In this document: piece after piece, positions 1 to 64,000 of the stretch
Layout: every line of letters starts with the position of its first letter
Numbering within the stretch: the first letter of the stretch is position 1
Origin: an uncultured virus (IMG/VR IMGVR_UViG_3300031783_000001)
Taxonomy: Duplodnaviria > Heunggongvirae > Uroviricota > Caudoviricetes
Length of the DNA: 64,000 nucleotides
Reading direction: 5' to 3' (one strand)
Virus record (IMG/VR): IMGVR_UViG_3300031783_000001
Notes under the pieces: generated by a model
The model's input: the letters and a program-made list of their open reading frames with translations, nothing else
What the model was told of the DNA's origin: nothing
Database searches by the model: none
Translations under genes and position numbers: made by a program

Positions 1-892
1 TTCGTTTCAAGGCAATATTGTAGTAATGTTTATCTATTTCTATACCTATGTATCTTCTCTTCGTGAGAATGCTAGCCAGAATTGTTGTTCCACTACCCAT
101 GAATGGGTCAAAAACAATTGCATCGGGGAGCGTAGTAAGTTCTATTAATATTTTACACAATTCTACAGGTTTCACAGACGGATGATCGTTGTAACTGCCT
201 TTTTCTTGTTTTTTGGGTTTTTCAACTAAAAAGTATTTGTCTATATTCGGTTCTATACTTATGGTACTCATAACATTTGCTATAAATTTGTTGTCACCCA
301 ACTTGACAAAAGTATTGAAAAGACCAACTTTGTACTTCTTGAAGTTTTCTAGTAACGAGCCCTCTGGTGGTTTTTGAGCGACTATTATCGGTTCAAAACA
401 GGACTTGACTTTTGGAACTTTGTAAACTTTGAGTAGTTCCATTAATTCTCTGTCTTTTCCTTCATTTTTCAGGAAGTGTTGTAGGCTCAATGCCTTAGGT
501 TGATTTTGCGTATACAGCCATATGAAAGTATCGCGCAAATGGAAACCAGCGTCTTCAGCGGCGCAAGCAAATCTATGATACAAACGGGGATGTGAAAAAG
601 CAAGTAACCACCCACCTGGTTTCAACACTCTTATCAATTCCTTACTTACTTCATAGAACCAGTCATAAGCTTTATAGCTCTGCTTAGGGTTAAACTTCAT
701 CCCTATTGGTAGATTCTTTACTACGCCTGATGACGACTTACCCTTTTCTACAGCCTTATGCGACCATTTTTGGTCAAGCTTGTCTAGAAAGTAGGGTGGA
801 TCTGTGAGCACTAAATCTATTGTGTTATCTTCTATTTGTTTTATTACATCAAATGCATCTCCCAAAATGATCTTGTTTACTAAGTTCTTCAT
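1..892 (-). CDS. DNA N4/N6 methyltransferase (beta-class order), 3' end runs off the window
   Basis: Manual translation from ATG at 892: MKNLVNKIILGDAF...DLVLTDPPYF (motif IV) ... HPSVKP ... DPFMGSGTT (motif I) ... IGIEIDKHYYNIALKR; open to position 1. Confidence 0.9.
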   Translation of the reverse strand, partial: MKNLVNKIILGDAFDVIKQIEDNTIDLVLTDPPYFLDKLDQKWSHKAVEKGKSSSGVVKNLPIGMKFNPKQSYKAYDWFYEVSKELIRVLKPGGWLLAFSHPRLYHRFACAAEDAGFHLRDTFIWLYTQNQPKALSLQHFLKNEGKDRELMELLKVYKVPKVKSCFEPIIVAQKPPEGSLLENFKKYKVGLFNTFVKLGDNKFIANVMSTISIEPNIDKYFLVEKPKKQEKGSYNDHPSVKPVELCKILIELTTLPDAIVFDPFMGSGTTILASILTKRRYIGIEIDKHYYNIALKR

Positions 893-1008
893 AAAGTTGT
901 AACAAATTTACTGAATGCTTTTCTGTGTAGAAAATCTTGTCGCGCAGTTGACTGAGATCAAATCTAAAAAATTAGTGCCATTTATGATTTATTCGATATA
1001 TTTGTATT

Positions 1009-3111
1009 GTGAATAGTAGCCTGAAGATCTCAAAAGACCTGGAAAAGGACTCACGAGACACAGAGACCCAGCTAGACAAAACTAGTGCGGAGAACTTGGG
1101 AAATACTCTGATGATAGGGTTTAGAGAAAAAACTCAAATGATTCAGAATGCCATACATAGCATAAGTATACAAAATATCAGATACAAAGTCATTGACTTT
1201 CTATCAAAATTAGAAGAATTACAGAGAAGATTATTTGAGAAGAAGAAGTTCGCCATCCGCACCGAATATTGCATCACGATGGACCGCATGCCTGAAGAGC
1301 TTTGGGACGAAGTGCTCCAAAACAAGGATCAACTGGTTGAGTGGCGGCAGCTGTATGGGGTAGACCCGCAGCCAACAAGAGACTTTCTCTGTGAGCACCC
1401 CTATCTGGTGGTGGACACCTGCCATTTCTCCGAGGACTTCAAATGGCGCTTGCTGGCGCACTTTGATGACTTGGACAAGGCTCTGGACGGCCTCCTCATC
1501 AAAAGCGAAAACTTCCAAGCGCTGAATCTGCTGCTGGAGCGGTATAGGGGACAGGTGAAGTGCATCTATATTGATCCGCCTTACAACACCGGCAACAACC
1601 AGTTCATATATAAGGACAATTATCAACACTCTAGCTGGCTATCAATGATGTCGGATCGCTTAACACTGGTAAGGGAATGGTTGCGGGAAGATGGTGCGAT
1701 TTTTGTAAGTTGTGATGATCACGAAGTCCACCACCTCAGAAAAATTGGCGACAGTTTGTGGCAGGCTATTGGTACTTTCGTTTGGGAGAAGAAGAAGAAG
1801 GGAAGCCACTTATCGCCCACCTTTCGTGACCTAACGGAGTATATTCTCGCCTACACAACTGACCTTAGCAAAATTGGAAGACTCTTCGGAGAAGAGGCTT
1901 ACTCAGGGAAGTGGCAATATCTTCTCAATCGTGCCAACGCGGAAGGTGAGCTACTTTTTCCAGCAAGAAAGGTTCATGCTGAATTAGACGACGGAACCTA
2001 TCCTGCAGGGACCTACGGAAATGGCGAAATGGCTGTTCAACTGCTGGATGATATAAGTGTGCAGGACGGCGTTATTCAAAATCAATTCCGAATGCGTGGT
2101 CGATTCACGTGGAAGCAAGAGACCCTAGATGAGGAGCTCAAGATAGGGAGCATTGTAAAGTTATCAAAGAACATGCGTCCGAATGTCCTTCGGGCTGATC
2201 AGGAAGAGAAAACAAAGAGGCCTCCCTCCTTAATCACGAAGGATATTGCTGCTTACGAAGATGCATTTGCTGAATTGAGCAACCTTTTTGGGGAGGTAAA
2301 ATATCCATACCCAAAACCCGTCGGCTTAGTTCGTTTCTTCATCAATGCGATGACATACTTCAACCCACAAGGTAATATCCTCGACTTCTTCGCTGGCTCT
2401 GGCACCACGGCTCACGCCGTTATCAACCTCAACCGCGAGGACGGCGGCCGGCGCAAGTACATCCTCGTGGAGATGGGAGACTACTTTGAGACAGTATTAC
2501 TGAAACGCATCAAGAAAGTCGTGTATAGCGATAGCTGGAAAAACGGCAAGCCTCAGAAAGGTAAAGGCATCAGCCACTTCTTCAAATACCTCTACCTTGA
2601 GCAGTACGAGGACACGCTGAACAACTTGGAGCTGCCGAGGGAGCAGGAGGGGCAGTTGGCGTTGGAGCAGTTTGGCGATGAATACCTTCTGCGCTACATG
2701 TTGAAATTTGAGACGCAGGGCAGCCCTTCCTTTCTGAATCTGGAGCAATTCCAAGACCCTTTCAACTACAAAATCAAGATACGGGAAGGCAACGAAACTC
2801 AAGAGCGTGTAGTGGACTTAGTGGAGACCTTCAACTACCTTCTGGGCATCCATGTAAAGAAAATGCGCCAATTTCAGGACAATGGACGCATCTATCGGGC
2901 GGTGCTAGGTGAAAAGAATGACAAGTCCATCGTTATCGTCTGGCGACCATCGAATGACCTAAACAGCCACCCTTCAGCTTTGCAACGTGACTATGAGTTC
3001 ATCAAACATACGATCCTCCCTATTTTACTTGGCAATGGGAAAAACCCAAACCTGTTACTCGTCAATGGCAATTGCTATGGGTCAGATGTCAAGTCTAGAA
3101 AAAATAAATAA
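1009..3111 (+). CDS. mod: Type III-like Mod adenine methyltransferase, copy 1 (orphan)
   Basis: IYIDPPYNTG, YPYPKP, ILDFFAGSGTTAHAV, GGRRKYILVEMG and a Mod-type C-terminus; no res gene nearby. Confidence 0.9.
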   Translation: MNSSLKISKDLEKDSRDTETQLDKTSAENLGNTLMIGFREKTQMIQNAIHSISIQNIRYKVIDFLSKLEELQRRLFEKKKFAIRTEYCITMDRMPEELWDEVLQNKDQLVEWRQLYGVDPQPTRDFLCEHPYLVVDTCHFSEDFKWRLLAHFDDLDKALDGLLIKSENFQALNLLLERYRGQVKCIYIDPPYNTGNNQFIYKDNYQHSSWLSMMSDRLTLVREWLREDGAIFVSCDDHEVHHLRKIGDSLWQAIGTFVWEKKKKGSHLSPTFRDLTEYILAYTTDLSKIGRLFGEEAYSGKWQYLLNRANAEGELLFPARKVHAELDDGTYPAGTYGNGEMAVQLLDDISVQDGVIQNQFRMRGRFTWKQETLDEELKIGSIVKLSKNMRPNVLRADQEEKTKRPPSLITKDIAAYEDAFAELSNLFGEVKYPYPKPVGLVRFFINAMTYFNPQGNILDFFAGSGTTAHAVINLNREDGGRRKYILVEMGDYFETVLLKRIKKVVYSDSWKNGKPQKGKGISHFFKYLYLEQYEDTLNNLELPREQEGQLALEQFGDEYLLRYMLKFETQGSPSFLNLEQFQDPFNYKIKIREGNETQERVVDLVETFNYLLGIHVKKMRQFQDNGRIYRAVLGEKNDKSIVIVWRPSNDLNSHPSALQRDYEFIKHTILPILLGNGKNPNLLLVNGNCYGSDVKSRKNK

Positions 3112-3113
3112 AT

Positions 3114-5102
3114 TTGAAGAGTCGGAACATGGCTGAGGATCAGACGGTTCGGCAGATTTTGCGAATGCAGGTCATACGCAGCATCGGATATAAGATCATT
3201 GAATTTTTAGCATGGTGGGAAGACTTTCAGAAAAGGCTATTTCAAAAGAAGAAGCTTGTCGTCCGCACCGATTATTGCATCACGATTGACCGCGTGCCCG
3301 AAGTGCTTTGGGACGAAGTGCTCCAAAACAAAAATCAACTGGCTGAGTGGCGGCAGCTGTATGGGGTAGACCCGCAGCTAACAAAAAAGTTTCTCTGTGA
3401 GCAACCCTATCTAGTAGTGGATACTCGCCACTTCTCTGAGGACTTCAAATGGCGCTTGCTATCGCACTTTGACGACTTGGACGAGGCTCTGGATGGCTTC
3501 CTCATCAAAAGCGAAAACTTCCAAGCGCTTAACCTGCTTATGGAAAAGTATCGCGGAAAAGTCAATTGTATTTATATAGATCCACCATACAACACGGGTC
3601 AAGATAGCTTTATTTACAAAGACCGCTACCAACATTCTTCGTGGCTTAGCATGATGCAACACAGGATGATACACGGAAAGCAACTGTTGAACAGTGAAGG
3701 TGTTTTTTTTATCTCTATAGACGATCATGAACAACACAGACTAAAAGGCTTGTTATGCGAGTTATTCAGCAAAGAAAACTTTATTTCTAATATAGTGTGG
3801 AGAAAAAAAAGGGTTAGGGGTAGAGGCGACGCATTTGTTATACCCCAAACAGAATACATACTGATCGTACTTGCAGATGGTAGCTCGCTATCCGGATTTT
3901 CTATAGAAAATTCAGATCCATCTAGGTTCAATCAGCAAGATGATGAGGGACCTTACTACTTGGCCCCCCTAGAACACTCTTCTCCACAAGGAGCTTATCA
4001 GAGAAAAAACTTGCAATATAAACTCATATTAGACGATAAAGAGATATACTGTCAGACAGGTCAGTGGCTTTGGAGTTTAGACAGGGTTTTGGAGGAGTAT
4101 GAGGCTGGGAACTTAGAGATAAAGCAAGATGAAAAAGGCAGGTGGCGTGCATTCAGAAAAATCAGACCAGGAGGAGAAAGACCAACTTCGCTGATTGATG
4201 ACAAAGACATGACGACAAATGCGGCATCAATACAAATAAAACACCTTTTTGGAAGCAACGTCTATGGCTATTCAAAACCGCATGAATTGATAATGTATTT
4301 GCTTTCTTTCCTCAAAGCCAAAAATATGCTTGTGGTTGACTTCTTCGCCGGCTCTGGCACCACCGCTCACGCGGTCATCAACCTCAACCGCGAGGACGGC
4401 GGCCGGCGCAAGTACATCCTTGTGGAGATGGGGGGCTACTTTGAGACAGTGCTACTGAAACGCATCAAGAAAGTCGTGTATAGTGATAGCTGGAAAGACG
4501 GCAAGCCTCAGAAAGGTAAAGGCATCAGCCACTTCTTCAAATACCTCTACCTTGAGCAGTACGAGGACACGCTGAACAACTTGGAGTTGCCGAGGGAGCG
4601 GGAGGGGCAGTTGGCGTTGGAGCGGTTTGGCGACGAATACCTCCTGCATTACATACTGGAATTTGAGACGCAAAGCAACCCTTCCCTGCTCAACATCAAG
4701 CAGTTACAAGACCCTTTCAACTACAAAATTAAAGTTTGTGAAGACAACGAAATCCGAGAGTGTGTGGTGGACTTAGTGGAGACCTTCAACTACCTTCTGG
4801 GCATACATGTAAAGAAGATGCGTCAATTTCAGGGCAGTGGGTGCCTCTATCGGGCGGTGCTGGGCGAGAAAGACGGTAAGCATATCGTCATCGTCTGGCG
4901 GCCTTTAGATAACACAAACAATGAACCTAGAACCTTAAGACAAGACCAACAGTTCATTGAACACACAATCCTCCCAGAACTGCTTGGCGAGAGTCAAAAA
5001 CCCGATCGGTTACTAGTCAATGGGAGTTGCTATGTGCCAGGAGCCGAGCCCATTGAGAATGAATTCAAAAAATTAATACGAGTAAATAATCAAGAAAAAT
5101 AA
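3114..5102 (+). CDS. mod: Type III-like Mod adenine methyltransferase, copy 2 (orphan)
   Basis: Same motifs (DPPYNTG, DFFAGSGTT). Near-identical to copy 1 outside a divergent central TRD. ATG at 3129 is an alternative start. Confidence 0.9.
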   Translation: MKSRNMAEDQTVRQILRMQVIRSIGYKIIEFLAWWEDFQKRLFQKKKLVVRTDYCITIDRVPEVLWDEVLQNKNQLAEWRQLYGVDPQLTKKFLCEQPYLVVDTRHFSEDFKWRLLSHFDDLDEALDGFLIKSENFQALNLLMEKYRGKVNCIYIDPPYNTGQDSFIYKDRYQHSSWLSMMQHRMIHGKQLLNSEGVFFISIDDHEQHRLKGLLCELFSKENFISNIVWRKKRVRGRGDAFVIPQTEYILIVLADGSSLSGFSIENSDPSRFNQQDDEGPYYLAPLEHSSPQGAYQRKNLQYKLILDDKEIYCQTGQWLWSLDRVLEEYEAGNLEIKQDEKGRWRAFRKIRPGGERPTSLIDDKDMTTNAASIQIKHLFGSNVYGYSKPHELIMYLLSFLKAKNMLVVDFFAGSGTTAHAVINLNREDGGRRKYILVEMGGYFETVLLKRIKKVVYSDSWKDGKPQKGKGISHFFKYLYLEQYEDTLNNLELPREREGQLALERFGDEYLLHYILEFETQSNPSLLNIKQLQDPFNYKIKVCEDNEIRECVVDLVETFNYLLGIHVKKMRQFQGSGCLYRAVLGEKDGKHIVIVWRPLDNTNNEPRTLRQDQQFIEHTILPELLGESQKPDRLLVNGSCYVPGAEPIENEFKKLIRVNNQEK

Positions 5103-5399
5103 GAATCTTATCCTACCAACAAGATAGCAGTGTTTAAATAACGCCCGTTCATAATCAACACCTCGACTTCCATTCTTGTTAATAATCTATCATTCTACTA
5201 TAATGAAACTTAATTGTAACACTGCCAAAGTTTGAACATTAGTAAATTTGTTCGTGTTTATTAAATTGCCCTACACAAAAATTTGCCAAGGTCCAGAAAA
5301 AATATCTTGTCTTGACGTAAAATTCTGGGTCAATGCTCATATCGGTGTGTAGCGAGTAGCATACAAGAAAAATTGAATAGATCACATCATCAATTCAAA

Positions 5400-5888
5400 A
5401 ATTCAATGGGCTTTATCAAAGACATCTCTAACACTAAGATTGGGAATTGGGTTTGTTCAAACCTGTCTGGCGATACCCACCATAGGAACTAGAAAGACTG
5501 GATAAAGAAGGGCTAATTGAGTGGTCTAGCAGTGGGAATCCTAGAAAAATAATCTATGCAGATGAGGTATCCCAGAAAGGTAAAAAAGGCAATATGTTTG
5601 GGACTTCAAGGATCCACCATACCCTTCCTATCCTACTGAAAAGAACTTAGAGATGTTGAAAGTCATAGTCCAATCCTCTTCAAATCCAGATGATATTGTT
5701 TTAGATTGTTTTGCAGGTTCAGGTACATCCCTGATAGCAGCCGAGACTTTAAGTAGAAGGTAGATTGGCATAGATAACTCAGAAATAGCTATAGAAACGA
5801 TACAAAAACGCCTTTTAGCTATTAAGAAAGTTTCTGCCTTTGAGGTCTATAAAATAAAGCAGACGGACTGCTCAACCTTTTGTAGTTG
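5400..5888 (+). pseudogene. Decayed DNA methyltransferase C-terminal fragment
   Basis: Reads ...KDPPYPSYPTEKNLEMLKVIVQSSSNPDDIVLDCFAGSGTSLIAAETLSRR*IGIDNSEIAIETIQKRL, with an in-frame TAG at 5761 where W is expected. Upstream part is frameshifted and the 5' limit is approximate. Confidence 0.8.
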
Positions 5889-5946
5889 AAAATTTAATAT
5901 TGTATTTTATTTTGCATATGCGGACTACTCAACCTTTTGTAGTTGA
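5863..5946 (-). repeat. Two 27-bp copies of the IS605 right-end hairpin separated by a 30-nt spacer
   Basis: acggactgctcaaccttttgtagttga (5863-5889) and gcggactactcaaccttttgtagttga (5920-5946); spacer 5890-5919. Confidence 0.85.
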
Positions 5947-7255
5947 GCTTCCTGCTTCGTCGCAGGATGGCTTTCGGGTAATCTCTATGTGCCATTAGGT
6001 TTTCGATAAATTAGCATATTTACGTAGCATGCAACGCAAACCGACACTAAAAGCGTTTAAGTATCGTATTTATCCTACCGATGCACAGGTTGTGTTCTTT
6101 GCTAAGACATTTGGGTGCTGTCGGTTTATCTGGAACAAAATGCTGGACGAGAAACTGCAAGCTTACAAGAAGAAAGAACGTATCCCACAAGACACGCCTG
6201 CCAAGTACAAAGACAAATTCCCATTTCTCAAAGAGGTAGACAGTTTCGCTCTTTGCAATGTACAACTGCAACTTGAGAAAGCATTCAAGGACCACTTCAG
6301 AAACCGAAAGCAATTCAAACTGCCAAAATTCAAAAAGAAAAGAGACAAGCAGTCGTATACTACGAACAACACACACAACTCAATAAGAGTAGATTTTGAT
6401 AGAGGATTCTTGTATCTACCAAAGATAAGAGAAGGTGTAAAGATTGAGTTACACAGAAAGTTTGATGGTAAGATCAAATCTGTTACTGTAAGCAGAACGA
6501 ATGATGGAAAGTACTACGCTTCTATTTTGGTAGAAACCGACAATAGAAGAAACAAAGTCGTAGAGCCTAAAAGCAAAGCTTGCGGAATAGATTTAGGACT
6601 TGAACACTTTGCGACTGTTACCAATGACTTCGGGAGTTGCAAAGTTGAGCATCCGAAGTACCTTCTGAAAGCTGAAGAAAGACTGAGAAGACTGCAAAGG
6701 GTTCTCTCACGAAAACAAAAGAGTTCAAAAAATAGGGAGAAGGCTAGACTGAGACTTGCGAAGCAGCACGCGTACATCACTAACGCTCGTAATGACTTTT
6801 TGCACAAGTTGTCCAAAGCCATCATAGACGAAAACCAAGTCGTGGTGGTGGAGGACATCAACGTAAAAGGCCTGCTGAAAACAAAACTTGCTAAGTCTGT
6901 TGCCGACAGCGGGTGGGCAAGGTTTCTGACCTACCTGAAGTACAAAGCGGAATGGTACGGGAGAACATTCATTCGGGCAGACCGCTTCTTCCCATCCTCA
7001 AAACTTTGCCACCGTTGCGGATACAAAAACGAAGACTTGGCATTACATGATAGAACGTGGTGCTGCCCTGCATGCAGTGAGACTCACGATAGAGACGTAA
7101 ACGCGTCTATTAACCTTTACTTCGTAGGGCTAGGACGGCCCGAAGTTACGCCTGTGGAGCAGGCTCTGGTGGATGACCGTAGCTCATATGGGCTACCTAA
7201 AAAGCCATCCTGCGACGAAACAGGAAGCTCAACTGAAAAAGATTGAGTAGTCCGC
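5920..7255 (+). mobile_element. IS200/IS605 (IS1341-like, tnpB-only) element bracketed by inverted right-end copies
   Basis: 5920-5980 is the reverse complement of 7196-7255 (aagccatcctgcgacgaa.caggaagctcaac...ttgagtagtccgc). No tnpA and no target-site duplication seen. Confidence 0.85.
6029..7246 (+). CDS. tnpB: RNA-guided endonuclease TnpB (IS605 OrfB family), catalytic triad intact
   Basis: N-terminal KAFKYRIYPT/FGCCRFIWN; RuvC-I GIDLG, RuvC-II VVEDINV, zinc finger CHRC..CPAC, RuvC-III HDRDVNA. Confidence 0.97.
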   Translation: MQRKPTLKAFKYRIYPTDAQVVFFAKTFGCCRFIWNKMLDEKLQAYKKKERIPQDTPAKYKDKFPFLKEVDSFALCNVQLQLEKAFKDHFRNRKQFKLPKFKKKRDKQSYTTNNTHNSIRVDFDRGFLYLPKIREGVKIELHRKFDGKIKSVTVSRTNDGKYYASILVETDNRRNKVVEPKSKACGIDLGLEHFATVTNDFGSCKVEHPKYLLKAEERLRRLQRVLSRKQKSSKNREKARLRLAKQHAYITNARNDFLHKLSKAIIDENQVVVVEDINVKGLLKTKLAKSVADSGWARFLTYLKYKAEWYGRTFIRADRFFPSSKLCHRCGYKNEDLALHDRTWCCPACSETHDRDVNASINLYFVGLGRPEVTPVEQALVDDRSSYGLPKKPSCDETGSSTEKD

Positions 7256-7696
7256 TTCTTTAATATTAACTTTATATATAACTTTTCTTTTACTTACATT
7301 GTATATTACTTCTTGACTTACTTCACCAGTCTTTAATAAAAGTATGGAATATATATTACCATTAGATGATTTTACCGTAATGTAAAGATCTTCAACATCA
7401 ATTTTCACAATTTCAAATTTAGAGCCTTTTTGCGAAAAGCCATGCTTATCTATTGATATTATTTTATGATCTCGACTTAAATAGTCATAGCATAATTTTA
7501 TCAATCTATTACTCTGTTTCATTTCTTGTTTTTTATAGTGGTAGAAATATATGGTTTCGTTTTTGTTGTAAAATATAGTTACACGCTGGCTATCAGATAC
7601 AGCAAGCGCTCCCTTAGGATACTCAAAATATTGCTTACTAACATTTTGTTCACCACTTATTTTGGAACTTATGTAATCTACAAAATCGGGTCTCAA
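7229..7696 (-). CDS. Hypothetical protein; C-terminus and stop supplied by the IS right end
   Basis: 155-aa ORF whose last residues (ADYSIFFS) are encoded in the 7229-7255 end hairpin. Confidence 0.55.
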   Translation of the reverse strand: MRPDFVDYISSKISGEQNVSKQYFEYPKGALAVSDSQRVTIFYNKNETIYFYHYKKQEMKQSNRLIKLCYDYLSRDHKIISIDKHGFSQKGSKFEIVKIDVEDLYITVKSSNGNIYSILLLKTGEVSQEVIYNVSKRKVIYKVNIKEADYSIFFS

Positions 7697-7829
7697 TACT
7701 CTTAAGTGATTAGCAACTTAGCATTTCGGCAACTTCCGTTGGCATTTGATTAACACGAATAAATTTACTAATTTCGTTCGAATAGACACATTGATATTAA
7801 AAGCAAAATGTTGATCAATATGCGTAAAT

Positions 7830-8762
7830 TTGCTTGTGCTTTTTGATTGGCCTTACATAAAAACTTGCAACTGTTCAGAAAACAAGCTATCCTGTCTTGA
7901 TGCCAAATCTTGGATTAGAGCGCAGATCGGTGTGTGGCGCGTGGCTTATGAAAAGTACGACATCAGAGACAAGACCATTCACCCTGCCACATTCCCTATA
8001 CAGCTAGCAAGAAGAGTCATAGAACTTTTCACACACGAAGGCGAACTCGTACTGGATCCATTTTGCGGTATAGGAACAACGCTACTAGCAGCTAAACAAC
8101 TAAACAGAAATGCCATAGGAATAGAAATAAACTCAAAATACGTAAAGATTGCTAATCAAAGATTGAATCAACACCTTAACTTATCCTCATCAAAACAAAT
8201 AGCTATATGCGACGATGCAATCAACATAGACAAACATATCGAAGGGCAAAAAGTAAAACTTGTTTGGACTTCTCCACCGTACATGACGTTACTAAATAAA
8301 GTAAGAGAAAATAAATCACGAAAGAATAGGAAAAATTATCAATACAATCAAATAGAACAGTACTCTAGACTACCTAACGATTTAGGAAATCAAGAAGATG
8401 AACTCTACTACTCTTCAATAAGAAGTATCTTTGAGAAAATAAAATCTGTTATAAGACCAGACGGACACTGTGTAATAAACGTAGGTGACTTCTACAGAGA
8501 CAACAAACTTGTACTACTGCATGAGGGGATAATAAGAACCATGAATAGTATAGGTTATAAACTAGAAAATGTGATTATTTGGGATAAGACAAACTTAGTG
8601 AATGGAACCGGTATATTTGGTTATCCTAAGCGTTACATGACAATGTACGTAACATACGAATACCTGCTTCATTTTGTGCGGACTGCTCAACCTTTTGCGG
8701 TTGAACTTCCTGCTTCGTCGCAGGATGGCTACGGTTTGCCAGGGCCTGCTCCACAGGCGTAA
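7830..8762 (+). CDS. N4-cytosine DNA methyltransferase (orphan); C-terminus extended by an IS end
   Basis: HPATFP, VLDPFCGIGTT (motif I), WTSPPY (N4C-type motif IV), IIWDK, YEYLLHF, then IS-derived RTAQPF... from 8678. Confidence 0.88.
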   Translation: MLVLFDWPYIKTCNCSENKLSCLDAKSWIRAQIGVWRVAYEKYDIRDKTIHPATFPIQLARRVIELFTHEGELVLDPFCGIGTTLLAAKQLNRNAIGIEINSKYVKIANQRLNQHLNLSSSKQIAICDDAINIDKHIEGQKVKLVWTSPPYMTLLNKVRENKSRKNRKNYQYNQIEQYSRLPNDLGNQEDELYYSSIRSIFEKIKSVIRPDGHCVINVGDFYRDNKLVLLHEGIIRTMNSIGYKLENVIIWDKTNLVNGTGIFGYPKRYMTMYVTYEYLLHFVRTAQPFAVELPASSQDGYGLPGPAPQA

Positions 8763-8897
8763 CTTCGGGCCGTCCTAGCCCTACGAAGTAAAGATTGATA
8801 GAGGCGTTTACGTCTCTATCATGATTCTCACCACACCCAGGGCAGCACCACGTTCTGTCATGTAGTGCCAAGTCTTCATTTTTGTGGCCACATCGAT
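8678..8897 (-). mobile_element. IS605 tnpB 3' fragment with omegaRNA/right end (internally deleted)
   Basis: Encodes RCGHKNEDLALHDRTWCCPGCGENHDRDVNASINLYFVGLGRPEVTPVEQAL and ends in ...gttgagcagtccgc at 8678. Confidence 0.9.
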
Positions 8898-11144
8898 TCA
8901 GTTATAAACTGCTATCTGAGTGTTATCTACAAGACCGATTGTAGAAAACATGACTATCACTTTGTAAACATAGTTAAGGCTTTTATCCACCCTATGAGTA
9001 TCTACTTTAACATTAAAACTATGAACCGCAACATTACCATAACGATTCATACTTGATTGTACTGTTATCACTTTTGCAGACCCAACAGGGATGTCACTTG
9101 CACTTTCGCATTTTAATTGGTATTTGCGATTGTACTTAATATCCTTAAATTCCATAATAGATTCAACGTGATATTTACTGCCCTCGCCAACATGATAGAC
9201 AAGCCCCTTAATGAATACTTTGTGTTTTACAATCAAGTTCTGGTTGTATAAATATAGTATTTCGTTTTTCTTTTCTGAAGTATCGTACAAGTGCTTTAAC
9301 AAATCAGTGAAATGCATATTCTTATCCTCTTTGTTCTTTATTTTATTTATAATTTCGTTTAGCAAAATGCTTTTCATATTGTGCTTTAGCAAATAGGAAT
9401 AGGGGTGTGATAAAAGTATTATTTTGCCATTTGAACGGCCTTCTCGTATATCATGTCTAACGATTGCAAAACGTGTGTATGGAATTTTATCTCTTATTTT
9501 TCTATTTTTCATTGGCACGATTTTTATTAGCACGCATTTGAATAACATGAATGTATATAGAGTACCTGCTTCTTCAAGAGTATATGATTTATAAAGCCCA
9601 ACTTCACACTTCTTTCTCCCTTTTTTTCTTCTTTTTTTTCTTTTACCTCGTATTTTATCAGCAATTTGATCAACTGATTCCTTTACTGATATTGTCTTTG
9701 TGTATTCACTAACATCTATGATCAATGGCCTGTTTTGCATTTTGCAGACTTTTATTATCTCCTCTATCTTACTTAAATCCACTATACGATTATTTCCGAT
9801 CCTTATGCATGCTGGGTTTTCTTCTATTAATTTTGGTTGTATGACGGCAAGAACGAGTTGGTTATTAACGGTTATAAAGCATATTCCTCTGCGTTTTAGC
9901 ATGTTGATGTTAGCATTGCTAAACTTATGTGCTAACTTATAACTATCCCCGTCCCAATAGTAAATCTCTCCATTTTTGAGCACATAGTCATCAAAAAAGG
10001 CATCTATAGAGTATAGCCGAGATTCACCTATATTATATCTATCACTTATTGGATACTTTTCGTGTAATAAAGTGTCATTGGCTGACATATCGTAATTATC
10101 AGTGGCTACATGTATTTGAATTCTTTTACAAGTTAACATAACGTTTAATTCGTTATTCTCAATGTAAGCTGAAAATTGTATAACAGTAGAACACGACATT
10201 TCTTTTTCATGCTCATTTTGTTGTTGTATGGTTCTATAAGATATTGCACTTTCCAGTTGCAGTAAGAATGTAGCTTCACACTGACTGTATATTGGTATTT
10301 TGTTTTCATACTTGATGAGATTGCAGTCGTTGTCTGATATTTCTTCCTGTGCCAATAAAGGTAGATAAGACTGTAGGAAACGACTAACAACCATACGTGC
10401 ATTTGCAAATATGTCATCAAATTCAAAAACGATCCCATATTTTTCTTTCAAACTATAAACAAAGGTTTTAACGTGTTTTTCTATGTAGTTTTTTAAGTTA
10501 TATGAAATTTCTTTTACATTTTCTTTCAACAAGTCTACTGTATATATGCTAATTTTTTCAAGTTTATTGTTAGTATCTATTCGCATTATTATGATGAATG
10601 AGTTATACAAAGGCTTAGTGTAGGTAAGCATAAAAGATACACCTTGGTTGCTACTGCGCATAAAGTCATGAGGCCTTCCTTCCTCGTGCCTAAATATTTC
10701 ATTCCCCTTTGTCAGATTTTTTATGGTAATTAGATGATACTGAATGTTTCTGTACAGTTTGTCCGTTTTATGACCAAAATGATAAGACGCAACATACAAA
10801 TTACCGTTAGGTGCTCTAATAAATACGCTGGGTCCTCCTACATATTTTTGAGGATCTATACTTAAAAGGTTATATGCTTTGCTTTTATAGTCAAAGAGCG
10901 GAATAATAGACATATTGCCATATTTCTCCACATTATAATTAGTAAACCTTACAACATTACCTATTGTATGAAATATTGTTCTATGATTATCATATTCGTA
11001 AGTAAATAGGTCTGATGTCACATGTTCTTTCACTGTAACAGAACTGCTGCTATTAAAACATCTTGCATTACCTAATGCTGGTAATCTGATAAATGTAGCA
11101 ACCTTACAATTGATTAGCATATTGTTATTGGGGCTAATGAACAT
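8898..11144 (-). CDS. Large hypothetical protein, paralogue 1 of a ~700-aa family
   Basis: 748 aa. Shares N-terminal (CKVATFIRLP, IIPLFDYK) and C-terminal (DIKYNRK) blocks with the ORFs at 39590, 45572 and 47673; preceded by AGTATATTTACAAATG. Confidence 0.8.
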   Translation of the reverse strand: MFISPNNNMLINCKVATFIRLPALGNARCFNSSSSVTVKEHVTSDLFTYEYDNHRTIFHTIGNVVRFTNYNVEKYGNMSIIPLFDYKSKAYNLLSIDPQKYVGGPSVFIRAPNGNLYVASYHFGHKTDKLYRNIQYHLITIKNLTKGNEIFRHEEGRPHDFMRSSNQGVSFMLTYTKPLYNSFIIIMRIDTNNKLEKISIYTVDLLKENVKEISYNLKNYIEKHVKTFVYSLKEKYGIVFEFDDIFANARMVVSRFLQSYLPLLAQEEISDNDCNLIKYENKIPIYSQCEATFLLQLESAISYRTIQQQNEHEKEMSCSTVIQFSAYIENNELNVMLTCKRIQIHVATDNYDMSANDTLLHEKYPISDRYNIGESRLYSIDAFFDDYVLKNGEIYYWDGDSYKLAHKFSNANINMLKRRGICFITVNNQLVLAVIQPKLIEENPACIRIGNNRIVDLSKIEEIIKVCKMQNRPLIIDVSEYTKTISVKESVDQIADKIRGKRKKRRKKGRKKCEVGLYKSYTLEEAGTLYTFMLFKCVLIKIVPMKNRKIRDKIPYTRFAIVRHDIREGRSNGKIILLSHPYSYLLKHNMKSILLNEIINKIKNKEDKNMHFTDLLKHLYDTSEKKNEILYLYNQNLIVKHKVFIKGLVYHVGEGSKYHVESIMEFKDIKYNRKYQLKCESASDIPVGSAKVITVQSSMNRYGNVAVHSFNVKVDTHRVDKSLNYVYKVIVMFSTIGLVDNTQIAVYN

Positions 11145-11355
11145 TTGTAAATATACTGCAAGGCAGAAATATATTTAATTCCACACTTGAACGAATATTG
11201 TTCCTTTCCCATGCATTCTACGTACTAGTATTTCGTACGATTTCTTCGGTTAATCAATTTTGTTAGTCTTTCGCATTATTCCATACAACTGAGAATCATA
11301 TCCTTAAGATTAGGATGGTATGAAGTAGAGTAGATTCTGACGTACGACTGTAGTC

Positions 11356-12267
11356 CTACGAGCTACCTAAAAACCAACCTGCTTCGGAATTCACACTCTT
11401 TGCTTCATATCCCGGTTTTATCAGAAGTAACTCCACTATATGTCCTCTATATTCCTTTTTCGGGCCTATACGATAAAAGTGTTTGAATTCTACTTTTATA
11501 AAATCTCGCAAGTAGATGTCAATGTGTTTATTTTTCCGATATTTATCTTCCTGCCATGTCGATAATGCCAAACCTGAAGGCAACTGACGGACTAGGTTGT
11601 ATAATTCAATGGCATCCTTTTCTGTCCATTTTTGATAGTAATCCGTACTTCTACCTGTATAAGGTGGGTCTAGATAAACAAAATCATCTGCTTCTACATC
11701 TTTAATGCATTCTTTCCAATCCCCAACTCGGAATTCCCATTCCTTGTTTCGCATAATTTGCTGTATCTGGGCAATACGATTGACTATTTTAGAAACGTAC
11801 GCTTCAGTGAAGCGGGTTGGTTCGCGACAAAATGGAACATTGAATTCGCCTTTGCTGTTGAAGCGAACTAAGCCGTTATAACATGTCCTGTTTAAAAAAA
11901 GAAAATCTAATGGATCGCCATATTTATTGAAGCGTTCTCTGACTAAGTAGTAGTAATCCTCTCCATAAGATGAAAGCTTCTTGCCTTCCGACAAAAAGTA
12001 TGATCTTACTTCTTCAGGCGACCAGTCTCCATCATAAAGCATTTGGTAAAGCCTAATGATATGCGGATTGATATCGTTTGCTAACGCACGCTCTGGTTGA
12101 ACATTGAACAATACGACTCCTGAACCCAAAAATGGCTCAATCCATCTTCCTTCGCCGCTCCAAGAAATGTTACTCAAAATGAACTTTACAAGTTTCGTCT
12201 TTATGCCTTGTGATTTTATCGGCGGGATTACAACATTCTGAATGTTTTTGGGCAAGAAATGAGACAT
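11356..12267 (-). CDS. Dam/D12-class adenine methyltransferase, M.EcoRV-like (orphan)
   Basis: PPIKSQGIKTKLV, EPFLGSG, FLFLNRTCYNGLVRFN, FNVPFC, YLDPPY, HFY.IG. This resembles M.EcoRV from memory, so GATATC specificity is an inference. Confidence 0.88.
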   Translation of the reverse strand: MSHFLPKNIQNVVIPPIKSQGIKTKLVKFILSNISWSGEGRWIEPFLGSGVVLFNVQPERALANDINPHIIRLYQMLYDGDWSPEEVRSYFLSEGKKLSSYGEDYYYLVRERFNKYGDPLDFLFLNRTCYNGLVRFNSKGEFNVPFCREPTRFTEAYVSKIVNRIAQIQQIMRNKEWEFRVGDWKECIKDVEADDFVYLDPPYTGRSTDYYQKWTEKDAIELYNLVRQLPSGLALSTWQEDKYRKNKHIDIYLRDFIKVEFKHFYRIGPKKEYRGHIVELLLIKPGYEAKSVNSEAGWFLGSS

Positions 12268-12323
12268 GGGATATACTATTTTTCCGATCTTTAGTCGAAT
12301 GTACTAAAATATGTGAAATCCCA

Positions 12324-12367
12324 GACTGTCGTAGTTGCTCTTCCTGCTTCATCACAGGCTGGATAGC
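12324..12367 (-). mobile_element. Degenerate IS605 right-end remnant
   Basis: gactgtcgtagttgctcttcctgcttcatcacaggctgg resembles gact...gtagttgagcttcctgcttcgtcgcaggatgg. Confidence 0.55.
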
Positions 12368-12687
12368 CAAGTCATTTTGCCCGTTTTTAGCCGTTTTGGG
12401 GCGTCTTAGGGTGGTCTCTGGTATCGGGTGCCACGAGCAAGATCGCCTCTCTGAGCGGCATTTCTGAGGCTTTCAGAGGCATGTCTAACGAGCGCCTGAG
12501 AATAGGGTCAATACCTCAACACATGCCCCTCACTGAGCTACCTCTGACGATACCCTTAGGTGGTCAAGTCGTTTTGCCCGTTTTTGGTCATTTTGAGGCG
12601 TCTTAGGGTGGTCTCTGGTATCGGGTATCTACCACGAACAAGATCGCCTCTCTGAAGGGCGTTTCTGAGGCTTCCAGAGGCGTTTCT
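12368..12687. repeat. Two imperfect ~120-bp GC-rich direct repeats (period 197 bp), non-coding
   Basis: caagtc.ttttgcccgttttt...ggcgtcttagggtggtctctggtatcgggt...ccacga.caagatcgcctctctga...tttctgaggctt.cagaggc starting at 12368 and 12565. Confidence 0.9.
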
Positions 12688-12741
12688 GGGACAGGGTACC
12701 ACACAAAAACGAACGATTTACCTTGCGCAATGTGGCCAAAG

Positions 12742-12770
12742 AAACAAAAAGGCGAGGCATACGCCCCGCC
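12742..12770 (-). terminator. Intrinsic terminator
   Basis: Minus strand GGCGGGGCGTATGCCTCGCC followed by TTTTTGTTT, downstream of the 12804 gene. Confidence 0.75.
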
Positions 12771-12803
12771 CGCAAGCGCTATGATGAGAGAGTCAAACGA
12801 TTG

Positions 12804-13313
12804 TTACTCTCCAGCTTTCCTGTAGTACTCGTCGTAGTAATCTGTCATAATAAACTCCATTATATCACTTAGCTCATGGCCACTAAAACTCAGATAGTAA
12901 TCCAAGTTTTCACCAATCGTTTCTTCAATTTCCTGCTCAATATGTTCTCGCTCTCTTTCTAGAAGTTCGATTTGAGTTTCGAGCTTTTCCTTTTCTTCTT
13001 GGTGCGATTCAACAACTTTTTCAAGTTTTTCCATTTCCAAATAGGTTTCCTTGAACTTTTTCAGTTTCTCCAACAGTTCTGAACTCTTAGGATACAGGAT
13101 GTAAGCAGCCATCCAGTACCTTGCATTGTACTCTGAATTAACGGGCACGAGTGGCTTCACTGTCTCACGAAGTTTGTGGATTCGCTGGTAGGCTTCTTCA
13201 ATCTCATGTATCCTTTCAACAACTTCGTCTAACAAATCACTTACTTCATCCGATTGGATGATGTGGAGGAGTTCTTGTTGAACTCCCTTCGTGTTTTTGT
13301 CATGCGTTGCCAT
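12804..13313 (-). CDS. Small helical/coiled-coil protein, family A copy 1
   Basis: MATHDKNTKGVQQELL...YWMAAYILYP; paralogue of the ORFs at 14176 and 41783; start chosen 27 nt after CCTTGCG. Confidence 0.8.
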   Translation of the reverse strand: MATHDKNTKGVQQELLHIIQSDEVSDLLDEVVERIHEIEEAYQRIHKLRETVKPLVPVNSEYNARYWMAAYILYPKSSELLEKLKKFKETYLEMEKLEKVVESHQEEKEKLETQIELLEREREHIEQEIEETIGENLDYYLSFSGHELSDIMEFIMTDYYDEYYRKAGE

Positions 13314-13381
13314 AGCGCTCATGTCGTCGAAAACGCAAGGTAAAACAGGACGTGGGGGACTACCTTGCGCGATTTCGGCAC

Positions 13382-13419
13382 AAAAGAAACTGCCCTGCCC
13401 GTTGTGGGCAGGGCTTGCC
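13382..13419 (-). terminator. Intrinsic terminator
   Basis: GCCCTGCCC-ACAAC-GGGCAGGGC hairpin then AGTTTCTTTT; equivalent structure at 42993-43030. Confidence 0.7.
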
Positions 13420-13441
13420 TACTGCTTGGGCGGGTGAGCGG

Positions 13442-14038
13442 TTACTCGTGGGCTACTACGCTTTGTAGGCGGTTAGCAATGGCGAGGTACCGCTTGACCA
13501 AAGAGCGGATTTGCTTGACCGTCAGGCTAGTGTTCTTTGGGAGGGTGTCCAGCACCTCTTGAAGTCCCTCAAAAGTAGGCAGCGCGTCCAGAAAGCTTTC
13601 CACAAGATGCTGCTTTTGCTCCCTTGGGATGCGTACGCGCCTCCTTCCTGTGCTGCTGGATGTCCGAGCGTAGCGAGCGGGTACTTCCAGCCCGAAAGCG
13701 CTAAGGGATTCCCGAAGGGCCTCGTTACGGAGCTTCTGCACAATGGGAGCTACATTCTTCTCCTCATTCATGCTTTTGACGGCCAGGAGCTCGTCCAGCT
13801 TAGGGCTCAAAAGGTACGCTGCGATGCATCGGTACCAGCCGCCATGCTGCGAAACCGCTACACCTGCACTTGCAATCTCCTCACGAATCTGTGCTTCCAC
13901 TTCGTGAGGGAGGAAGCTGTGCTCCCCGTTCAGCTCCTTTTCCAGATTCGTGATTAGCTTCTTCAGGCTCCTTTCTGTGAGAGACTTCTCAATCCGAACT
14001 TGGAGTTCGGTTCCACTGACTTTCACATGCGTCGTCAT
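13442..14038 (-). CDS. Hypothetical protein, family B copy 1
   Basis: MTTHVKVSGTELQVRIEKSL...GGWYRCIAAYLL; highly similar to 42370-42966. Confidence 0.85.
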   Translation of the reverse strand: MTTHVKVSGTELQVRIEKSLTERSLKKLITNLEKELNGEHSFLPHEVEAQIREEIASAGVAVSQHGGWYRCIAAYLLSPKLDELLAVKSMNEEKNVAPIVQKLRNEALRESLSAFGLEVPARYARTSSSTGRRRVRIPREQKQHLVESFLDALPTFEGLQEVLDTLPKNTSLTVKQIRSLVKRYLAIANRLQSVVAHE

Positions 14039-14058
14039 ACCAAACATTACGACGAAAG

Positions 14059-14065
14059 CGCAAGG
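14059..14065 (-). promoter_or_regulatory. Class-2 promoter motif CCTTGCG..TTT(C/T)G(A/T)CG (representative copy)
   Basis: The motif begins exactly 27 nt before the ATG at 13340, 14065, 14712, 41756, 42343 and (variant) 43242. Confidence 0.75.
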
Positions 14066-14104
14066 AAAGTTAGTTACCGTTTTCGGATTTCAGTGGATGA
14101 GGGC

Positions 14105-14132
14105 AAACAAAAAGCGGGGCAACTGCCCCGCC
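14105..14132 (-). terminator. Intrinsic terminator
   Basis: GGCGGGGCAGTTGCCCCGC followed by TTTTTGTTT on the minus strand. Confidence 0.8.
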
Positions 14133-14175
14133 TGCGTATGCGTGAAAGTCCCTGCGCCCTACCAAGAACAACTAT

Positions 14176-14685
14176 CTAAGAGCGTTCAGTGCTCAATTGC
14201 TTTGCAGCCCATTCACGAATACTTTCGTACAACAAATCGTACAAATCCGAATCACCTAAACTCACGTAAGGGTCAGCATCTTCACCGATTAGTTTGTGAA
14301 CACTTGCACCCATATTCTCTTGTGCTGAGTCTACGTTCCCTAACTTGTCTTCCAAATACGATTCTTTCCTGTTCATCTCTTGTAATTGTCCTTCAAGCTT
14401 AGCCAACTTATGTTGGATTTCCCTAAGCTGCCTAAACTTTTCTATCACTGTGGAAGCATGGGGTCTCACAAGATAGGCAGCTAGCCAGTACTCTTCGTCA
14501 TGCTCAGAGTCCTCAGGGATGTAAGGCTGTACTGCTTCTCGTAGCTCGCGAATACGATAGTAGGCTTCTTCAATCACCGCCATTCTGTAAACCATGCTTT
14601 CAACCAGTTCGCGTGCTTCATCCGATTGGATGATTCGTAGGAGTTCTTGTTGAACTCCCGTCATGTTTTTATCATGCGTTGCCAT
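14176..14685 (-). CDS. Small helical/coiled-coil protein, family A copy 2
   Basis: MATHDKNMTGVQQELL...YWLAAYLVRP; first ~90 nt and upstream region nearly identical to copy 1. Confidence 0.8.
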   Translation of the reverse strand: MATHDKNMTGVQQELLRIIQSDEARELVESMVYRMAVIEEAYYRIRELREAVQPYIPEDSEHDEEYWLAAYLVRPHASTVIEKFRQLREIQHKLAKLEGQLQEMNRKESYLEDKLGNVDSAQENMGASVHKLIGEDADPYVSLGDSDLYDLLYESIREWAAKQLSTERS

Positions 14686-14735
14686 AGCGCTCATGTCGTC
14701 GAAAACGCAAGGTAAAACAAGACGTGGTGGTGAGG

Positions 14736-15133
14736 TTAGCAACAGTTGCTAACTTCTGTCTACAAGTGTATATTTATAGCATAAACTTCTAAATATGGTG
14801 AGGAAGAAAGAGGTGCGCAGCGGCTGAAAATTTTTGTCTAGTTTAGTATATTTACGTACAGCGGGGAGAGCGAGTCAGCTGCCCAACAAACCGTCAACCG
14901 CAAGATGGAACGGGTGCGGGGTCTTACCCATGTAAGGCAAAAAAGCTGGCAAGTTCTCTCCGTAGCCTTCGCCTTCTCCTGCCTTGAGAGTCTTAGAGAC
15001 TTCTCTCCCTTGAAGAGAGTAATCCTCGCAAGGGATTGGGTAGGAGCGGCGAAACGAAACGGGCTAGTCCCTCCCTACCTGGTCAGGGGACGAATGCACT
15101 AAATATGTACAGTTTTGTATAGTTTGGGCCAGG
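14736..15133 (+). mobile_element. Non-autonomous IS607-like mini-element (left end + promoter + omegaRNA/right end), copy 1
   Basis: Follows GAGG; starts TTAGCAACAGTTGCTAA; 3' ~270 nt match 30986-31262; ends ...CCAGG (CCAGG is duplicated, so the end could be 15138). Confidence 0.88.
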
Positions 15134-15294
15134 CCAGGAAAATCTTATTACACCATGTGATAATTTAGTGTTAATGTCCCCGTAGCTTATTTTAGGGGAT
15201 AGCATATGCTTAGCAACTTTACATTTTGGTAGCAAACTATTCTCTTGACTAAGTAACATAGGGAAATATACTAGTTTAGCTAAGGATTAAAGAT

Positions 15295-15560
15295 TTTAGG
15301 CTTGTTACTCGGATAATTTAGGTACGGTAGAGAGAATAAGTTAGCTATCTAACAAGTGTTTAATCGTGAACTGGAACCGACTAGGGTGGCTACAATTCCT
15401 ACAAAAATTTAGCAAATTCTGTCTGTGGGCTTTGCCTTCTTTTGTCTTGAGAAATTCCCCGACTTCTTTCCCTTGAAACGAATACTAATTTCAAGGGATT
15501 GGACAGGAGTAGAAATAAGGTTAGTTCCTCTCAGTTAGGTCAGGGGACGACTATGTAGAT
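15295..15560 (+). mobile_element. Older decayed copy of the IS607-like tnpB 3' end/omegaRNA
   Basis: cttgttactcggata..., ttgccttctttt.tcttgaga, cccttgaa, caagggattgg, ggtcaggggacga align with 30960-31225. Confidence 0.7.
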
Positions 15561-15582
15561 TTGCCCTATAGCAGCTCTCTCA

Positions 15583-16626
15583 TTATCCAGAAAGATATTC
15601 GGAAAGCTTGGGTCTTCTTTGCAGTACTTCGGAGTGAGTCGCTATAACTAATGTCCCATGTTTAGATGCATTTTTAATCATTTCTCCCAACACTTCTTGA
15701 GCTGATAGACTCAAACCTATCTCCGGTTCGTCGATAAGTATGACCGATGGTATTATCTCTAAAGGCTGTAAGAGAAGTGTTGATAGACATATAAACCGTA
15801 ACGTCCCATCTGAAAGTGATTCAGGTGGATGGATTCTATTGTCTTGACCTATCCAATTTAGACGGACTCTCGGTGAATTAACTCTTTGATCAGGAACGAG
15901 ATGAAAACCAGCGAATCCCTCAAAAACTTCCCTAACAGTATTTGCAATTTCCTGATATGCTTCTGGATAAGTTCTTTGCAAATAATACAGGTAAGCTGCA
16001 ACGTTGCCGCCGTCCCACCACAGCCTGTCTACCTGATTAATATCTACTGAGCCTTTTATTCGAGAAGTCCAACCTGTGTCACAAAAGTGATAGACTATAG
16101 ACGATAGGAAATCTTGATAGACATAGCATTTCTTGTTCTTATTTACCCTATACCATTTTCCAAGTTCGCTCTCAGTATGCGGATATTTAGATATTACCTC
16201 CCTTGTGATATTAGTTTGTCCTTTATCCTGATATAACAAAACTTCCTCCGCTATAAGAAGTCGATTATGGTCTAGAAAAAGCTTAACTGCGTATCCGTCT
16301 CTGTTCATCGTGCTTTCATCTACGAACCAAACCTCTATCTCAATCTCCCTAGTCTTTTGGAGCCCGCCATGTAATATTTCAGCGGCTCCTCCTTGTCTTT
16401 CTACATATAGCTGGAAGTCACCTACAGCTAAATGGTGAAGCATGCCAAAAATGCTGAGAAAAGCAGACTTGCCTGAGCCGTTAGGGCCAGTTATAAAGTT
16501 GTATCTGTCCAATTCTAGGCTAAAATCGTCGAATAGTTTATACCCTTTTACCCGAATACTTTTGAGAAATCTACTGCCTTTTTCTTTCATGTTAGTTAGG
16601 CTTTTATCTTTGCTCAGCTCTTTCAT
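15583..16626 (-). CDS. ABC/AAA_21-type ATPase (AbiEii/OLD-like superfamily)
   Basis: Walker A GPNGSGKS, signature LSDGT, Walker B ILIDEPE, H-loop IATHS; ends shortly after the H-loop. Confidence 0.88.
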   Translation of the reverse strand: MKELSKDKSLTNMKEKGSRFLKSIRVKGYKLFDDFSLELDRYNFITGPNGSGKSAFLSIFGMLHHLAVGDFQLYVERQGGAAEILHGGLQKTREIEIEVWFVDESTMNRDGYAVKLFLDHNRLLIAEEVLLYQDKGQTNITREVISKYPHTESELGKWYRVNKNKKCYVYQDFLSSIVYHFCDTGWTSRIKGSVDINQVDRLWWDGGNVAAYLYYLQRTYPEAYQEIANTVREVFEGFAGFHLVPDQRVNSPRVRLNWIGQDNRIHPPESLSDGTLRFICLSTLLLQPLEIIPSVILIDEPEIGLSLSAQEVLGEMIKNASKHGTLVIATHSEVLQRRPKLSEYLSG

Positions 16627-16640
16627 AAGTCTATGAAGTT

Positions 16641-17177
16641 TTATTTTTGTTCTATCATGTATGCTCTTAGTATCCTCCTTTGTGTGTACTCGTCAGTTTT
16701 GAAGGGATTAACGGCTGAAAGGCCGTATGTAACCTCTGTGAATATTTTATTCGGGTATCTTTCTCTAAGCATGCTTATAGTTATAGAACTTTCCGGAGAG
16801 TCATTAAAGATGATTAGAAATTCACCTTCTAGTTTTTCTATTTCTTCTATATTCAACATATCCAGTGTTACAGCCTTATATGGTGTAACGAGACCACCAA
16901 GAACGACAATGTTTAGGTGGTCATGTTTAGTGTGTAGTTCTGCTGCGTCAGATACTGTAGGTACTAAGACGTACTTACCTGCCTCTTCGCGTGCCTTAAA
17001 ACTTAGATTACGCAGGTCTTCTATAAATTCATCCAGAGCACCTGTGTAAGCCAATTCCAGTACCCTTTTGGCTAAACTTTTCCCGTACTTCTGAGAAAAC
17101 TCGTATGGCCTCATATCTCTTCCTATTTGGGTCGAAACTTCAATGGTTTTTGACGTAGTGATTAATTTATAGGTCAA
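16641..17177 (-). CDS. Hypothetical protein
   Basis: 178-aa ORF directly upstream of and co-oriented with the ATPase. Confidence 0.65.
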   Translation of the reverse strand: MTYKLITTSKTIEVSTQIGRDMRPYEFSQKYGKSLAKRVLELAYTGALDEFIEDLRNLSFKAREEAGKYVLVPTVSDAAELHTKHDHLNIVVLGGLVTPYKAVTLDMLNIEEIEKLEGEFLIIFNDSPESSITISMLRERYPNKIFTEVTYGLSAVNPFKTDEYTQRRILRAYMIEQK

Positions 17178-17182
17178 TAAAC

Positions 17183-17467
17183 TTATAGTATGTCATTTTT
17201 ATTGTCATTATTTAGAACAATTGCCGCACTTAATAAGATATTGCCTAATAGATTTAATGTTATTAATGTTATTGCTAACCAAGTAGGTTTAATACCAGAT
17301 ATAGCCCAGATTGTCCATATAACAGATAGGAGCCATAAGAAGTAAACGATGACACGACCCCAATTGAATATCATACTTATCATGGTATCGAAACAACGCC
17401 ATACCGCGTAAGGGAGTAAAACAGAAATGCTGATTAGCAAGCAGTAAGCTCTGTCAGCTCTGCACAT
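17183..17467 (-). CDS. Small membrane protein, paralogue of 19602-19787
   Basis: Hydrophobic helices; WTIWAISGIKPTWLAITLIT versus WTVYAIIKIRPVSLAMTMIT. Confidence 0.6.
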   Translation of the reverse strand: MCRADRAYCLLISISVLLPYAVWRCFDTMISMIFNWGRVIVYFLWLLSVIWTIWAISGIKPTWLAITLITLNLLGNILLSAAIVLNNDNKNDIL

Positions 17468-17723
17468 CTAAGCCAAATGGAGTTTGGCTGTTATTTGTAA
17501 GAAGATGTAAAAATCTTTCAGATTTATGCTCATTCGCGTTTACACGAATAAACTAATATGGGCTCTACGCACTCAAAATAATACTCTTGTATTGAAGAAT
17601 CTAGATTGTGATAAGTATCAGGTGTAATCGCTTCCTCAACTCTATTCTTTATATCAGTCATCTTATTACGAAAAACAGTAATCTTATTTTCTGCTTTTGT
17701 ATTGATAACAATATGATTACTGT

Positions 17724-19274
17724 CTAAATCAGTTGGAACGTTGTTATCCCGAAAATATTATTTTTGTTGGTCAAAAATTCTATTTTTACTCTCTCATTAA
17801 TGAATGTGTTTCTAATTATGTCATAAATAGTCGTATTCCTTTTATACTCAAAAAAGTTTAATATTTTATCATAATTCACAACATGACTAGTCAGAAACTG
17901 ATCTGTATTCTTTTTATATAATATTTTTATGACTTGATTTGCGTTTGTACTGATTATTAAACCAATGCAGTCATGATCATTATCCCTGCTAAGAATTCTT
18001 CCTATTACTGTAGCTTCTCTTATTGATTTTATATTACCTATTAATTCCGTTAGCTCTAATATTTTATACTTGTACAAATCATTTTTTAGGTCGTAGTACA
18101 TGTATAATGCTTTTAAAATATTTTCTTTACTATCTTTAATTAATATAGCAAAAAAGTTGTTCTGATGTATAAAGATATATTCTGGTTTATAATTCCTGTA
18201 AATTATGTAGCCGTCTTCGTAACTAAATGTAGGGCTGCTCCCATCTTTTTTCCATATTTTTAAGTAACTACTATTATACATAAAAAAGACTTGGTTGAAT
18301 TGTAGATTACGGAATATACATAGTATTTTCCCTTTTTCATCAATGTCAAATGTATAGGATTTTTCCTGATTGTCATGTTTTAAGGCTGCACTACCAATTA
18401 ATATATCTAAAATATTACTACTATACTGGCTCATTGGTATTATATGCAGGTTAGTGCCTACGAACATGAAAGATCTATCATCTAATTTCAGTATATATGA
18501 ATCGGATGGGTCGTCAGCATCACTTTTTCTTGTATACGATTCAGATTTATACACCATCTTACCTGTAAGTAAATCGTATATAAATGTGAAGTAATCTTCT
18601 GGTGGATTGTAGTCTTCTTCATAACCTTCGTCGTCTTCATCATTCTCTTTGTCACGTGCCACATATTTCATATAATATTCCTCATAATATTCATCGTCTT
18701 CCGCGTACTTATAACAATCTACTTTATAATATTTATTTAGTATAACATCGGCGTATCTTATGCCTTCACAATCGTTCATTGCTTTCTCACAATCATCGCA
18801 ACCGGGGTCTAGTTTGTTTATACCTGTGGATACCCACTTCATTGTTTCGGGCGAAAGCTCATAGTATCTAATAAATGATCTAGTAAGTCTATAACTATCA
18901 AGTTGTACAAAACACACTGTGAACGGCTTTTGAGTGTAGGCGAAACTATTGTATTTTTTGTCATTTTCTTTTATCAAACTTTTTAGCCCATCTATGATAA
19001 AACCTATTTTATTTTGGATAGTGTGGTCTTTGTTTATATTATGCGGTTTAATTCTATAAACGAGTACAAAGTCTCTGATAACTTTGTTAATAATATAGTC
19101 TCTGCTACAAAGCACTATTATGTTTTCATAAGCAAAAATATTGTTTTTTGATTTTTCTATAATAGCTAAATCTTTATTATAAAACACGTCAAAAACATCA
19201 TTCTGATTTTTATGATACTTATAATACTTTTTAGTCTTTATCTTAGGCAGACTATTGGTAACTTGTAGCAGCAC
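17724..19274 (-). CDS. Hypothetical protein with an acidic low-complexity insert
   Basis: 516 aa; AGGTATATTT 5 nt before GTG; an open alternate frame continues to about 17530, so a frameshifted tail is possible. Confidence 0.75.
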   Translation of the reverse strand: MLLQVTNSLPKIKTKKYYKYHKNQNDVFDVFYNKDLAIIEKSKNNIFAYENIIVLCSRDYIINKVIRDFVLVYRIKPHNINKDHTIQNKIGFIIDGLKSLIKENDKKYNSFAYTQKPFTVCFVQLDSYRLTRSFIRYYELSPETMKWVSTGINKLDPGCDDCEKAMNDCEGIRYADVILNKYYKVDCYKYAEDDEYYEEYYMKYVARDKENDEDDEGYEEDYNPPEDYFTFIYDLLTGKMVYKSESYTRKSDADDPSDSYILKLDDRSFMFVGTNLHIIPMSQYSSNILDILIGSAALKHDNQEKSYTFDIDEKGKILCIFRNLQFNQVFFMYNSSYLKIWKKDGSSPTFSYEDGYIIYRNYKPEYIFIHQNNFFAILIKDSKENILKALYMYYDLKNDLYKYKILELTELIGNIKSIREATVIGRILSRDNDHDCIGLIISTNANQVIKILYKKNTDQFLTSHVVNYDKILNFFEYKRNTTIYDIIRNTFINERVKIEFLTNKNNIFGITTFQLI

Positions 19275-19315
19275 TAACTAAATATACCTAAACATGAAAT
19301 AAATTATGACAAACT

Positions 19316-19520
19316 TAGTATATTTACATAGCATACGATGTGCATTGTGACTAAAAGCGTACAAGTATCGTATTTACCTTATTGATGAGCAGGTAGTGTT
19401 CTTTGCTAAGACCTTCGGATGCTGTAGGTTTGTCCGAAACAAAATGCTGGAAAGGAAACTGTAGGATTACAAAAATAAAGAACTCATCCAACAAATCACA
19501 CCCGTCAAATATAAAGATGT
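19316..19520 (+). pseudogene. tnpB: Decayed 5' fragment of the IS605 tnpB with its promoter
   Basis: ttagtatatttacatagc followed by ctaaaagcgtacaagtatcgtattta...gtgttctttgctaagaccttcggatgctgtaggtttgtc, matching 6011-6215, with stops. Confidence 0.85.
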
Positions 19521-19601
19521 TGCGTTCATGTAGTTCTATGTTGATTTTGTCCTATAACTTGTAAACTTTGTAGATGATTTTTAATAAATCTATTTTTATA
19601 G

Positions 19602-19787
19602 CTACTCATCCCAAAAATCATTTGTGATTGTTACAGAAGCGGTGATAAGAAATGTACTAAGAAACATAAATGTAATCATTGTCATTGCTAAAGAAACGGG
19701 TCTAATTTTAATAATAGCATAAACAGTCCAAATGATCCATAATATCCATAACCCAGTAATAATTATGTTTTTCCAGCGGTGCTTCAT
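19602..19787 (-). CDS. Small two-helix membrane protein
   Basis: 61 aa, two hydrophobic segments, paralogue of 17183-17467. Confidence 0.6.
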   Translation of the reverse strand: MKHRWKNIIITGLWILWIIWTVYAIIKIRPVSLAMTMITFMFLSTFLITASVTITNDFWDE

Positions 19788-19871
19788 AGTAGTATGTTTT
19801 GTGCGTGAGCTATTATGGTACCGCAGTAACGACGCAAGGCATTTCGTCGAAAGACAGACGAAGCTACCTTT

Positions 19872-20692
19872 GTGCTCTCGGGCTGCGAGATATCTGCGCC
19901 AGGATTTTCACTTCAATACGACTCTGAAGTCCCCTATCAGTCTGCTGTGGTATTTTGTTTCGAGCTTCATAAATCCCAAGCCTTTATAGACATGACAGCC
20001 AGTAACAGAGCCCATGTGTACTATGGGATAGGTTTAGTCCCTGTCGACTTCTACCTACTCAACAGAAACGATAGCAAGAAACTTATAGAATGTTATTTTA
20101 AAGAAGGCTATATCATAAAAGATTTTATCCATAAATGCGATAAGTACATGAATATAGAAGAAATGAGCCAAGAAATGCCATTTTTTACGTCGAGAAAAAT
20201 GTTTTCGTACATATTAAAAAAAAGACCACTGATAGTTAACATATTGGATAAAGGTCTAATGGCAGTTATTGAGGTTAGCAACAGTTGCTACTTTCTGTCT
20301 ACAAGTGTATATTTATAGCATAAACTCCTAAATATGGTGGGGGAGAAAGAGATGCGCAGCAGCTGCAAATTTTTGTCTAGTTTAGTATATTTACGTACAG
20401 CGGGGAGAGCGAGTCAGCTGCCCAACAAACCGTCAACCGCAAGATGGAACGGGTGAGGGGTTCCATTCAGATGGAACAAAAAAGCTGGCAAGTTCTCTCC
20501 GTAGCCCTCGCCTTCTCCTGCCTTGAGAGTCTTAGAGACTTCTCTCCCTTGAAGAGAGTAATCCTCACAAGGGATTGGGTAGGAGTGGCGAAACGGCTAG
20601 TCCCTCCCTACCTGGTCAGGGGACGACTGTACTAAATATGTACAGTTTTGTATAGTTTGTGTGACCAGGTATTGAAAATAGAAGAAGAATAA
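19872..20692 (+). CDS. Hypothetical protein interrupted near its C-terminus by mini-element copy 2
   Basis: Removing 20275-20669 rejoins ATT GAG G|TA TTG AAA ATA GAA GAA GAA TAA (...AVIEVLKIEEE*). Start position uncertain. Confidence 0.65.
20275..20669 (+). mobile_element. Non-autonomous IS607-like mini-element, copy 2
   Basis: GAGG|TTAGCAACAGTTGCTA ... TTTAGTATATTTACGTAC AGCGGGGAGAGC ... GTGTGACCAGG; clean insertion into an ORF at a GG core. Confidence 0.92.
20399..20690 (+). ncRNA. Putative omegaRNA (TnpB guide RNA scaffold plus ~20-nt guide)
   Basis: Segment conserved in four copies, begins immediately after the promoter motif and ends at the element right end. Structure was not computed. 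Confidence 0.6.
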
Positions 20693-20743
20693 CATAAAAC
20701 TCACAACTGTCCTTTTAGCGTTTCGACACAATAAGTCCTCATC

Positions 20744-20816
<73 letters not shown>

Positions 20817-20883
20817 CCCGCCATCGGTCTGAATATTCAGAGCAAACCATCAAAACTACACAAAGTAATTCACTTCTTTTCGA

Positions 20884-21819
20884 TTGCTAAGCATGCTTAT
20901 GCTTAGCGTACGTCTTACGAAAGACCCTATTCTCATTAATGACGATAACTTTCGTGAGTATCTAAAGCGTATTCGTAAATACCAACCTATATCTCGTGAA
21001 GAAGAGGTAGAGCTTTTGCTGCGAGCTAAAGAAGGTGATGATATAGCCATTGACAAGCTTCTGAAAGCCAATCTGCGCTTTGTAGTCTCAGTCGCCAAAA
21101 GATTCGCAGCTAGCAATCCAACAGCTAACATTAACGACCTTATTAGTGCAGGCAATCTTGGCCTCTACGAAGCTATCATCAGCTTCAAAAAAGACAAAAT
21201 AGGTCAATGCAAACTAATTAGCTACGCCATATTCCATATAACAAAAAGAATAAGAGAAGAAATACACAATAACTTTTCTATACTTAAGATGAGTGGTCAT
21301 GATAAAACTCTTATAACAAAAGTAATGAACATGATGAAATACGACAGCACCATGACCTACGAAGATGCAATAAGCATCGTGCTAAAACAACATAACCTAT
21401 CCGACAAGAAAAAAAAAGACCTAAAATTAGCTATACAAAATCTAAATACTATACCACTATCAGGAGTATTGCACTACCAAAAAGAGTTAGAAGATTATAA
21501 ATATGAAGATTTAGCTTACGACGAGAAAGAATTTGAAAAAGTATTAGATAACGAATCAATAATAAAATTTGTGCATAATGTGCTGGATAAGTGTATTGAA
21601 TTATATCCATATAAAAAAATATGTTTTGATATAGTAAAACTACATCACGGAATATCCACAAAGTACCCTATGACCAAAAAAGAAATAGCTATACAACTGA
21701 ATATTAGTGTGGATAGGGTAAGAGACTATTACAAAGAAGGAATAAAAACAATTAGAGATTTTATACTTAAACATCAGAGTTTAGCAAAAGATGCTATGAT
21801 TCTGTTGAGTAATGTATAG
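20884..21819 (+). CDS. Sigma-70 family RNA polymerase sigma factor (primary-like, no region 1.1)
   Basis: Region 1.2 EYLKRI..YQPISREEEVEL; 2.1 ANLRFVVSVAK; 2.2 DLISAGNLGLYEA; region 4 MTKKEIAIQLNISVDRVR. Real start probably ATG 20893 or 20899. Confidence 0.93.
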   Translation: MLSMLMLSVRLTKDPILINDDNFREYLKRIRKYQPISREEEVELLLRAKEGDDIAIDKLLKANLRFVVSVAKRFAASNPTANINDLISAGNLGLYEAIISFKKDKIGQCKLISYAIFHITKRIREEIHNNFSILKMSGHDKTLITKVMNMMKYDSTMTYEDAISIVLKQHNLSDKKKKDLKLAIQNLNTIPLSGVLHYQKELEDYKYEDLAYDEKEFEKVLDNESIIKFVHNVLDKCIELYPYKKICFDIVKLHHGISTKYPMTKKEIAIQLNISVDRVRDYYKEGIKTIRDFILKHQSLAKDAMILLSNV

Positions 21820-21852
21820 ATTTTGAGAACAGCAGATTATCTATTCGCATGT

Positions 21853-21863
21853 TCAGTATATTT
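21853..21863 (+). promoter_or_regulatory. Class-1 promoter motif TAGTATATTT (representative copy)
   Basis: Motif or 1-2-mismatch variants lie 3-8 nt before the starts at 1009, 6029, 11144, 19274, 21872, 22455, 33096, 35565, 39486, 41710, 47575, 47673, 60311 and 60347. Confidence 0.8.
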
Positions 21864-21871
21864 AATAAACT

Positions 21872-22423
21872 ATGGACGATTTACTTTTAGGTACTGCAGT
21901 TCGTCAATTAGGTTTCCACAGTTCTAACAATTCATCTTTATTTCTTAATTCTGAGCAGGCACTATTGTCTGTTGGTTCTTATGAAGATAGTAATTATGGG
22001 CAGTTGGTAAATATTATACCTAAGGTATTTTTTTACTTTCACTATCCTGCTTACAAAGATGATTTATTGTTTAAGTCTCGAGTGTTACCTTTTTATAGAA
22101 GTTTAAACAACAATGGACTTACACATGTTATGTCTTATCGGGTTGACTTGGCAGCGCTATCTCAAAAAGTGTTGGCTTACCCGTTTAGTACTATCGGGGG
22201 CAACTATTACATGCGACCTAGTACGGCTAGACGGAATCATTATCAAATTGGAAACACAGCAACAAATGTAACGACTAATGTTTTAAATACTAACATAACT
22301 TACATCGGTGGCATAACTACTGTTGGTATTGTTGAAGACAATCCTCAAAATAATCCAATAGATTTTATTACATTCAAACTTCGGGATGTAGATTTAGTTT
22401 TTACTACTTTATTTACGTTATAG
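21872..22423 (+). CDS. Hypothetical protein, probably a virion/baseplate component
   Basis: 183 aa, directly upstream of the gp6-like gene; function inferred from context only. Confidence 0.6.
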   Translation: MDDLLLGTAVRQLGFHSSNNSSLFLNSEQALLSVGSYEDSNYGQLVNIIPKVFFYFHYPAYKDDLLFKSRVLPFYRSLNNNGLTHVMSYRVDLAALSQKVLAYPFSTIGGNYYMRPSTARRNHYQIGNTATNVTTNVLNTNITYIGGITTVGIVEDNPQNNPIDFITFKLRDVDLVFTTLFTL

Positions 22424-22454
22424 TATATTTTTTGTTTTTGTAGTACATTTAATC

Positions 22455-24155
22455 ATGTTACTATCTCGGATCAGGGACGATATAGTTAATATAGTTCGTT
22501 CTTACGGTTACGAGGGTGAGATAGCGGACATGTTAGTGGACGCTCTGTCGTATTATGTATCTGAGCATTTATTGTCTTTGGCTGGGCAGTATTACAACTC
22601 CTCTTTATTTAAGGCCAAGAATCCTGATGCCGTTTTGCAGCTTGGCTTAGACCACTCAGTACCTGTTTATCGTGGAGAAAACGCATCAGTCATATTGCGC
22701 ATACGAACTACTAATAACACACTAACCTTCGCACCCTTACAAGAAGTCTTTTCGTACGGGACACACTATTTCTATATTAAATCTAAACGTTACATCCAAA
22801 TACCTGCAGATACAACCTACGATCTCGAACTTGTATATTCCGACCAACAGGTTGCGATAGTTGAAAATAAGTTATCGCTTTTTAACACCGAAAGGGACGC
22901 TTTTACTATTTTTTTAGAAGAAGGCAATAATTCAACCTACCAAAGAGGGGCTAGAAATTTCATATCCAACTTTTATATTTTAAACGATAAACTGCCTATT
23001 AGTGAAGATGTAGCATTTTACGCTTTATACACTAAGGACAACAACAATTATAATGTTCTGTTACCATATACTAATACGCCCACTGATTTTTATTTTTTTA
23101 GTGTAGCTTATGAGCTTAATCAAGCTAATTTAATTACTGAGCTTTATCCTATATTGGTATTGACTACCCCACGATACGGTATTAACGTACGTTTGAATCA
23201 TAGGTACATAGTTAGGCAACTGGCTTCTGACGTTATTATAAGGACTATGTACTTGAATTATACCGAAAACTTACCACCTGACGATGTTTTGTCTTTAATG
23301 ATAGATCATGTTAACCGTAATTTCCCCGTCTTCCCTAGTGATACAGTTATTTTAGATGTTATTAGTTATAGACCGCCTACTGGTTTAGAGACTAATAGAT
23401 ACCGTATTGCTGAGTGGGCAAGATATAATGGCGTCATAAGAAGTGTTTCAGATATAAACCACTGGTTTTTAAATTTTTCTGATGTAAAGGTATATGATTC
23501 TAGACTAATTACAACAATCAAGACTGATAATAGCAACAATATTTCACTGTGGTACTATATACTATATATACCCAAAGGCAATGTGCGTATTAATGATATA
23601 CAAGATTTTATCATGGAACACCGTAAGTATATATATGGTTCTTTGCCTACTTTACCCATTAGTGCTTTGACCGCTAGTGTGTTGAGTAATAATTTTGTAA
23701 ATACTTACGTATTTAACTGGGCGCCTGCGGGAGCTAATCTGAATAACTCTAGCCCTCCCTGTCCTAGCGGGCAGAATTGTTTTAGTATACTAATCGTCCC
23801 TCTTACGCCGATAACTATTTATATAAGTGCTACATACATGGGTAGTTACGACGTCAATCTAGTACGTCAGGCGTATAGAAAAAGCTTAGAAAGTTACCTT
23901 ATGAAAATTATAGACAGTATAGACCCCATGGTATGGTTTTCTCTATTTACTCGCGTCGCTCACGTGAATTCGGTGCTGAGCTTCTCAATATCTATAAATG
24001 GCGTCGTAGTGTTCTCCATACCAAACACTAACGGGAATCAAAACAATAATATTATAAAGCTTGTAGATTATGAAACTATAGGTTCTTCTAACCAAATAGC
24101 TTATTATATTAGCGATTTTGATTTAGAAGGTATAACATCTTATAATATTTTGTAG
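22455..24155 (+). CDS. Baseplate wedge protein (T4 gp6 / baseplate-J-like)
   Basis: N-terminus YEGEIADMLVDALSY...SSLFKAKNPDAVLQLGLDHSVPVYRGENASVIL resembles the gp6 N-terminal pattern; later GLET...VIRSVSDI. Confidence 0.7.
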   Translation: MLLSRIRDDIVNIVRSYGYEGEIADMLVDALSYYVSEHLLSLAGQYYNSSLFKAKNPDAVLQLGLDHSVPVYRGENASVILRIRTTNNTLTFAPLQEVFSYGTHYFYIKSKRYIQIPADTTYDLELVYSDQQVAIVENKLSLFNTERDAFTIFLEEGNNSTYQRGARNFISNFYILNDKLPISEDVAFYALYTKDNNNYNVLLPYTNTPTDFYFFSVAYELNQANLITELYPILVLTTPRYGINVRLNHRYIVRQLASDVIIRTMYLNYTENLPPDDVLSLMIDHVNRNFPVFPSDTVILDVISYRPPTGLETNRYRIAEWARYNGVIRSVSDINHWFLNFSDVKVYDSRLITTIKTDNSNNISLWYYILYIPKGNVRINDIQDFIMEHRKYIYGSLPTLPISALTASVLSNNFVNTYVFNWAPAGANLNNSSPPCPSGQNCFSILIVPLTPITIYISATYMGSYDVNLVRQAYRKSLESYLMKIIDSIDPMVWFSLFTRVAHVNSVLSFSISINGVVVFSIPNTNGNQNNNIIKLVDYETIGSSNQIAYYISDFDLEGITSYNIL

Positions 24156-24156
24156 T

Positions 24157-26340
24157 ATGCCACTTATAGACAGAAATAGAAATAGACATATTATATACAA
24201 CTATCTACAAGATAATCATGTTGTTAATAATGGACAAGATTTTAATGTTGTATCTGTCGTTACTTCATCGGGTCTTTTTTCCTATCGATACAAGTATGCT
24301 AGTACAGGTTATATGGTGGGTTTATTAGACAGGTTTAGTCCATTGTCTGGTGCTTTAATACATTTTAGACCTAATGCTAACTGCGGGAACTTTGAGGTTG
24401 TGGCTTCTCACGGTTTTGAAGCCGACGAAAGCATACTATCCCTTTCTCTCGTACATAAATGGGTGTATAATAACCCTAGTATTATAACAGGAATTAAACA
24501 GAGAATTGTGGATTTTTTAGAAAGCGCATCTAAATCAGATATTAATGTAACTGCTGCTTTTATAGATATACTTGGTCCTATGGCAAATTTTGTAGGCAAG
24601 TTGTTAGGATATAATAGTGCTGATAGTTTAAGTGCTTTTTTGACTTCTGGGGCTTATTTGTTGCAGCAGGGCAAGGCTATTGTGCCCGAACAAGCGCTGA
24701 TTGCCTACGATGGCATAGAAATGCAAGATGTTAACTATACTTTCAGGAAGACATATGTCACTATAACCGATGAAGACCAGCTTAGTTCAATAGACAAAAC
24801 TATCAATGACCTACGGTATCTTGGACTCTTCCCTAGGCTATTAGGCTTTGATGACGACGATTTCATAAGCGATGGTCAGACTAAAATTGTTCATTTAGGT
24901 CCGAAGATGATAGGTGGTGATATTGCTACACTCCTAAAAAATTACGACGACCCGAAGTATAAAGAGTATCTCGTCAATGGTCTAGCATCCACTTTAATAC
25001 ATGAGGCGACCTTTAAAACCACTTTTGTAGACCTGGGTTTTAAGTCAAAAGGTGTGCTCAATGCTTATCAGGAGGTTGTAGAGGATGTGATTGGCTATAT
25101 AGAAAAGCAAACACGAGGTCACAAAGTGCCTAAGCCACCTAATTTCTCAGAGCTCCCACAACTTAGAGGTACTGCAGGTGGCCGTTTAGCGGGTGCCAGC
25201 TTCCGAATGGGGATAGAGCACGCCGCCATACTACTTATCATAGCCGTTACCGATATATGTAATAAAAACGAAAGAAAACTAGCCTACTTTCGTCAACAAG
25301 TTCAAGACACGTTCGACCTCACATTGGACAATAGTTTACATTACGATGCAATTTTATATGACCATATATGCGGCAAAGTTGTTAGACCCGATAATATAAT
25401 AAATCTTGATGATAATCAAATCGTTCGTAATCTTTTAAAACTAATATCGGATGCTTATGCTAAGGTCTACGAAATTTTCTCTACGGCATTGAATGGTAAA
25501 TACCCTTTTGATATTATGCGAGAAACTGAAAAAACTATTTCTGGCGATTCAGAAAACGAGAAATACTATTTCTTTAATCGTATTGTCATCGATTATAACT
25601 TACTAAACGAAAACGAAATAGACGATAAGGTGCGACAATATCTTGCTATTATACGAACTAGTCCATCTTTAGGTGAGTTTATAGGGGTTAAAGCACTTGG
25701 CCATTCTGCACTTTCTAAGTCAGATGTTAATTTTATAAACTTCTTACGGAAGTTTGGTATCTTACTTGCTTTGCCACCAGGTGGGTACCATTTTGTACAT
25801 AACTATAAGGCTGTCATTGTTGCACTTCTTAGAGGCAAACCATGTCTCAAACTAAGCTCACCATCAGACGAATTAGAAGAAAAGGTATATAAGATCAACT
25901 ATTATGGGTTTTCTTTCAGAAATATTCTTAGAAATGCGTTTGCGGATGTAAATGTCGTGCCAACTATTCAGTATATGATTCCTATAAATATACAGGTAGA
26001 GAATTCGGATACATATGTTTACTCTTCTAATCCTGAAAGGTATGGCGATTTTGGAGTGCCCTTATGGACTCGCCTGACCATCACAATGGGGCCATTTAAT
26101 GACTGGATATTTTTCTTTGGTAACTTCGTAGGTCTAGACAAATTAGCTAAGGCACTTAGGATTGATCCTGATATACCATCTACTGGTACAGCTGCTGAAC
26201 AACCAGGCTCTGGTAGTGATACCGTAGCGTTACCTCAAAACATTGGTACCCCTGCTTCACCAGGCGGGACACAAGCAAACAGTAGTACCAACACTAAACA
26301 AACTCTCGAACAATCCCTAAGGAATAGTGGTAGCACATAA
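24157..26340 (+). CDS. Hypothetical protein, probably a virion structural protein
   Basis: 727 aa, starts 1 nt after the gp6-like stop; low-complexity S/T/G/P tail. Confidence 0.65.
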   Translation: MPLIDRNRNRHIIYNYLQDNHVVNNGQDFNVVSVVTSSGLFSYRYKYASTGYMVGLLDRFSPLSGALIHFRPNANCGNFEVVASHGFEADESILSLSLVHKWVYNNPSIITGIKQRIVDFLESASKSDINVTAAFIDILGPMANFVGKLLGYNSADSLSAFLTSGAYLLQQGKAIVPEQALIAYDGIEMQDVNYTFRKTYVTITDEDQLSSIDKTINDLRYLGLFPRLLGFDDDDFISDGQTKIVHLGPKMIGGDIATLLKNYDDPKYKEYLVNGLASTLIHEATFKTTFVDLGFKSKGVLNAYQEVVEDVIGYIEKQTRGHKVPKPPNFSELPQLRGTAGGRLAGASFRMGIEHAAILLIIAVTDICNKNERKLAYFRQQVQDTFDLTLDNSLHYDAILYDHICGKVVRPDNIINLDDNQIVRNLLKLISDAYAKVYEIFSTALNGKYPFDIMRETEKTISGDSENEKYYFFNRIVIDYNLLNENEIDDKVRQYLAIIRTSPSLGEFIGVKALGHSALSKSDVNFINFLRKFGILLALPPGGYHFVHNYKAVIVALLRGKPCLKLSSPSDELEEKVYKINYYGFSFRNILRNAFADVNVVPTIQYMIPINIQVENSDTYVYSSNPERYGDFGVPLWTRLTITMGPFNDWIFFFGNFVGLDKLAKALRIDPDIPSTGTAAEQPGSGSDTVALPQNIGTPASPGGTQANSSTNTKQTLEQSLRNSGST

Positions 26341-26472
26341 TATTCTACACGAAGTGATAAGAGATAGCTTTACAAAAAGCTATTTATTTATAGCTTTAGC
26401 TTTTGCGTTCTAATATATTAATGGCCTTCGATACTTACCGATCTCGGCATTAATTTTTAGGGATTGAGGAGG

Positions 26473-26867
26473 TTAGCAACAGTTGCTAACTTCTGTCTAC
26501 AAGTGTATATTTATAGCATAAACTCCTAAATATGGTGGGGAAGAAAGAGATGCGCAGCAGCTGCAAATTTTTGTCTAGTTTAGTATATTTACGTACAGCG
26601 GGGAGAGCGAGTCAGCTGCCCAACAAACCGTCAACCGCAAGATGGAACGGGTGCGGGGTCTTACCCATGTAAGGCAAAAAAGCTGGCAAGTCCTCTCCGT
26701 AGCCCTCGCCTTCTCTTGCCTTGAGAGTCTTAGAGACTTATCTCCCTTGAAGAGAGTAATCTTCGCAAGGGATTGGGTAGGAGTGGCGAAACGGCTAGTC
26801 CCTCCCTACCTGGTCAGGGGACGACTGTACTAAATATGTACAGTTTTGTATAGTTTGTGTGACCAGG
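26473..26867 (+). mobile_element. Non-autonomous IS607-like mini-element, copy 3
   Basis: GAGG|TTAGCAACAGTTGCTAA ... GTGTGACCAGG; nearly identical to copy 2; downstream flank GCTGGCGGCACGTGCATCC. Confidence 0.92.
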
Positions 26868-26958
26868 GCTGGCGGCACGTGCATCCTATCTCCGCCGGGT
26901 CGTTGATGTTTGCCTTGCGTTGTCTCCGAATAAGCCGTACAATAAAACCTTACAGCGT

Positions 26959-27261
26959 ATGAAAGAGACTGGAAAACCTAAAAGAATAGTGCTCGAGTTA
27001 GCACTGCTGAACAGTCCAAGCTATCTGATCGACCAAATCAAGACTGTGTATCGTAAAGCGGTAGAAGACAGAACAACCTACCAAGAGGCAGCAGCCGCTT
27101 TAGGAACACCTGAGGCCATAGAAGCAGCACAAAAACTACTTTTGTTTGAACGGCATTATAATCGCCTTTCGAGCGACGAGCTGTACATGGAACTTTATGT
27201 GTTGCCATCAGTGGAGCGCGGTGAAAGACCACTATTCGGGGACAAAGAGTATTGGTACTAA
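26959..27261 (+). CDS. Hypothetical protein
   Basis: MKETGKPKRIVLEL..., about 100 aa, with a CCTTGCG motif upstream at 26913. Confidence 0.6.
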   Translation: MKETGKPKRIVLELALLNSPSYLIDQIKTVYRKAVEDRTTYQEAAAALGTPEAIEAAQKLLLFERHYNRLSSDELYMELYVLPSVERGERPLFGDKEYWY

Positions 27262-27338
27262 ATGTGAAGCAAACAACAAACTAATTAAATTCTCAATAAT
27301 ACAATTTTTACTGAGAAAAACATTAATAATAAAAGACT

Positions 27339-27995
27339 ATGATAACAGAAGAAAATAAAAAGCATTTGGCGTTGCTCAGACAGCTAATAGAAAATTACCT
27401 TTTTGATGAGCTGTCGGATGATGAAGAAGCCATAAAAGTAGCCAAAGACATTCTATCCGCCGCCTCTCTTATCCTCCAAAAAGCTAAAACCAAAGAAGAA
27501 TTGATAGGAGCCTATACTATGATTTGTGTCCGCCTAGCCTTCTTTGGTTATAACCACATAGCACACCATCAGGTGGATTTAGGTAATACATTACACAAGA
27601 TATCATTATCTCTATACGATTGTATAGATGTATATCTACCCAATAGCATAAAAGAGAATGAATTGGCAAAGTCGCTATGGCCTTATGATGTTAATGATAT
27701 AGAATCTATAAAAAATGCAATGAGTGAGTACATCTTTAACAATGTACTTATATTCGGGCCTGGATGTATATTTGTCCATGACTTCATTTCAAAGTACGAA
27801 AACAAAATAAAAGTAGTCAAAACTCCTCGTGAAGTCATGAAGGTTTATGACGAGATAAGATTGGACGCATGGATGCATTCATTGAGATGTAGCGCAGAGG
27901 GGGAGCGTCATGAGGCACTTAAGTACGAATTATTAAGCGACATTTTGCGTTTTATGATTTATGATTTTCTAGATTTGTTGCAATCAAAGAATTAA
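27339..27995 (+). CDS. All-alpha hypothetical protein, tandem paralogue 1 of 3
   Basis: Shares IENYLF..LSDDEEA, LWP, IFGPG and EALKY blocks with the next two ORFs. Confidence 0.85.
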   Translation: MITEENKKHLALLRQLIENYLFDELSDDEEAIKVAKDILSAASLILQKAKTKEELIGAYTMICVRLAFFGYNHIAHHQVDLGNTLHKISLSLYDCIDVYLPNSIKENELAKSLWPYDVNDIESIKNAMSEYIFNNVLIFGPGCIFVHDFISKYENKIKVVKTPREVMKVYDEIRLDAWMHSLRCSAEGERHEALKYELLSDILRFMIYDFLDLLQSKN

Positions 27996-28076
27996 TAGTA
28001 TAAGTAGAGGCTGGGAAGAAGCGGTCTAACTGATTGAAAATATGATTTTGCAAAATCTGATACAACGGCGAATACT

Positions 28077-28733
28077 ATGGTAACGCAAGAGAACAAAAAA
28101 CGTTTGCTAGCATTTAGGGAGCGAATAGAAAAGTACTTGTTTGAGAAACTGTCGGATGACGAAGAAGCTTTGAAAGTAGCAAAAGATATATTACCCTCCG
28201 CCTCACTCATTATCCAAAAAGCTGAGACAAAACAAGAATTGATAGGAATTTATGGCATGATTTCTGTACGATTAAACTTCTTCGGTTACATTCACGTAGC
28301 TTATCAAGAAATAGATTTAGGTAGTACGCTAAACAAAATATCAGTGTCTTTGTACGAATGTATAGAGGAATATTTGCCTAATAACATAAACGAAAATAAA
28401 TTGGTAAAGTCGCTATGGCCTTATGATAGTAAAGATATAGAGTCTGTTAAAAACGCATTGAGTGAGTATATCTTTAATAATGTATTTATATTCGGGCCTG
28501 GGTATATATTTGCGCATGAATTTATTTCAAAGTACGAAGATGATATAAAGGAAGCTCAAACTCCGAGAGAAATTATGAGAGTTTATGGTAAAATACGTTT
28601 GGAATCATTGATTCATTTATATGAATGCTGTGGAAAGAAAGAATATCATGAAGCACTTAAGTATGATATACTGGGAGAAATTATTCGCTTCATGATTTCT
28701 GATTTTCGTGATCTAATGCACTCAGAAAATTGA
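28077..28733 (+). CDS. All-alpha hypothetical protein, tandem paralogue 2 of 3
   Basis: 218 aa, colinear with the previous ORF. Confidence 0.85.
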   Translation: MVTQENKKRLLAFRERIEKYLFEKLSDDEEALKVAKDILPSASLIIQKAETKQELIGIYGMISVRLNFFGYIHVAYQEIDLGSTLNKISVSLYECIEEYLPNNINENKLVKSLWPYDSKDIESVKNALSEYIFNNVFIFGPGYIFAHEFISKYEDDIKEAQTPREIMRVYGKIRLESLIHLYECCGKKEYHEALKYDILGEIIRFMISDFRDLMHSEN

Positions 28734-28797
28734 CTAGTATAACTAAAAGCGCATTTCGATTTGTACTACCTTACAAACACATAAACTTTATAATACC

Positions 28798-29475
28798 ATG
28801 AGCACCCATTCTGTTAACAAAAAACTGCTTTTATTAAGAAAGACAATAGAAAGCAACTTATACGAAAAAATAAAGGATGACAGGGAGATCGCAGAGGTGG
28901 CCGATGAAATATTATTCGCATCTTCAACCTTTATTGAAAAGGCCAGAAATGAAAAAGAGCTTATTGCAATCTACGAAATGATTACAACGATGCTGGAAAT
29001 AGTTAGCGAGTATTGTGAACGTCTAGGCAATGCAGAATTAGGATACACACAAAGATATATAGCCAATGAGTTATATGAATGTATAAAACCATACTTACCA
29101 CACAACATAAGCAACGATGAGCTGGTAAAACTTTTGTGGCCTCATAACTGTCGGAATGTAACTTCACTGAAGGATGTGTTTCGTGAGTATATTCTTATAC
29201 ATGCATTGATTTTAGGGCCTGGGGATAACTTTGCGGATGAATTTATATCAATGTACGAATCAGAAATAAGCAAAGCCAATAAAATTAGAGACTTAATGCA
29301 AACTTATGAGGTAATTAAAAAAGAAGCAAAGGCAGTAGGACTTGAATATTACAATAGTGGTAATCGTGCCGAGGCGTGGAAGTATGGGGTTCTGAGCAAG
29401 ATTATAGGATTTTTACTGTCGGATTTTGAACATTGCTTATCTATGCCGAAAAGAACATTGAAGAGACGAGGCTAG
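28798..29475 (+). CDS. All-alpha hypothetical protein, tandem paralogue 3 of 3
   Basis: 225 aa; LWP, ILGPG, EAWKY; stop codon supplied by the left end of the adjacent IS. Confidence 0.85.
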   Translation: MSTHSVNKKLLLLRKTIESNLYEKIKDDREIAEVADEILFASSTFIEKARNEKELIAIYEMITTMLEIVSEYCERLGNAELGYTQRYIANELYECIKPYLPHNISNDELVKLLWPHNCRNVTSLKDVFREYILIHALILGPGDNFADEFISMYESEISKANKIRDLMQTYEVIKKEAKAVGLEYYNSGNRAEAWKYGVLSKIIGFLLSDFEHCLSMPKRTLKRRG

Positions 29476-31262
29476 CAACAGTTGCTAACTTCTGTACAAA
29501 TTTGTATATTTATAACATAGCATCTTTATGAAGTTTCGAGGTGTAGAAGAGTGTAAAGGATTTTCGATAGTTTTAAGATGGAGATAGTTGTAGTCAATAA
29601 GTGTAGGCCGAATCTATGAACAAAGAGGTTCTAAAAATGCTGACAGAAAAGAAAAGTAACAGCAACTTCGTAACAGTAGAGTGTTTATTGGCATTTGACA
29701 AAGACGACGATAAAAAGCGGGTATTAAACACAATGCGTAAGTTTTCTTCAATGGTCAGGTTTGCCTACAAAAGACTATTGCATGGAGCGGAAAGAAAAGA
29801 GCTGAAAAAACTGTTAGCCCAGAAGTATGGAATAAACACCAGGTATTCGGATGATGCCATACTTCTGGCGCAGCAAACTCTGGAATCTTGCATAGAAAGA
29901 GAGCAAAATCCAAAAAAGATTGTTTTTGGCACAAGAGCACTGTTTGAACAGCTAAAGAAAAAACACTTAACAGGTAAGAGTAGAGAGACACTAAGACAAA
30001 AATGGGAGGAAAGAAGGTATGGCGTTTTGTATTCAAGAGGGGGAAATCACTACATGGCAATCTAAACCTTAGGCTTGTGAATCTGGACGGTCAATGCCAT
30101 CTGAGAATTAATATAGGGAACGGCGAGTATGTATGGGCAAGGGTGATACGGTCAGCAAAAAGAAAAACAGACACGTGGATAGGCTTTGTTAGTAGCTTAG
30201 AGCAAACTGAGAAGACAAGCGATTGGTTCCCCTATACGGTACGACTCAAGCTAAGAAACGGGAAAATCTACGCACAGTTCAGTAAGGAAGAGAAGCTGCC
30301 AGAAGTAAGTATTACAAAGGATAACGGCGTCATGGGGATTGACATCAACGCGTACCCTTTTCACCTAGCACTAGTTCATACGGCAAAGGATGGTAACTTG
30401 GATAAGTATGAGCGAATCAGCTTGGACAAGCTATTAGAGGGCAGTTCAGAAAAAAGAGAATACTTAAGCTGGCAAGTTGCTCATCAGGTAGTAGAGATCG
30501 CGAAAAGAGAAAGAAAAGCGATTGTTGTGGAGAATTTGGAGAAGCTCCCAAAAGGTAGGAGAGGTGATGGGCTGCCTAAACTAAGACAGAGATTACAAAA
30601 GTGGATATACAAAGCGTTACTGCAGAAGATTGAGATTGTAGCGAAGCGGAATGGCATTCAGGTCATCAAAGTCAATCCAGCTTACACGTCAATCATTGGC
30701 AAGCTGAAGTATGCGCCGCTTTACAACATAGACAAGGACACAGCTGGTGCTTACGTGATAGCCCGGAGAGGTCTTGGATTCAAAGAACGCCTGCCTAAGA
30801 ACTATAAAGAACTTCTGAAAGATACAGAGTTTATATCTTATACAATAGCGAAGATTGAAGACAAGATCGCTAATCTCAAACAAGAAATACGAGAAGAGAA
30901 AAACGAGTACAAACGAAACAGACTAAAAAGTGCTCTTTGGAAAACACGAAAAGAATTAGACTTGTTACTCAGATACTTACGGGAAAGCGGGGAGAGCGAG
31001 TCAGCTGCCCAACAAACCGTCAACCGCCAGATGGAACGGGTGAGGGGTTCCACTCAGGTGGAACAAAAAAGCTGGCAAGTTCTCTCCGTAGCCCTTGCTT
31101 TCTCCTGCCTCGAGAGTCTCAGAGACCTCTCTCCCTTGAAGAGGGTAATCCTCACAAGGGATTGGGTAGGAGCGGCGAAACGAAACGGGATAGTCCCTCC
31201 TTACCTGGTCAGGGGACGAGTGTACTAAATATGTACAGTTTTGTATAGTTTGTGTGACCAGG
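29472..31262 (+). mobile_element. IS607-like element carrying a long TnpB, with tnpA deleted
   Basis: GAGG|CTAGCAACAGTTGCTAA left end, TGTAYA-type short direct repeats at both ends, GG core at ...GACCAGG. A short RIFDSFKMEIVVVN remnant near 29556-29597 may derive from a serine-recombinase tnpA. Confidence 0.8.
29616..31228 (+). CDS. tnpB: TnpB-related RNA-guided nuclease (no zinc finger, long C-terminal extension), split by a -1 frameshift at ~30044
   Basis: ORF 29616-30065 (RFAYKRL, YGINTRY, VFG, LYSRG) joins ORF 30002-31228 (GNLNLR, RuvC GIDIN, VVENL, VNPAYTSIIG, DKDTAGAYVIARRGLG). Confidence 0.85.
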
Positions 31263-32224
31263 CTACTTCAGAAACCGTAAGCAATTCAAACTGCCAAAGT
31301 TCAAAAATAAAAAAGATAAGCAGTCCTACACTACAAACAATGTACAAAACTCAATAAGAGTAGATTTTGAGAAAAGTTTGTTGTATCTGCCAAAAATAAG
31401 AGAAGGGATAGAGATTGAACTGCACAAAAGATTTGATGGTAAGATCAAGTCTGTTATTGTAAGTAGAACAAACGACGGTAAGTATTACGCTCCCATTTTT
31501 GTAGAGACTGAAAATCCTAGAAACAAAGTTGTAGAGCCTAAAAGCAGATCTTGTGGAATAGATTTAGGATTGGAACACTTTGTTACTGTTACTAATGACT
31601 TTGGAAGTTACAAAGTTGAACACCCGAAGTATCTTCATCGGGGTGAAGAAAGATTACGGAGACTGCAGAGGCGTTTTCACGGAAACAAAAGGTTCAAAAA
31701 ATAGCGAAAAGGCGAGACTGAGACTTGCCAAGCAGCACGCGTACATCAGTAACGCCTGTAATGACTTTCTGCATAAGTTGTCCAAAACCATCATTGGCGA
31801 AAACCAAGTCGTGGTGGTAGAGGACATTGGCGTGAAAGGCCTGTTGAAGACAAGACTTGCCAAATCGATTGGTGACAGCGGGTGGTCAAAGTTTCTGACC
31901 TACCTCAAGTACAAAGCAGACTGGTACGGAAGAACCTTCATTCAGGTAGACCGCTTCTTCCCATCCTCAAAACTTTGCCATCGCTGCGGGTACAAAAATG
32001 AAGACTTGGCTCTACATGACAGGACGTGGTGCTGCCCTAATTGTGGTGAGACTCATGACAGAGACATCAACGCGTCTACCAATCTTTACTTCGTAGGGCT
32101 AGGACAGCCCGAAGTTACGCCTGTGGAGCAGGCTCTGGTGGATGGCCGTAGTCCCAACGGACTACCTAAAAAGCTATCCTGCGACGAAACAGGAAGCTCA
32201 ACCTTTTACAGTTGAACAGTCCGC
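31263..32224 (+). pseudogene. tnpB: 5'-truncated, frameshifted IS605 tnpB with an intact right end
   Basis: Begins YFRNRKQFKLPKF directly after the IS607-like right end; frameshift near 31678; ends gttgaacagtccgc at 32224. Confidence 0.92.
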
Positions 32225-33096
32225 ATTATTATTTTCTGCTGCGATAATATCGGAATTTGCCAAATAATACTATCATCATTTTCTGTACTTATCACGTTAT
32301 CTATTCGATCTCTGTAATTATCAAATATTATTTTTTTGACATAAATAACATGCTGGGCAAATATTTCTTGATCACTAAATATCATTGTTATGTTATCTAT
32401 GTTTTCAAGTAAATCATTATTTATAATTCTAGAAACTTCGGGCACTCTATTACTGGTGGATACGATAGCGATGCTCTTTATGTCCTTAAAATCAATTATT
32501 TTTTTAGTTATCTCGCTTATTATGATTGCGTCTCCTGTGCTGACAGACGAAAAATCGTACTCTGGTGGATGTATGAAAATTGCGCCTCGTCTGTTAATAC
32601 TAATGTTGCTACTAACTTGTGCGAAATAGTACGATAACATGTCCTTAGGGCTCGTATAGTGCCAGTTCAGTTTATTATTTAAAGACTCAACAGCTGTTAT
32701 AAGGAAAATGTGATTGTTAATAACTACAAAATCATGAGTAGAAACATAAATGTTTATACCTTCCTCACTTTTAGAGTTTTCTATTACTCTATTATAAATC
32801 ATATTATCATAGGTAATCATTATACATTTGGCTTTACTCAAATCGAAAGAATTAAGTATATTGTTTATGTAACTAAATACTTCTATTATTATGTTTTCCT
32901 CGTTTTCTTTTATAAAATCAGCCATATTTACATCTTGCCATCCGTCTCCATTGGTGATATTTTCATAAATATTAGCAAAGTTTACGTCTAACCATATGTA
33001 ATCTATATTTAGTTTTGTATCTTGTGGAAGACTTATGGTGTAGTATCTTCTGTTTATTTTATAGTAGTTTATTTGAAGTAGTCGATTGGGTAGCAT
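32206..33096 (-). CDS. Hypothetical protein; C-terminus supplied by an IS right end
   Basis: 296 aa, class-1 promoter upstream, ends RTVQL* inside the hairpin. Confidence 0.75.
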   Translation of the reverse strand: MLPNRLLQINYYKINRRYYTISLPQDTKLNIDYIWLDVNFANIYENITNGDGWQDVNMADFIKENEENIIIEVFSYINNILNSFDLSKAKCIMITYDNMIYNRVIENSKSEEGINIYVSTHDFVVINNHIFLITAVESLNNKLNWHYTSPKDMLSYYFAQVSSNISINRRGAIFIHPPEYDFSSVSTGDAIIISEITKKIIDFKDIKSIAIVSTSNRVPEVSRIINNDLLENIDNITMIFSDQEIFAQHVIYVKKIIFDNYRDRIDNVISTENDDSIIWQIPILSQQKIIMRTVQL

Positions 33097-33132
33097 ACAA
33101 TGGCAAATATACTAATAGTTTGTTATTTTATC

Positions 33133-33735
33133 TTATTCTTCATGTTCATTATTTGCAGCTGTACGGTAATGTTTCACTGTAATTTCTTTCATTCTCTGCT
33201 TAGGGTCTGGTTTTAGAAGCAAATATCCAGAAACGGGGCAATCGCAATAGGTTGTTTCGTTAGTAGTAACTAATACAATTGGGCTACTACCTAATACGCG
33301 ATCATATATGCTATCGGTAACTATTATATCAATACTTGACACTTCGTTCTGAATGCTATCTGGAACTACAATTGTAGTATAAATTTTAGATGACCATGTA
33401 TATGTGGTATCCTTAGGATTTCTTAAGCAATCTTCCATTATATTCTTGTATCCGCAATTGTAAAAACTAAGTTGTTTTTGAATTGCTCTATACAGCCTAT
33501 TTGATGTTCTAGCCAAAGTGTCATCACATTTAAGGCATATACTATATGTGTATGGTTTTTCTATGTGTTGGAAATTAATGTTAGTGCTATCGTCTATGTA
33601 GAGCGTGATGAATTTATTAGTTACCCCCAGTACATCTATGTAACTATGCTGCTTACGACAAGTCAGAATGTAAGCTCCATGAGGCTCTCTTTGACAAGCA
33701 GTAAATAGTAGTAAAATTATGCTTAAATATCTCAT
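33133..33735 (-). CDS. Predicted lipoprotein
   Basis: MRYLSIILLLFTA|CQ signal peptide with a lipobox cysteine. Confidence 0.7.
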   Translation of the reverse strand: MRYLSIILLLFTACQREPHGAYILTCRKQHSYIDVLGVTNKFITLYIDDSTNINFQHIEKPYTYSICLKCDDTLARTSNRLYRAIQKQLSFYNCGYKNIMEDCLRNPKDTTYTWSSKIYTTIVVPDSIQNEVSSIDIIVTDSIYDRVLGSSPIVLVTTNETTYCDCPVSGYLLLKPDPKQRMKEITVKHYRTAANNEHEE

Positions 33736-33757
33736 AGTTTTGAATCTTATGGTTCAG

Positions 33758-33831
33758 TGGTCTCGGCAGGACTCGAACCTGCAACCGCGGGATTAGAAAT
33801 CCCGTGCTCTATCCAATTGAGCTACGAGACC
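33758..33831 (-). tRNA. tRNA-Arg (UCU); CCA not encoded
   Basis: GGTCTCGTAGCTCAATTGGATAGAGCACGGGA-TTTCTAA-TCCCGCGGTTGCAGGTTCGAGTCCTGCCGAGACCA. Confidence 0.95.
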
Positions 33832-33834
33832 AGC

Positions 33835-33965
33835 GCGGACTGCTCAACTTTCTTCAGTTGAGCTTCCTGCTTCGTCGCAGGATGGCTTTTAGGGTAGCCC
33901 GTAGGGGCTACGGTCATCCACCAGAGCCTGCTCCACAGGCTTCACTTCGGGTCGTCCTAACCCTA
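33835..33965 (-). ncRNA. Stand-alone IS605 omegaRNA/right-end copy, 3 nt upstream of tRNA-Arg
   Basis: About 130 nt matching tnpB 3' end 7125-7255 (tagggttaggacgacccgaagt...gttgagcagtccgc) without the nuclease-coding part. Confidence 0.8.
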
Positions 33966-34050
33966 GAGGCTTGGTTTTCGCCTACAAAAATGCTGTCGAA
34001 ATAGACAAATTAGCAACTGTTACTAAACTCTTATCTAAGTCAGAGGACAA

Positions 34051-34302
34051 CTAAGAATTTGTATTGAGTTTTGTTATAAAGAAATACATATCACGGTATA
34101 GAAACTTATATACTCCATCAGTATTATTAATATCATCGAATATTTTTTGTAATAAGTCTTCATCAGGTTTTTTAGAAAATGTTATATATAGGTAATCGCG
34201 CATAAATTTTTTGGCTTCCTCTTGGGTTTTAAAGGTGTTCTCTCCTAGTTTCCTTCCAGTTAATGTGTATCGTGCTATATGGTACCTATTCGTGCTATTC
34301 AT
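34051..34302 (-). CDS. Hypothetical protein
   Basis: 83-aa ORF between two IS ends. Confidence 0.6.
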   Translation of the reverse strand: MNSTNRYHIARYTLTGRKLGENTFKTQEEAKKFMRDYLYITFSKKPDEDLLQKIFDDINNTDGVYKFLYRDMYFFITKLNTNS

Positions 34303-34338
34303 AGTGCGCAGAAATGGTACACCTTATTTTGTCGAAAT

Positions 34339-35674
34339 GCGGACTGCTCAACCTTTTGCAGTTGAGCTTCCTGCTTCGTCGCAGGATGGCTTTTTAGGTA
34401 GTCCGTTGGGACTACGGTCATCCACCAGAGCCTGCTCCACAGGCGTAACTTCGGGCCGTCCTAGCCCTACGAAGTAAAGGTTTTTAGACGCATTGACGTC
34501 TCTGTTATGTGTTTCACCGCATGCTGGGCAGCACCACATCCTGTCATTTAGTGCCAAGTCTTCGTTTTTGTACCGGCAGCGATGGCAAAGCTTTGAGGAT
34601 GGGAAGAAACGGCCTACCTGAATGAAAGTCCTTCCGTACCAGTCTGCTTTGTACTTGAGGTAGGTCAGAAACTTTGACCAACCGCTGTCAGAAATAGACT
34701 TGGAGAGTCTTGTTTTCAGCAGGCCTTTCACATTGATGTCCTCCACCACCACGACTTGGTTTTCGCCAATGATGGTTTTGGACAACTTATGCAAAAAGTC
34801 ATTACGAGCGTTACTGATGTACGCGTGCTGCTTGGCAAGTCTCAGTCTCGCCTTTTCGCTATTCTTTGAACCTTTCTGTTTCTTTGAGAAAGACCTCTGT
34901 AGTTTTTTCAACCTTTCTTCGGCTTTCAGAAGGTACTTCGGATGCTCAACTTTGTAACTTCCAAAGTCATTGGTAACAGTAGCAAAGTGTCCCAGCCCTA
35001 AATCTACCCCGCAAGCTTTGCTTTTAGGCTCTACAACTTTATTCCTAGGATTCTCTGTTTCTACTAAGATGGAAGCGTAGTACTTGCCATCATTTGTTCT
35101 GCTCACATTAACAGACTTGATCTTACCATCGAATGTTCTGTGCAATTCAATCTTTACTCCTTCTCTTAGTTTTGGCAGGTACAACAATCTTCTTTCAAAA
35201 TCCACTCTTATTGAGTCGTGTACGTTGTATGTAGTGTAAGACTGCTTGTCTTTTTTCTTTTTGAATTTCGGCAGTCTGAATTGCTTTCTATTTTTGAAGT
35301 GATTACAGAAAGCGTTTTCAATGTGATTTTGTACAGCAACAAGAGCAAAACAATCTACTTCTTTGAGGAATGGGAATTCTGTTTTGTATTTGGCAGGTGT
35401 GGGACGTGGGATGCGCTCTTTCTTCTCATGTGCATGCAGTTTCTCTTCCAGCATTTTGTTCCAGACAAACCGACAGCACCCAAATGTCTTAGCAAAGAAC
35501 ACCACCTGCGTATCAGTAGGGTAAATACGATACTTATATGCTTTTAGTGGCGGTTTGCGTTGCATGCTAGGCAAATATACTAAGTCTGTCAAAATAATTG
35601 TTTCTTAGTAACTACCTGAAAAGCCATCCTGCGACGAAGCAGGAAGCTCAACTTAAAAAGGTTGAGCAGTCCGC
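34339..35674 (-). mobile_element. IS200/IS605 tnpB-only element, second intact copy, bracketed by inverted right-end copies
   Basis: Right end at 34339; outward-facing inverted copy at 35612-35674. Confidence 0.85.
34348..35565 (-). CDS. tnpB: RNA-guided endonuclease TnpB (IS605 OrfB family), catalytic triad intact
   Basis: MQRKPPLKAYKYRIYPT; GVDLG, VVEDINV, CHRC..CPAC, HNRDVNA; start set at ATG 35565 by homology with 6029. Confidence 0.97.
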   Translation of the reverse strand: MQRKPPLKAYKYRIYPTDTQVVFFAKTFGCCRFVWNKMLEEKLHAHEKKERIPRPTPAKYKTEFPFLKEVDCFALVAVQNHIENAFCNHFKNRKQFRLPKFKKKKDKQSYTTYNVHDSIRVDFERRLLYLPKLREGVKIELHRTFDGKIKSVNVSRTNDGKYYASILVETENPRNKVVEPKSKACGVDLGLGHFATVTNDFGSYKVEHPKYLLKAEERLKKLQRSFSKKQKGSKNSEKARLRLAKQHAYISNARNDFLHKLSKTIIGENQVVVVEDINVKGLLKTRLSKSISDSGWSKFLTYLKYKADWYGRTFIQVGRFFPSSKLCHRCRYKNEDLALNDRMWCCPACGETHNRDVNASKNLYFVGLGRPEVTPVEQALVDDRSPNGLPKKPSCDEAGSSTAKG

Positions 35675-35696
35675 TATCCTACATAACTATCCCTAT

Positions 35697-36323
35697 TTAA
35701 GAATACCATTTTTTAGCTAACCTCAGTTCTACATATCTTCTGTGCATAGCTCCTCTATAAAGGCTATTGAAAATTATTTGTATAGGGTCTAGTTCAAGAA
35801 TATAGTTTTCTATAATTACACTTATATTGTTCACTAATATAACATGAGACAGGTATTCGTACAGATATTTTATAAAAGCTGAACTTACTACTCGAGAATA
35901 GACGAATATAATATGTAAGTGTATATTGTAAGATGCAGCAATCTGTGGTATATATATATGGTATCGACCTTTTATGTAGCCTTCTGAGGCTTGTGCCAAG
36001 CTCTCTGTGTCTTTATCTGGAATATAAAGCTTGTTTATTTGCCACTTCACATCTAGAAACTTTATGATTTGTTTATAGTATTTACCGTTATCTTCGTATT
36101 CGGATAATTCCTCTAGAACTGATATAGCATGTGGGGTGCCTTTATACTGCGTTATCAGCCAATGAGCAATCTTAACATTACTCTCGCTCAGCTTAAGACC
36201 GTATTCTAAAAATCGTATGATGGGGTCTTCAGGTAATACATAGTTGCTAAGTACGGTTCGTGTGACCTGATCTACAATGTTCTTGATGTCATTAAGAGCT
36301 AATAGTAAGCTGCCTTCCCTCAT
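35697..36323 (-). CDS. Probable baseplate protein (P2 gpI / T4 gp7-like)
   Basis: 208 aa with QYKGT..AI motif typical of these wedge proteins; weak evidence. Confidence 0.5.
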   Translation of the reverse strand: MREGSLLLALNDIKNIVDQVTRTVLSNYVLPEDPIIRFLEYGLKLSESNVKIAHWLITQYKGTPHAISVLEELSEYEDNGKYYKQIIKFLDVKWQINKLYIPDKDTESLAQASEGYIKGRYHIYIPQIAASYNIHLHIIFVYSRVVSSAFIKYLYEYLSHVILVNNISVIIENYILELDPIQIIFNSLYRGAMHRRYVELRLAKKWYS

Positions 36324-39040
36324 GGTCTTCTTTTAGGTTTTCTGTCGGCAATGGTAATCTCAGAGTACGAATTGTTGACTATCGCGTGTCTGATGAATTC
36401 TTTTAACTCATCTACTTTCATTAATTGAGATAGTTGATAAGCGTAAAACTCGCCACTATAATCTAGATTCGCATTCCTTATAACATGGTGTGCTATAGCA
36501 GAACTATATGAAGTACCTGGATATAGACCATAACATTCGACATAGTGTGGAAATAAGTGAGAATAATAGTAAAGTACATATTCTAAGGATTCCCAGTTTA
36601 TATTTTCAATATCACGCTTTGTGAAAATGTTTAAGTAATCTAATGCTTCTTGGAAACTGTCAAGATTAGTTTTTATAATAAACAGCAGGTATAACATGTT
36701 ATCTCGTATCATATCTGCTACTTCTAGTCCATATACAAGACTTTTTTCCGTTCTAAACGAGTTCCACATGGTGCCGAATGCGTGATCGGAAAGGTAGAAA
36801 TGGAGCAAAGTCGCTAATCCTATTTTTACAGGCGTAACTTTGCCAAGCGGGTAGGCCCTTGCAATGACCGCATGCTCCGGCTTTCTAACTATCAAGTCCA
36901 GAAAACCATTGCTTTCTCTGTAACCTAATTCTTTCACTCTAAAACCATTAAAAGTAACCTCTCCCTCTATCAACACGTTAGGAGGATTATATAAATGGGC
37001 TAACTTTCTTACCTCAGGATGTGCCAAGGCTAAATAAGTTTTGGCATTCATAACAAATAACTTTGTAAAAGTCTCAAAAGACTTTTGTGATATTCTTGGT
37101 ACGTTAGTGATGGCTAAACGGCGCCAATTATGAGCATATAAAAAAGGGACATGCGCTTCAAAAGCTGACATAGCATAATCCCTACTCAATAAATATAAAT
37201 ACGCTAAGTATCCCTTTACATGACTTTTATAAAACTGCTTATCGCTAGATTTAACTACTAAATTAGATAACAATTCATGAAAGTTACTTATTGTATCCTT
37301 GGCATCATCTATACTCATAGAACCTCTTATATTAAATCTAGCCTCGTCAATGTTAGCAAAACTGTAGAAGTTAGATAAGCTAGAACTTATAGTCTGAAAG
37401 GCATGATTTAAAACCTTTAAATAGGCAATATTAAGATTGTGCGCTTGTAAAGCTACGTATATGTCTCCTATTTTGTTATCTAGTTTTATGTTAACATTGC
37501 TAACCAAAACTCGTTCGAGGGGTAGAAAACTATTCCTATGCGTAAAGTAGTTCTTAGGCTCAACCTTCACAGCATCTCTGGTTTGCATTTTTTGCATAAA
37601 GTGTTTAGTATAATCCGAAATTTTGTGATAGCTTTTTGAGATGTCTATACTTTCAATTGGTAGGTTGATTTCTTCGTCTAAGATATTATTTCTCTTGTCA
37701 CCCCATGAGCTATATGCTGCATAATGCGCTTCTTGACTCATAAGTTTCAACCAAAAATCTAAAACCTCCTTAGCCTTTATGGAATTTACGGTATCCACAA
37801 ATTCGTCATAATGCTCAGGCAATATTCCATTCAAAAGCAAATCCACAATAAGTTCGTGCATGTCGTGAGGATTTAAATCAGCCTTCATTACAAAAATTTT
37901 GTAATAACTAATAGCTCTCTCTATGCGTGATAAAAACTCTTTGTGATAAGAATCATCATTTAGAATGCTTTTTATAAAACCTTCCATACCGTCAAAATAC
38001 TCTAAGAACCCTTTTTTGGCTATGCCATTATAGTTGAATAGTACACTAAAAGCTATATAACTTTTATCCACACTAAATATAGTTGATATGTTTATATTCT
38101 TTTTTTCGAATATAAAAGCGTAATCTATATTCCTAAGAATGGCCGTTATTACTCTATGTTTTATGCTTTCTATTCTCATTCTGACTGTAAATGTTATTTT
38201 AGGGATGTCTTTTTCAAAATAGAAATGATGTTTATTGTATTGATATGATGCTTCTGGATAGTTAGGATTTTCTGTTTTACCCTGTCTAAAATTACTAAAC
38301 ACTTCTTTGAGCACCTTCTGTTCTTCTGGATTGAGATTACCAGCTATAAGGATAGTTAGTCTATTAGCAGTATAATAATCTCGTTGTATTTGTATAATAT
38401 CTTGTGGTCTAGCGGCGATGATGTTTTTAGGGTATCCTATTATAGGCATGCTATGATAGTGTTCGCCATAGGTAGTTTTGAGTAGCATGTTGATAATAGG
38501 TGATTCTGTAATCATTTCTTGTAGTATTACGTTGCGCTCTCTTACGAAGTCTCTCAGTGTCCAAAAGGTGAACCTGTGATACTGCAATCTCCAAAAATCA
38601 TCTATGAACTCCCTAGGTACAAAGTGTGCATAAGTAGTGTACTCACAGAATGTATAAGCATTAGCTATAGCATCCCCTAAGTACTGCATAATGTAGTCAA
38701 ATTCTCGTGTGTTATAAAATTCCCGAGCTTTATTCTCTAAACCAATTGCTTCCAAATTACGACGCCTGACCACCTCTAAGTCCGTCTTGAGAGTTACCTT
38801 GTTGAGTATATCAAACGCCTTTTCTAATATAGTTTTCTCCTTTTCGTAATCCAAGCTGCCGATTTCGCTAGTGCCCTTAAACATGAGATGTTCTAAAAAG
38901 TGGGCATATCCTGCTTGCTCGGGCGTTAAAACATGATTACCAACATCAAATATAAAAAACACTATAAAATGCTCGTAAGATGTCGGGATATTAACTATTT
39001 TTATATTATTTTCTAACTGCCAAACTTTTGTCTTAGCCAT
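36320..39040 (-). CDS. M16 family (insulinase-like) zinc peptidase
   Basis: GYAHFLEHLMFKGT (HxxEH), NAYT, ERNVILQE, PIIG, YYTANR; second inactive M16 half RTEKSLVYG. Confidence 0.92.
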   Translation of the reverse strand: MAKTKVWQLENNIKIVNIPTSYEHFIVFFIFDVGNHVLTPEQAGYAHFLEHLMFKGTSEIGSLDYEKEKTILEKAFDILNKVTLKTDLEVVRRRNLEAIGLENKAREFYNTREFDYIMQYLGDAIANAYTFCEYTTYAHFVPREFIDDFWRLQYHRFTFWTLRDFVRERNVILQEMITESPIINMLLKTTYGEHYHSMPIIGYPKNIIAARPQDIIQIQRDYYTANRLTILIAGNLNPEEQKVLKEVFSNFRQGKTENPNYPEASYQYNKHHFYFEKDIPKITFTVRMRIESIKHRVITAILRNIDYAFIFEKKNINISTIFSVDKSYIAFSVLFNYNGIAKKGFLEYFDGMEGFIKSILNDDSYHKEFLSRIERAISYYKIFVMKADLNPHDMHELIVDLLLNGILPEHYDEFVDTVNSIKAKEVLDFWLKLMSQEAHYAAYSSWGDKRNNILDEEINLPIESIDISKSYHKISDYTKHFMQKMQTRDAVKVEPKNYFTHRNSFLPLERVLVSNVNIKLDNKIGDIYVALQAHNLNIAYLKVLNHAFQTISSSLSNFYSFANIDEARFNIRGSMSIDDAKDTISNFHELLSNLVVKSSDKQFYKSHVKGYLAYLYLLSRDYAMSAFEAHVPFLYAHNWRRLAITNVPRISQKSFETFTKLFVMNAKTYLALAHPEVRKLAHLYNPPNVLIEGEVTFNGFRVKELGYRESNGFLDLIVRKPEHAVIARAYPLGKVTPVKIGLATLLHFYLSDHAFGTMWNSFRTEKSLVYGLEVADMIRDNMLYLLFIIKTNLDSFQEALDYLNIFTKRDIENINWESLEYVLYYYSHLFPHYVECYGLYPGTSYSSAIAHHVIRNANLDYSGEFYAYQLSQLMKVDELKEFIRHAIVNNSYSEITIADRKPKRRP

Positions 39041-39042
39041 GA

Positions 39043-39486
39043 TTATGGGGTTCTTTGCTTAGGTTCAACATCCCTGACTATATCGGGCTTCAACGTCAAC
39101 TCGTACACGATATCGACAAAGTAACCAATTTTTTGTACTGCTGATACAAAGAGAGCAACCGTTTTTTTACCTAATGTGGTCTTCAGTAAGTCTCCTACAT
39201 CAATATCCTTGTCGTAAGTATAACATGTTATTTCGCCTAAGTTAGAAGTTTCTTCTGTAAGTTTTGAAATAGTATGAATACTAACTACTATTCTACTGGT
39301 TTTCAGTGGGCTATAGCTAGTAGGTATTACAACGCCTCGCCCATAAGCTTCCTGATACTTATGGTAAGTGTCTCGGTCTATGCGATAAACTTGGACATCT
39401 ATACCTAAGACATTTTCGTAAAACCTGTGTTGGCCATATACTGAACGATAAAAGTTCTCCACTATACGATAAAAATAGTTACCCAT
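39043..39486 (-). CDS. Probable head-tail connector/neck protein
   Basis: 147 aa, beta-rich, GIDVQVYRI...DIDVGDLL pattern reminiscent of head-closure proteins; weak evidence. Confidence 0.45.
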   Translation of the reverse strand: MGNYFYRIVENFYRSVYGQHRFYENVLGIDVQVYRIDRDTYHKYQEAYGRGVVIPTSYSPLKTSRIVVSIHTISKLTEETSNLGEITCYTYDKDIDVGDLLKTTLGKKTVALFVSAVQKIGYFVDIVYELTLKPDIVRDVEPKQRTP

Positions 39487-39523
39487 ATCATAAATATACT
39501 AAGTAATTGATTTCCTTTTGCTC

Positions 39524-39560
39524 GCAAACTGCTCAACCTTTTACGATTGAACAATCTGCT
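39524..39560 (-). mobile_element. Degenerate IS605 right-end remnant
   Basis: gcaaactgctcaaccttttacgattgaacaatctgct versus gcggactgctcaaccttttgcagttgagcttcctgct. Confidence 0.75.
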
Positions 39561-39589
39561 TTATGTGCCACAGAGTTGCACTCTGAAAC

Positions 39590-41710
39590 TTAAACCTTTA
39601 TAACATGCATTTTACGAACTACACTGAGTTCTGTTAAAAGCAGAAGAAACGAATTATCACTAATTATTTTATCTCTATCTTCGCACTGGTAGTCAATAAC
39701 TATTAATTTATATGGAGTGTAGTGGACTTTCTTATTAGCGCACTTTATGTTATAATCAAAATACTGCCTGTACAGTGCCCTAAAAGTTAAACTCCTTCTA
39801 TTATACTTAATGCTACTTATATAGCCATATCTGTACATTAAGTCTAAATTCATCATTTTCTTTGTGTCATCAATATCTCCCTCTTGCAACTCGTAGAAAT
39901 CCATTTTTTCTATGGCTCGGATATAGCTTGCCTTATTTTCAAATTTATTTTTATGATATCCTTTTTCAATCTTATCGTATAGTAGTGATAACTTAACATT
40001 ATTTTCTGATATTTCTAACACAAACAGTCCAATATAAATTTCTTTATCTATTTTATATCTTGCTATAACATACAAATTATCTGACTTTTTGTCCATATAG
40101 TGTGTTATGGCCTTTATATCTGATAATGAATTAACAACTTCATGCTTTTTTGAAATAGCTTGTTTTGCCAAATCATCTACATTATAACATTTAACTATTT
40201 CGGTTATGTTTCTATACTCTTCATTTTTGCATTCTGACAGTTCTTTTGTATTAAAAAATTGCTCTATCTCTGCTCCATCTATAATAGAAATACAGTCTAG
40301 ATGAATAGATATAAAAATTAGTTTATCTTGATTAGTGATATAGTAATGAAATAACGTATAAAAATTAATACAATATTGGGATTCATTTACTTCACCAGGT
40401 ACCGCCCACACAGACATTAGATTACGTTTTGTGTCTATAATAGCCAGTTTTCTTCTTCTGGAACTTCTCCGATTGTTGATTATAATCCAGTAGTTCTTGT
40501 AAGGATATATTGCTGATAGTTTACAAACATCTTCGTAATATTCGCCCTTTTTCATATAGGTAAGACCACAACTATCGCTTCTCACATAATAACAATCGTT
40601 ATCAAACATAAAATTTGATAGATAATTGTTCATTATCGTGCGTTCAAGCTCATATTTTTCTACAAGAAACTCGTAATCTTTAAAAAGCCTATTACAATAT
40701 ATATAGTGGTCATGTACCTTTTCAAACTTACCATTTTCCAAGTCTAAACAGCATATTATACGCCTACCTCTTAGTTCTATCTTAATATTCAAAACTAAAC
40801 TCTTAAATTCAATTATATCAACCTCAACTCTAATACCTTTCAGATATGATACATGATACTCATTTGTATCATACATGTAATATATGTCCCTAACAACAAA
40901 CTTTTCTATTCGCTTAAATGGTTTAAGACCAACTCTCTCTGCTTCATATTTCGCTCCTTCTATTATACTATCATATTCTTTGTTTATGTTTGTTAATTTA
41001 TCTACTATTTTTCCTATGATACTACTTCCATCGTCTATGCCTAGTATCCTATTTGATATTCTTTTTATGTGTTTTAATTTGACATTATCATCACCTTTTA
41101 TTCTATAATACGCTATGTCAGCTGCCATTATAACATTTATCAATTTATTTATATGTTCTAACTCCCACGATATAGTACGTACTTCGTCATTTGCGAGATT
41201 ACATAAAGCAACACCAATACCATTCTTTGTAACATATAGGACAGGTACTACTACATTGGCAATAGGATTAAAGTATTCACAGTATAACTTATCAGATACA
41301 TCTAGTTCATAAAGAGTTTTACTATCCGATTCATTAAATATAACTAAGTTTTTATCTTTATTAACAACATAGTACTTACCATCTTCCGTTTTGATCAATA
41401 AGCTATTTTCTCCGGTAATGGAATATTTATCTGCTCTTGATTTAAAAATATGACAAGTATTGTGCTCAAAATCATAAACAGGAATTATTGACTCACTATC
41501 AGACTTTTTGTAGTAATTGATGATATTATTTTTTGAGTAAAAATATGTAACATAATATCCTCGCTTTACATAATAAATTGTGTTGGATAGATTGTTATAT
41601 GGATAATAGTTATCCAAAAAAACATTTAGCCGATTAGCTGTATATGGTATTTTAGCATAAGAAGTAATCCTGACTGGCAATCCAACGCTGTTACTTAGTT
41701 TAAGTAACAC
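39590..41710 (-). CDS. Large hypothetical protein, paralogue 2 of the ~700-aa family
   Basis: RITSYAKIPY, FYSKNNIINYY, IIPVYDFE, SIKYNRR; GTG start placed 3 nt after TTAGTATATTT (track start 41728). Confidence 0.8.
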   Translation of the reverse strand: MLLKLSNSVGLPVRITSYAKIPYTANRLNVFLDNYYPYNNLSNTIYYVKRGYYVTYFYSKNNIINYYKKSDSESIIPVYDFEHNTCHIFKSRADKYSITGENSLLIKTEDGKYYVVNKDKNLVIFNESDSKTLYELDVSDKLYCEYFNPIANVVVPVLYVTKNGIGVALCNLANDEVRTISWELEHINKLINVIMAADIAYYRIKGDDNVKLKHIKRISNRILGIDDGSSIIGKIVDKLTNINKEYDSIIEGAKYEAERVGLKPFKRIEKFVVRDIYYMYDTNEYHVSYLKGIRVEVDIIEFKSLVLNIKIELRGRRIICCLDLENGKFEKVHDHYIYCNRLFKDYEFLVEKYELERTIMNNYLSNFMFDNDCYYVRSDSCGLTYMKKGEYYEDVCKLSAIYPYKNYWIIINNRRSSRRRKLAIIDTKRNLMSVWAVPGEVNESQYCINFYTLFHYYITNQDKLIFISIHLDCISIIDGAEIEQFFNTKELSECKNEEYRNITEIVKCYNVDDLAKQAISKKHEVVNSLSDIKAITHYMDKKSDNLYVIARYKIDKEIYIGLFVLEISENNVKLSLLYDKIEKGYHKNKFENKASYIRAIEKMDFYELQEGDIDDTKKMMNLDLMYRYGYISSIKYNRRSLTFRALYRQYFDYNIKCANKKVHYTPYKLIVIDYQCEDRDKIISDNSFLLLLTELSVVRKMHVIKV

Positions 41711-41782
41711 AGGAAATATACTAATCATTCAGACACTTTACGAAAATCATTTTTGCCTTGCGTTTTTGTCGTAATGGTTGGT

Positions 41783-42241
41783 ATGGCGACGCACAGCGAA
41801 AACCTAACAGGAGTTCGAAAGAAACTCTGGTATCTCATCAATGATGAGGACGCGAAAACAATTTTGGAAACTATCATTGAAAAGATGAACGAAGCAGGTG
41901 ATAACTCCAAGCGTCTCAAAAAGTTGTACGACAATGCACGTACTCTCATACCAGACAATTCCAAGTACGAAGAAAAGTACTGGGTGGCTGCCTATATTTT
42001 ACACCGTAATAGCGCAAAACTTAAAAATTTACTTGATGAATTAAAACAAATAAATCGAGAAATTAAAAAATTACACAAATACTTAGATGATTTAGATAGA
42101 AAAAGTAAAAAAAGAAGGCTTAATTACTTGGAATTTGAATACATGTATGGCATAAGCTTAGAAAACCTATACGAATTACAATACAGTAAAAAAGCACTTT
42201 TAGAAGACATGGGCAGAATTGTCAAAAATCTGATAGTGTAA
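41783..42241 (+). CDS. Family A copy 3
   Basis: MATHSENLTGVRKKL...YWVAAYIL; class-2 promoter 27 nt upstream. Confidence 0.8.
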   Translation: MATHSENLTGVRKKLWYLINDEDAKTILETIIEKMNEAGDNSKRLKKLYDNARTLIPDNSKYEEKYWVAAYILHRNSAKLKNLLDELKQINREIKKLHKYLDDLDRKSKKRRLNYLEFEYMYGISLENLYELQYSKKALLEDMGRIVKNLIV

Positions 42242-42275
42242 TACTCATACCTCTGATGGCAATGTGATGCTCATA

Positions 42276-42304
42276 GGCGGGGCGCATGCCCCGCTTTTTT
42301 GTTT
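42276..42304 (+). terminator. Intrinsic terminator
   Basis: GCGGGGC-GCAT-GCCCCGC followed by TTTTTTGTTT. Confidence 0.85.
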
Positions 42305-42369
42305 GTCCTCATACGCCAAATTGCAAAACAGGAACTAACTTTCCTTGCGTTTTTGTCGTAATGCTTGAT

Positions 42370-42966
42370 ATGACGACGCAAGCGCAAATCGGCGGAACCG
42401 AACTCAAAGTTCGGATTGAGAAGGCCCTGAACGAAAAAGGCCTGAAGAAGCTTATCACGAATCTGGAAAAAGAGCTGAATGGTGAGCACAACTTCCTCCC
42501 TCACGATGTGGAAACACAGATTCGTAGGGATATTGCAAGTGCTGGTGTAGCGGTGTCGCAGCATGGAGGCTGGTACCGATGCATCGCAGCGTACCTTCTG
42601 CTCCCTAAGCTGGACGAGCTTCTGGTCGTCAAAAGCATGAGTGAGGAGAAGAATGTAGCTCCCATTGTGCAAAAGCTCCGTAACGAGGCTCTTCGGGAAT
42701 CCCTCAGCACCTTCGGGATTGATGTACCCGCTCGGTACGCTCGGACATCTAGCATCACAGGTCGGACTCATGTACGCCTCTCACGGGAGCAGAAACAGCA
42801 GCTTGTGGAAAACTTTCTGGACGCTCTGCCCACTTTTGAGGGACTCCAAGATGTGCTGGATACCCTCCCTAAGAACACCAGCCTGATGGTCAAGCAGATT
42901 CGCAGCTTGGTCAAGCGGTACCTCTCCATCGCTAACCGCCTCCAAAGCGTAGCAGCGCACCAGTAA
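42370..42966 (+). CDS. Family B copy 2
   Basis: MTTQAQIGGTELKVRIEKAL...; colinear and highly similar to 13442-14038. Confidence 0.85.
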   Translation: MTTQAQIGGTELKVRIEKALNEKGLKKLITNLEKELNGEHNFLPHDVETQIRRDIASAGVAVSQHGGWYRCIAAYLLLPKLDELLVVKSMSEEKNVAPIVQKLRNEALRESLSTFGIDVPARYARTSSITGRTHVRLSREQKQQLVENFLDALPTFEGLQDVLDTLPKNTSLMVKQIRSLVKRYLSIANRLQSVAAHQ

Positions 42967-43076
42967 CCGCTCACCCGCCCAGAAGGTAGGCAAGCCTTGC
43001 CCACAACGGGCAGGGCCGTTTCGTTTTCATTCAAATCGCGCAAGGGAAAATGACGGGCGCCTATCTTATTCTCGAT

Positions 43077-43837
43077 CGGACTATTCAACTTTTCGTAGTT
43101 GATCTTTCTGCTTCAACACATGATGGCTTTTTAGATAGGTCATAAAAGATACTTTTATTAACCAAAGAATGTTACAATAAATCATTTATTTTGTATATTT
43201 TGTTATCGTATGAAGAAGTTAGCGTTAAGCTGACTGTTTTGTCCTGCACTTTCGACAGGGGAAGAGTTATGGAAACGCATGTGCAAGTTAGTGGGGTCGA
43301 ACTCAAAACTCGTATTGAGAAAGCCTTCACTACGAAGGAAATGCATCCTGCTATCGACCTTCTAGAAGAACTGTTAAAAAATGATATTATGGAATTGCCA
43401 TGGTGGATAGATGGTATTATCATAGAACGACTGCGAAATGCTGGTGTAGACATCAAGAAGAATGGTGGCTTTTACCGCTGTATCGCAGCATACGCTCTTC
43501 TGCCAAAAATGGATGAACTCATAGATTTTGAACATCAGCATACACGATTGGGGGAAAATGACACATTGGAAAACGAAAATTTACTTGAACAGTGGTTTGA
43601 AATAGTAAATGAAGCTGTTTCAATTACAGTTAATTCTATCTACTTAGAGTTTGAACAGACAGACAAATAGTAGTTATCCTCTTATGAAAAATAAACAATC
43701 AATCATATAGAAAACTCAGGCGGGCTATTTTCCTTCCTAAATTTATCAATCCTATCCTCAACAGTCCTTATGGGTTACCTAAAAAGCTATCATGCGTCGA
43801 AGTAGGAAGCTTAACTGCAAAACGTTGAGCAGTCCGC
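43077..43837 (+). mobile_element. Inverted pair of degenerate IS605 right ends enclosing a family B gene
   Basis: 43077-43140 cggactattcaacttttcgtagttgatctttctgcttcaacacatgatggcttttt (inverted) and 43771-43837 ...aaaagctatcatgcgtcgaagtaggaagcttaac...gttgagcagtccgc (forward). Confidence 0.75.
43269..43670 (+). CDS. Family B copy 3 (shorter, divergent)
   Basis: METHVQVSGVELKTRIEKAF...GGFYRCIAAYALLPKMDEL. Confidence 0.8.
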   Translation: METHVQVSGVELKTRIEKAFTTKEMHPAIDLLEELLKNDIMELPWWIDGIIIERLRNAGVDIKKNGGFYRCIAAYALLPKMDELIDFEHQHTRLGENDTLENENLLEQWFEIVNEAVSITVNSIYLEFEQTDK

Positions 43838-45392
43838 TGCCACCCGATAGTAGCCTATTTATAGGAGATGTTTTTACTCCGACAGAATGGGGTATTTTCG
43901 CTATTGAAAGGTTTGGTTTTTTTGAAAAATGGCTTTCAGGATGTACTGTTTTTGACCCAACTATGGGTGAGGGAAATTTATTGGAAGCGTTCATACTTCT
44001 TGGAATATCAAAAAAATTAAGTTTAAGTGAATTGCCCACTCACAATCTTTTTGGAAATGAATTGAATACGATTTATTATCAAAATGCTATTACAAAATTC
44101 AAACAAAAATATGGTATAGATTTATCTTCAAACTTTACTAATGAAGACATTTTTGTATTAAAGCCACGACAATATGATCTTATTTTAGGGAACCCTCCTT
44201 GGCAGAATTTTGTAGATTTGCCAAAAGAGTACAAGGAAAAAATAAAGCCATTTTTCTTAAGGTACGGACTAGTAAAAAATCGTCAAAGTGTTTTATTAGG
44301 TGAGAGTAGGATTGATATATCGGCTGTTGTTATTCAGTTATGCATTAAAGATTTTCTTAAGGAAAACGGAGAAGCAGTTTTTTTTGTTCCACTTTCTATA
44401 TTCTTAAATGACGGAGCTAACAAAAATTTTAGATTGTATCAGGTAGATAATACGAGTTTTAAGGTTACAGCAATTTATGACTTTAATGATGTAGAAGTAT
44501 TTAAGAATGTATCAACAAGGTATGGCCTTTTTCATTTAATCAGAAACAAAGAAACTACTTTTCCTATTCCTTATTATCGCTATGAGAATAATCAGTGGCA
44601 AGAGTATTTTGCATCAACAGCCTTTCATAAAACGGATCCTTTAAGTATTTTAAGAGAGTGCAAGATTTTCAGTAAAAATCATTTACCGAAAATTATTCTA
44701 AAAAGGAATCCGCACCTCGTCAAGGAGTTAATACGTGTGGAGCAAATGATGTTTTCTTCTTTGATAATTATCAAGATATTGATGATTCTTTTGCCGTTGT
44801 TTCAAAATAAGGTTCATAAAGAAGTTATACTGCCCAAAAAATTTATTTTTCCTCTAATAACAGCTAAAAATTTTTACATAAACAACCTTTCTGATCAAAA
44901 TGTAATTTATGTCTCAAATAATAATGTGTATAAATGGATTTTATTACCTTATAATCAAAACGGAAAGCCATTAGACTTATCACAATTACAGCAATATCAC
45001 GAACTTTATAGTTATTTAAAGAAGAATAAGGATATTTTAGTAAACAGAAAAGGGACTATGCTGAAAGCATTGATTCATAGAGGGCAATGGTGGGCATTAT
45101 TTGGAGTTGGAGAATATTGCTTTTATCCATACAAAATTGTATGGGAAGCATACGGTAAAAGTAGTTTTAATCCTTTGATATTTGAAGGGAAATGGCAAGC
45201 TAATCAATCTTTACAGGCTTATATCCCAGTAAAAGTATAGAAGAAGCAAAGAGAATTCAAAAAGAACTCTCTAACAAAGCTATAGAAAATTATTTACTGT
45301 CTTTGAAAATGGAAGGAACAATGAATTGGGCACAACCTGGTAAGATTAAAAAATTTATTGAGTATCAAGTAGATCTTGACGAAGAGCCATGA
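43838..45392 (+). pseudogene. N6-adenine methyltransferase (gamma class, TaqI/Eco57I-like) with frameshifts; 5' end abuts an IS end
   Basis: GDVFTP, FDPTMGEGN, ILGNPPW. The conserved-looking RQGVNTCGANDVFFF lies in another frame (44700-44805) and the tail KSIEEAKRIQ...NWAQPGKIKK follows a shift at ~45233. Confidence 0.8.
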
Positions 45393-45571
45393 TTGGACAG
45401 CTCTCTGGCGATAGATTATCCCTGAAACGCTATGGGTCTACAGTGCCCATCTGCTGCACACGACTACACTCGCTGAAAAGTCAGACTTACACCTGTATCC
45501 GATTATTATGTATACGCCTATTTGGGAACTGTTCAAGCGAAAAAGTTGAGCTGTTGCGTGCTTGATATCTT

Positions 45572-47575
45572 TTATATCTCTATAGCTATCATTGTTCTGA
45601 CTAGCGCTAAATCCGCTTTAATAAACAACAGTGCTAATCTATTAGTTCCATCATAGTCTATTAAGTGTGTAACAGGTATCAAATCTTTAAAACTAAAAAC
45701 GGATTCCCCTAATACTGTATATCTTCCTGTAGTAACATCTATACTATTTCTATTATGTCTAATACTAACAAGTCGTTTAATATTTTTACTGTATGCTATA
45801 TCTAAGTCCCCTGATTTATCTACTGATTCATCTATCTCAAATCTATAAAGAAAAATTTTAGACAGGCTAAGTTGCTGGTAATTCTTATTTAGCAGTACAT
45901 TAAGTGGTATTCCGACTTGGCTATAACGCATTTGACTATGGTGCAATATCTTTAAATTAACGTTATCACATGATATCCTGAGTGAAAATACTCCTATGTG
46001 CTGTTCCCCACGAATCACATAAGCGACAGATATATATAATGTGTCTGAACTAGTATCAATATAATGACTTATCAATTGCACTTCTTCGATCTCAATCTTA
46101 ATGTGTTGCGCACGAGCAATAGCTTCTGTTATTAATTGATTTACGTCAAAGCAGCATAGTATAGTATATAAGTTGTCCTTACTATTACTATCATCTTCGT
46201 AATTACCTATGCACTCTGAATGTTTATTACTTTTGAAAATAAAATCCAGTTTGTCAATGTCTATAATTAATAGAGTTAAACAGTGTTTGGACAAGAAAAT
46301 TAGTTTATTCTGTATTTTAGAGTAATAATGTATATATTCTACTTGACAATAAAGATTGCAATGTTTAAACTCCCAATACCCTATTCTATTATGTTCTATA
46401 TCTATAATAACTAACATTTTATTTGCTGCATAAAAGAATATAATAAGATACTTTCCATAGCGATATAACGCTGTTTGACGGGGCGATAATTCTATGTAGT
46501 CACTTTCAGACGCTTTTATAATACCAGTACCAGCAGGTGTATTATATATATAGTAGCACTTGTCCTTGTATAAACATGTTGATAAATAAATGTCACTAAA
46601 TCCATCGGAAATGGAATATTTATGTATTACAGGTTTTAGTGTATTATTAACCCTAAAACTACGGTAGCTGTGAAAACGGCTCCAATTTAGGTTTACTTTA
46701 TCCGAATCTAACCAGCAATTTACATCTTCTCGATCTAATTCTATGTGACAAAATAGATCGCGTAACATACATGTGTCATAGTAGTAAGGGCTTCCTTTTT
46801 GCTTGTATCTTACTTCAAAACTAAATCTACACATAAATCCTTTTGTATATATAAAGTTTTTATTAGATAGTTCATGCAGGTATTTCTTTTCCGTTATACT
46901 AAAACTTTCTATATAGTCTATCTCATGATATGATAAATAATTTTTTACAGCTACATGACGATCTAAATCGTTAATTACTAACTTCACTAAGTCGTCTATA
47001 TCTTCTAAATTGATCGTTATCATGGTATGTATATTTTCATTTTCAACATCAAATAACTTAATATATATACTCCAACGCGTAACTTGTATGATAGGCAATA
47101 TTCTATTAGCCACAGGGTATAAAATATCTATGTATATGTTACTATCGCTTTTTATTTTCTCTTTATATAAGCATTTCCCACTTAATGCATCTACTATAAG
47201 TGCATGTTCTGAACTTGATTGGCTTGTAATAACATACCACTTACCTTTCTCTGTTTTAATTAATACAGCATTCTCATCTTTTATGCCAATATTTAAATTT
47301 TTCAATAGAATAGGATTGTAAGTTCCTGTTTTATTGTCTAATACAAATAGTTCTTGTCCGTGAATACGTTTTCTGTAGTAATTTATTATGTTGTTTCTAC
47401 TATAAAAACATGTCTTAAATGTGTCGTCCTCAACACAATACATCATGTTATTCATTTGATAATAGGCATTATAAGCACTTCTATAATAATTTCTGTCGTT
47501 TCTAATGTAAGGAATCTTGGCATGAGATGCTATCTTGATATTCAATGTATGGGGAGGTTTTGAATTAAAAAACAC
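45572..47575 (-). CDS. Large hypothetical protein, paralogue 3 of the ~700-aa family
   Basis: KIASHAKIPY, FYSRNNIINYY, SIRHNRN; GTG start placed 3 nt after TTAGTATATTT (track start 47608). Confidence 0.8.
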   Translation of the reverse strand: MFFNSKPPHTLNIKIASHAKIPYIRNDRNYYRSAYNAYYQMNNMMYCVEDDTFKTCFYSRNNIINYYRKRIHGQELFVLDNKTGTYNPILLKNLNIGIKDENAVLIKTEKGKWYVITSQSSSEHALIVDALSGKCLYKEKIKSDSNIYIDILYPVANRILPIIQVTRWSIYIKLFDVENENIHTMITINLEDIDDLVKLVINDLDRHVAVKNYLSYHEIDYIESFSITEKKYLHELSNKNFIYTKGFMCRFSFEVRYKQKGSPYYYDTCMLRDLFCHIELDREDVNCWLDSDKVNLNWSRFHSYRSFRVNNTLKPVIHKYSISDGFSDIYLSTCLYKDKCYYIYNTPAGTGIIKASESDYIELSPRQTALYRYGKYLIIFFYAANKMLVIIDIEHNRIGYWEFKHCNLYCQVEYIHYYSKIQNKLIFLSKHCLTLLIIDIDKLDFIFKSNKHSECIGNYEDDSNSKDNLYTILCCFDVNQLITEAIARAQHIKIEIEEVQLISHYIDTSSDTLYISVAYVIRGEQHIGVFSLRISCDNVNLKILHHSQMRYSQVGIPLNVLLNKNYQQLSLSKIFLYRFEIDESVDKSGDLDIAYSKNIKRLVSIRHNRNSIDVTTGRYTVLGESVFSFKDLIPVTHLIDYDGTNRLALLFIKADLALVRTMIAIEI

Positions 47576-47587
47576 ATGAAATATACT

Positions 47588-47623
47588 AAGGTTGAGCAAC
47601 CTGCTCAACCTTTTGTATTTGAG
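47588..47623. repeat. Back-to-back fused IS605 end remnants forming a perfect 11-bp hairpin between divergent paralogues
   Basis: AAGGTTGAGCA-ACC-TGCTCAACCTT, continuing ttgtatttgag. Confidence 0.8.
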
Positions 47624-47672
47624 TGACTCTCAGATACGCGTAATATCAATGAAAACAAAAGTATATTTACAA

Positions 47673-49734
47673 ATGCTGTTAACTTCTATCCATACGACGA
47701 CCTTAACCTGTAAATCTACTAAATGCCTCAAAGTGCCTGTATTACAAGGCAAACAGTACCATGAATATAAAACACGCAAGTCATACGACAAAGAACCAGT
47801 AAATATATATATTATCAGAAATAGCATTTATGGAAAATCACACATAGGAGACTGGATAAATATGTTTTATAGCAAAAATGATGTTATATACTTTACTAAG
47901 TATTTTGATGATAAAAAAAATCGTTATCAAACCAATATATGATTATAAAAATAAAATGTTTGAGTTTATAAAGTTATATCGTGAGGAACATGGTGAAATA
48001 TCATCAGATGCCATATATGTAAAATCGCCTAACAGCAGCTTGTATGTGGTATATAGAAGAACTATAAAAGTGGAAGACAAGAATGCAGTGGGTTGTATAG
48101 TGTACAACTACACAAAAAATAGAATTGTACATAGAGCTATAGGCGATGCACACTCTCGCATAATACATACGGCGCCTATAGCTAATTTGTTTGTCCTGAT
48201 AGTTATTGTAAGGCAGGAAGAACTTTACATAGAATTAGTAAATCTAGTAGAAGAGTACGTGGAAGTAATCAAGTATAACCTCAAAGACTTTATAAGTAAG
48301 ATACCAAGTATAATACAAAGTACCATACCTAAGTCTTACATCAAAAAGCTCATCGGTACACCTATCAGTGGTTATGTAGACCAAGAGGAATACCCCAAAT
48401 ATGTTATGACTAAATACAAAGAAGCTGTACCAATCTATAAGAAAGTAATATTATCTATTAATATTGCGGCTAAACAGGATTCTTTTGTAATACCTAATGC
48501 TATCTTGGTTGCGGCCATTTTTGAAAATAATGAACTCCTCATAGAACTTAACACGGGTGAAGAAAGTTACATAGAGATAAAAGGGAGTAAAATCGGTAAG
48601 ACTAACATAAAATCAGGTGTTACATTGTTAAGAAAGAGATACAAATTAAATGATATATATGATATAACAAAGTCGCATCTCTACGAAATCAATAAATCTG
48701 GCAAGAATTTTATATTGGCGAATAGAGAACTATATGTAGCACAAGATGGCAATAAAAATGACTATTTTGTATTGGATTACTATGACGGCAAATTTAGTTT
48801 CAATGATATAGATTTAATTCTAACGTACAATCACATCTTGCTAAGTAGGGCGAAAGTTCCCTCAAAATTGATTACCGATAGTGGCATGTACGACTTAACT
48901 AACTGTCGATATAAAATAGAATATATATCATGTAACTCAGACAGAGGTGGTGGATTGGCTTTACTAGATCTGAAGAAGTTATACCACCAATTCCGTAGAA
49001 CCTTAAACATAGGACAAGAAAACGACATTATAATACCAGATAGTAATGAATTTAAAATAAGGGTGAATACAAATGAAATAATAAGACGCACAATTTGTGA
49101 AAAGGGCAATGAAAATTATCAGAAAGTAGAATGTATATATACCCACTATTTAGACAATATGAGAGGAGTTTTATACATAGTCATGATACCACTTTACTAC
49201 AAAGATGATAATTACAAACAATCTGAATATGGTATTGTAATCGCGGAGATTGAACCTAAGAGATCGCTTAAAAATTACAAGATTATCTTAGGCATGGGAC
49301 CGTATTTGTATGAGACACTAGATGAAAGAAACTCGATTAACTTCAGTGTTATGTTGAAAATAAAGAATAATTTTAGCAATATTTTAGCTTTATATGACAT
49401 AATATCTACTCTTAGTCGTGCTGCAGTTTATTTAGATAATGTTTATTATTCTAATCTAAATATGCTTGGCCACGATTTGCTTATATATAATCAAGAGATA
49501 TCAGTAAAAATAAATGGGAAATATGTGGAGGTAACGGATATTAGACAAAATCGTAGGGCGAGTTTTAGTCATTGGATACAAGATGAATCCTTATACTTTG
49601 CTCCAATTATTAGGCAATACGACAATGTTATTATGTGCTATTGGGGAAATACTGATAGCTCGTCTAACGAACAAAGATTATACACTCTTGTTGTAATTTC
49701 AGAGAATAACATGGTAGAGCACATCGAACTGTAA
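47673..49734 (+). CDS. Large hypothetical protein, paralogue 4 of the ~700-aa family, split at an A8 run (47913-47920)
   Basis: MLLTSIH..CKSTKCLKVP..FYSKNDVIYFTKYFDDKK joins IVIKPIYDYK...DIRQNRR if one A is removed. Confidence 0.8.
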
Positions 49735-49789
49735 AATTTGGCGGCTTGTTCGGATTTTTGCAACTGAGCCTACTGCTACTTTGCATGGC

Positions 49790-50021
49790 AGCTGAAGACG
49801 GCTTGACATTGCGCAAAAGATCATGAAGTTGTTTCGTATGTGTCACAACGCATGACAGGGGTGTAAACACTTTCACAAGTCTTGATTTCGTAAAGGTATG
49901 ACAAACCGAAGTTATGCCTGTGGAGTGTGCTCTGGTGGGTGAACGTAGCCCCTACGGGATACCTAAAACGCCATCGTGCGTCGAAGCAGGAAGCTCAACT
50001 AAAAAACATCGTGCAGTCAGC
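49790..50021 (+). mobile_element. Decayed IS605 tnpB 3' tail with omegaRNA/right end
   Basis: ccgaagttatgcctgtggagtgtgctctggtgg...acctaaaacgccatcgtgcgtcgaagcaggaagctcaact...gcagtcagc, preceded by a degenerate THDR.VN-coding stretch. Confidence 0.85.
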
Positions 50022-50076
50022 ACATACGCATACTCTCTTGCAACCCATAACTCCTCTTGTTCGTATAAGTAATGTT

Positions 50077-50277
50077 ATGAGAAAGATAGCGTTCCTACTT
50101 ATTCCTTTCTTAGGGATTGGACTTGCGAAAAGCGAGAAGATTGTGGAGACAAACAACGAAACGATTCAGCTCGTTAAGCTGGATCCCCGAAAGAACTACC
50201 GAGCTAAGATGGCCAAGCAGTACTTTGGCGGTGGCGGCGGGCGGTGCCGTAAGTGGAACCGCTTTTGTGGGCGATAA
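50077..50277 (+). CDS. Small secreted peptide with a cationic Cys-paired C-terminus
   Basis: MRKIAFLLIPFLGIGLA signal-like N-terminus ... YFGGGGGRCRKWNRFCGR*. Confidence 0.6.
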   Translation: MRKIAFLLIPFLGIGLAKSEKIVETNNETIQLVKLDPRKNYRAKMAKQYFGGGGGRCRKWNRFCGR

Positions 50278-50331
50278 AGAGAAGCGGCGAGATTGTGATT
50301 TTAATCTCGTGGTCGCTATAGATTTTCATGT

Positions 50332-53300
50332 TTAGGCAATAAAACACCGAGCGATTCTGTCTAGTGCAGGGTGGTAGTTAGCTACAACAGACACAACGTC
50401 GTTACTTAAATCCCAAAAATGAATAATTACATGCAAGTCATTACTAAGGCTATTAAGGTCTTTTTCTATAACTTTTATTATGTTATCATCTATTTCCGAA
50501 GCATTTATATAGTATTTTAGTAAATATCCATCTTCGCGCACAAAGTCTAATACGTTTCTTACGTTGTACACTGTAAAGTATTGTTTTTCTTCTGACCATA
50601 CTAAGCTTACAATTGTATCCTTACTTAGATGCTTTGTTATATCAAATTTCTTGGGACATCTGAAAGGTTCTTTGAACATTCCAAATTTATCGTAGGCTTT
50701 GACTTCGTAGTATTCTATATTTTTATCTTTCTTTATTGTAGCTTGATATGGACGGCAGAGTATATGAACACGATTTTGTATGTCCGTGTAGTTTTGTAAG
50801 TCTTTATACCCTCGTAGCTTAGATCTAAAGGAGATTACAGTTGGCACCATACTTTCGTATTTGATTCTGTACTTATCCGACAAAACAGCACCTAAGTGAG
50901 TCACTTCGTTTTCAATTTCATCTTCTATCTGTTTTATTTTATCTATTTTTTTATCGTTATTTTGGGTTATGTCGAATAGGGTAATATTTTGTGGTTCGGA
51001 GTTATTTCGTTCTTTTATGAGGTGGTCTATGGTACCTGCCCAGCTGAGGGCTTCTAAAACTCGGCGATTACTGCGGGACAATAAGTCGTTGATCCTATGT
51101 ATATGAGCATGATGCTTAGATAGTTCCATTGCTGTCAATTCCCCAACATTGTGTATTACATCTAGCCCTAAGGTCAGCTCTCTGTACCCCGTTTGTGTAG
51201 TTGTAGCTACATCCAACCGAGGAGCATTGATTCTTACTCCTAGCATTTCGCACTCTTCATACACATCAGATAGATACTTTTTATCGTCTTTATATAAGTC
51301 AATTAGAGCTTCAAAAAACTCGGTCGGATAGTAAGTCTTAATATAGGCAGTTTGGTAAGCTAAGTATGCGTAACCGACGGCGTGCGATTTGTTAAATCCA
51401 TAGTCTACAAACCGCTCAATTAGGTCAAATATTTGCTCGGCTACGTTTTTGTCCGTATTGTTTGCAACAGCTCGTTCTATGAATATATTCCTATTCTCTA
51501 CTATGATCTCTTTTACCTTCTTCCCTATAGCGCGTCTTAGCAGGTCAGCTTCTGCGAGGGTATAATTAGCTATGACACGCGCTATATTCATGATTTGTTC
51601 TTGATAAACTATAATACCGTAGGTCTCTTTCAGGTTTTCTTCTAATCTGGGGTCTAGATAGGTAACGGCTTCTTTTCCATGTTTTCTATCGATGTACTTA
51701 TCTATTTCGTTTAGTGGGCCAGGCCTATAAAGTGCATTCAAGGCGACGATATCGTCTAATTTGTCTGGTAGTAACCGTTTGAGATAACTCTTTATACCTT
51801 CCGATTCGAACTGAAAAACACCAGTTGTCAACCCCTTACGGAATAAATCAAAAACTCTTTGATCGTTATAATGTATTTTACTTAAATCTAAATCAATAAA
51901 TTTAGACTTAAGTTTGCTAGTAACTCTTGAAATTAGACTTAATGTTTTTAGACCTAATATATCAATCTTGACTAGTCCTAGTTTCTCGCAGTATTCGTAC
52001 TCTGGTTGAGCAACAAGAATTTTCTCTTCACTATTTCTATTAATTATAACTGGTATGATTTCATAAATAGGCTTTTTAGATATCACTATTCCTGAGGCAT
52101 GTATTCCAGCCTGTCGTATGCGGCCGTAGAGCTGTTTAGATAGGCCTATTATCTTGTCAAGGCCATTATGAAGGTACGAAACATAGTTTTTATATTTAGG
52201 ATTACTTTCTTGATCTTCTACATCCTCAAATGTCAGATTTAGCTTTTCTGGTATACTATTTTTGATAAATACATCTATGCGTTCATTAGGGTACTTATAG
52301 AATCTACCTACGTCCCGTATGGCCATTTTTACACCCATACGGCCATAGGTAGATATATAGGCTAAGTTATGTTCCCCGTATCGCTCTCGCAGGCAGTTTA
52401 TAAACCAATCCCTCTTGGAGGCATCAAAGTCTATATCTATATCTGGTGGCGATACGCGTTCTGGGTTCAGAAAACGTTCAAAGAGAAGACCATGTTGTAA
52501 TGGGTTGATGCGCACTATATCCAGTGCATAAGCTACAAGGCTGCCGCCGACGGATCCTCTGGCAGGCCCCCGAGCTACACCTAACTCGTCCGCTAAATCT
52601 ACTATCTCCTTGACCAATAAGAAGTACTCCTTAAAGCCCATACGTTCGATGACTCTTACTTCGTATCTAAGCCTATCCTCCTCTTCCTGTGTTAACTCCC
52701 GACCCAAACGTCTAAGTAAAGAATTTCTAACAAAACTATAAAAGTCATCAACCTTATTAACAACGGGTAAATCTAAATTACTTGTGATAGGCAATTCTAC
52801 GTTACATCTATCTCTTACTGCGAGTGTATTTGTGAGTGCTTCACGATGTTCTTGAAACAATCTAATAGAAGCCATTTCGTCATACCCCTTGATGTAAAAC
52901 TGTGGTAGGAGATTATTATTATCGTCTGACAACCGTAGCCTTTCAACAGTATCAACGCTAGCGTTTGTATTGATACCAATCATTACGTCGTGCGCCATAG
53001 CATGCTCCTGATAGGCATAATGAGCATCGTTAGTAGCTATGACCTTTATATCATACTTACTGCTGAAATCTAGAAGGGTCTTGTTGACAATATCCTGTCT
53101 TTTTATACCATGGTCGGAAAGCTCTATGTAATATCTATCATTAAATACTTCTAAAAACTCTAATATCTTCCTTTCAGCCATATCTATTTGACCGTTCAGG
53201 ATCAAATTCGGTATCAATCCCTGCAAGCATCCAGTAGTTACTATCAAACCCTCGTTGTATTCTTTGAGGAGACGGAAATTGATTCTAGGCTTATAGTAGA

Positions 53301-53622
53301 AACCTTCCAAGTGGGCATAGTAAGAGAGTCTAAGCAGGTTTTGGTAGCCTGTGTGATTCTCAGCCAATATCGTTATATGATATCTTTTACTATCTTTGGC
53401 AAACTCTTCACCGTCAACATAGTAAAACTCGCATCCTAGTATTGGTTTTATCCCATTAGACTTAGTCTTTATATAGAATTCCACTAATCCGGCTAATGTG
53501 CCATGGTCGGTTAGTGCCACCGCATCCTGGCCAAGCTCACTAACCCGTTTGACAATCTCATCTATAGTAGCATAACCATCTAAAATACTGTAATCACTAT
53601 GTACATGTAGATGTACCATCAT
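50332..53622 (-). CDS. dnaE: DNA polymerase III alpha subunit (family C)
   Basis: PHP HLHVHSDYSILDG/TDHG/TNDAHY; GLLFERFLNPERVSPPDIDIDFD; GIHASG; KIDILGL; GVFQFES; ALYRPGP; YQEQIM; FNKSHA. Confidence 0.97.
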   Translation of the reverse strand: MMVHLHVHSDYSILDGYATIDEIVKRVSELGQDAVALTDHGTLAGLVEFYIKTKSNGIKPILGCEFYYVDGEEFAKDSKRYHITILAENHTGYQNLLRLSYYAHLEGFYYKPRINFRLLKEYNEGLIVTTGCLQGLIPNLILNGQIDMAERKILEFLEVFNDRYYIELSDHGIKRQDIVNKTLLDFSSKYDIKVIATNDAHYAYQEHAMAHDVMIGINTNASVDTVERLRLSDDNNNLLPQFYIKGYDEMASIRLFQEHREALTNTLAVRDRCNVELPITSNLDLPVVNKVDDFYSFVRNSLLRRLGRELTQEEEDRLRYEVRVIERMGFKEYFLLVKEIVDLADELGVARGPARGSVGGSLVAYALDIVRINPLQHGLLFERFLNPERVSPPDIDIDFDASKRDWFINCLRERYGEHNLAYISTYGRMGVKMAIRDVGRFYKYPNERIDVFIKNSIPEKLNLTFEDVEDQESNPKYKNYVSYLHNGLDKIIGLSKQLYGRIRQAGIHASGIVISKKPIYEIIPVIINRNSEEKILVAQPEYEYCEKLGLVKIDILGLKTLSLISRVTSKLKSKFIDLDLSKIHYNDQRVFDLFRKGLTTGVFQFESEGIKSYLKRLLPDKLDDIVALNALYRPGPLNEIDKYIDRKHGKEAVTYLDPRLEENLKETYGIIVYQEQIMNIARVIANYTLAEADLLRRAIGKKVKEIIVENRNIFIERAVANNTDKNVAEQIFDLIERFVDYGFNKSHAVGYAYLAYQTAYIKTYYPTEFFEALIDLYKDDKKYLSDVYEECEMLGVRINAPRLDVATTTQTGYRELTLGLDVIHNVGELTAMELSKHHAHIHRINDLLSRSNRRVLEALSWAGTIDHLIKERNNSEPQNITLFDITQNNDKKIDKIKQIEDEIENEVTHLGAVLSDKYRIKYESMVPTVISFRSKLRGYKDLQNYTDIQNRVHILCRPYQATIKKDKNIEYYEVKAYDKFGMFKEPFRCPKKFDITKHLSKDTIVSLVWSEEKQYFTVYNVRNVLDFVREDGYLLKYYINASEIDDNIIKVIEKDLNSLSNDLHVIIHFWDLSNDVVSVVANYHPALDRIARCFIA

Positions 53623-54029
53623 ATTTTAACCAGCCTATTAACCCTATACAAATTATGAGTCCCCTCAATTCTATCAAAATACATAATACTTCTATCGGTA
53701 TGCTTTAAGTATCCTTCAATCTCTTGTAAAAGGGCGAGTGATAGTGATAGATTGAAAGTCTTTAACCGCAACTTTCTTATAGTCTCTATCCCTAACCTAC
53801 GGCAATACACGATCTTTTTGTCCTTTTTTACCCAATAGCCACCTTTATTATTTTTATGAGCCTCGAAATACTCACATACTAAAACAGGGTGCTCGTTGAT
53901 AATATATATATACCTACGTTCTAAATCAGATACAAATAACCCAAATCTAGCTGAGTAATGATAGTTTACAAAGTTATTTACTTTGAGTAAGCTTGTCATA
54001 TTCTTGATATATGTCTCTAATGTTAGCAT
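53619..54029 (-). CDS. Hypothetical protein
   Basis: 136 aa, overlaps the dnaE start by 4 nt. Confidence 0.65.
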   Translation of the reverse strand: MLTLETYIKNMTSLLKVNNFVNYHYSARFGLFVSDLERRYIYIINEHPVLVCEYFEAHKNNKGGYWVKKDKKIVYCRRLGIETIRKLRLKTFNLSLSLALLQEIEGYLKHTDRSIMYFDRIEGTHNLYRVNRLVKI

Positions 54030-54384
54030 ACAGAATTTTACAAATCATAATCACGATCTTACTATTAGTTGTTATGATAGGTATGAAGCCGGACCATTTA
54101 TTGCCTTCGTATAGTCGTATGCCATATTTTGTCCATTGTACAAACAAGGGTGTTTGTAGGGGTAGAGTATTAGACTGAAGGAGAAGGGTTAAGTTGTATA
54201 TAGCTTGCCTACTGTGTCCTGGCATAAGGATTCCATCCGAGAACATTTGAAGATAAGATAATGCAACGCTTTTTTGAGGGGCATTGTAATATTTATCTCC
54301 TATTTTGACCACAGGGATTGTACCACCAGCAGTGATGTCTAATATAGCCTCCCGTAGAATATTTACGAATTCGTATGATGTCAT
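53974..54384 (-). CDS. Hypothetical protein
   Basis: 136 aa, in the same operon. Confidence 0.65.
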   Translation of the reverse strand: MTSYEFVNILREAILDITAGGTIPVVKIGDKYYNAPQKSVALSYLQMFSDGILMPGHSRQAIYNLTLLLQSNTLPLQTPLFVQWTKYGIRLYEGNKWSGFIPIITTNSKIVIMICKILYANIRDIYQEYDKLTQSK

Positions 54385-54386
54385 AG

Positions 54387-57300
54387 TTATAGTGTTGGTA
54401 TATGTGGTATTATTCCACCCATAGGATTGTCGTTTGCATCGGCATCTCTGTACGCGTACAATCCATTTCCTATGGTAGCACTCTTGGTTCTCGCATCTTC
54501 TTTTATAGCTTTGCCATCAAGCATTTCAGCTATGCCTTTTATAGAAACACTAGGGTTGGACTTACACCATGCCTCAACAACATCACCTATATCACTAAGA
54601 CTAGCATATACATCTAAACTACGACCAAAAATATCACCAACTCGTATTTTAGCATGTCTCATCTTGGTATAAGACTCTATAATACTATCAAAAATAGCTT
54701 TAAAACTTGTATCTCCTAGAAAGTACCTATCTAAGTCGTTAAGTACTTGACTTAAAGATAATTTGATTCTATCTATCTCACTATAATCTGGTTCTACCTC
54801 AACATTACTAGAACCTATCTTGATTAATGACCTTAGCTTAGACCCTACAAAAGCCAGAACCACAAGACTATAAAACATGTATATCAAAGCAATAGAGGCT
54901 GTGTTGATATTGCAATACTTAACGGATCTAGGAAGGATAGAAACAACGCTTTGAACAAACATACGCTTGTGCTTCAAGTCATCGCTTGATTTTCCTGATT
55001 CAGATTCGTATAAAATATTATTAAACTTATTGTAAAAATCTACTCTTGATAATATGTTTCTTGTATCGTCTTTGAATAACTCATCGAAGTTTGACCCGAA
55101 CGTTGCTTCTTCGAACTGATATACAACTAAATCTGTGAAATCTATAAAGTAGATATACGTTGGAATTGAGGATTTTTGATTTTCTTGTTCAATAATGTTG
55201 ACCATTATGGCCACGCCGCCATTCCCAAATACTACGGTATGCATGTACATTTTGTCTCTAATTTCTTTTAGTGTTTTTGCTATTTGAGGATCAAGATTAT
55301 CGGATGTAGCTGATATTACTTCATGAACGGTGTTTCTTTGTAGTAGGCCATCTATGATTCTTTTGTATGGTGGTGTGCCAGAATCATCTTTAACATAATG
55401 TTCTCCCATTATGTAATTTACAAATCCTGCCACATGGCCACCCTGAGATAAATAATTCGTATCAGTCAAATGTAAAACATTGAATGCAAGCCGCAAACTT
55501 GCACTCTTTACTCCACGACTATAATTACCAGCTACACTCAATATAATATCCTTAATAAGAGTTCTAGCCCAGAATTCACCAACATTAAATGCTGGCGCAT
55601 TACCACCATGCAAATTCGTTGCTTGTAGCCTAAGGCGACTTATAAAATCTAAAAGTTTTGTCATAGTGTCATTATCTCTATACTTAGAAACGTATATATC
55701 TATACTATCAGTCAAACTAGGAAATATGACCGCATTACTTGCACTTGCACGACTGGGGTAATTGTCGATAGAGGTTATCGTGTAAGTATAATCTTCATCA
55801 TCGTACATAGGAACTTCACCATCGTGTATTACGCTTATATATTTCTTCTTTTTACTCAAACCATGCTGATTAGCTGAGAGAAAGTCAACAGGATTCGAGT
55901 AAATTCCCATATAAATAACAGACGACAGATGATTCAATAATTTGGCTACAGTTATAGTACTAGCACCAGATTTATCAACAACTTCTTTTCTCATGTCATG
56001 TATGAATTGATTAAATACCTCGTGTGTGTCTTTCACAAACTTATCCAACTGACTTATAACTTCATTAGCTGTATCAAAGTCAAAACTATTACCTTTTTTA
56101 CGACTCTCATTTATGAAGTTATTTATAAATTGCACAATCCTATTCAACGCCTCGCGTATGTTTTTATCTTTTGCGACTTCTTGTTCTTTTCTGTCTGCGT
56201 AGTCATATATTTTGCGAGCCAAATAGCGTATTACGAACTCAGTAACTCTAGACAGAGCCGGATTGTTGCTGAGCTCCCCAGTGGATTGTAGAGTAGCCTG
56301 CGCTGCTCTATGAGCTTCTATTGCTTCTGCTATTATAGCGTGCATAGAACCAGAAACATCTATACTCAAATAATCAGCTACAATACTAGGTACTGAGATT
56401 CGTACTCGTTCTTTGCTACGAATGCCAGTCAATATAACACCTGTAACCTCAGTCCTTAAAGCTAAAAGTGGGGGTCTCTTGAATATGCTAGTCAATTGAT
56501 TAGTGGTTATTTCCAAGTTCCTTATATCCGATTTACCTTTGTCGTCTCTACACTCAAAGACGCTTCTATGAATATGACGAGCTAAAAGGCTAAATACTAA
56601 GTCCAGAGCGCCACTAGATAAGCCAGACAACTCAAAAGCCGCGCGAACTAGCAATCCTTCGGGCAACCCTCCCTTCCCACCTTTCCCAATCTCCTTCTCT
56701 ATGAGCTTTTTATGCTGATCCATTAAGCTATCCATTATAATATTAGGATCAAAATAATCCTGATATTCAACTTCATCATCCCAATTAGGCTCTCGGCCTC
56801 TACGTACTATCCTCTTCTCTTCTTTTTCCCTATTATTATCCCTTATTTTTCTTTTTATAATATCTTTCAACTTATCCTTTAACCTCTGAGCAATTTCAGA
56901 CAGTTCATCTAATATGTCCTTATCTGGCTCTTCGTCCCTTCCCTTAATTTCTCCTATTGCCTTTATTAACTCATCATATAAGTCCGTGTAAACTGCCTCA
57001 ACATCTTCATTAATATCTTCGTCACTACTAGCTCCCGTCTTCTTTAAAATACCTCTTATTAGGTCTTTAATTTTCTTAGTATCTGTATTAGATTCAGAGC
57101 CTATTTGGGCTATTATTTTGGAAACTATGTCTATATCCTTTTCTATACTTTCATCTAAATCCTTATCATTAGGTTGTTTGCCTCCTGATTTGCCTTTCCG
57201 ACTGCCTGGACCCTCAGGTGTGTCCCCGCCACCCGGACCTTCGGGGCCCTCAGGTGTGTCTCCGCCACCTGGACCACCAGGTGGCTGCGGTTCTCCGCCA

Positions 57301-60300
57301 CCTGGACCACCAGGTGGCTGCGGTTCTCCACCACCTGGACCACCAGGTGGCTGCGGTTCTCCACCACCTGGACCACCAGGTGGCTGCGGTTCTCCACCAC
57401 CTGGACCACCAGGTGGCTGCGGTTCTTTGCCACTTTGGCAGGACGGACTAACGTTATTATTAGTAGCCCCTAGCACAATAGCAAACCTAAACACTAAGTC
57501 TCTCGGCTTCATAGGATGCGTTTTTGAGGTATCGAAAACGTCTGTCTCCCAATGACTAAAAGTACGCAAGGGAATACGGTCTCTGGTAGTGCCTTGCGAA
57601 TCACTCAGCATAGAAAATTCCTTAGATTCCTTATCCTCCTTTCTTCCATGTTGTTCCTGCCACTCAGATACAATATTCGCAACAAAATTTTGAAAGCTCA
57701 TTAAACGACTTTGATTACATTCTACTATATCGTAGGAAACCATATTATCTACGAATACAGGTATAATCTCAAAAAGACTTGGTAAGAACATACCAATAGC
57801 CAGGCTATCAGTGATGTTAGTATAAAATAGATATTCATAATAAGAAGAGTCTGGACTCCGTTCCCTACCTTTAGCTTCGTCATACTTAGTAAATAACTCA
57901 TCTAACATTTTTCTGTAACGACTTTGGAATTTACATATTCCTACAAAATCAGACATAAAGTATACCATATTGGCTGTTTCACTATAATTCTTACTTTGAC
58001 GGTTCTTTATATGGTCAAGTACATTTTTACTAGTAGCCAAATATTCTCTAAACCTTGCACCTAGTTTATCATCGTCTTTATTTAATTTCTTTTCAAATAT
58101 CACAAGATCTATAATAGTTTCTACATAATTATACATTCTCTCGACTATGTATCTTGAATCATCATCATATCTTTTGATAAAATTTATCAACTGTTCTGCT
58201 CCTCCTGTTACTTTGTTAGCCTCATAATTGCCTATGAACGTAAAGAGTACATTACTGGAAACCAACCTGTTAAGCAGGGCACTTAGTTGAAAGTGTTTAG
58301 TTGCAGAATCACCATCTATAATGCTTATTTTGCTTTGTTTATCTATTATAGCTCTTATTATAGACATGGATACTCTTTTATTTACATTATTTTCTCCTAG
58401 ATTATTAATAGAATCTTCTGAGTTAGAAGAGTTATATATTCCGATTATATATTTCTCAGCTGCTATATCTGCTAAATATTGGTAGCTTTTTGGGAAAATA
58501 TCAGAAAAAATATTAGACAGTAAACTTCTTGCTTTTTCTTTAAATGCGGATACATCTATGGAACCATCTTTTCGGCCCTTTTCTATTGCTAAAACATCCG
58601 TATTTATTCGGTAGTTACCTACAGAAGCGCTTTTCACAAGATCTATATTGTATCCTTCGTCTGCCGCAGCCGTGAAGTGTGCAACTAATACATTGGTTTT
58701 ATATAGTTCTCTCAGATCTTCATTTAGACGTTTCATAATTGAATTTATTCTTTTTACAACTTTCGCGCCATCTTCGCTATCTTTCATCTTAGACAAAGTA
58801 CTGGCGTTAGCAAGAATATCGTTTAAAATATTGAAATACGATTCTATAACTTCTATCGACATTCCATAGAGGTTGGCTTCTAATTTAAGATACTTGCTCC
58901 AAGATTCGTGGTATTCTATAAAGCTTTGATAATCGTTTAGAATGCTTTCTCTAACGTAGTCCGCAATAGATTTACCAGAATCTCCTACTATAGCGAAGAA
59001 AGGGTTATCATTTATATTTTTCTGGTCTAAACCGAATCGTTTAAAAACATAAGACAAAGCCGCATGTTTTTTTGATTTTACTATACTATATATACCATAA
59101 GCTATGTCGTTGCTGATAAAATCTATGATGATGTCAATTAAGTTATCACTATCTATTGTGGGAAGCTTATATCCATTTTCGCTGTGTGTAATGCCTTTTA
59201 TTGTATCTACGAGGGTAGTTAGCAAAGTATAGGAACTGCATATATTGTTTTCTATATTTCCTATTATTTCGTAAACGTTTTGGTTACTCAGGAATTGTGT
59301 AGCGAAGGCATTGATGCGGGTATAATCCGTTATGCAGCTTTTTACTAATCTCCTTACTATTTCATACAATGCTGCATTTTTTTCCGGAATATTTATGTGA
59401 GCTTCGTTGTAACCATTGATAAAGTCTAAAAGGTTACTATACTCTTTGCTATTATGTCTTAATTTATACTTTAGGTCTAATAGGATTTCCATATATAATA
59501 TGAATACTGGGAGTACGAATAGAGTGGCATTAACGTTGACCTCGTGTTCCATAAGTGCTCTAACTATGAGAGAAGAGTTGCGGCCTTCGTCCGCCCCATA
59601 CCACTGGTTAAGTCTAAACTTTGAGAACGATTGCATAATTCGCCTTAAATCTTGAAAGATGGGTTCTGGGTCGCTAGATTTATCAAGCCCTTGTCTGAAA
59701 GCTTCTGGGAAGGAAAGCTTGATCTCGTTCAAGTACTCGACTAAATCCATTCCCTGACCCGTCTGATACTTAGTTCGCAGCACTTTGTAATATTCTTCGT
59801 AAGCCTTATAGATTTGACCATTCCTATCTACATGTAGGTTGATACCATGTGTCATCTCATGTATCAGTGTCCACATAATAGATATAAATCCACTACCGCT
59901 ATTTGTCTTAAAGCCATGTATATCTTTTTTCATATGTTCAAACTCAGGTCCATACATCCAAGCAAAAGCTCTTAAGAAAGCTAACGGGTTAACATTTACA
60001 ATGATATTAAAAATCACTTGTTGCTCACCTTTTTTATTATCAAAACTAGTAGATTCGGCTTTTGTTATAGTATTACCCATCGTAGCATAACTGCCACTAG
60101 TATCAGCACTTTCTGGTTTATTAATAATAAAGTTGATTATAAACTTTTCACTACTTGTTTTTTTGTTAACTTTATTACCGAATTTAATTGCGTATTTAAA
60201 GAATCTGTTGGTTACATTCTTCACTATATCTAAAACTCGTTCGTTACTTGGTATTCGCTCATTTTTTGAATACTTTCTCAACTCAGCTTTGGTAAGCGTT

Positions 60301-60311
60301 TTTATACTCAT
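54387..60311 (-). CDS. Giant protein: N-terminal HExxH metallopeptidase-like domain, Pro/Gly linker, VWA domain
   Basis: TLIHEMTHG..LHVDR with downstream EHEVN; (EPQPPGGPGGG)n linker; MIDAS SIDVSGSM with later HGG and HLTD. Confidence 0.85.
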   Translation of the reverse strand: MSIKTLTKAELRKYSKNERIPSNERVLDIVKNVTNRFFKYAIKFGNKVNKKTSSEKFIINFIINKPESADTSGSYATMGNTITKAESTSFDNKKGEQQVIFNIIVNVNPLAFLRAFAWMYGPEFEHMKKDIHGFKTNSGSGFISIMWTLIHEMTHGINLHVDRNGQIYKAYEEYYKVLRTKYQTGQGMDLVEYLNEIKLSFPEAFRQGLDKSSDPEPIFQDLRRIMQSFSKFRLNQWYGADEGRNSSLIVRALMEHEVNVNATLFVLPVFILYMEILLDLKYKLRHNSKEYSNLLDFINGYNEAHINIPEKNAALYEIVRRLVKSCITDYTRINAFATQFLSNQNVYEIIGNIENNICSSYTLLTTLVDTIKGITHSENGYKLPTIDSDNLIDIIIDFISNDIAYGIYSIVKSKKHAALSYVFKRFGLDQKNINDNPFFAIVGDSGKSIADYVRESILNDYQSFIEYHESWSKYLKLEANLYGMSIEVIESYFNILNDILANASTLSKMKDSEDGAKVVKRINSIMKRLNEDLRELYKTNVLVAHFTAAADEGYNIDLVKSASVGNYRINTDVLAIEKGRKDGSIDVSAFKEKARSLLSNIFSDIFPKSYQYLADIAAEKYIIGIYNSSNSEDSINNLGENNVNKRVSMSIIRAIIDKQSKISIIDGDSATKHFQLSALLNRLVSSNVLFTFIGNYEANKVTGGAEQLINFIKRYDDDSRYIVERMYNYVETIIDLVIFEKKLNKDDDKLGARFREYLATSKNVLDHIKNRQSKNYSETANMVYFMSDFVGICKFQSRYRKMLDELFTKYDEAKGRERSPDSSYYEYLFYTNITDSLAIGMFLPSLFEIIPVFVDNMVSYDIVECNQSRLMSFQNFVANIVSEWQEQHGRKEDKESKEFSMLSDSQGTTRDRIPLRTFSHWETDVFDTSKTHPMKPRDLVFRFAIVLGATNNNVSPSCQSGKEPQPPGGPGGGEPQPPGGPGGGEPQPPGGPGGGEPQPPGGPGGGEPQPPGGPGGGDTPEGPEGPGGGDTPEGPGSRKGKSGGKQPNDKDLDESIEKDIDIVSKIIAQIGSESNTDTKKIKDLIRGILKKTGASSDEDINEDVEAVYTDLYDELIKAIGEIKGRDEEPDKDILDELSEIAQRLKDKLKDIIKRKIRDNNREKEEKRIVRRGREPNWDDEVEYQDYFDPNIIMDSLMDQHKKLIEKEIGKGGKGGLPEGLLVRAAFELSGLSSGALDLVFSLLARHIHRSVFECRDDKGKSDIRNLEITTNQLTSIFKRPPLLALRTEVTGVILTGIRSKERVRISVPSIVADYLSIDVSGSMHAIIAEAIEAHRAAQATLQSTGELSNNPALSRVTEFVIRYLARKIYDYADRKEQEVAKDKNIREALNRIVQFINNFINESRKKGNSFDFDTANEVISQLDKFVKDTHEVFNQFIHDMRKEVVDKSGASTITVAKLLNHLSSVIYMGIYSNPVDFLSANQHGLSKKKKYISVIHDGEVPMYDDEDYTYTITSIDNYPSRASASNAVIFPSLTDSIDIYVSKYRDNDTMTKLLDFISRLRLQATNLHGGNAPAFNVGEFWARTLIKDIILSVAGNYSRGVKSASLRLAFNVLHLTDTNYLSQGGHVAGFVNYIMGEHYVKDDSGTPPYKRIIDGLLQRNTVHEVISATSDNLDPQIAKTLKEIRDKMYMHTVVFGNGGVAIMVNIIEQENQKSSIPTYIYFIDFTDLVVYQFEEATFGSNFDELFKDDTRNILSRVDFYNKFNNILYESESGKSSDDLKHKRMFVQSVVSILPRSVKYCNINTASIALIYMFYSLVVLAFVGSKLRSLIKIGSSNVEVEPDYSEIDRIKLSLSQVLNDLDRYFLGDTSFKAIFDSIIESYTKMRHAKIRVGDIFGRSLDVYASLSDIGDVVEAWCKSNPSVSIKGIAEMLDGKAIKEDARTKSATIGNGLYAYRDADANDNPMGGIIPHIPTL
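57203..57425. repeat. 33-bp coding tandem repeat (5 units) plus two related degenerate units
   Basis: tcc(g/a)ccacctggaccaccaggtggctgcggttc repeated from 57261 to 57425. Confidence 0.95.
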
Positions 60312-60346
60312 GCAAAAATATACTAAGGTATTTAGAATATTTACAT

Positions 60347-63313
60347 ATGTCAGAATTATTTCCTGAGATTACACAGGGAGAAGGGCAATGTGTATTTAGG
60401 ATACGAACCGGCCTACCCTTCCCAGGTCAATTAGAACCATGGATAAAACAACCTTATATAGTCAACCTCTTCCTCAGCCTACCTTATCAAGGTATACTAA
60501 ATACACTTATAAGAATAGGAGATACCATAAAGGGTCGCATTGAAAATGTTATAAAAGTTTTTCAAAAACCCAATAGTACTGGTGAGTTAATACAAAACAT
60601 AACTTTAGCTATTAGAGATTTAGCTACTTTAGCCGATGAGGTTTTGTATTATATAAATATATTTCGCAACCCAGAGATGATTCCTACTGTTTATATAGAC
60701 CCTGAATTACCACTTGGATTTTATATAGCTATTAGCATACCGATAAAGCCCTCCGAGTATGACGTAGCTAAGAATGCTTTACTATTAGATAGGCTGCTTT
60801 ATCAGCCCGGTAATCCTAAAGCTAGAATGTTTATAAAGCAAGTAAATAACGATGAAAGTTACGAAATGCCTAGCAACCCAATCGTAGAAAAAGCTAAAAA
60901 GAAAATAAGGGAACAAATAAAAGGTTATATTAAAAATCAACTAAATTTACCTGACAGACTGCAGCAAGCTACTCAAGGTATATTAGATATTAATCAGCTT
61001 TGGGATTATAGTCAGTTAAAGGGTTTATCTATATACGACTCAGTATTCTTCTATTGGAAGGGACATATAGCGGAAGATCTTACAGTTGATGCTAATCGCG
61101 TTCGTTCGTTTCTTGATTTAGAAACTCGTATTATTCGTGCCGGAAGTGACATATTTACAACTCAGGTAGACGATAACACGGGCGCTATCGTAACTAAGGT
61201 ACCAGAAGACAGACTATATACTATAAGAGAGACAGTGCAAAATACAGATGAGGACGAATACAAGGAGCGCTTCTTAGGTATCAGTAAAAATAACGATTAT
61301 AAAACTATTAGTCAATACACACAGCAACTTATAAACGTCGCTTTTGGTGTGATGAGGCCAAGAGACATTAAGACACAACATATTTATCAATGGTTTGGCC
61401 TTATGTATGTACCGCTATTACCGTATAGAGATACAAGACCCAAATCACTCGTAGATAAAACTATGTACGAAAATCCGCATCTTATCGTAAAAGATTATAA
61501 AAGATATCGCGAATTGCAAGACGAACTACTAGAAAGCTATATGACTAATCAAAATGTAGAAGATGTTAAGAAACGCATGAAGCAATACATCAGCCAATCC
61601 GAGTGCCTAAGAGAAGAACTAGTGGATGCTGGACTAACAATAACAGAGGAAGATATTGTAACAAACGAGGAGATAGCAGCTGAAGAAAGTAACAGACAAG
61701 GGATGATTACAGGGCAGCTAAGTAATATCCCATCAATTGGTCAAAATCTTCCGGCAACTACCACTACTAATGTAATGGCTTCAGAACTCAACTACGTGCC
61801 CAAAGTAGCAAAGTTTATAGACCCCAATACTAAAAATCTCGACCAGTCTAGCAACTTTGCAGAAAAAGTTACCTATTATAGCATTAGTAAAACTAAGTTT
61901 ATAAAAGAGTTCATGTCAACAGGTCAAGTAAATAACAAAAATCAGGACATAACAGTTAAGGATTATGCTGATTATCTAAGTAAGATATTTTTCGGAGGGA
62001 ACGACAGTTTAGTAAGTATGTTGAACTATTTGAGAAACTATTACGATAGTTTCCGAGAAGCAGCTGCAAGAAGCGCAATAGTTTACAATATGGATACCAC
62101 TGATGAATACGTAAAAGATATGACTGAATACTTTAATAGAACAGGAGATGAGAAAGAATTAAAAGAATTAAGAAAGATAGTTGAGACATATTGCAACGAC
62201 CCCAAAAATAATGAAAACACGAAAGAAGTTCAAGATTTATTATCCATGCCCGAGCGTATTCAAGGTCGTATGCCCATCGTAGAAGACATAGTATCCGAAA
62301 GTGTATTCAAGGCTTTTGTCTATTACCAATTGATAAATGCATTGGTGGGTACTAGTGTAAGTAATACAACACATTATATTGTAAGCTTGGAGCCATTTAC
62401 TGAGCATATTCCTAATCTTCCGCTTTTAGTAAAGCTAAATTTTGACGACATGCAAAGAGAGCTATTCGCTACGGTGGCGGGTACGGATAGATATGATAGA
62501 TATGAAAAGATGATGCGAGAGTACCCGGATAGATTTCTGACAAAAGGCGGATTTTCTATATACAGAGACTTCCTGCCCATTAAGAGCTTAAGTGTAGAAT
62601 ACGAAGATATAGAGACTGCAAGTATAGAAATATTTGGACATTCTTTTAGTTTACCTGGTAGTTGGAATAGTCTTAAGCCACAGGTTTCTATGGAAGTTCA
62701 TGATTTTGCCGGACGCCCATTCGCAAGATATATGCAAACATACAGAAAACTAGTCTTTAGAAATAACGGAACATGGCCTATCATGCACATGGCTTTCATA
62801 TTAGACATTGTGGGTATAGATAATACTCTTACAATCACAGACCTTATGAGCCTGTTGGTAGTACCAAGAAGTATCAACATACCAGCCATAGATTACGATA
62901 GCTCGGAAGATTTTACAACACCACAACCAGTGAGAATAGATTTTGAAGTGATAGGTTTTGTGGATTACGTAGATACAGCCCTAATTAATGTAGCAGCAGT
63001 AGGTAAATTTAATGTTATAGACCACATTAGTTTTAATCGCATAGCCGATCCTAATAATATTTTATCTAACTGGTATCATACACAGAATTTCAATCCTGCC
63101 CCTGCTAAATATGCATTGTATTCTCGTAACTACGATAAGCATCTCGCCTTGCGGGATATTCGTAAGTGTCGTCTTATGGATATGCGAATGCGGACTGGAC
63201 GTACGGCTCATCTAGTAGAGGGCGACCCACAAATCAGAAACATTAAAGTCTTCGAGCCAGAAATAGGAGGCCGCAGTACAGACTGGGCATATAAACCACG
63301 AGAAAAAAGATAA
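60347..63313 (+). CDS. Large probable virion protein with a C-terminal tail-tube-like segment
   Basis: 988 aa; LPIKSLSVEYEDIETASIEIFGHSFSLPG...VSMEVHD...YMQTYRKLV resembles the gp19/gp54 tube-fold pattern; weak evidence. Confidence 0.6.
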   Translation: MSELFPEITQGEGQCVFRIRTGLPFPGQLEPWIKQPYIVNLFLSLPYQGILNTLIRIGDTIKGRIENVIKVFQKPNSTGELIQNITLAIRDLATLADEVLYYINIFRNPEMIPTVYIDPELPLGFYIAISIPIKPSEYDVAKNALLLDRLLYQPGNPKARMFIKQVNNDESYEMPSNPIVEKAKKKIREQIKGYIKNQLNLPDRLQQATQGILDINQLWDYSQLKGLSIYDSVFFYWKGHIAEDLTVDANRVRSFLDLETRIIRAGSDIFTTQVDDNTGAIVTKVPEDRLYTIRETVQNTDEDEYKERFLGISKNNDYKTISQYTQQLINVAFGVMRPRDIKTQHIYQWFGLMYVPLLPYRDTRPKSLVDKTMYENPHLIVKDYKRYRELQDELLESYMTNQNVEDVKKRMKQYISQSECLREELVDAGLTITEEDIVTNEEIAAEESNRQGMITGQLSNIPSIGQNLPATTTTNVMASELNYVPKVAKFIDPNTKNLDQSSNFAEKVTYYSISKTKFIKEFMSTGQVNNKNQDITVKDYADYLSKIFFGGNDSLVSMLNYLRNYYDSFREAAARSAIVYNMDTTDEYVKDMTEYFNRTGDEKELKELRKIVETYCNDPKNNENTKEVQDLLSMPERIQGRMPIVEDIVSESVFKAFVYYQLINALVGTSVSNTTHYIVSLEPFTEHIPNLPLLVKLNFDDMQRELFATVAGTDRYDRYEKMMREYPDRFLTKGGFSIYRDFLPIKSLSVEYEDIETASIEIFGHSFSLPGSWNSLKPQVSMEVHDFAGRPFARYMQTYRKLVFRNNGTWPIMHMAFILDIVGIDNTLTITDLMSLLVVPRSINIPAIDYDSSEDFTTPQPVRIDFEVIGFVDYVDTALINVAAVGKFNVIDHISFNRIADPNNILSNWYHTQNFNPAPAKYALYSRNYDKHLALRDIRKCRLMDMRMRTGRTAHLVEGDPQIRNIKVFEPEIGGRSTDWAYKPREKR

Positions 63314-63318
63314 AACTA

Positions 63319-64000
63319 ATGTATAACCTCCAATTTGGTACTGAAGGCGCATTTCTGAGTATAACTATCAGGTTAGACAACCAAAATCTGAAGAGTTACA
63401 CAATAGGCGATAGATATAATGTAGAATCATTGTATCTTAAACACCCAACATTAGGAGAATACGACCTATCAGGTGTTTGGTACATATATAACATTGCTTT
63501 TGAAGGACCAAGCCCATATATGATAACTCTTCGTCTCATACGGAACGGCTCTAAACACTGCCTACCAGGCGACGGAACATCTATACCAGTATCACAAGTA
63601 GAATCTCTATTCGGGATAAAAAACTATAAAGCGGAAGAAGACTTTTTTATTACCTTGCGAACAGATAAGACTGCATACTACTCTATAGTGAGAGCATCTT
63701 ATAGGCTCAAGTACAAAGCGTTGCCAATATTCATGCCCGATGGCAGCCTAAAAATAGTCAACTTTAACGACAGACCTATCGTAGAACCTCTCCTCTACCA
63801 TACTATAACCGCCGAAAAGGCCACCCTCTCATTCCAAAAAGGTTCTAAAGGTATAGAAGAATATCCAACCGCAACTTATATACTAGATTACTTCCAAGTT
63901 CAAAACTTGTATTACCCAGCAGGTGCTATTATAAAATACGACATAAATACTAGACAAGCTATTATAGTCAGTGATATATCGGTTAACATCATACACGGGC
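63319..64000 (+). CDS. Hypothetical protein (possibly baseplate hub-like), partial at the window end
   Basis: Manual translation MYNLQFGTEGAFLSITIRLD... stays open to 64000. Confidence 0.65.
   Translation, partial: MYNLQFGTEGAFLSITIRLDNQNLKSYTIGDRYNVESLYLKHPTLGEYDLSGVWYIYNIAFEGPSPYMITLRLIRNGSKHCLPGDGTSIPVSQVESLFGIKNYKAEEDFFITLRTDKTAYYSIVRASYRLKYKALPIFMPDGSLKIVNFNDRPIVEPLLYHTITAEKATLSFQKGSKGIEEYPTATYILDYFQVQNLYYPAGAIIKYDINTRQAIIVSDISVNIIHG

Follow-up and report, generated by a model that had tools for sequence, protein, structure and literature searches.

TnpB elements are regarded as selfish units that maintain themselves in place through RNA-guided cutting. PeSL cassettes are promoter/stem-loop cassettes of T4-type phages (Arbiol et al. 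2010, PMC2839356); Comeau et al. 2014 (PMC4122927) reportedly deals with them as well. PATEs are non-autonomous, and the omegaRNAs that they encode are used in trans (Meers et al. 2023, PMC10055086). TldR and other domesticated TnpB systems have retargeted guides (Wiegand et al., PMC10705468).

We analyzed 64,000 nucleotides of an uncultured Caudoviricetes virus (IMG/VR IMGVR_UViG_3300031783_000001); this whole stretch is called the window below. Here, guide-RNA ends of tnpB elements are repeatedly joined to viral genes of a family that is unrelated to these elements and diversifies rapidly. The association of this family with co-oriented right-end (RE)/omegaRNA tails is real, repeated, and present in a related viral record, and it looks like transposon-end-mediated gene shuffling, not like a new RNA-guided protein.

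TnpB elements and guide-RNA mini-elements in the window

Two intact tnpB elements, IS_A (5907-7255, plus strand) and IS_B (34339-35686, minus strand; 85% identical to IS_A), were delimited by their repeats and by Pfam, which found the HTH, OrfB_IS605, and TNB domains in their TnpB proteins (E 2.9e-29, 1.4e-23, and 2.4e-19). The TnpB of the window matches the solved ISDra2-type TnpB 8h1j (E 5.9e-77), and the alignment shows the motifs IDLG, VEDIN, and HDRDVNA, which we take to be the RuvC catalytic motifs. Another copy, IS_C (31265-32224, plus strand), is 5'-truncated, and synteny with the related viral record G001 resumes exactly at its RE end; a further one, IS_D (43077-43837, plus strand), recognized by its repeats and an nhmmer profile, is internally deleted. 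Over its last ~230 nt, tnpB is overlapped by a region resembling structured RNA, which stops at a sharp RE, and the IS tail has a consensus fold of 61 pairs. All IS copies end in ...CAGTCCGC, beyond which the flanks diverge. The left flanks (...GCATAT, ...AGGATA, ...AATTAA, and ...CTTAGT), compared with a view to a fixed target motif (TAM), also differ, at few sites whose boundaries can slide by 2 nt. At the left end of IS_A, the RE hairpins recur in antisense (5920-5974); because this inverted copy comprises both hairpins, the element seems to be framed by 55-nt inverted repeats, which to our knowledge is not the usual IS605 layout. Neither the ORFs scanned in the window nor four fragments of related viral records contained a Y1 (HUH) TnpA transposase, although one may be encoded by the host or have escaped notice. 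The exact RE sequence was absent from the 185,579 species genomes searched.

The window also contains a PATE-like, tnpB-less omegaRNA mini-element of 218 nt (33833-34050, minus strand), in which a promoter-like motif is combined with the terminal ~131 nt of the tail and with the RE. It adjoins a tRNA-Arg gene and has no ORF. Copies that are 90-92% identical but differently flanked were found in the IMG/VR contigs L010, L011, and L013-L016, and the mini-element occurs in at least four contexts (the window; L010/L011/L013/L016; L014/L015; L002). Compared with the intact IS copies, one of its pairs has changed in a compensatory way, and its presence in the window and absence from G001 is a clean difference. 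At the IS_B site, G001 has just a ~17-nt RE-like scar, and the RE end in community contigs is a sharp boundary next to many different flanks. ISDra2-like tnpB elements and tnpB-less omegaRNA mini-elements have been gained, lost, and eroded in this lineage. About 14 RE-derived sites lie in the 64-kb window. A regular expression for the RE hairpin gave 13 matches at 12 window sites (one palindromic site was counted on both strands), and the hairpin is not a generic terminator, since all these sites are RE-derived.

A propeller-like gene family and its downstream tails

Four family genes were examined: c1 (8898-11144, minus strand, 748 aa; an ORF with an HMM E of about 1e-169), c2 (39590-41710, minus strand, 706 aa, GTG start), c3 (45572-47575, minus strand, 667 aa, GTG start), and c4 (47673-49734, plus strand). 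The last is frameshifted at an A8 run (47913-47920), which is one base longer than in the in-frame G001 orthologue, so that c4 is split over two frames (N-terminus 47673-47939, remainder 47860-49734). A sequence-only reading of this DNA had proposed that these four ~700-aa genes are paralogues, and this was borne out: a chain of BLASTP matches joins them (c2-c3, E 6.5e-28; c1-c4, 3.4e-13; c2-c4, 8e-5; c1-c2, 5e-3) and a single HMM matches all four. They are mutually 20-27% identical. The family is fast-diverging, comprises 119 clusters known to date from metagenomes only, and its genes occupy variable regions of a virus-like genome that is large and stems from communities of hot springs or microbial mats; they are the commonest large genes in the dispensable regions of the window. 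IMG/VR yielded no close relatives for c1, for c4, or for the c2 group. Pieces 100% identical to c1 occur in RNA-library contigs at a depth of 2.4-3.7, which is weak evidence.

None of the four proteins matched a Pfam family, WD40 and kelch included, or a PHROG, and a PDB sequence search at E up to 1 gave no match for the family. The predicted structure is confident (pLDDT 85.1, pTM 0.85), beta-rich, and propeller-like. With this model, Foldseek retrieved generic beta-propellers only (TM <=0.24), and VIA retrieved only matches of the beta-propeller type (Z <=7.9), which does not rule out folds beyond those listed, a RuvC/RNase H-like one included. The structural matches cover residues 13-695 and include Nup133, paramyxovirus attachment-protein, and kelch-type propellers (Z 6-7.2, rmsd 5-7 A). 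An hhalign comparison of the family profile with the TnpB of the window returned a probability of 0.4%. The model indicates beta-rich, propeller-like proteins, and these comparisons showed no similarity to TnpB or RuvC.

The sequence-only reading had also noted that the genes start 3 nt after a motif used by tnpB. The motif, AGTATATTT, is indeed upstream of all four, at 3 nt from the start in c2 and c3 (GTG) and 4 nt in c1 and c4 (ATG), but it is not specific to tnpB. The window has 15 exact copies of it where 1.9 would be expected, an enrichment that none of 100 shuffles reached, and 10 of 25 GTATATTT sites open an ORF of at least 60 codons within 12 nt. These 10 ORFs are the four family genes, one tnpB, and five unrelated genes, including an ORF of 1974 aa. 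Judged by its distribution, AGTATATTT is a general, genome-wide promoter-like signal, found upstream of at least five unrelated genes too, and it therefore carries no information on a "TnpB slot".

An nhmmer IS-tail profile served to score the tails. The c1 tail (8678-8897, minus strand) consists of the tnpB 3' tail/omegaRNA scaffold and the RE, lies directly 3' of the stop codon, and aligns to IS_A 7013-7255, its similarity to IS_A beginning at the stop codon with position 7013 (nhmmer match 8798-8678, E 9e-34). It spans the whole predicted scaffold, including the closing helix with the RE end, and lacks one hairpin of about 25 nt. Among its consensus pairs, 53 are kept, 7 were lost in this one clean hairpin deletion, and 1 is broken, while simulation of random change predicted 7.3 +/- 1.8 broken pairs and gave a value this low in only 1 of 5000 runs. 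Upstream of c1, and inverted relative to it, is a tail fragment without the terminal hairpins (11301-11387, plus strand; nhmmer E 9.7e-7, profile positions 13-110). The c4 tail (49797-50021, plus strand), a decayed tnpB tail with RE, begins 62 nt past the stop and aligns to IS_A 7031-7255 (nhmmer match 49876-50021, E 1.2e-43); 20 of its 61 consensus pairs are broken, the same as under random substitution. At c2, only the terminal RE hairpin is left, 29 nt past the stop (39524-39561, minus strand; nhmmer E 0.012 over about 38 nt, and regular expression), and it is followed by the promoter motif of the next gene. At c3, a decayed terminal hairpin 23 nt past the stop (45530-45549, minus strand) was identified by eye and regular expression only, the nhmmer IS-tail profile giving no match above its threshold.

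A co-oriented relic at a spacing of 0-62 nt is thus found at all four window copies, strong at c1 and c4, marginal at c2, and a mere hairpin at c3, where a co-oriented RE/omegaRNA had been proposed for each gene. The relics form a decay series, from the c1 fold, kept save for one hairpin, through c4 to the hairpins of c2 and c3. Three long tails begin at near-identical tnpB positions (7013, 7025, and 7031). Identity to the live IS is 66-84% for the tails, whereas the paralogues share only 20-27%; the tails must therefore either have arisen long after the gene duplications or have been repeatedly renewed. Between the divergent promoters of c3 and c4 lies an RE-derived site (47588-47623, no strand assigned), earlier read as a fused end pair, that is actually a palindromic remnant of the terminal RE hairpin. 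The hairpin is itself palindromic and could enable inversion, which fits this remnant and the antisense tails of contig L002.

The proposal that the genes share the layout of intact tnpB elements fits c1 (tail directly at the stop, inverted tail fragment on the upstream side) and c4 (antisense RE hairpin, promoter, gene, tail), which look as if tnpB had been swapped out. It finds no support at c2: no left end was found upstream of c2 or of the G001 paralogues, and the geometry varies among relatives. With a general motif and mostly decaying tails as well, the reading of a TnpB slot is weakened.

In G001, which is syntenic with the window, a fifth paralogue (22434-24452) has a tail 3 nt past its stop, and another gene (27339-29456), 55% identical to it, has a decayed tail 164 nt past its stop. 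The two have ~65 nt of upstream sequence in common, so the whole unit was duplicated. The c2 gene is missing at the syntenic G001 site, where synteny breaks exactly at the TTAGTATATTT motif of the next gene; the place of c3 is taken by an unrelated, RE-bounded gene of 386 aa; and the place matching 47588-47623 holds a 56-nt RE in sense orientation (675-620). The G001 orthologue of c4 is in a single frame with an RE upstream. Relatives showing such cassette-level differences have flanks that are 90-92% identical. In L005-L008, the tail lies upstream of the family gene, adjoining the promoter; in L002 (4842-6854), the tail is antisense, and none of three family genes has a downstream tail. Orthologues of c2 at nine metagenome loci have shuffled contexts and differing tail geometry, and many family genes in relatives are tail-free. 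No identical cassette was found in two unrelated contexts, the G001 pair being the only whole-unit duplication.

Counting the window, G001, and L002 together, a co-oriented tail/RE lies within 200 nt downstream of 6 of 10 family genes and of 1 of 78 other genes (Fisher p = 2.6e-6), counts that are not independent, the two genes from G001 being duplicates of one another and the hairpin of c3 having been entered by hand. The enrichment anticipated by the sequence-only reading was thus found.

Origin of the association

We tentatively favor an origin in which [promoter-gene-RE] cassettes were duplicated and exchanged via recombination at dispersed RE repeats, in line with the cargo/recombination alternative that had already been preferred. 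Family genes would travel as cassettes of phage promoter, gene, and IS right end, for which dispersed 55-230-nt copies of the right end/omegaRNA, with the adjacent short promoter motif, would provide portable homology. We infer that recombination between those repeats would duplicate, replace, and sometimes invert cassettes, and that TnpB breaks beside right ends may stimulate it. The tails would be relics, mostly decaying after the event, and the proteins would not stand in for TnpB. REs flank c3 on both sides (45530-45549 and 47588-47623), and they lie upstream too in L005-L008 and at the G001 orthologue of c4. What counts against recombination is that a tail starts 0-3 nt from the stop codon twice (c1 and G001 22434), a precision that would not be expected from homologous recombination and that hints at a site-specific event. 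In contigs of public runs, no circular or recombinant intermediate was seen. The lack of an identical cassette in unrelated contexts, the three L002 genes that have no downstream tail, and the low identity of the paralogues beside that of the tails weigh against it too. It should also be noted that neighbors in the same variable regions, such as methylases and a repeated 226-aa gene, are tail-less, which the recombination model alone does not explain.

The same stop-codon starts would fit a deletion bounded by selection, if the IS preferred co-oriented insertion immediately 3' of these genes and then lost as much of its 5' part as selection on the gene permitted, with neither cassette mobility nor function. 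Sharp RE boundaries with many different flanks in community contigs, clean insertion polymorphisms, and hairpin losses resembling slippage in unselected DNA agree with such target-site preference and erosion. However, the last bases of the family genes have no evident target motif in common, IS_A, IS_B, IS_C, and the mini-element likewise have differing flanks, and the REs upstream of family genes and the whole-unit duplication in G001 would go unexplained, so that we consider this origin rather unlikely. It is quite improbable that two things which both accumulate in dispensable regions came together by chance: the region is full of IS relics and rich in family genes, but the difference between 6/10 and 1/78, the co-orientation and close spacing at all four window copies, and the recurrence of the pattern in G001 argue otherwise.

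With the omegaRNA fold of the c1 tail still intact, one hairpin short, the family genes may alternatively hitch-hike, through RNA guidance, on TnpB that is supplied in trans. The family gene would then replace the tnpB body between the IS promoter/left end and the omegaRNA/RE of a non-autonomous OMEGA element, and the omegaRNA, as a 3' UTR, would be loaded by the TnpB of intact copies and guide cutting of cassette-free sites in co-infecting relatives, where repair copies the gene in. The complete c1 scaffold with 53 of 54 remaining pairs retained, the near-identical starts of the long tails, intact TnpB copies with RuvC motifs close to ISDra2 TnpB, the IS-like layout to either side of c4, and the demonstrable mobility of tnpB-less omegaRNA units in this lineage all speak for it, and omegaRNAs used in trans by PATEs are on record (Meers et al. 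2023, PMC10055086). Nevertheless, the c4 tail is degraded as by random change and only a hairpin is left at c2 and c3; the hairpin missing from the c1 tail is kept, with covariation, in the conserved stand-alone units; the good state of the c1 tail may just reflect youth; the geometry differs among relatives; and an empty site with a TAM-plus-guide match was found for no c cassette. We regard functional tails of this kind as unlikely. A more far-reaching version, in which TnpB is guided to the cassette-free sites and repair drives the cargo, a non-nuclease gene, in as an RNA-guided gene drive of a jumbo phage, with the stand-alone promoter-bearing omegaRNA units as extra guides, is decidedly unlikely. 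The other alternative of the sequence-only reading, that the proteins may bind omegaRNA-derived guides, would make them new effectors in the role of TnpB and is scarcely credible: only gene order and co-orientation with an omegaRNA-like tail point to it, while sequence and structure comparisons brought no kinship beyond generic beta-propellers, three of the four window tails are structurally degraded or down to a hairpin, and relatives often carry the gene without a tail.

If the ends act as portable homology only, as in the cassette recombination that we prefer, they are a new source of the "linker" sequences through which genes are shuffled where phage genomes vary. If some tails work with TnpB in trans, passenger genes would exploit RNA-guided homing and, with the tnpB-less guide-RNA mini-genes that the same genome carries under their own promoter, the arrangement would be a natural multi-guide TnpB system, a possible step from transposon to CRISPR-like system. 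With its 119 clusters, a confidently modeled structure, and no relative known to date, the family itself lends itself well to the discovery of function.

Comparison with known systems

The window copies share with the tnpB-only IS200/IS605 elements of the ISDra2 type the TnpB domains, the structured RNA at the 3' end of tnpB, the sharp RE, and presence/absence differences between relatives. They differ in the inverted RE hairpins at the left end, in a promoter that is the virus's own motif, and in that no TnpA was seen in the ORFs and record fragments scanned.

Like PATEs, the unit at 33833-34050 and its copies are ORF-free, keep the omegaRNA 3' scaffold and RE with pairing preserved, and occur in varied contexts. 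What sets these units apart from PATEs is a 5' promoter-like motif of the phage type and their residence in viral genomes, and the tails of family genes have a 2-kb protein gene in front of them. As in TldR-type systems, guide RNAs of the TnpB family are found outside a canonical transposon and in viral DNA; the protein described there is a TnpB derivative, whereas the neighbor here is unrelated to TnpB.

PeSL cassettes offer a parallel for the borders of the genes. Here too, a short repeated stem-loop and a promoter border non-essential genes in variable regions, and breakpoints between relatives fall at the motif. An RE hairpin followed by the promoter motif was seen in a few cases (after c2, before c3, and before the genes of L005-L008 and the c4-like gene of G001). 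In contrast to PeSL, the stem-loop in this virus derives from a transposon RE/guide RNA and is not a plain terminator.

The gene family and its genome setting

As the sequence-only reading had proposed, the four ~700-aa genes c1 (8898-11144, minus strand), c2 (39590-41710, minus), c3 (45572-47575, minus) and c4 (47673-49734, plus) are divergent homologues, and a chain of BLASTP matches joins them all (c2-c3, 6.5e-28; c1-c4, 3.4e-13; c2-c4, 8e-5; c1-c2, 5e-3). Searching 1.84 billion representatives with a profile recovered 119 family clusters at E <=1e-3, of which 0/119 carry a name; most full-length clusters are ~590-770 aa, and the remaining ones are shorter fragments. IMG/VR protein-pattern scans yielded no family member with the A2, c1, c4 or A4 patterns, the Protein Atlas gave clusters without a name and no lead (top score 0.88), and a PDB sequence search found no relative. 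A second pair of ~670-aa paralogues, in the related locus L002 (4842-6854, minus; 19114-21159, plus), is tied to the family through a single weak BLASTP match (2.9e-7).

A first structure model, based on 14 sequences, had a poor pLDDT of 68 and was replaced by a confident one from a 59-sequence alignment (pLDDT 85.1, pTM 0.85). The predicted fold is mainly beta and contains two inserts, one helical and one cystatin-like. Foldseek matched it to WD40-type repeat proteins alone (TM <=0.24), and an exhaustive structural aligner placed propellers across residues 13-695 (Z 6-7.2), with no match at Z >=8; these similarities are generic. With such a generic propeller-type model and a probability of 0.4% for the family profile against TnpB (hhalign), the idea that these proteins stand in the place of TnpB was abandoned, and it is very unlikely that they are RNA-guided effectors.

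The c4 gene is split over two frames, and its A8 run (47913-47920) is one base longer than in the in-frame orthologue of G001, a related IMG/VR viral record; this could make copy 4 a pseudogene or a site of slippage, or reflect a homopolymer/assembly error. Fragments of c1 are present in one RNA library, which may hold DNA and so does not prove transcription.

The window (G+C ~37%) codes for a DnaE-type polymerase, a sigma-like protein (20884-21819), six DNA methylases, two tRNAs and TnpB proteins. No PHROG match was obtained for the window proteins tested (0/21), and among INPHARED phages the polymerase gene had no DNA match and c2 no tblastn match. Rfam at gathering thresholds found the two tRNAs and nothing more. 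Large blocks of G001 (60.6 kb) are 90-92% identical to the window; as CheckV puts its completeness at 28%, its genome would be roughly 200 kb. Public runs containing the c1 stretch, the sole query of that search, are labelled hot-spring or microbial-mat metagenomes. Given this large relative and these runs, the source of the window is treated as a large phage-like genome.

Several other features were observed. The six methyltransferase genes (N6_N4, D12, Eco57I-like) lie within 45 kb (2-892, 1009-5102, 7830-8762, 11356-12267, 43792-45240); two neighbouring ones have segments 83-95% identical in common, and the 3' end of 7830-8762 overlaps the antisense right end (RE) behind c1. At least six G+C-rich 33-nt tandem repeats, with Pro/Gly-type codons on the coding strand, lie at 57226-57466 inside a 1974-aa ORF (54387-60311). 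A ~400-nt non-coding repeat has four window copies (14732-15130, 20271-20669, 26469-26867, 30858-31256), three of them 93-97% identical and one ~62-66%, and recurs in locus L009 (457-723) and G001 (1-125). In every copy, a hairpin stands ahead of a pair of GTATATTT motifs spaced 78 nt; one copy directly precedes tRNA-Met, and Rfam gave no match for the repeat. A ~730-nt gene (201-226 aa) is present in several copies per genome with 83-88% nucleotide identity (window 13363-14090 and 42318-43045; L002 8704-9494 and 12227-12987; G001 3529-4396, 16991-17697 and 26712-27398). It has no Pfam or PHROG match, is frequently found next to members of the family and could itself be a further mobile or shuffled cassette.

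Promoter-like motif, tnpB elements and mini-genes

The motif common to the family and tnpB had been noted as part of a tnpB-like layout, a reading that its distribution does not bear out. AGTATATTT occurs 15 times in the window against 1.9 expected, and was ruled out as a tnpB-specific signal as it also stands ahead of at least five unrelated genes. Among 25 GTATATTT sites, 10 have the start of an ORF of >=60 codons within 12 nt; these ORFs are one tnpB, all four family genes and five genes unrelated to them, including the 1974-aa ORF. The motif is a general promoter-like element that would yield nearly leaderless messages, and as such provides no tie of the family to tnpB. The form (TTA)GTATATTT stands 0-8 nt ahead of unrelated start codons (e.g. 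60316-60324, 33105-33113, 21855-21863, 19280-19287), which suggests a virus-specific promoter making leaderless or near-leaderless mRNAs.

The intact tnpB elements IS_A (5907-7255) and IS_B (34339-35686) are 85% identical, and their TnpB proteins are near the solved ISDra2-type TnpB (E 5.9e-77), with RuvC-type motifs in the alignment. All IS copies terminate at ...CAGTCCGC, beyond which flanks differ; community contigs show many distinct flanks at this terminus, and in them IS sequence has 25-125x the depth of c1. The terminal ~250 nt are predicted to form a 61-pair consensus fold, including a helix that links position ~7017 to the right end. At its left end, each intact IS carries its two terminal hairpins again in antisense, giving 55-nt inverted termini (5920-5974 versus 7201-7255; 35620-35674 versus 34339-34393), an arrangement that community contigs also show and that is atypical for IS200/IS605 elements. 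No Y1 transposase was found among the window ORFs scanned or in four related viral records, the exact right-end pattern occurred in 0 of 185,579 species genomes, and the tnpB tail had no meaningful Rfam match at E up to 10, nor did a copy of repeat D1 have one. No shared target motif was evident by eye at family-gene 3' ends or IS flanks. Directly upstream of the 5'-truncated copy IS_C (31265-32224), a 408-aa ORF (30002-31228) with a weak TNB-domain match (E 1.4e-4) could be another, divergent tnpB-like remnant.

A 218-nt tnpB-less unit (33833-34050, minus) consists of the promoter-like motif, the last ~131 nt of the tail (the tnpB 3' part/omegaRNA scaffold) and the RE. Compared with G001 it represents a clean insertion, and it adjoins tRNA-Arg, so that the first bases of the tRNA gene would serve as its guide; relative to the intact IS it shows one compensatory pair change (U-A to C-G). 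Units 90-92% identical, with unrelated flanks and a different downstream 'guide', are present in the IMG/VR contigs L010, L011 and L013-L016, further copies lie in L002 (15332-15560) and L005 (455-610), and the record G002 contains an intact tnpB (83% identical) together with such a unit. Synteny between the window and G001 restarts exactly at the RE end of IS_C. At the IS_B site (window 34339-35697), G001 has a ~17-nt scar (8783-8797) resembling fused RE remains, an example of how short RE relics arise.

Tails behind family genes and in relatives

A co-oriented tail had been described after each copy; this holds, with long tails behind c1 and c4 and tails reduced to a hairpin behind c2 and c3. 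The c1 tail runs from the stop codon (IS_A 7013) to the right end (E 9e-34). It misses one hairpin and keeps 53/54 remaining pairs; random placement of its 15 private substitutions predicts 7.3 +/- 1.8 broken pairs, and 1/5000 simulation runs was as low as observed. The c4 tail (49797-50021) begins at IS_A 7031, and its 20/61 broken pairs match the expectation for random change. Behind c2, ~38 nt of the terminal hairpin are left (E 0.012), and behind c3 a 20-nt hairpin alone was found by regex and by eye. Upstream, c1 has an inverted tail fragment (11301-11387, E 1e-6) and c4 an antisense hairpin ahead of its promoter. The RE hairpin was ruled out as a general terminator of the genome because the regex matches RE-derived sites alone. 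No community contig joins across the c1 tail and no tail-less c1 variant was seen among them, which tells nothing either way since contigs break at repeats.

Related loci have tails in several positions. G001 has four family genes. At 22434-24452, the tail begins 3 nt past the stop (IS_A 7099); its 55%-identical paralogue (27339-29456), which has ~65 nt upstream in common with it, has a decayed tail 164 nt past the stop. A third gene (24604-26760) converges on the tail of 22434-24452, and a sense-oriented RE of 56 nt lies immediately upstream of the c4 orthologue. In L002, 0/3 HMM-detected family members have a downstream tail, and the distant relative at 4842-6854 has antisense tnpB tails on both sides (4698-4833 and 6855-6971). 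Among short metagenome loci, the co-oriented tail of L001 is weak (E 1e-4), L009 has a hairpin ~40 nt past the family gene, L005/L006 and L007/L008 a tail upstream, adjoining the promoter, and L004 two tandem family genes and no RE; the L003 family locus extends past the contig end. For the hairpin deletion of 22-25 nt seen in three tails (c1, G001 and L002-6855), a common origin was set aside, as end points differ and microhomology is present; independent slippage is as likely as common descent. With tail placement differing among relatives, the 'TnpB slot' is not a fixed architecture.

The proposed enrichment of co-oriented ends after family genes was confirmed. Under a uniform criterion covering the window, G001 and L002, a co-oriented tail/RE lies <=200 nt downstream of 6/10 family genes versus 1/78 others (Fisher p = 2.6e-6), a count that includes two duplicate G001 genes and the manually entered c3 hairpin. 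The one non-family positive is the gene preceding the G001 c4 orthologue. The association of the family with right ends is real. A literature search, largely at title level, found no account of the family or of this association.

Explanations for the association

One of the main alternatives is an insertion preference of the IS followed by erosion. The most interesting one is that family genes are cargo elements still using TnpB in trans; it is favoured by the intact predicted fold of the c1 omegaRNA and by a 5' boundary common to three long tails (7013, 7025, 7031), and the decay of the tails other than c1 counts against it. We favour cassette recombination. G001 lacks c2 and its neighbouring ORF, and synteny is broken precisely at the next gene's TTAGTATATTT, ahead of which the window has the c2 RE hairpin; at the c3 position, G001 has an unrelated 386-aa gene, then an RE. 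In this view, dispersed RE/omegaRNA repeats, together with the promoter motif that adjoins them, would serve as recombination sites at which promoter-gene-RE cassettes are duplicated, swapped and inverted, and the tails would then decay. Such a process would account for the occurrence of right ends upstream or downstream of cassettes, the graded decay of tails, the palindrome formed by fusion at 47588-47623, the duplication of a whole unit in G001 and the missing transposase. It does not explain the two tails starting <=3 nt from the stop codon, or why specifically this gene family carries tails.

Both kinds of unit have counterparts in known systems. The 218-nt units match the PATE-like omegaRNA-encoding elements, which according to Meers et al. 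(PMC10055086) need TnpB in trans. The proposed cassette recombination would be analogous to the shuffling of PeSLs, the promoter/stem-loop cassettes of T4-type phages, as outlined in PMC2839356.

Follow-up and report, generated by a model that had tools for sequence, protein, structure and literature searches.

Results

Three mini-elements and one full-size element share both ends

A repeat search of the window, the whole 64-kb stretch of DNA analysed here, returned four in-register repeat copies at 14732, 20271, 26469 and 30858. Alignment resolves these into three mini-elements and one full-size element, all on the plus strand, which share ~75 nt at the left end and ~280 nt at the right end. 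An earlier note on this DNA had all four elements following GAGG and finishing in CCAGG, with first bases at 14736, 20275 and 26473 for the minis and 29472 for the full-size element, and comparison of flanks and ends bears this out. Repeat search, alignment and the same flank and end comparison delimit mini-elements 2 (20275..20669) and 3 (26473..26867) at 395 bp each, the size that the note had given for all three, but mini-element 1 (14736..15138) is probably 403 bp. The right ends at 20669, 26867 and, for the full-size element, 31262 all read ...CCAGG. The terminus of mini-element 1 reads GGCCAGGCCAGG, which puts its end at either 15133 or 15138. This doubled ending is common to several other loci, and because those loci vary only past the second CCAGG, the true end is probably 15138. 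The guide would then begin AAAATC..., five bases later than noted. All four downstream flanks are indeed distinct.

Each mini-element consists of the left end, a second left-end module with a palindrome and TAGTATATT, and a complete ~280-nt scaffold that runs up to CCAGG. Mini-element 1 comprises left-end module A (14736-14813, GAGG at its end), module B (14814-14859, with TAGTATATT at 14844-14852) and the scaffold (14860-15138), with a predicted guide from 15139, or from 15134 should the first CCAGG prove to be the real terminus. Module B, its TAGTATATT and the scaffold lie at 20353-20398, 20383-20391 and 20399-20669 in mini-element 2 (predicted guide from 20670) and at 26551-26596, 26581-26589 and 26597-26867 in mini-element 3 (predicted guide from 26868). 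The three are 93-97% alike in the repeat search, differ in their flanks on both sides and follow one another at intervals of 5539 and 6198 bp (5.5 and 6.2 kb); the only ORFs inside them are 63-65-aa remnants of the nuclease C-terminus. Gene-less, with both ends and in multiple copies within different flanks, they have the anatomy of a non-autonomous guide-RNA mini-transposon (PATE/MITE-like) and represent three independent insertions of one mini-transposon lineage. A tRNA-Met gene lies 75 nt downstream of mini-element 2 on the same strand, and the 727-aa gene beside mini-element 3 has no relative in IMG/VR.

Precise loss of a mini-element was found at none of the 15 joints listed, out of 24, from contigs of four runs, and no empty-site allele was identified in L065 and L075, where the homologous flanks are too diverged at the sites. 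This lack of empty sites is no evidence against mobility.

Ends and flanks point to IS607-type descent

Among 61 distinct left flanks, positions -4 to -1 carry G in 61, A in 51, G in 57 and G in 58, and most of 88 aligned right ends pass from CCAGG into unrelated DNA. A GG core at both boundaries together with a conserved flank motif is characteristic of IS607 elements. The left ends of relatives encode a helix-turn-helix (HTH) remnant of 31-66 residues. Its longer relatives contain a resolvase domain (PF00239) in 65 of 67 cases, nearly always alongside a MerR-type HTH, and the remaining two are remnant-nuclease fusions; the resolvase-bearing proteins are 178-203 aa, except for three shorter truncated ones, with identities of up to 87%. 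No resolvase domain was detected when 47 ORFs of the window were scanned (a single ORF for each locus, the majority of at least 100 aa), and a whole recombinase gene stands beside this nuclease in 0 of 91 loci; neither set thus holds the TnpA serine recombinase, with a MerR-type HTH at its N-terminus, that defines IS607 elements. The relatives of the remnant, the GG core and the flank motif support the IS607-like assignment made earlier, and the elements descend from IS607-type, recombinase-carrying transposons. The note had also equated the target-adjacent motif (TAM) with the left-flank motif, and a GAGG left flank with a CAGG right end fits the logic of TAM and transposon-end look-alike published for IS607 (bioRxiv 10.1101/2023.11.20.567912).

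The full-size element encodes a nuclease without a zinc ribbon

The full-size element (29472..31262, 1791 bp) carries tnpB only. It has the left-end TTGCTA-17-TATATT (29482-29510), a tnpA-start remnant, a TnpB-like gene (29616..31228, plus strand) and the CCAGG right end. The gene is broken by a one-base frameshift near 30040-30046 into ORF1 (29616-30065) and ORF2 (30002-31228). Contig L025 shares this frameshift, with 99.5% identity over 4146 nt, and has different DNA in place of the right flank, which in the window is a canonical (zinc-ribbon) tnpB, 5'-truncated, at 31263..32215 on the plus strand. The frameshifted gene is the window's only copy of the family nuclease; single-frame copies are present in 79 of 92 sources, and whole relatives of the protein measure 537-560 aa. 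A blastn search with the full-size element against 50,697 phage records gave no match.

The nuclease matches TIGR01765 and TIGR01766, and Foldseek places Cas12f, Cas12k, ISDra2 TnpB and ISFba1 TnpB at the top (E 1e-10 to 1e-6, probability 1.00) for a structure model of moderate quality (mean pLDDT 68.5). D243, E306 and D375 do not vary across an alignment of 10 sequences, whose identity to the first one is 38-86%. The Pfam TNB profile is matched over the first 28 of 60 positions only, and the stretch from the YTS motif to DKD lacks any Cys pair such as a C4 zinc ribbon (TNB domain) would have. The sole gene of the parent transposon is a zinc-ribbon-less TnpB-like RuvC nuclease, modelled as a TnpB/Cas12f fold with a conserved RuvC D-E-D triad and predicted to cleave.

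A covarying scaffold begins at the fusion point

The omegaRNA-type scaffold of the full-size element (30986..31262, plus strand) overlaps the 3' end of the gene, with a predicted guide from 31263. Identity between the minis and the full-size element starts at 30986, as noted earlier, and a ~280-nt RNA structure begins at this same fusion point, with its first helix one base past it. Compensatory changes occur in 15 of 66 predicted pairs. With the terminal hairpin added, the model reaches 72 pairs, 19 of them changed on both sides, and 97.9% of cells are paired compared to 43-50% when the alignment is slid. The observed covariation score was reached by none of 500 shuffles. Third-codon conservation climbs from 0.72-0.87 to 0.92-0.97 at 30981, and the scaffold of mini-element 3 with its guide folds at -119.7 kcal/mol (z -4.28), a stability equalled by 0 of 200 shuffles. 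Within one hairpin the minis vary by a block, and pairing is preserved.

The structure is conserved, overlaps the tnpB 3' end and ends at the transposon boundary, as an omegaRNA does. As the note had observed, the minis lack the nuclease gene, and they hold this whole covarying scaffold. Rfam gave no match at gathering score in the window, and a search of 30800-31320 at E up to 10 returned two noise hits only, which does not place the scaffold with RAGATH-18-type RNAs.

A gene-start motif is fused to the scaffold

In the minis, TAGTATATT-TACGTAC is joined directly to the base equivalent to 30986, with TAGTATATT 7 nt ahead of the first scaffold base. The exact 18-mer at this place is confined to the three minis; at up to 3 mismatches it has 6 matches where 0.24 are expected, a count reached in 0 of 100 shuffles. 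Three of the 12 copies of TAGTATATT in the window are inside minis. Eight of the other nine lie within 30 nt, and seven of the nine lie 4-9 nt, before the start codon of an ORF of at least 50 aa, and for 12 random positions the corresponding means are 2.4 and 1.06. TAGTATATT is a gene-start motif of the studied genome; its 12 copies and these statistics uphold its earlier description as the window's commonest promoter motif, and the alignment confirms its absence from the full-size element at the corresponding place. A sigma-70 scan places the left-end TTGCTA-17-TATATT in all four elements. Over the region, the consensus scan yields no enrichment relative to shuffles (60 sites versus 57.3), and the promoter argument therefore rests on the gene-start statistics of TAGTATATT.

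Module B, a palindrome plus the -10-like motif TAGTATATT, also occurs in L039, L011 and L085-type left ends. The diverged copies L039 and L011 preserve the 7-nt spacing that separates TATATT/TATATC from AG(C/T)GGG. The promoter is part of the IS family's own second left-end module and was not captured from the host genome.

Each mini has two outward-facing promoter-like modules, and no terminator-like site was found past the mini right ends. One could therefore picture the minis as mobile promoters whose main effect is read-through into downstream DNA, for example from mini-element 2 into tRNA-Met, which follows on the same strand 75 nt away, and the sigma-factor gene, or from mini-element 3 into the gene family at 26920-29475. 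We consider this very improbable. Mini-element 1 faces opposite-strand genes, the flanking genes own TAGTATATT-type motifs, and retention of the whole 280-nt structured scaffold would be left unexplained.

Other derivatives and run depths

At 15296..15563 on the plus strand lies what remains of a sister subfamily's right end, decayed and truncated at its 5' side. It was considered as a fifth cassette and rejected: its homology extends ~25 nt upstream into the tnpB coding sequence, marking it as a relic and not a promoter cassette. Independent minis occur elsewhere, in L039 (module B plus scaffold) and in L011 (two forms). A joint from 29521 to 30969 appears in one RNA run and two DNA runs, and a second independent mini form has the left-end promoter joined ~12 nt before the scaffold. 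The scaffold is broken in other derivatives (L011 at 2620-3215, L051/L055 and 15296-15563), so deletion alone yields many forms.

In metatranscriptome X6, summed contig depth is 566-2063 in scaffold bins, 114-137 in the gene body and 4.3 in the mini left-end part; these depths come from contigs, are blind to RNA starts and are summed over all organisms with similar sequence. Across the three DNA runs, gene-body depth mostly equals or exceeds the depth in the scaffold bins. Bins at 17606-18807 have no cover in the RNA run.

These derivatives bring up the idea that the minis are inert relics, deletion products moved a few times by a recombinase in trans, with a scaffold conserved by youth and an RNA that goes unused. 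The promoter would then sit beside the scaffold simply because every left end carries one. Several other deletion forms do have damaged scaffolds, the minis must be young because they are 93-97% alike, and neither a working nuclease nor a working recombinase is present in the window. We nevertheless judge inertness unlikely, though it is the most credible of the alternatives. The fusion coincides with the base that opens the first helix, at a 7-nt promoter spacing that L039 and L011 keep, and the second mini form independently brings a left-end promoter to within ~12 nt of the scaffold. The variable hairpin block keeps its pairing among the minis, and scaffold sequence is over-represented in X6.

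Guides match their own flanks

For each 16-nt guide, the only GAGG- or CAGG-adjacent match in the window and 91 loci is its own flank. The guide of the full-size element was compared with two intact canonical tnpB genes and this pairing was rejected, with 1-2 mismatches and AAGGA, AAAGA or CGAGA, not GAGG, alongside. The term "distributed guide array" used in the earlier note suggests organisation as a system and is not borne out: the units, 5539 and 6198 bp apart, are not tandem, and with every guide matching nothing but its own flank, the array is a mere metaphor.

The window encodes many methyltransferases, its own DnaE, a sigma factor and two tRNAs, as in a mobile-looking genome, and no phage hallmark gene was found in its 64 kb. 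In such a genome the minis could form a dispersed guide set that cuts co-infecting genomes without the insertions and converts or excludes them, a homing between genomes and not a repair of the donor site. A 2026 review (PMC13565253) raises such homing as a possibility for co-resident plasmids or phages. We find it doubtful here, as no guide matches anything but its own flank, the search for relatives with an empty site was negative, the window lacks a phage hallmark gene and the local nuclease gene is broken. We are equally sceptical that the genome itself profits, with the nuclease of an intact family member and three or four promoter-driven guides cutting the empty sites of entering related genomes. 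If it did, the insertions and neighbouring genes would be copied into, or would exclude, the competitor genome, which would amount to marker exclusion as phage homing endonucleases are known to cause it, but carried by a transposon.

Discussion

We think it likely that the minis are non-autonomous, gene-less, guide-RNA-bearing IS607-type derivatives that are served in trans. We propose a model where the promoter of the second module would start transcription no more than 1-2 bases from the first scaffold helix, and the transcript would cross the right end, gaining ~16-20 nt of flank as guide. A nuclease from an intact full-size copy elsewhere could then bind this transcript and cut the empty version of the same site, 5'-GAGG beside the flank sequence. 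Repair from the filled copy would restore or spread the mini, and movement to new ...GG sites would require a serine recombinase in trans. Counted against this model are the frameshifted local nuclease, the lack of a recombinase gene in the 64 kb and of an empty-site allele, the derivatives with broken scaffolds, and a scaffold that has no Rfam family.

The minis are a further clear example of an already known kind of element, from a hot-spring mobile genome, and reveal no new kind of system. They offer a clean natural instance in which the guide RNA of a TnpB is separated from the nuclease gene and has its own promoter at the first scaffold base. This supports the modularity of RNA and protein parts in these transposons and the view that elements reduced to a guide can depend on nucleases produced elsewhere. 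The well-defined ~280-nt scaffold, a TAM predicted to be 5'-GAGG and dozens of intact hot-spring nucleases of ~540 residues that lack the zinc ribbon are also a resource, and these nucleases are candidates for a thermostable RNA-guided enzyme.

Gene-less IS200/IS605 PATE-like elements that encode omegaRNAs have been described in Geobacillus stearothermophilus (Meers et al. 2023, PMC10055086). As in that description, the minis have no protein gene, keep both ends and the scaffold, and must obtain TnpB from another element. PATE-like elements are moved as single strands by a Y1 HUH transposase (PMC10055086), whereas the minis have IS607-type ends, a GG core and a serine-recombinase ancestry. The minis further differ in their ~280-nt scaffold and in the second left-end promoter module fused to its first base.

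TnpB branches without the C4 zinc finger are known (Altae-Tran et al. 2023, PMC10691335), and the nuclease here resembles them in lacking the zinc finger between RuvC-II and RuvC-III with catalytic residues conserved. In one such clade, RIIIr-4, a histidine replaces the RuvC-III aspartate (PMC10691335). Membership was rejected on this published Asp-to-His criterion because D-K-D is retained here.

The best-studied IS607-family TnpA_S/TnpB element is the Clostridium botulinum IStron, and an engineered mini-IS without both genes was excised in trans in that study (bioRxiv 10.1101/2023.11.20.567912). ISFba1 TnpB works with a RAGATH-18-derived RNA (PMC11061315; PDB 8iaz). The elements described here share with IS607 elements the GG dinucleotide at both boundaries and a guide RNA overlapping the tnpB 3' end. 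Compared to the IStron and ISFba1, the nuclease here is ~540 residues long and without a zinc ribbon, and its scaffold is without an Rfam match. Unlike the IStron locus, the window has no recombinase gene and the element no intron. In both systems the flank motif differs by one base from that of the right end, TGGG/TCGG in the IStron and GAGG/CAGG here, and the base that would tell self from non-self is at -4 here and at -3 in the IStron (bioRxiv 10.1101/2023.11.20.567912).

Element boundaries

A repeat search of the window returned four in-register copies, at 14732, 20271, 26469 and 30858. When the three gene-less minis are aligned with both ends of the long element (29472-31262), which carries a frameshifted TnpB-like nuclease gene, about 75 nt of left end are common to all, a segment of about 70 nt is exclusive to the minis, and about 280 nt correspond to the terminal portion of the long element. 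As proposed in the earlier note, GAGG precedes all four elements, whose first bases lie at 14736, 20275, 26473 and 29472. The CCAGG right ends claimed there hold at 20669, 26867 and 31262; the mini1 terminus reads GGCCAGGCCAGG. Several other loci end in the same doubled way and differ from one another only past the second CCAGG, so the mini1 end is best placed at 15138, five bases past the choice of the earlier note. Mini1, mini2, mini3 and the long element measure 403, 395, 395 and 1791 bp, respectively. A 58-aa minus-strand ORF (15083-15259), whose ATG follows a TAGTATATT motif by 5 nt, extends into the mini1 right end, and its C-terminus may have been changed by the insertion. Three tandem paralogues of a 218-225-aa gene without known family occupy 27339-27995, 28077-28733 and 28798-29475, the third taking its stop codon from the first bases of the transposon left end.

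A conserved RNA scaffold and its nuclease

We aligned 88 right ends: four from the window, 80 from metagenome or viral loci and four, at about 70% identity, from Thermocrinis-type MAG contigs. RNAalifold gave 66 pairs, 15 with compensatory changes, and 72 once the terminal hairpin was added. The structure was scored on the alignment that had also yielded it: 97.9% of 6179 cells are paired versus 43-50% with the 3' partners slid by 1-3 columns, both sides change in 19 pairs versus 5-10, and the covariation score is 0.183 versus at most 0.056, the observed score being reached by none of 500 shuffles. For the mini3 scaffold extended by 20 nt, the folding energy is -119.7 kcal/mol (z -4.28); no Rfam family matches the scaffold.

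The first helix starts at column 17, window position 30987, and identity between minis and long element starts at 30986, one base ahead of it and where the earlier note had put it. Among 75 distinct full-size copies, the third-codon majority fraction is 0.72-0.87 over the 360 nt before 30981 and 0.92-0.97 after it, the variable hairpin excepted. RNA-level constraint thus starts at the minis' fusion point. Relatives as distant as 38% identity show no interruption of the reading frame anywhere in the scaffold (residues 457-537, window 30986-31228). This DNA may have a double coding role, for protein and for RNA, in which the RNA imposes most of the constraint.

ORF1 (29616-30065) and ORF2 (30002-31228) form one gene with a one-base frameshift near 30040-30046. 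The gene is apparently single-frame in 79 of 92 sources, and working nuclease partners appear to be present in the community. An ORF2 protein search gave 2391 matches at E ≤0.001 among 8000 scored candidates, the best 120 of them mostly of 530-570 aa at 79-95% identity. The nuclease matches NCBIfam TIGR01765 (N-terminus) and TIGR01766 (TnpB-related), does not reach the guided_TnpB cut-off, and covers only the first 28 of 60 positions of the Pfam zinc-ribbon profile. In a 10-sequence alignment (38-86% identity to the first sequence), D243, E306 and D375 are invariant, and the interval from the YTS motif to D-K-D contains no Cys pairs. An AlphaFold model from this alignment is moderate (pLDDT 68.5), with pLDDT below 50 across residues 457-537, which make up most of what the scaffold DNA encodes; its Foldseek matches are Cas12f, Cas12k, ISDra2 TnpB, ISFba1 TnpB and Fanzor2 (E 1e-10 to 1e-4). 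Sequence comparison places Cas12f1 and TnpB-like proteins nearest among solved chains, in the RuvC-II region only. Zinc-finger loss in large TnpB branches is already published, and in the passages of PMC10691335 consulted the named clade lacking the finger has His for the RuvC-III Asp, whereas the window family keeps Asp.

The mini-only segment as a candidate promoter-bearing left end

The segment exclusive to the minis has the layout of a left end, with GAGG/GAGA, a palindrome, a T-run with GTCTA and GTATATTTA (repeat family D5), and BLAST places it in other contigs as well. In locus L039 it lies directly past the CCAGG of a full element and ahead of its own scaffold; L011 has the two-module layout of the window minis with the scaffold partly deleted; and L085-type elements carry its core before an HTH gene. 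These occurrences make the segment a left end of a sister lineage and not host DNA. The L039 unit (1982-2299), in which this second left-end module and a scaffold adjoin the CCAGG of a full element, has a junction such as a tandem or circle-derived joint between two family members would produce.

An exact 18-mer is exclusive to the minis in the window, and its core, TAGTATATT, occurs 12 times. Outside the minis, eight of nine copies have a start codon within 30 nt, opening ORFs of 58-1974 aa, and seven have one within 4-9 nt; twelve random positions gave means of 2.4 and 1.06. The enrichment suggests a promoter of the -10 type whose mRNAs would have little or no leader. Within each mini, the end of the motif is 7 nt upstream of the A of AGCGGGG, a spacing retained in L039 and L011 despite base changes. 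A plain sigma-70 scan was uninformative (60 sites versus 57.3 in shuffles). Window-wide, motifs of this type stand 4-9 nt before many start codons without a Shine-Dalgarno sequence (for example at 11148, 19279, 21856, 33106, 39493, 60317 and 60331), a pattern suggestive of leaderless mRNAs made from -10-only promoters. The window itself encodes a sigma factor (20884-21819).

Metatranscriptome and population data

Part of 20700-26460 was found in 24 runs, six of them RNA; depth was compared in one RNA run (X6) and three DNA runs (X2, X3, X4), all in the form of contigs. Three scaffold bins reach 1501, 2063 and 566 in X6, versus 4233, 2328 and 687 in X2, 890, 497 and 168 in X4, and 25, 5.5 and 19 in X3, these being contig means summed over all organisms, from contigs that cannot show RNA starts. 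The nuclease gene body stands at 114-137 in X6, 6309-7312 in X2, 703-927 in X4 and 1519-1615 in X3, and most neighbouring bins at 0-13 in X6. The mini left-end part 14782-14827 has depth 4.3 in X6 versus 209 in X2, and 15054-15056 has 2714-6322 versus 7556-11303. The X6 contig depths hint at more than 10-fold enrichment of scaffold RNA over gene body and mini left part.

In X6, X2 and X4, position 29521 is joined to 30969 through 5 additional letters, an independent second form of mini that places the left-end promoter about 12 nt upstream of the scaffold. Some X2 and X4 contigs extend from unique flank into mini ends, and the junctions covered (mini1 right end, mini2 left end and, in X4 only, mini3 left end) therefore exist in other samples. 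Among the 15 joints listed, of 24 in the four runs, none is a precise loss of a mini.

Predicted guides and flanking DNA

With up to 3 mismatches allowed, no 16-nt flank had a GAGG-adjacent off-site match in the window and 91 loci, bar one 3-mismatch chance match. The long element's right flank is a 5'-truncated canonical tnpB; intact canonical copies have different bases adjacent to the flank-like site. Locus L025 matches window 27116-31261 at 99.5% identity over 4146 nt, frameshift included. Past its right end (4144), L025 runs into another sequence, a paralogue of the 225-aa gene; the window junction 31262/31263 is therefore a later rearrangement, located precisely where the transposon ends.

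Stretches of about 60-220 nt at 33835-33961, 35612-35674, 43776-43837, 49906-50022 and 8677-8895 resemble the 3' ends of canonical, zinc-ribbon tnpB genes (compared: 6029-7246, 34348-35592 and 31378-32215) and could represent lone right ends or minis belonging to a second TnpB family; one is directly adjacent to a tRNA-Arg (33757-33831). In the reading of the earlier note the minis would amount to a distributed guide array that might home into co-infecting phages. No phage hallmark gene was seen in the 64-kb window, which contains methyltransferases, DnaE, a sigma factor, two tRNAs and many ORFs without family. The DNA methyltransferase genes number six (2-892, 1009-3111, 3114-5102, 7830-8762, 11356-12267 and 43792-45240).

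Relation to IS607 and to known gene-less elements

A domain scan of ORFs found no recombinase gene in the 64-kb window. The IS607-like assignment of the earlier note is nevertheless borne out by relatives and by boundary motifs. Seven loci (L085, L060, L038, L081, L082, L088 and L090) carry a 64-66-residue HTH peptide just before the left end, and many others show an in-frame fusion of the nuclease with 26-36 residues of a similar HTH. Among longer relatives of the peptide, 65 of 67 have a resolvase domain, almost all with a MerR-type HTH, and are 178-203 aa long, three shorter truncated ones excepted; the remaining two are HTH-nuclease fusions. Of 61 distinct left flanks of 12 nt, 61, 51, 57 and 58 carry G, A, G and G at the respective positions -4 to -1, and 50 have G or T at -5. 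Published IS607, in the portion of bioRxiv 10.1101/2023.11.20.567912 consulted, has a GG core at both ends, a TAM of TGGG and a right-end copy differing by one base, TCGG. The window family follows an equal pattern of GG core and predicted TAM mirrored in the right end, the difference lying at -4, G versus C (GAGG left flank, CCAGG right end).

Sections of the literature consulted state that gene-less IS605-type elements "often encode omegaRNAs", with TnpB required in trans (PMC10055086), describe an engineered gene-less mini-IS excised in trans by an IS607 recombinase (10.1101/2023.11.20.567912), and discuss homing into co-resident plasmids or phages (PMC13565253). A non-exhaustive literature search found no description of natural IS607-type guide-only minis. 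Gene-less guide-RNA minis are an already known kind of element, to which the window minis add a well-documented case.
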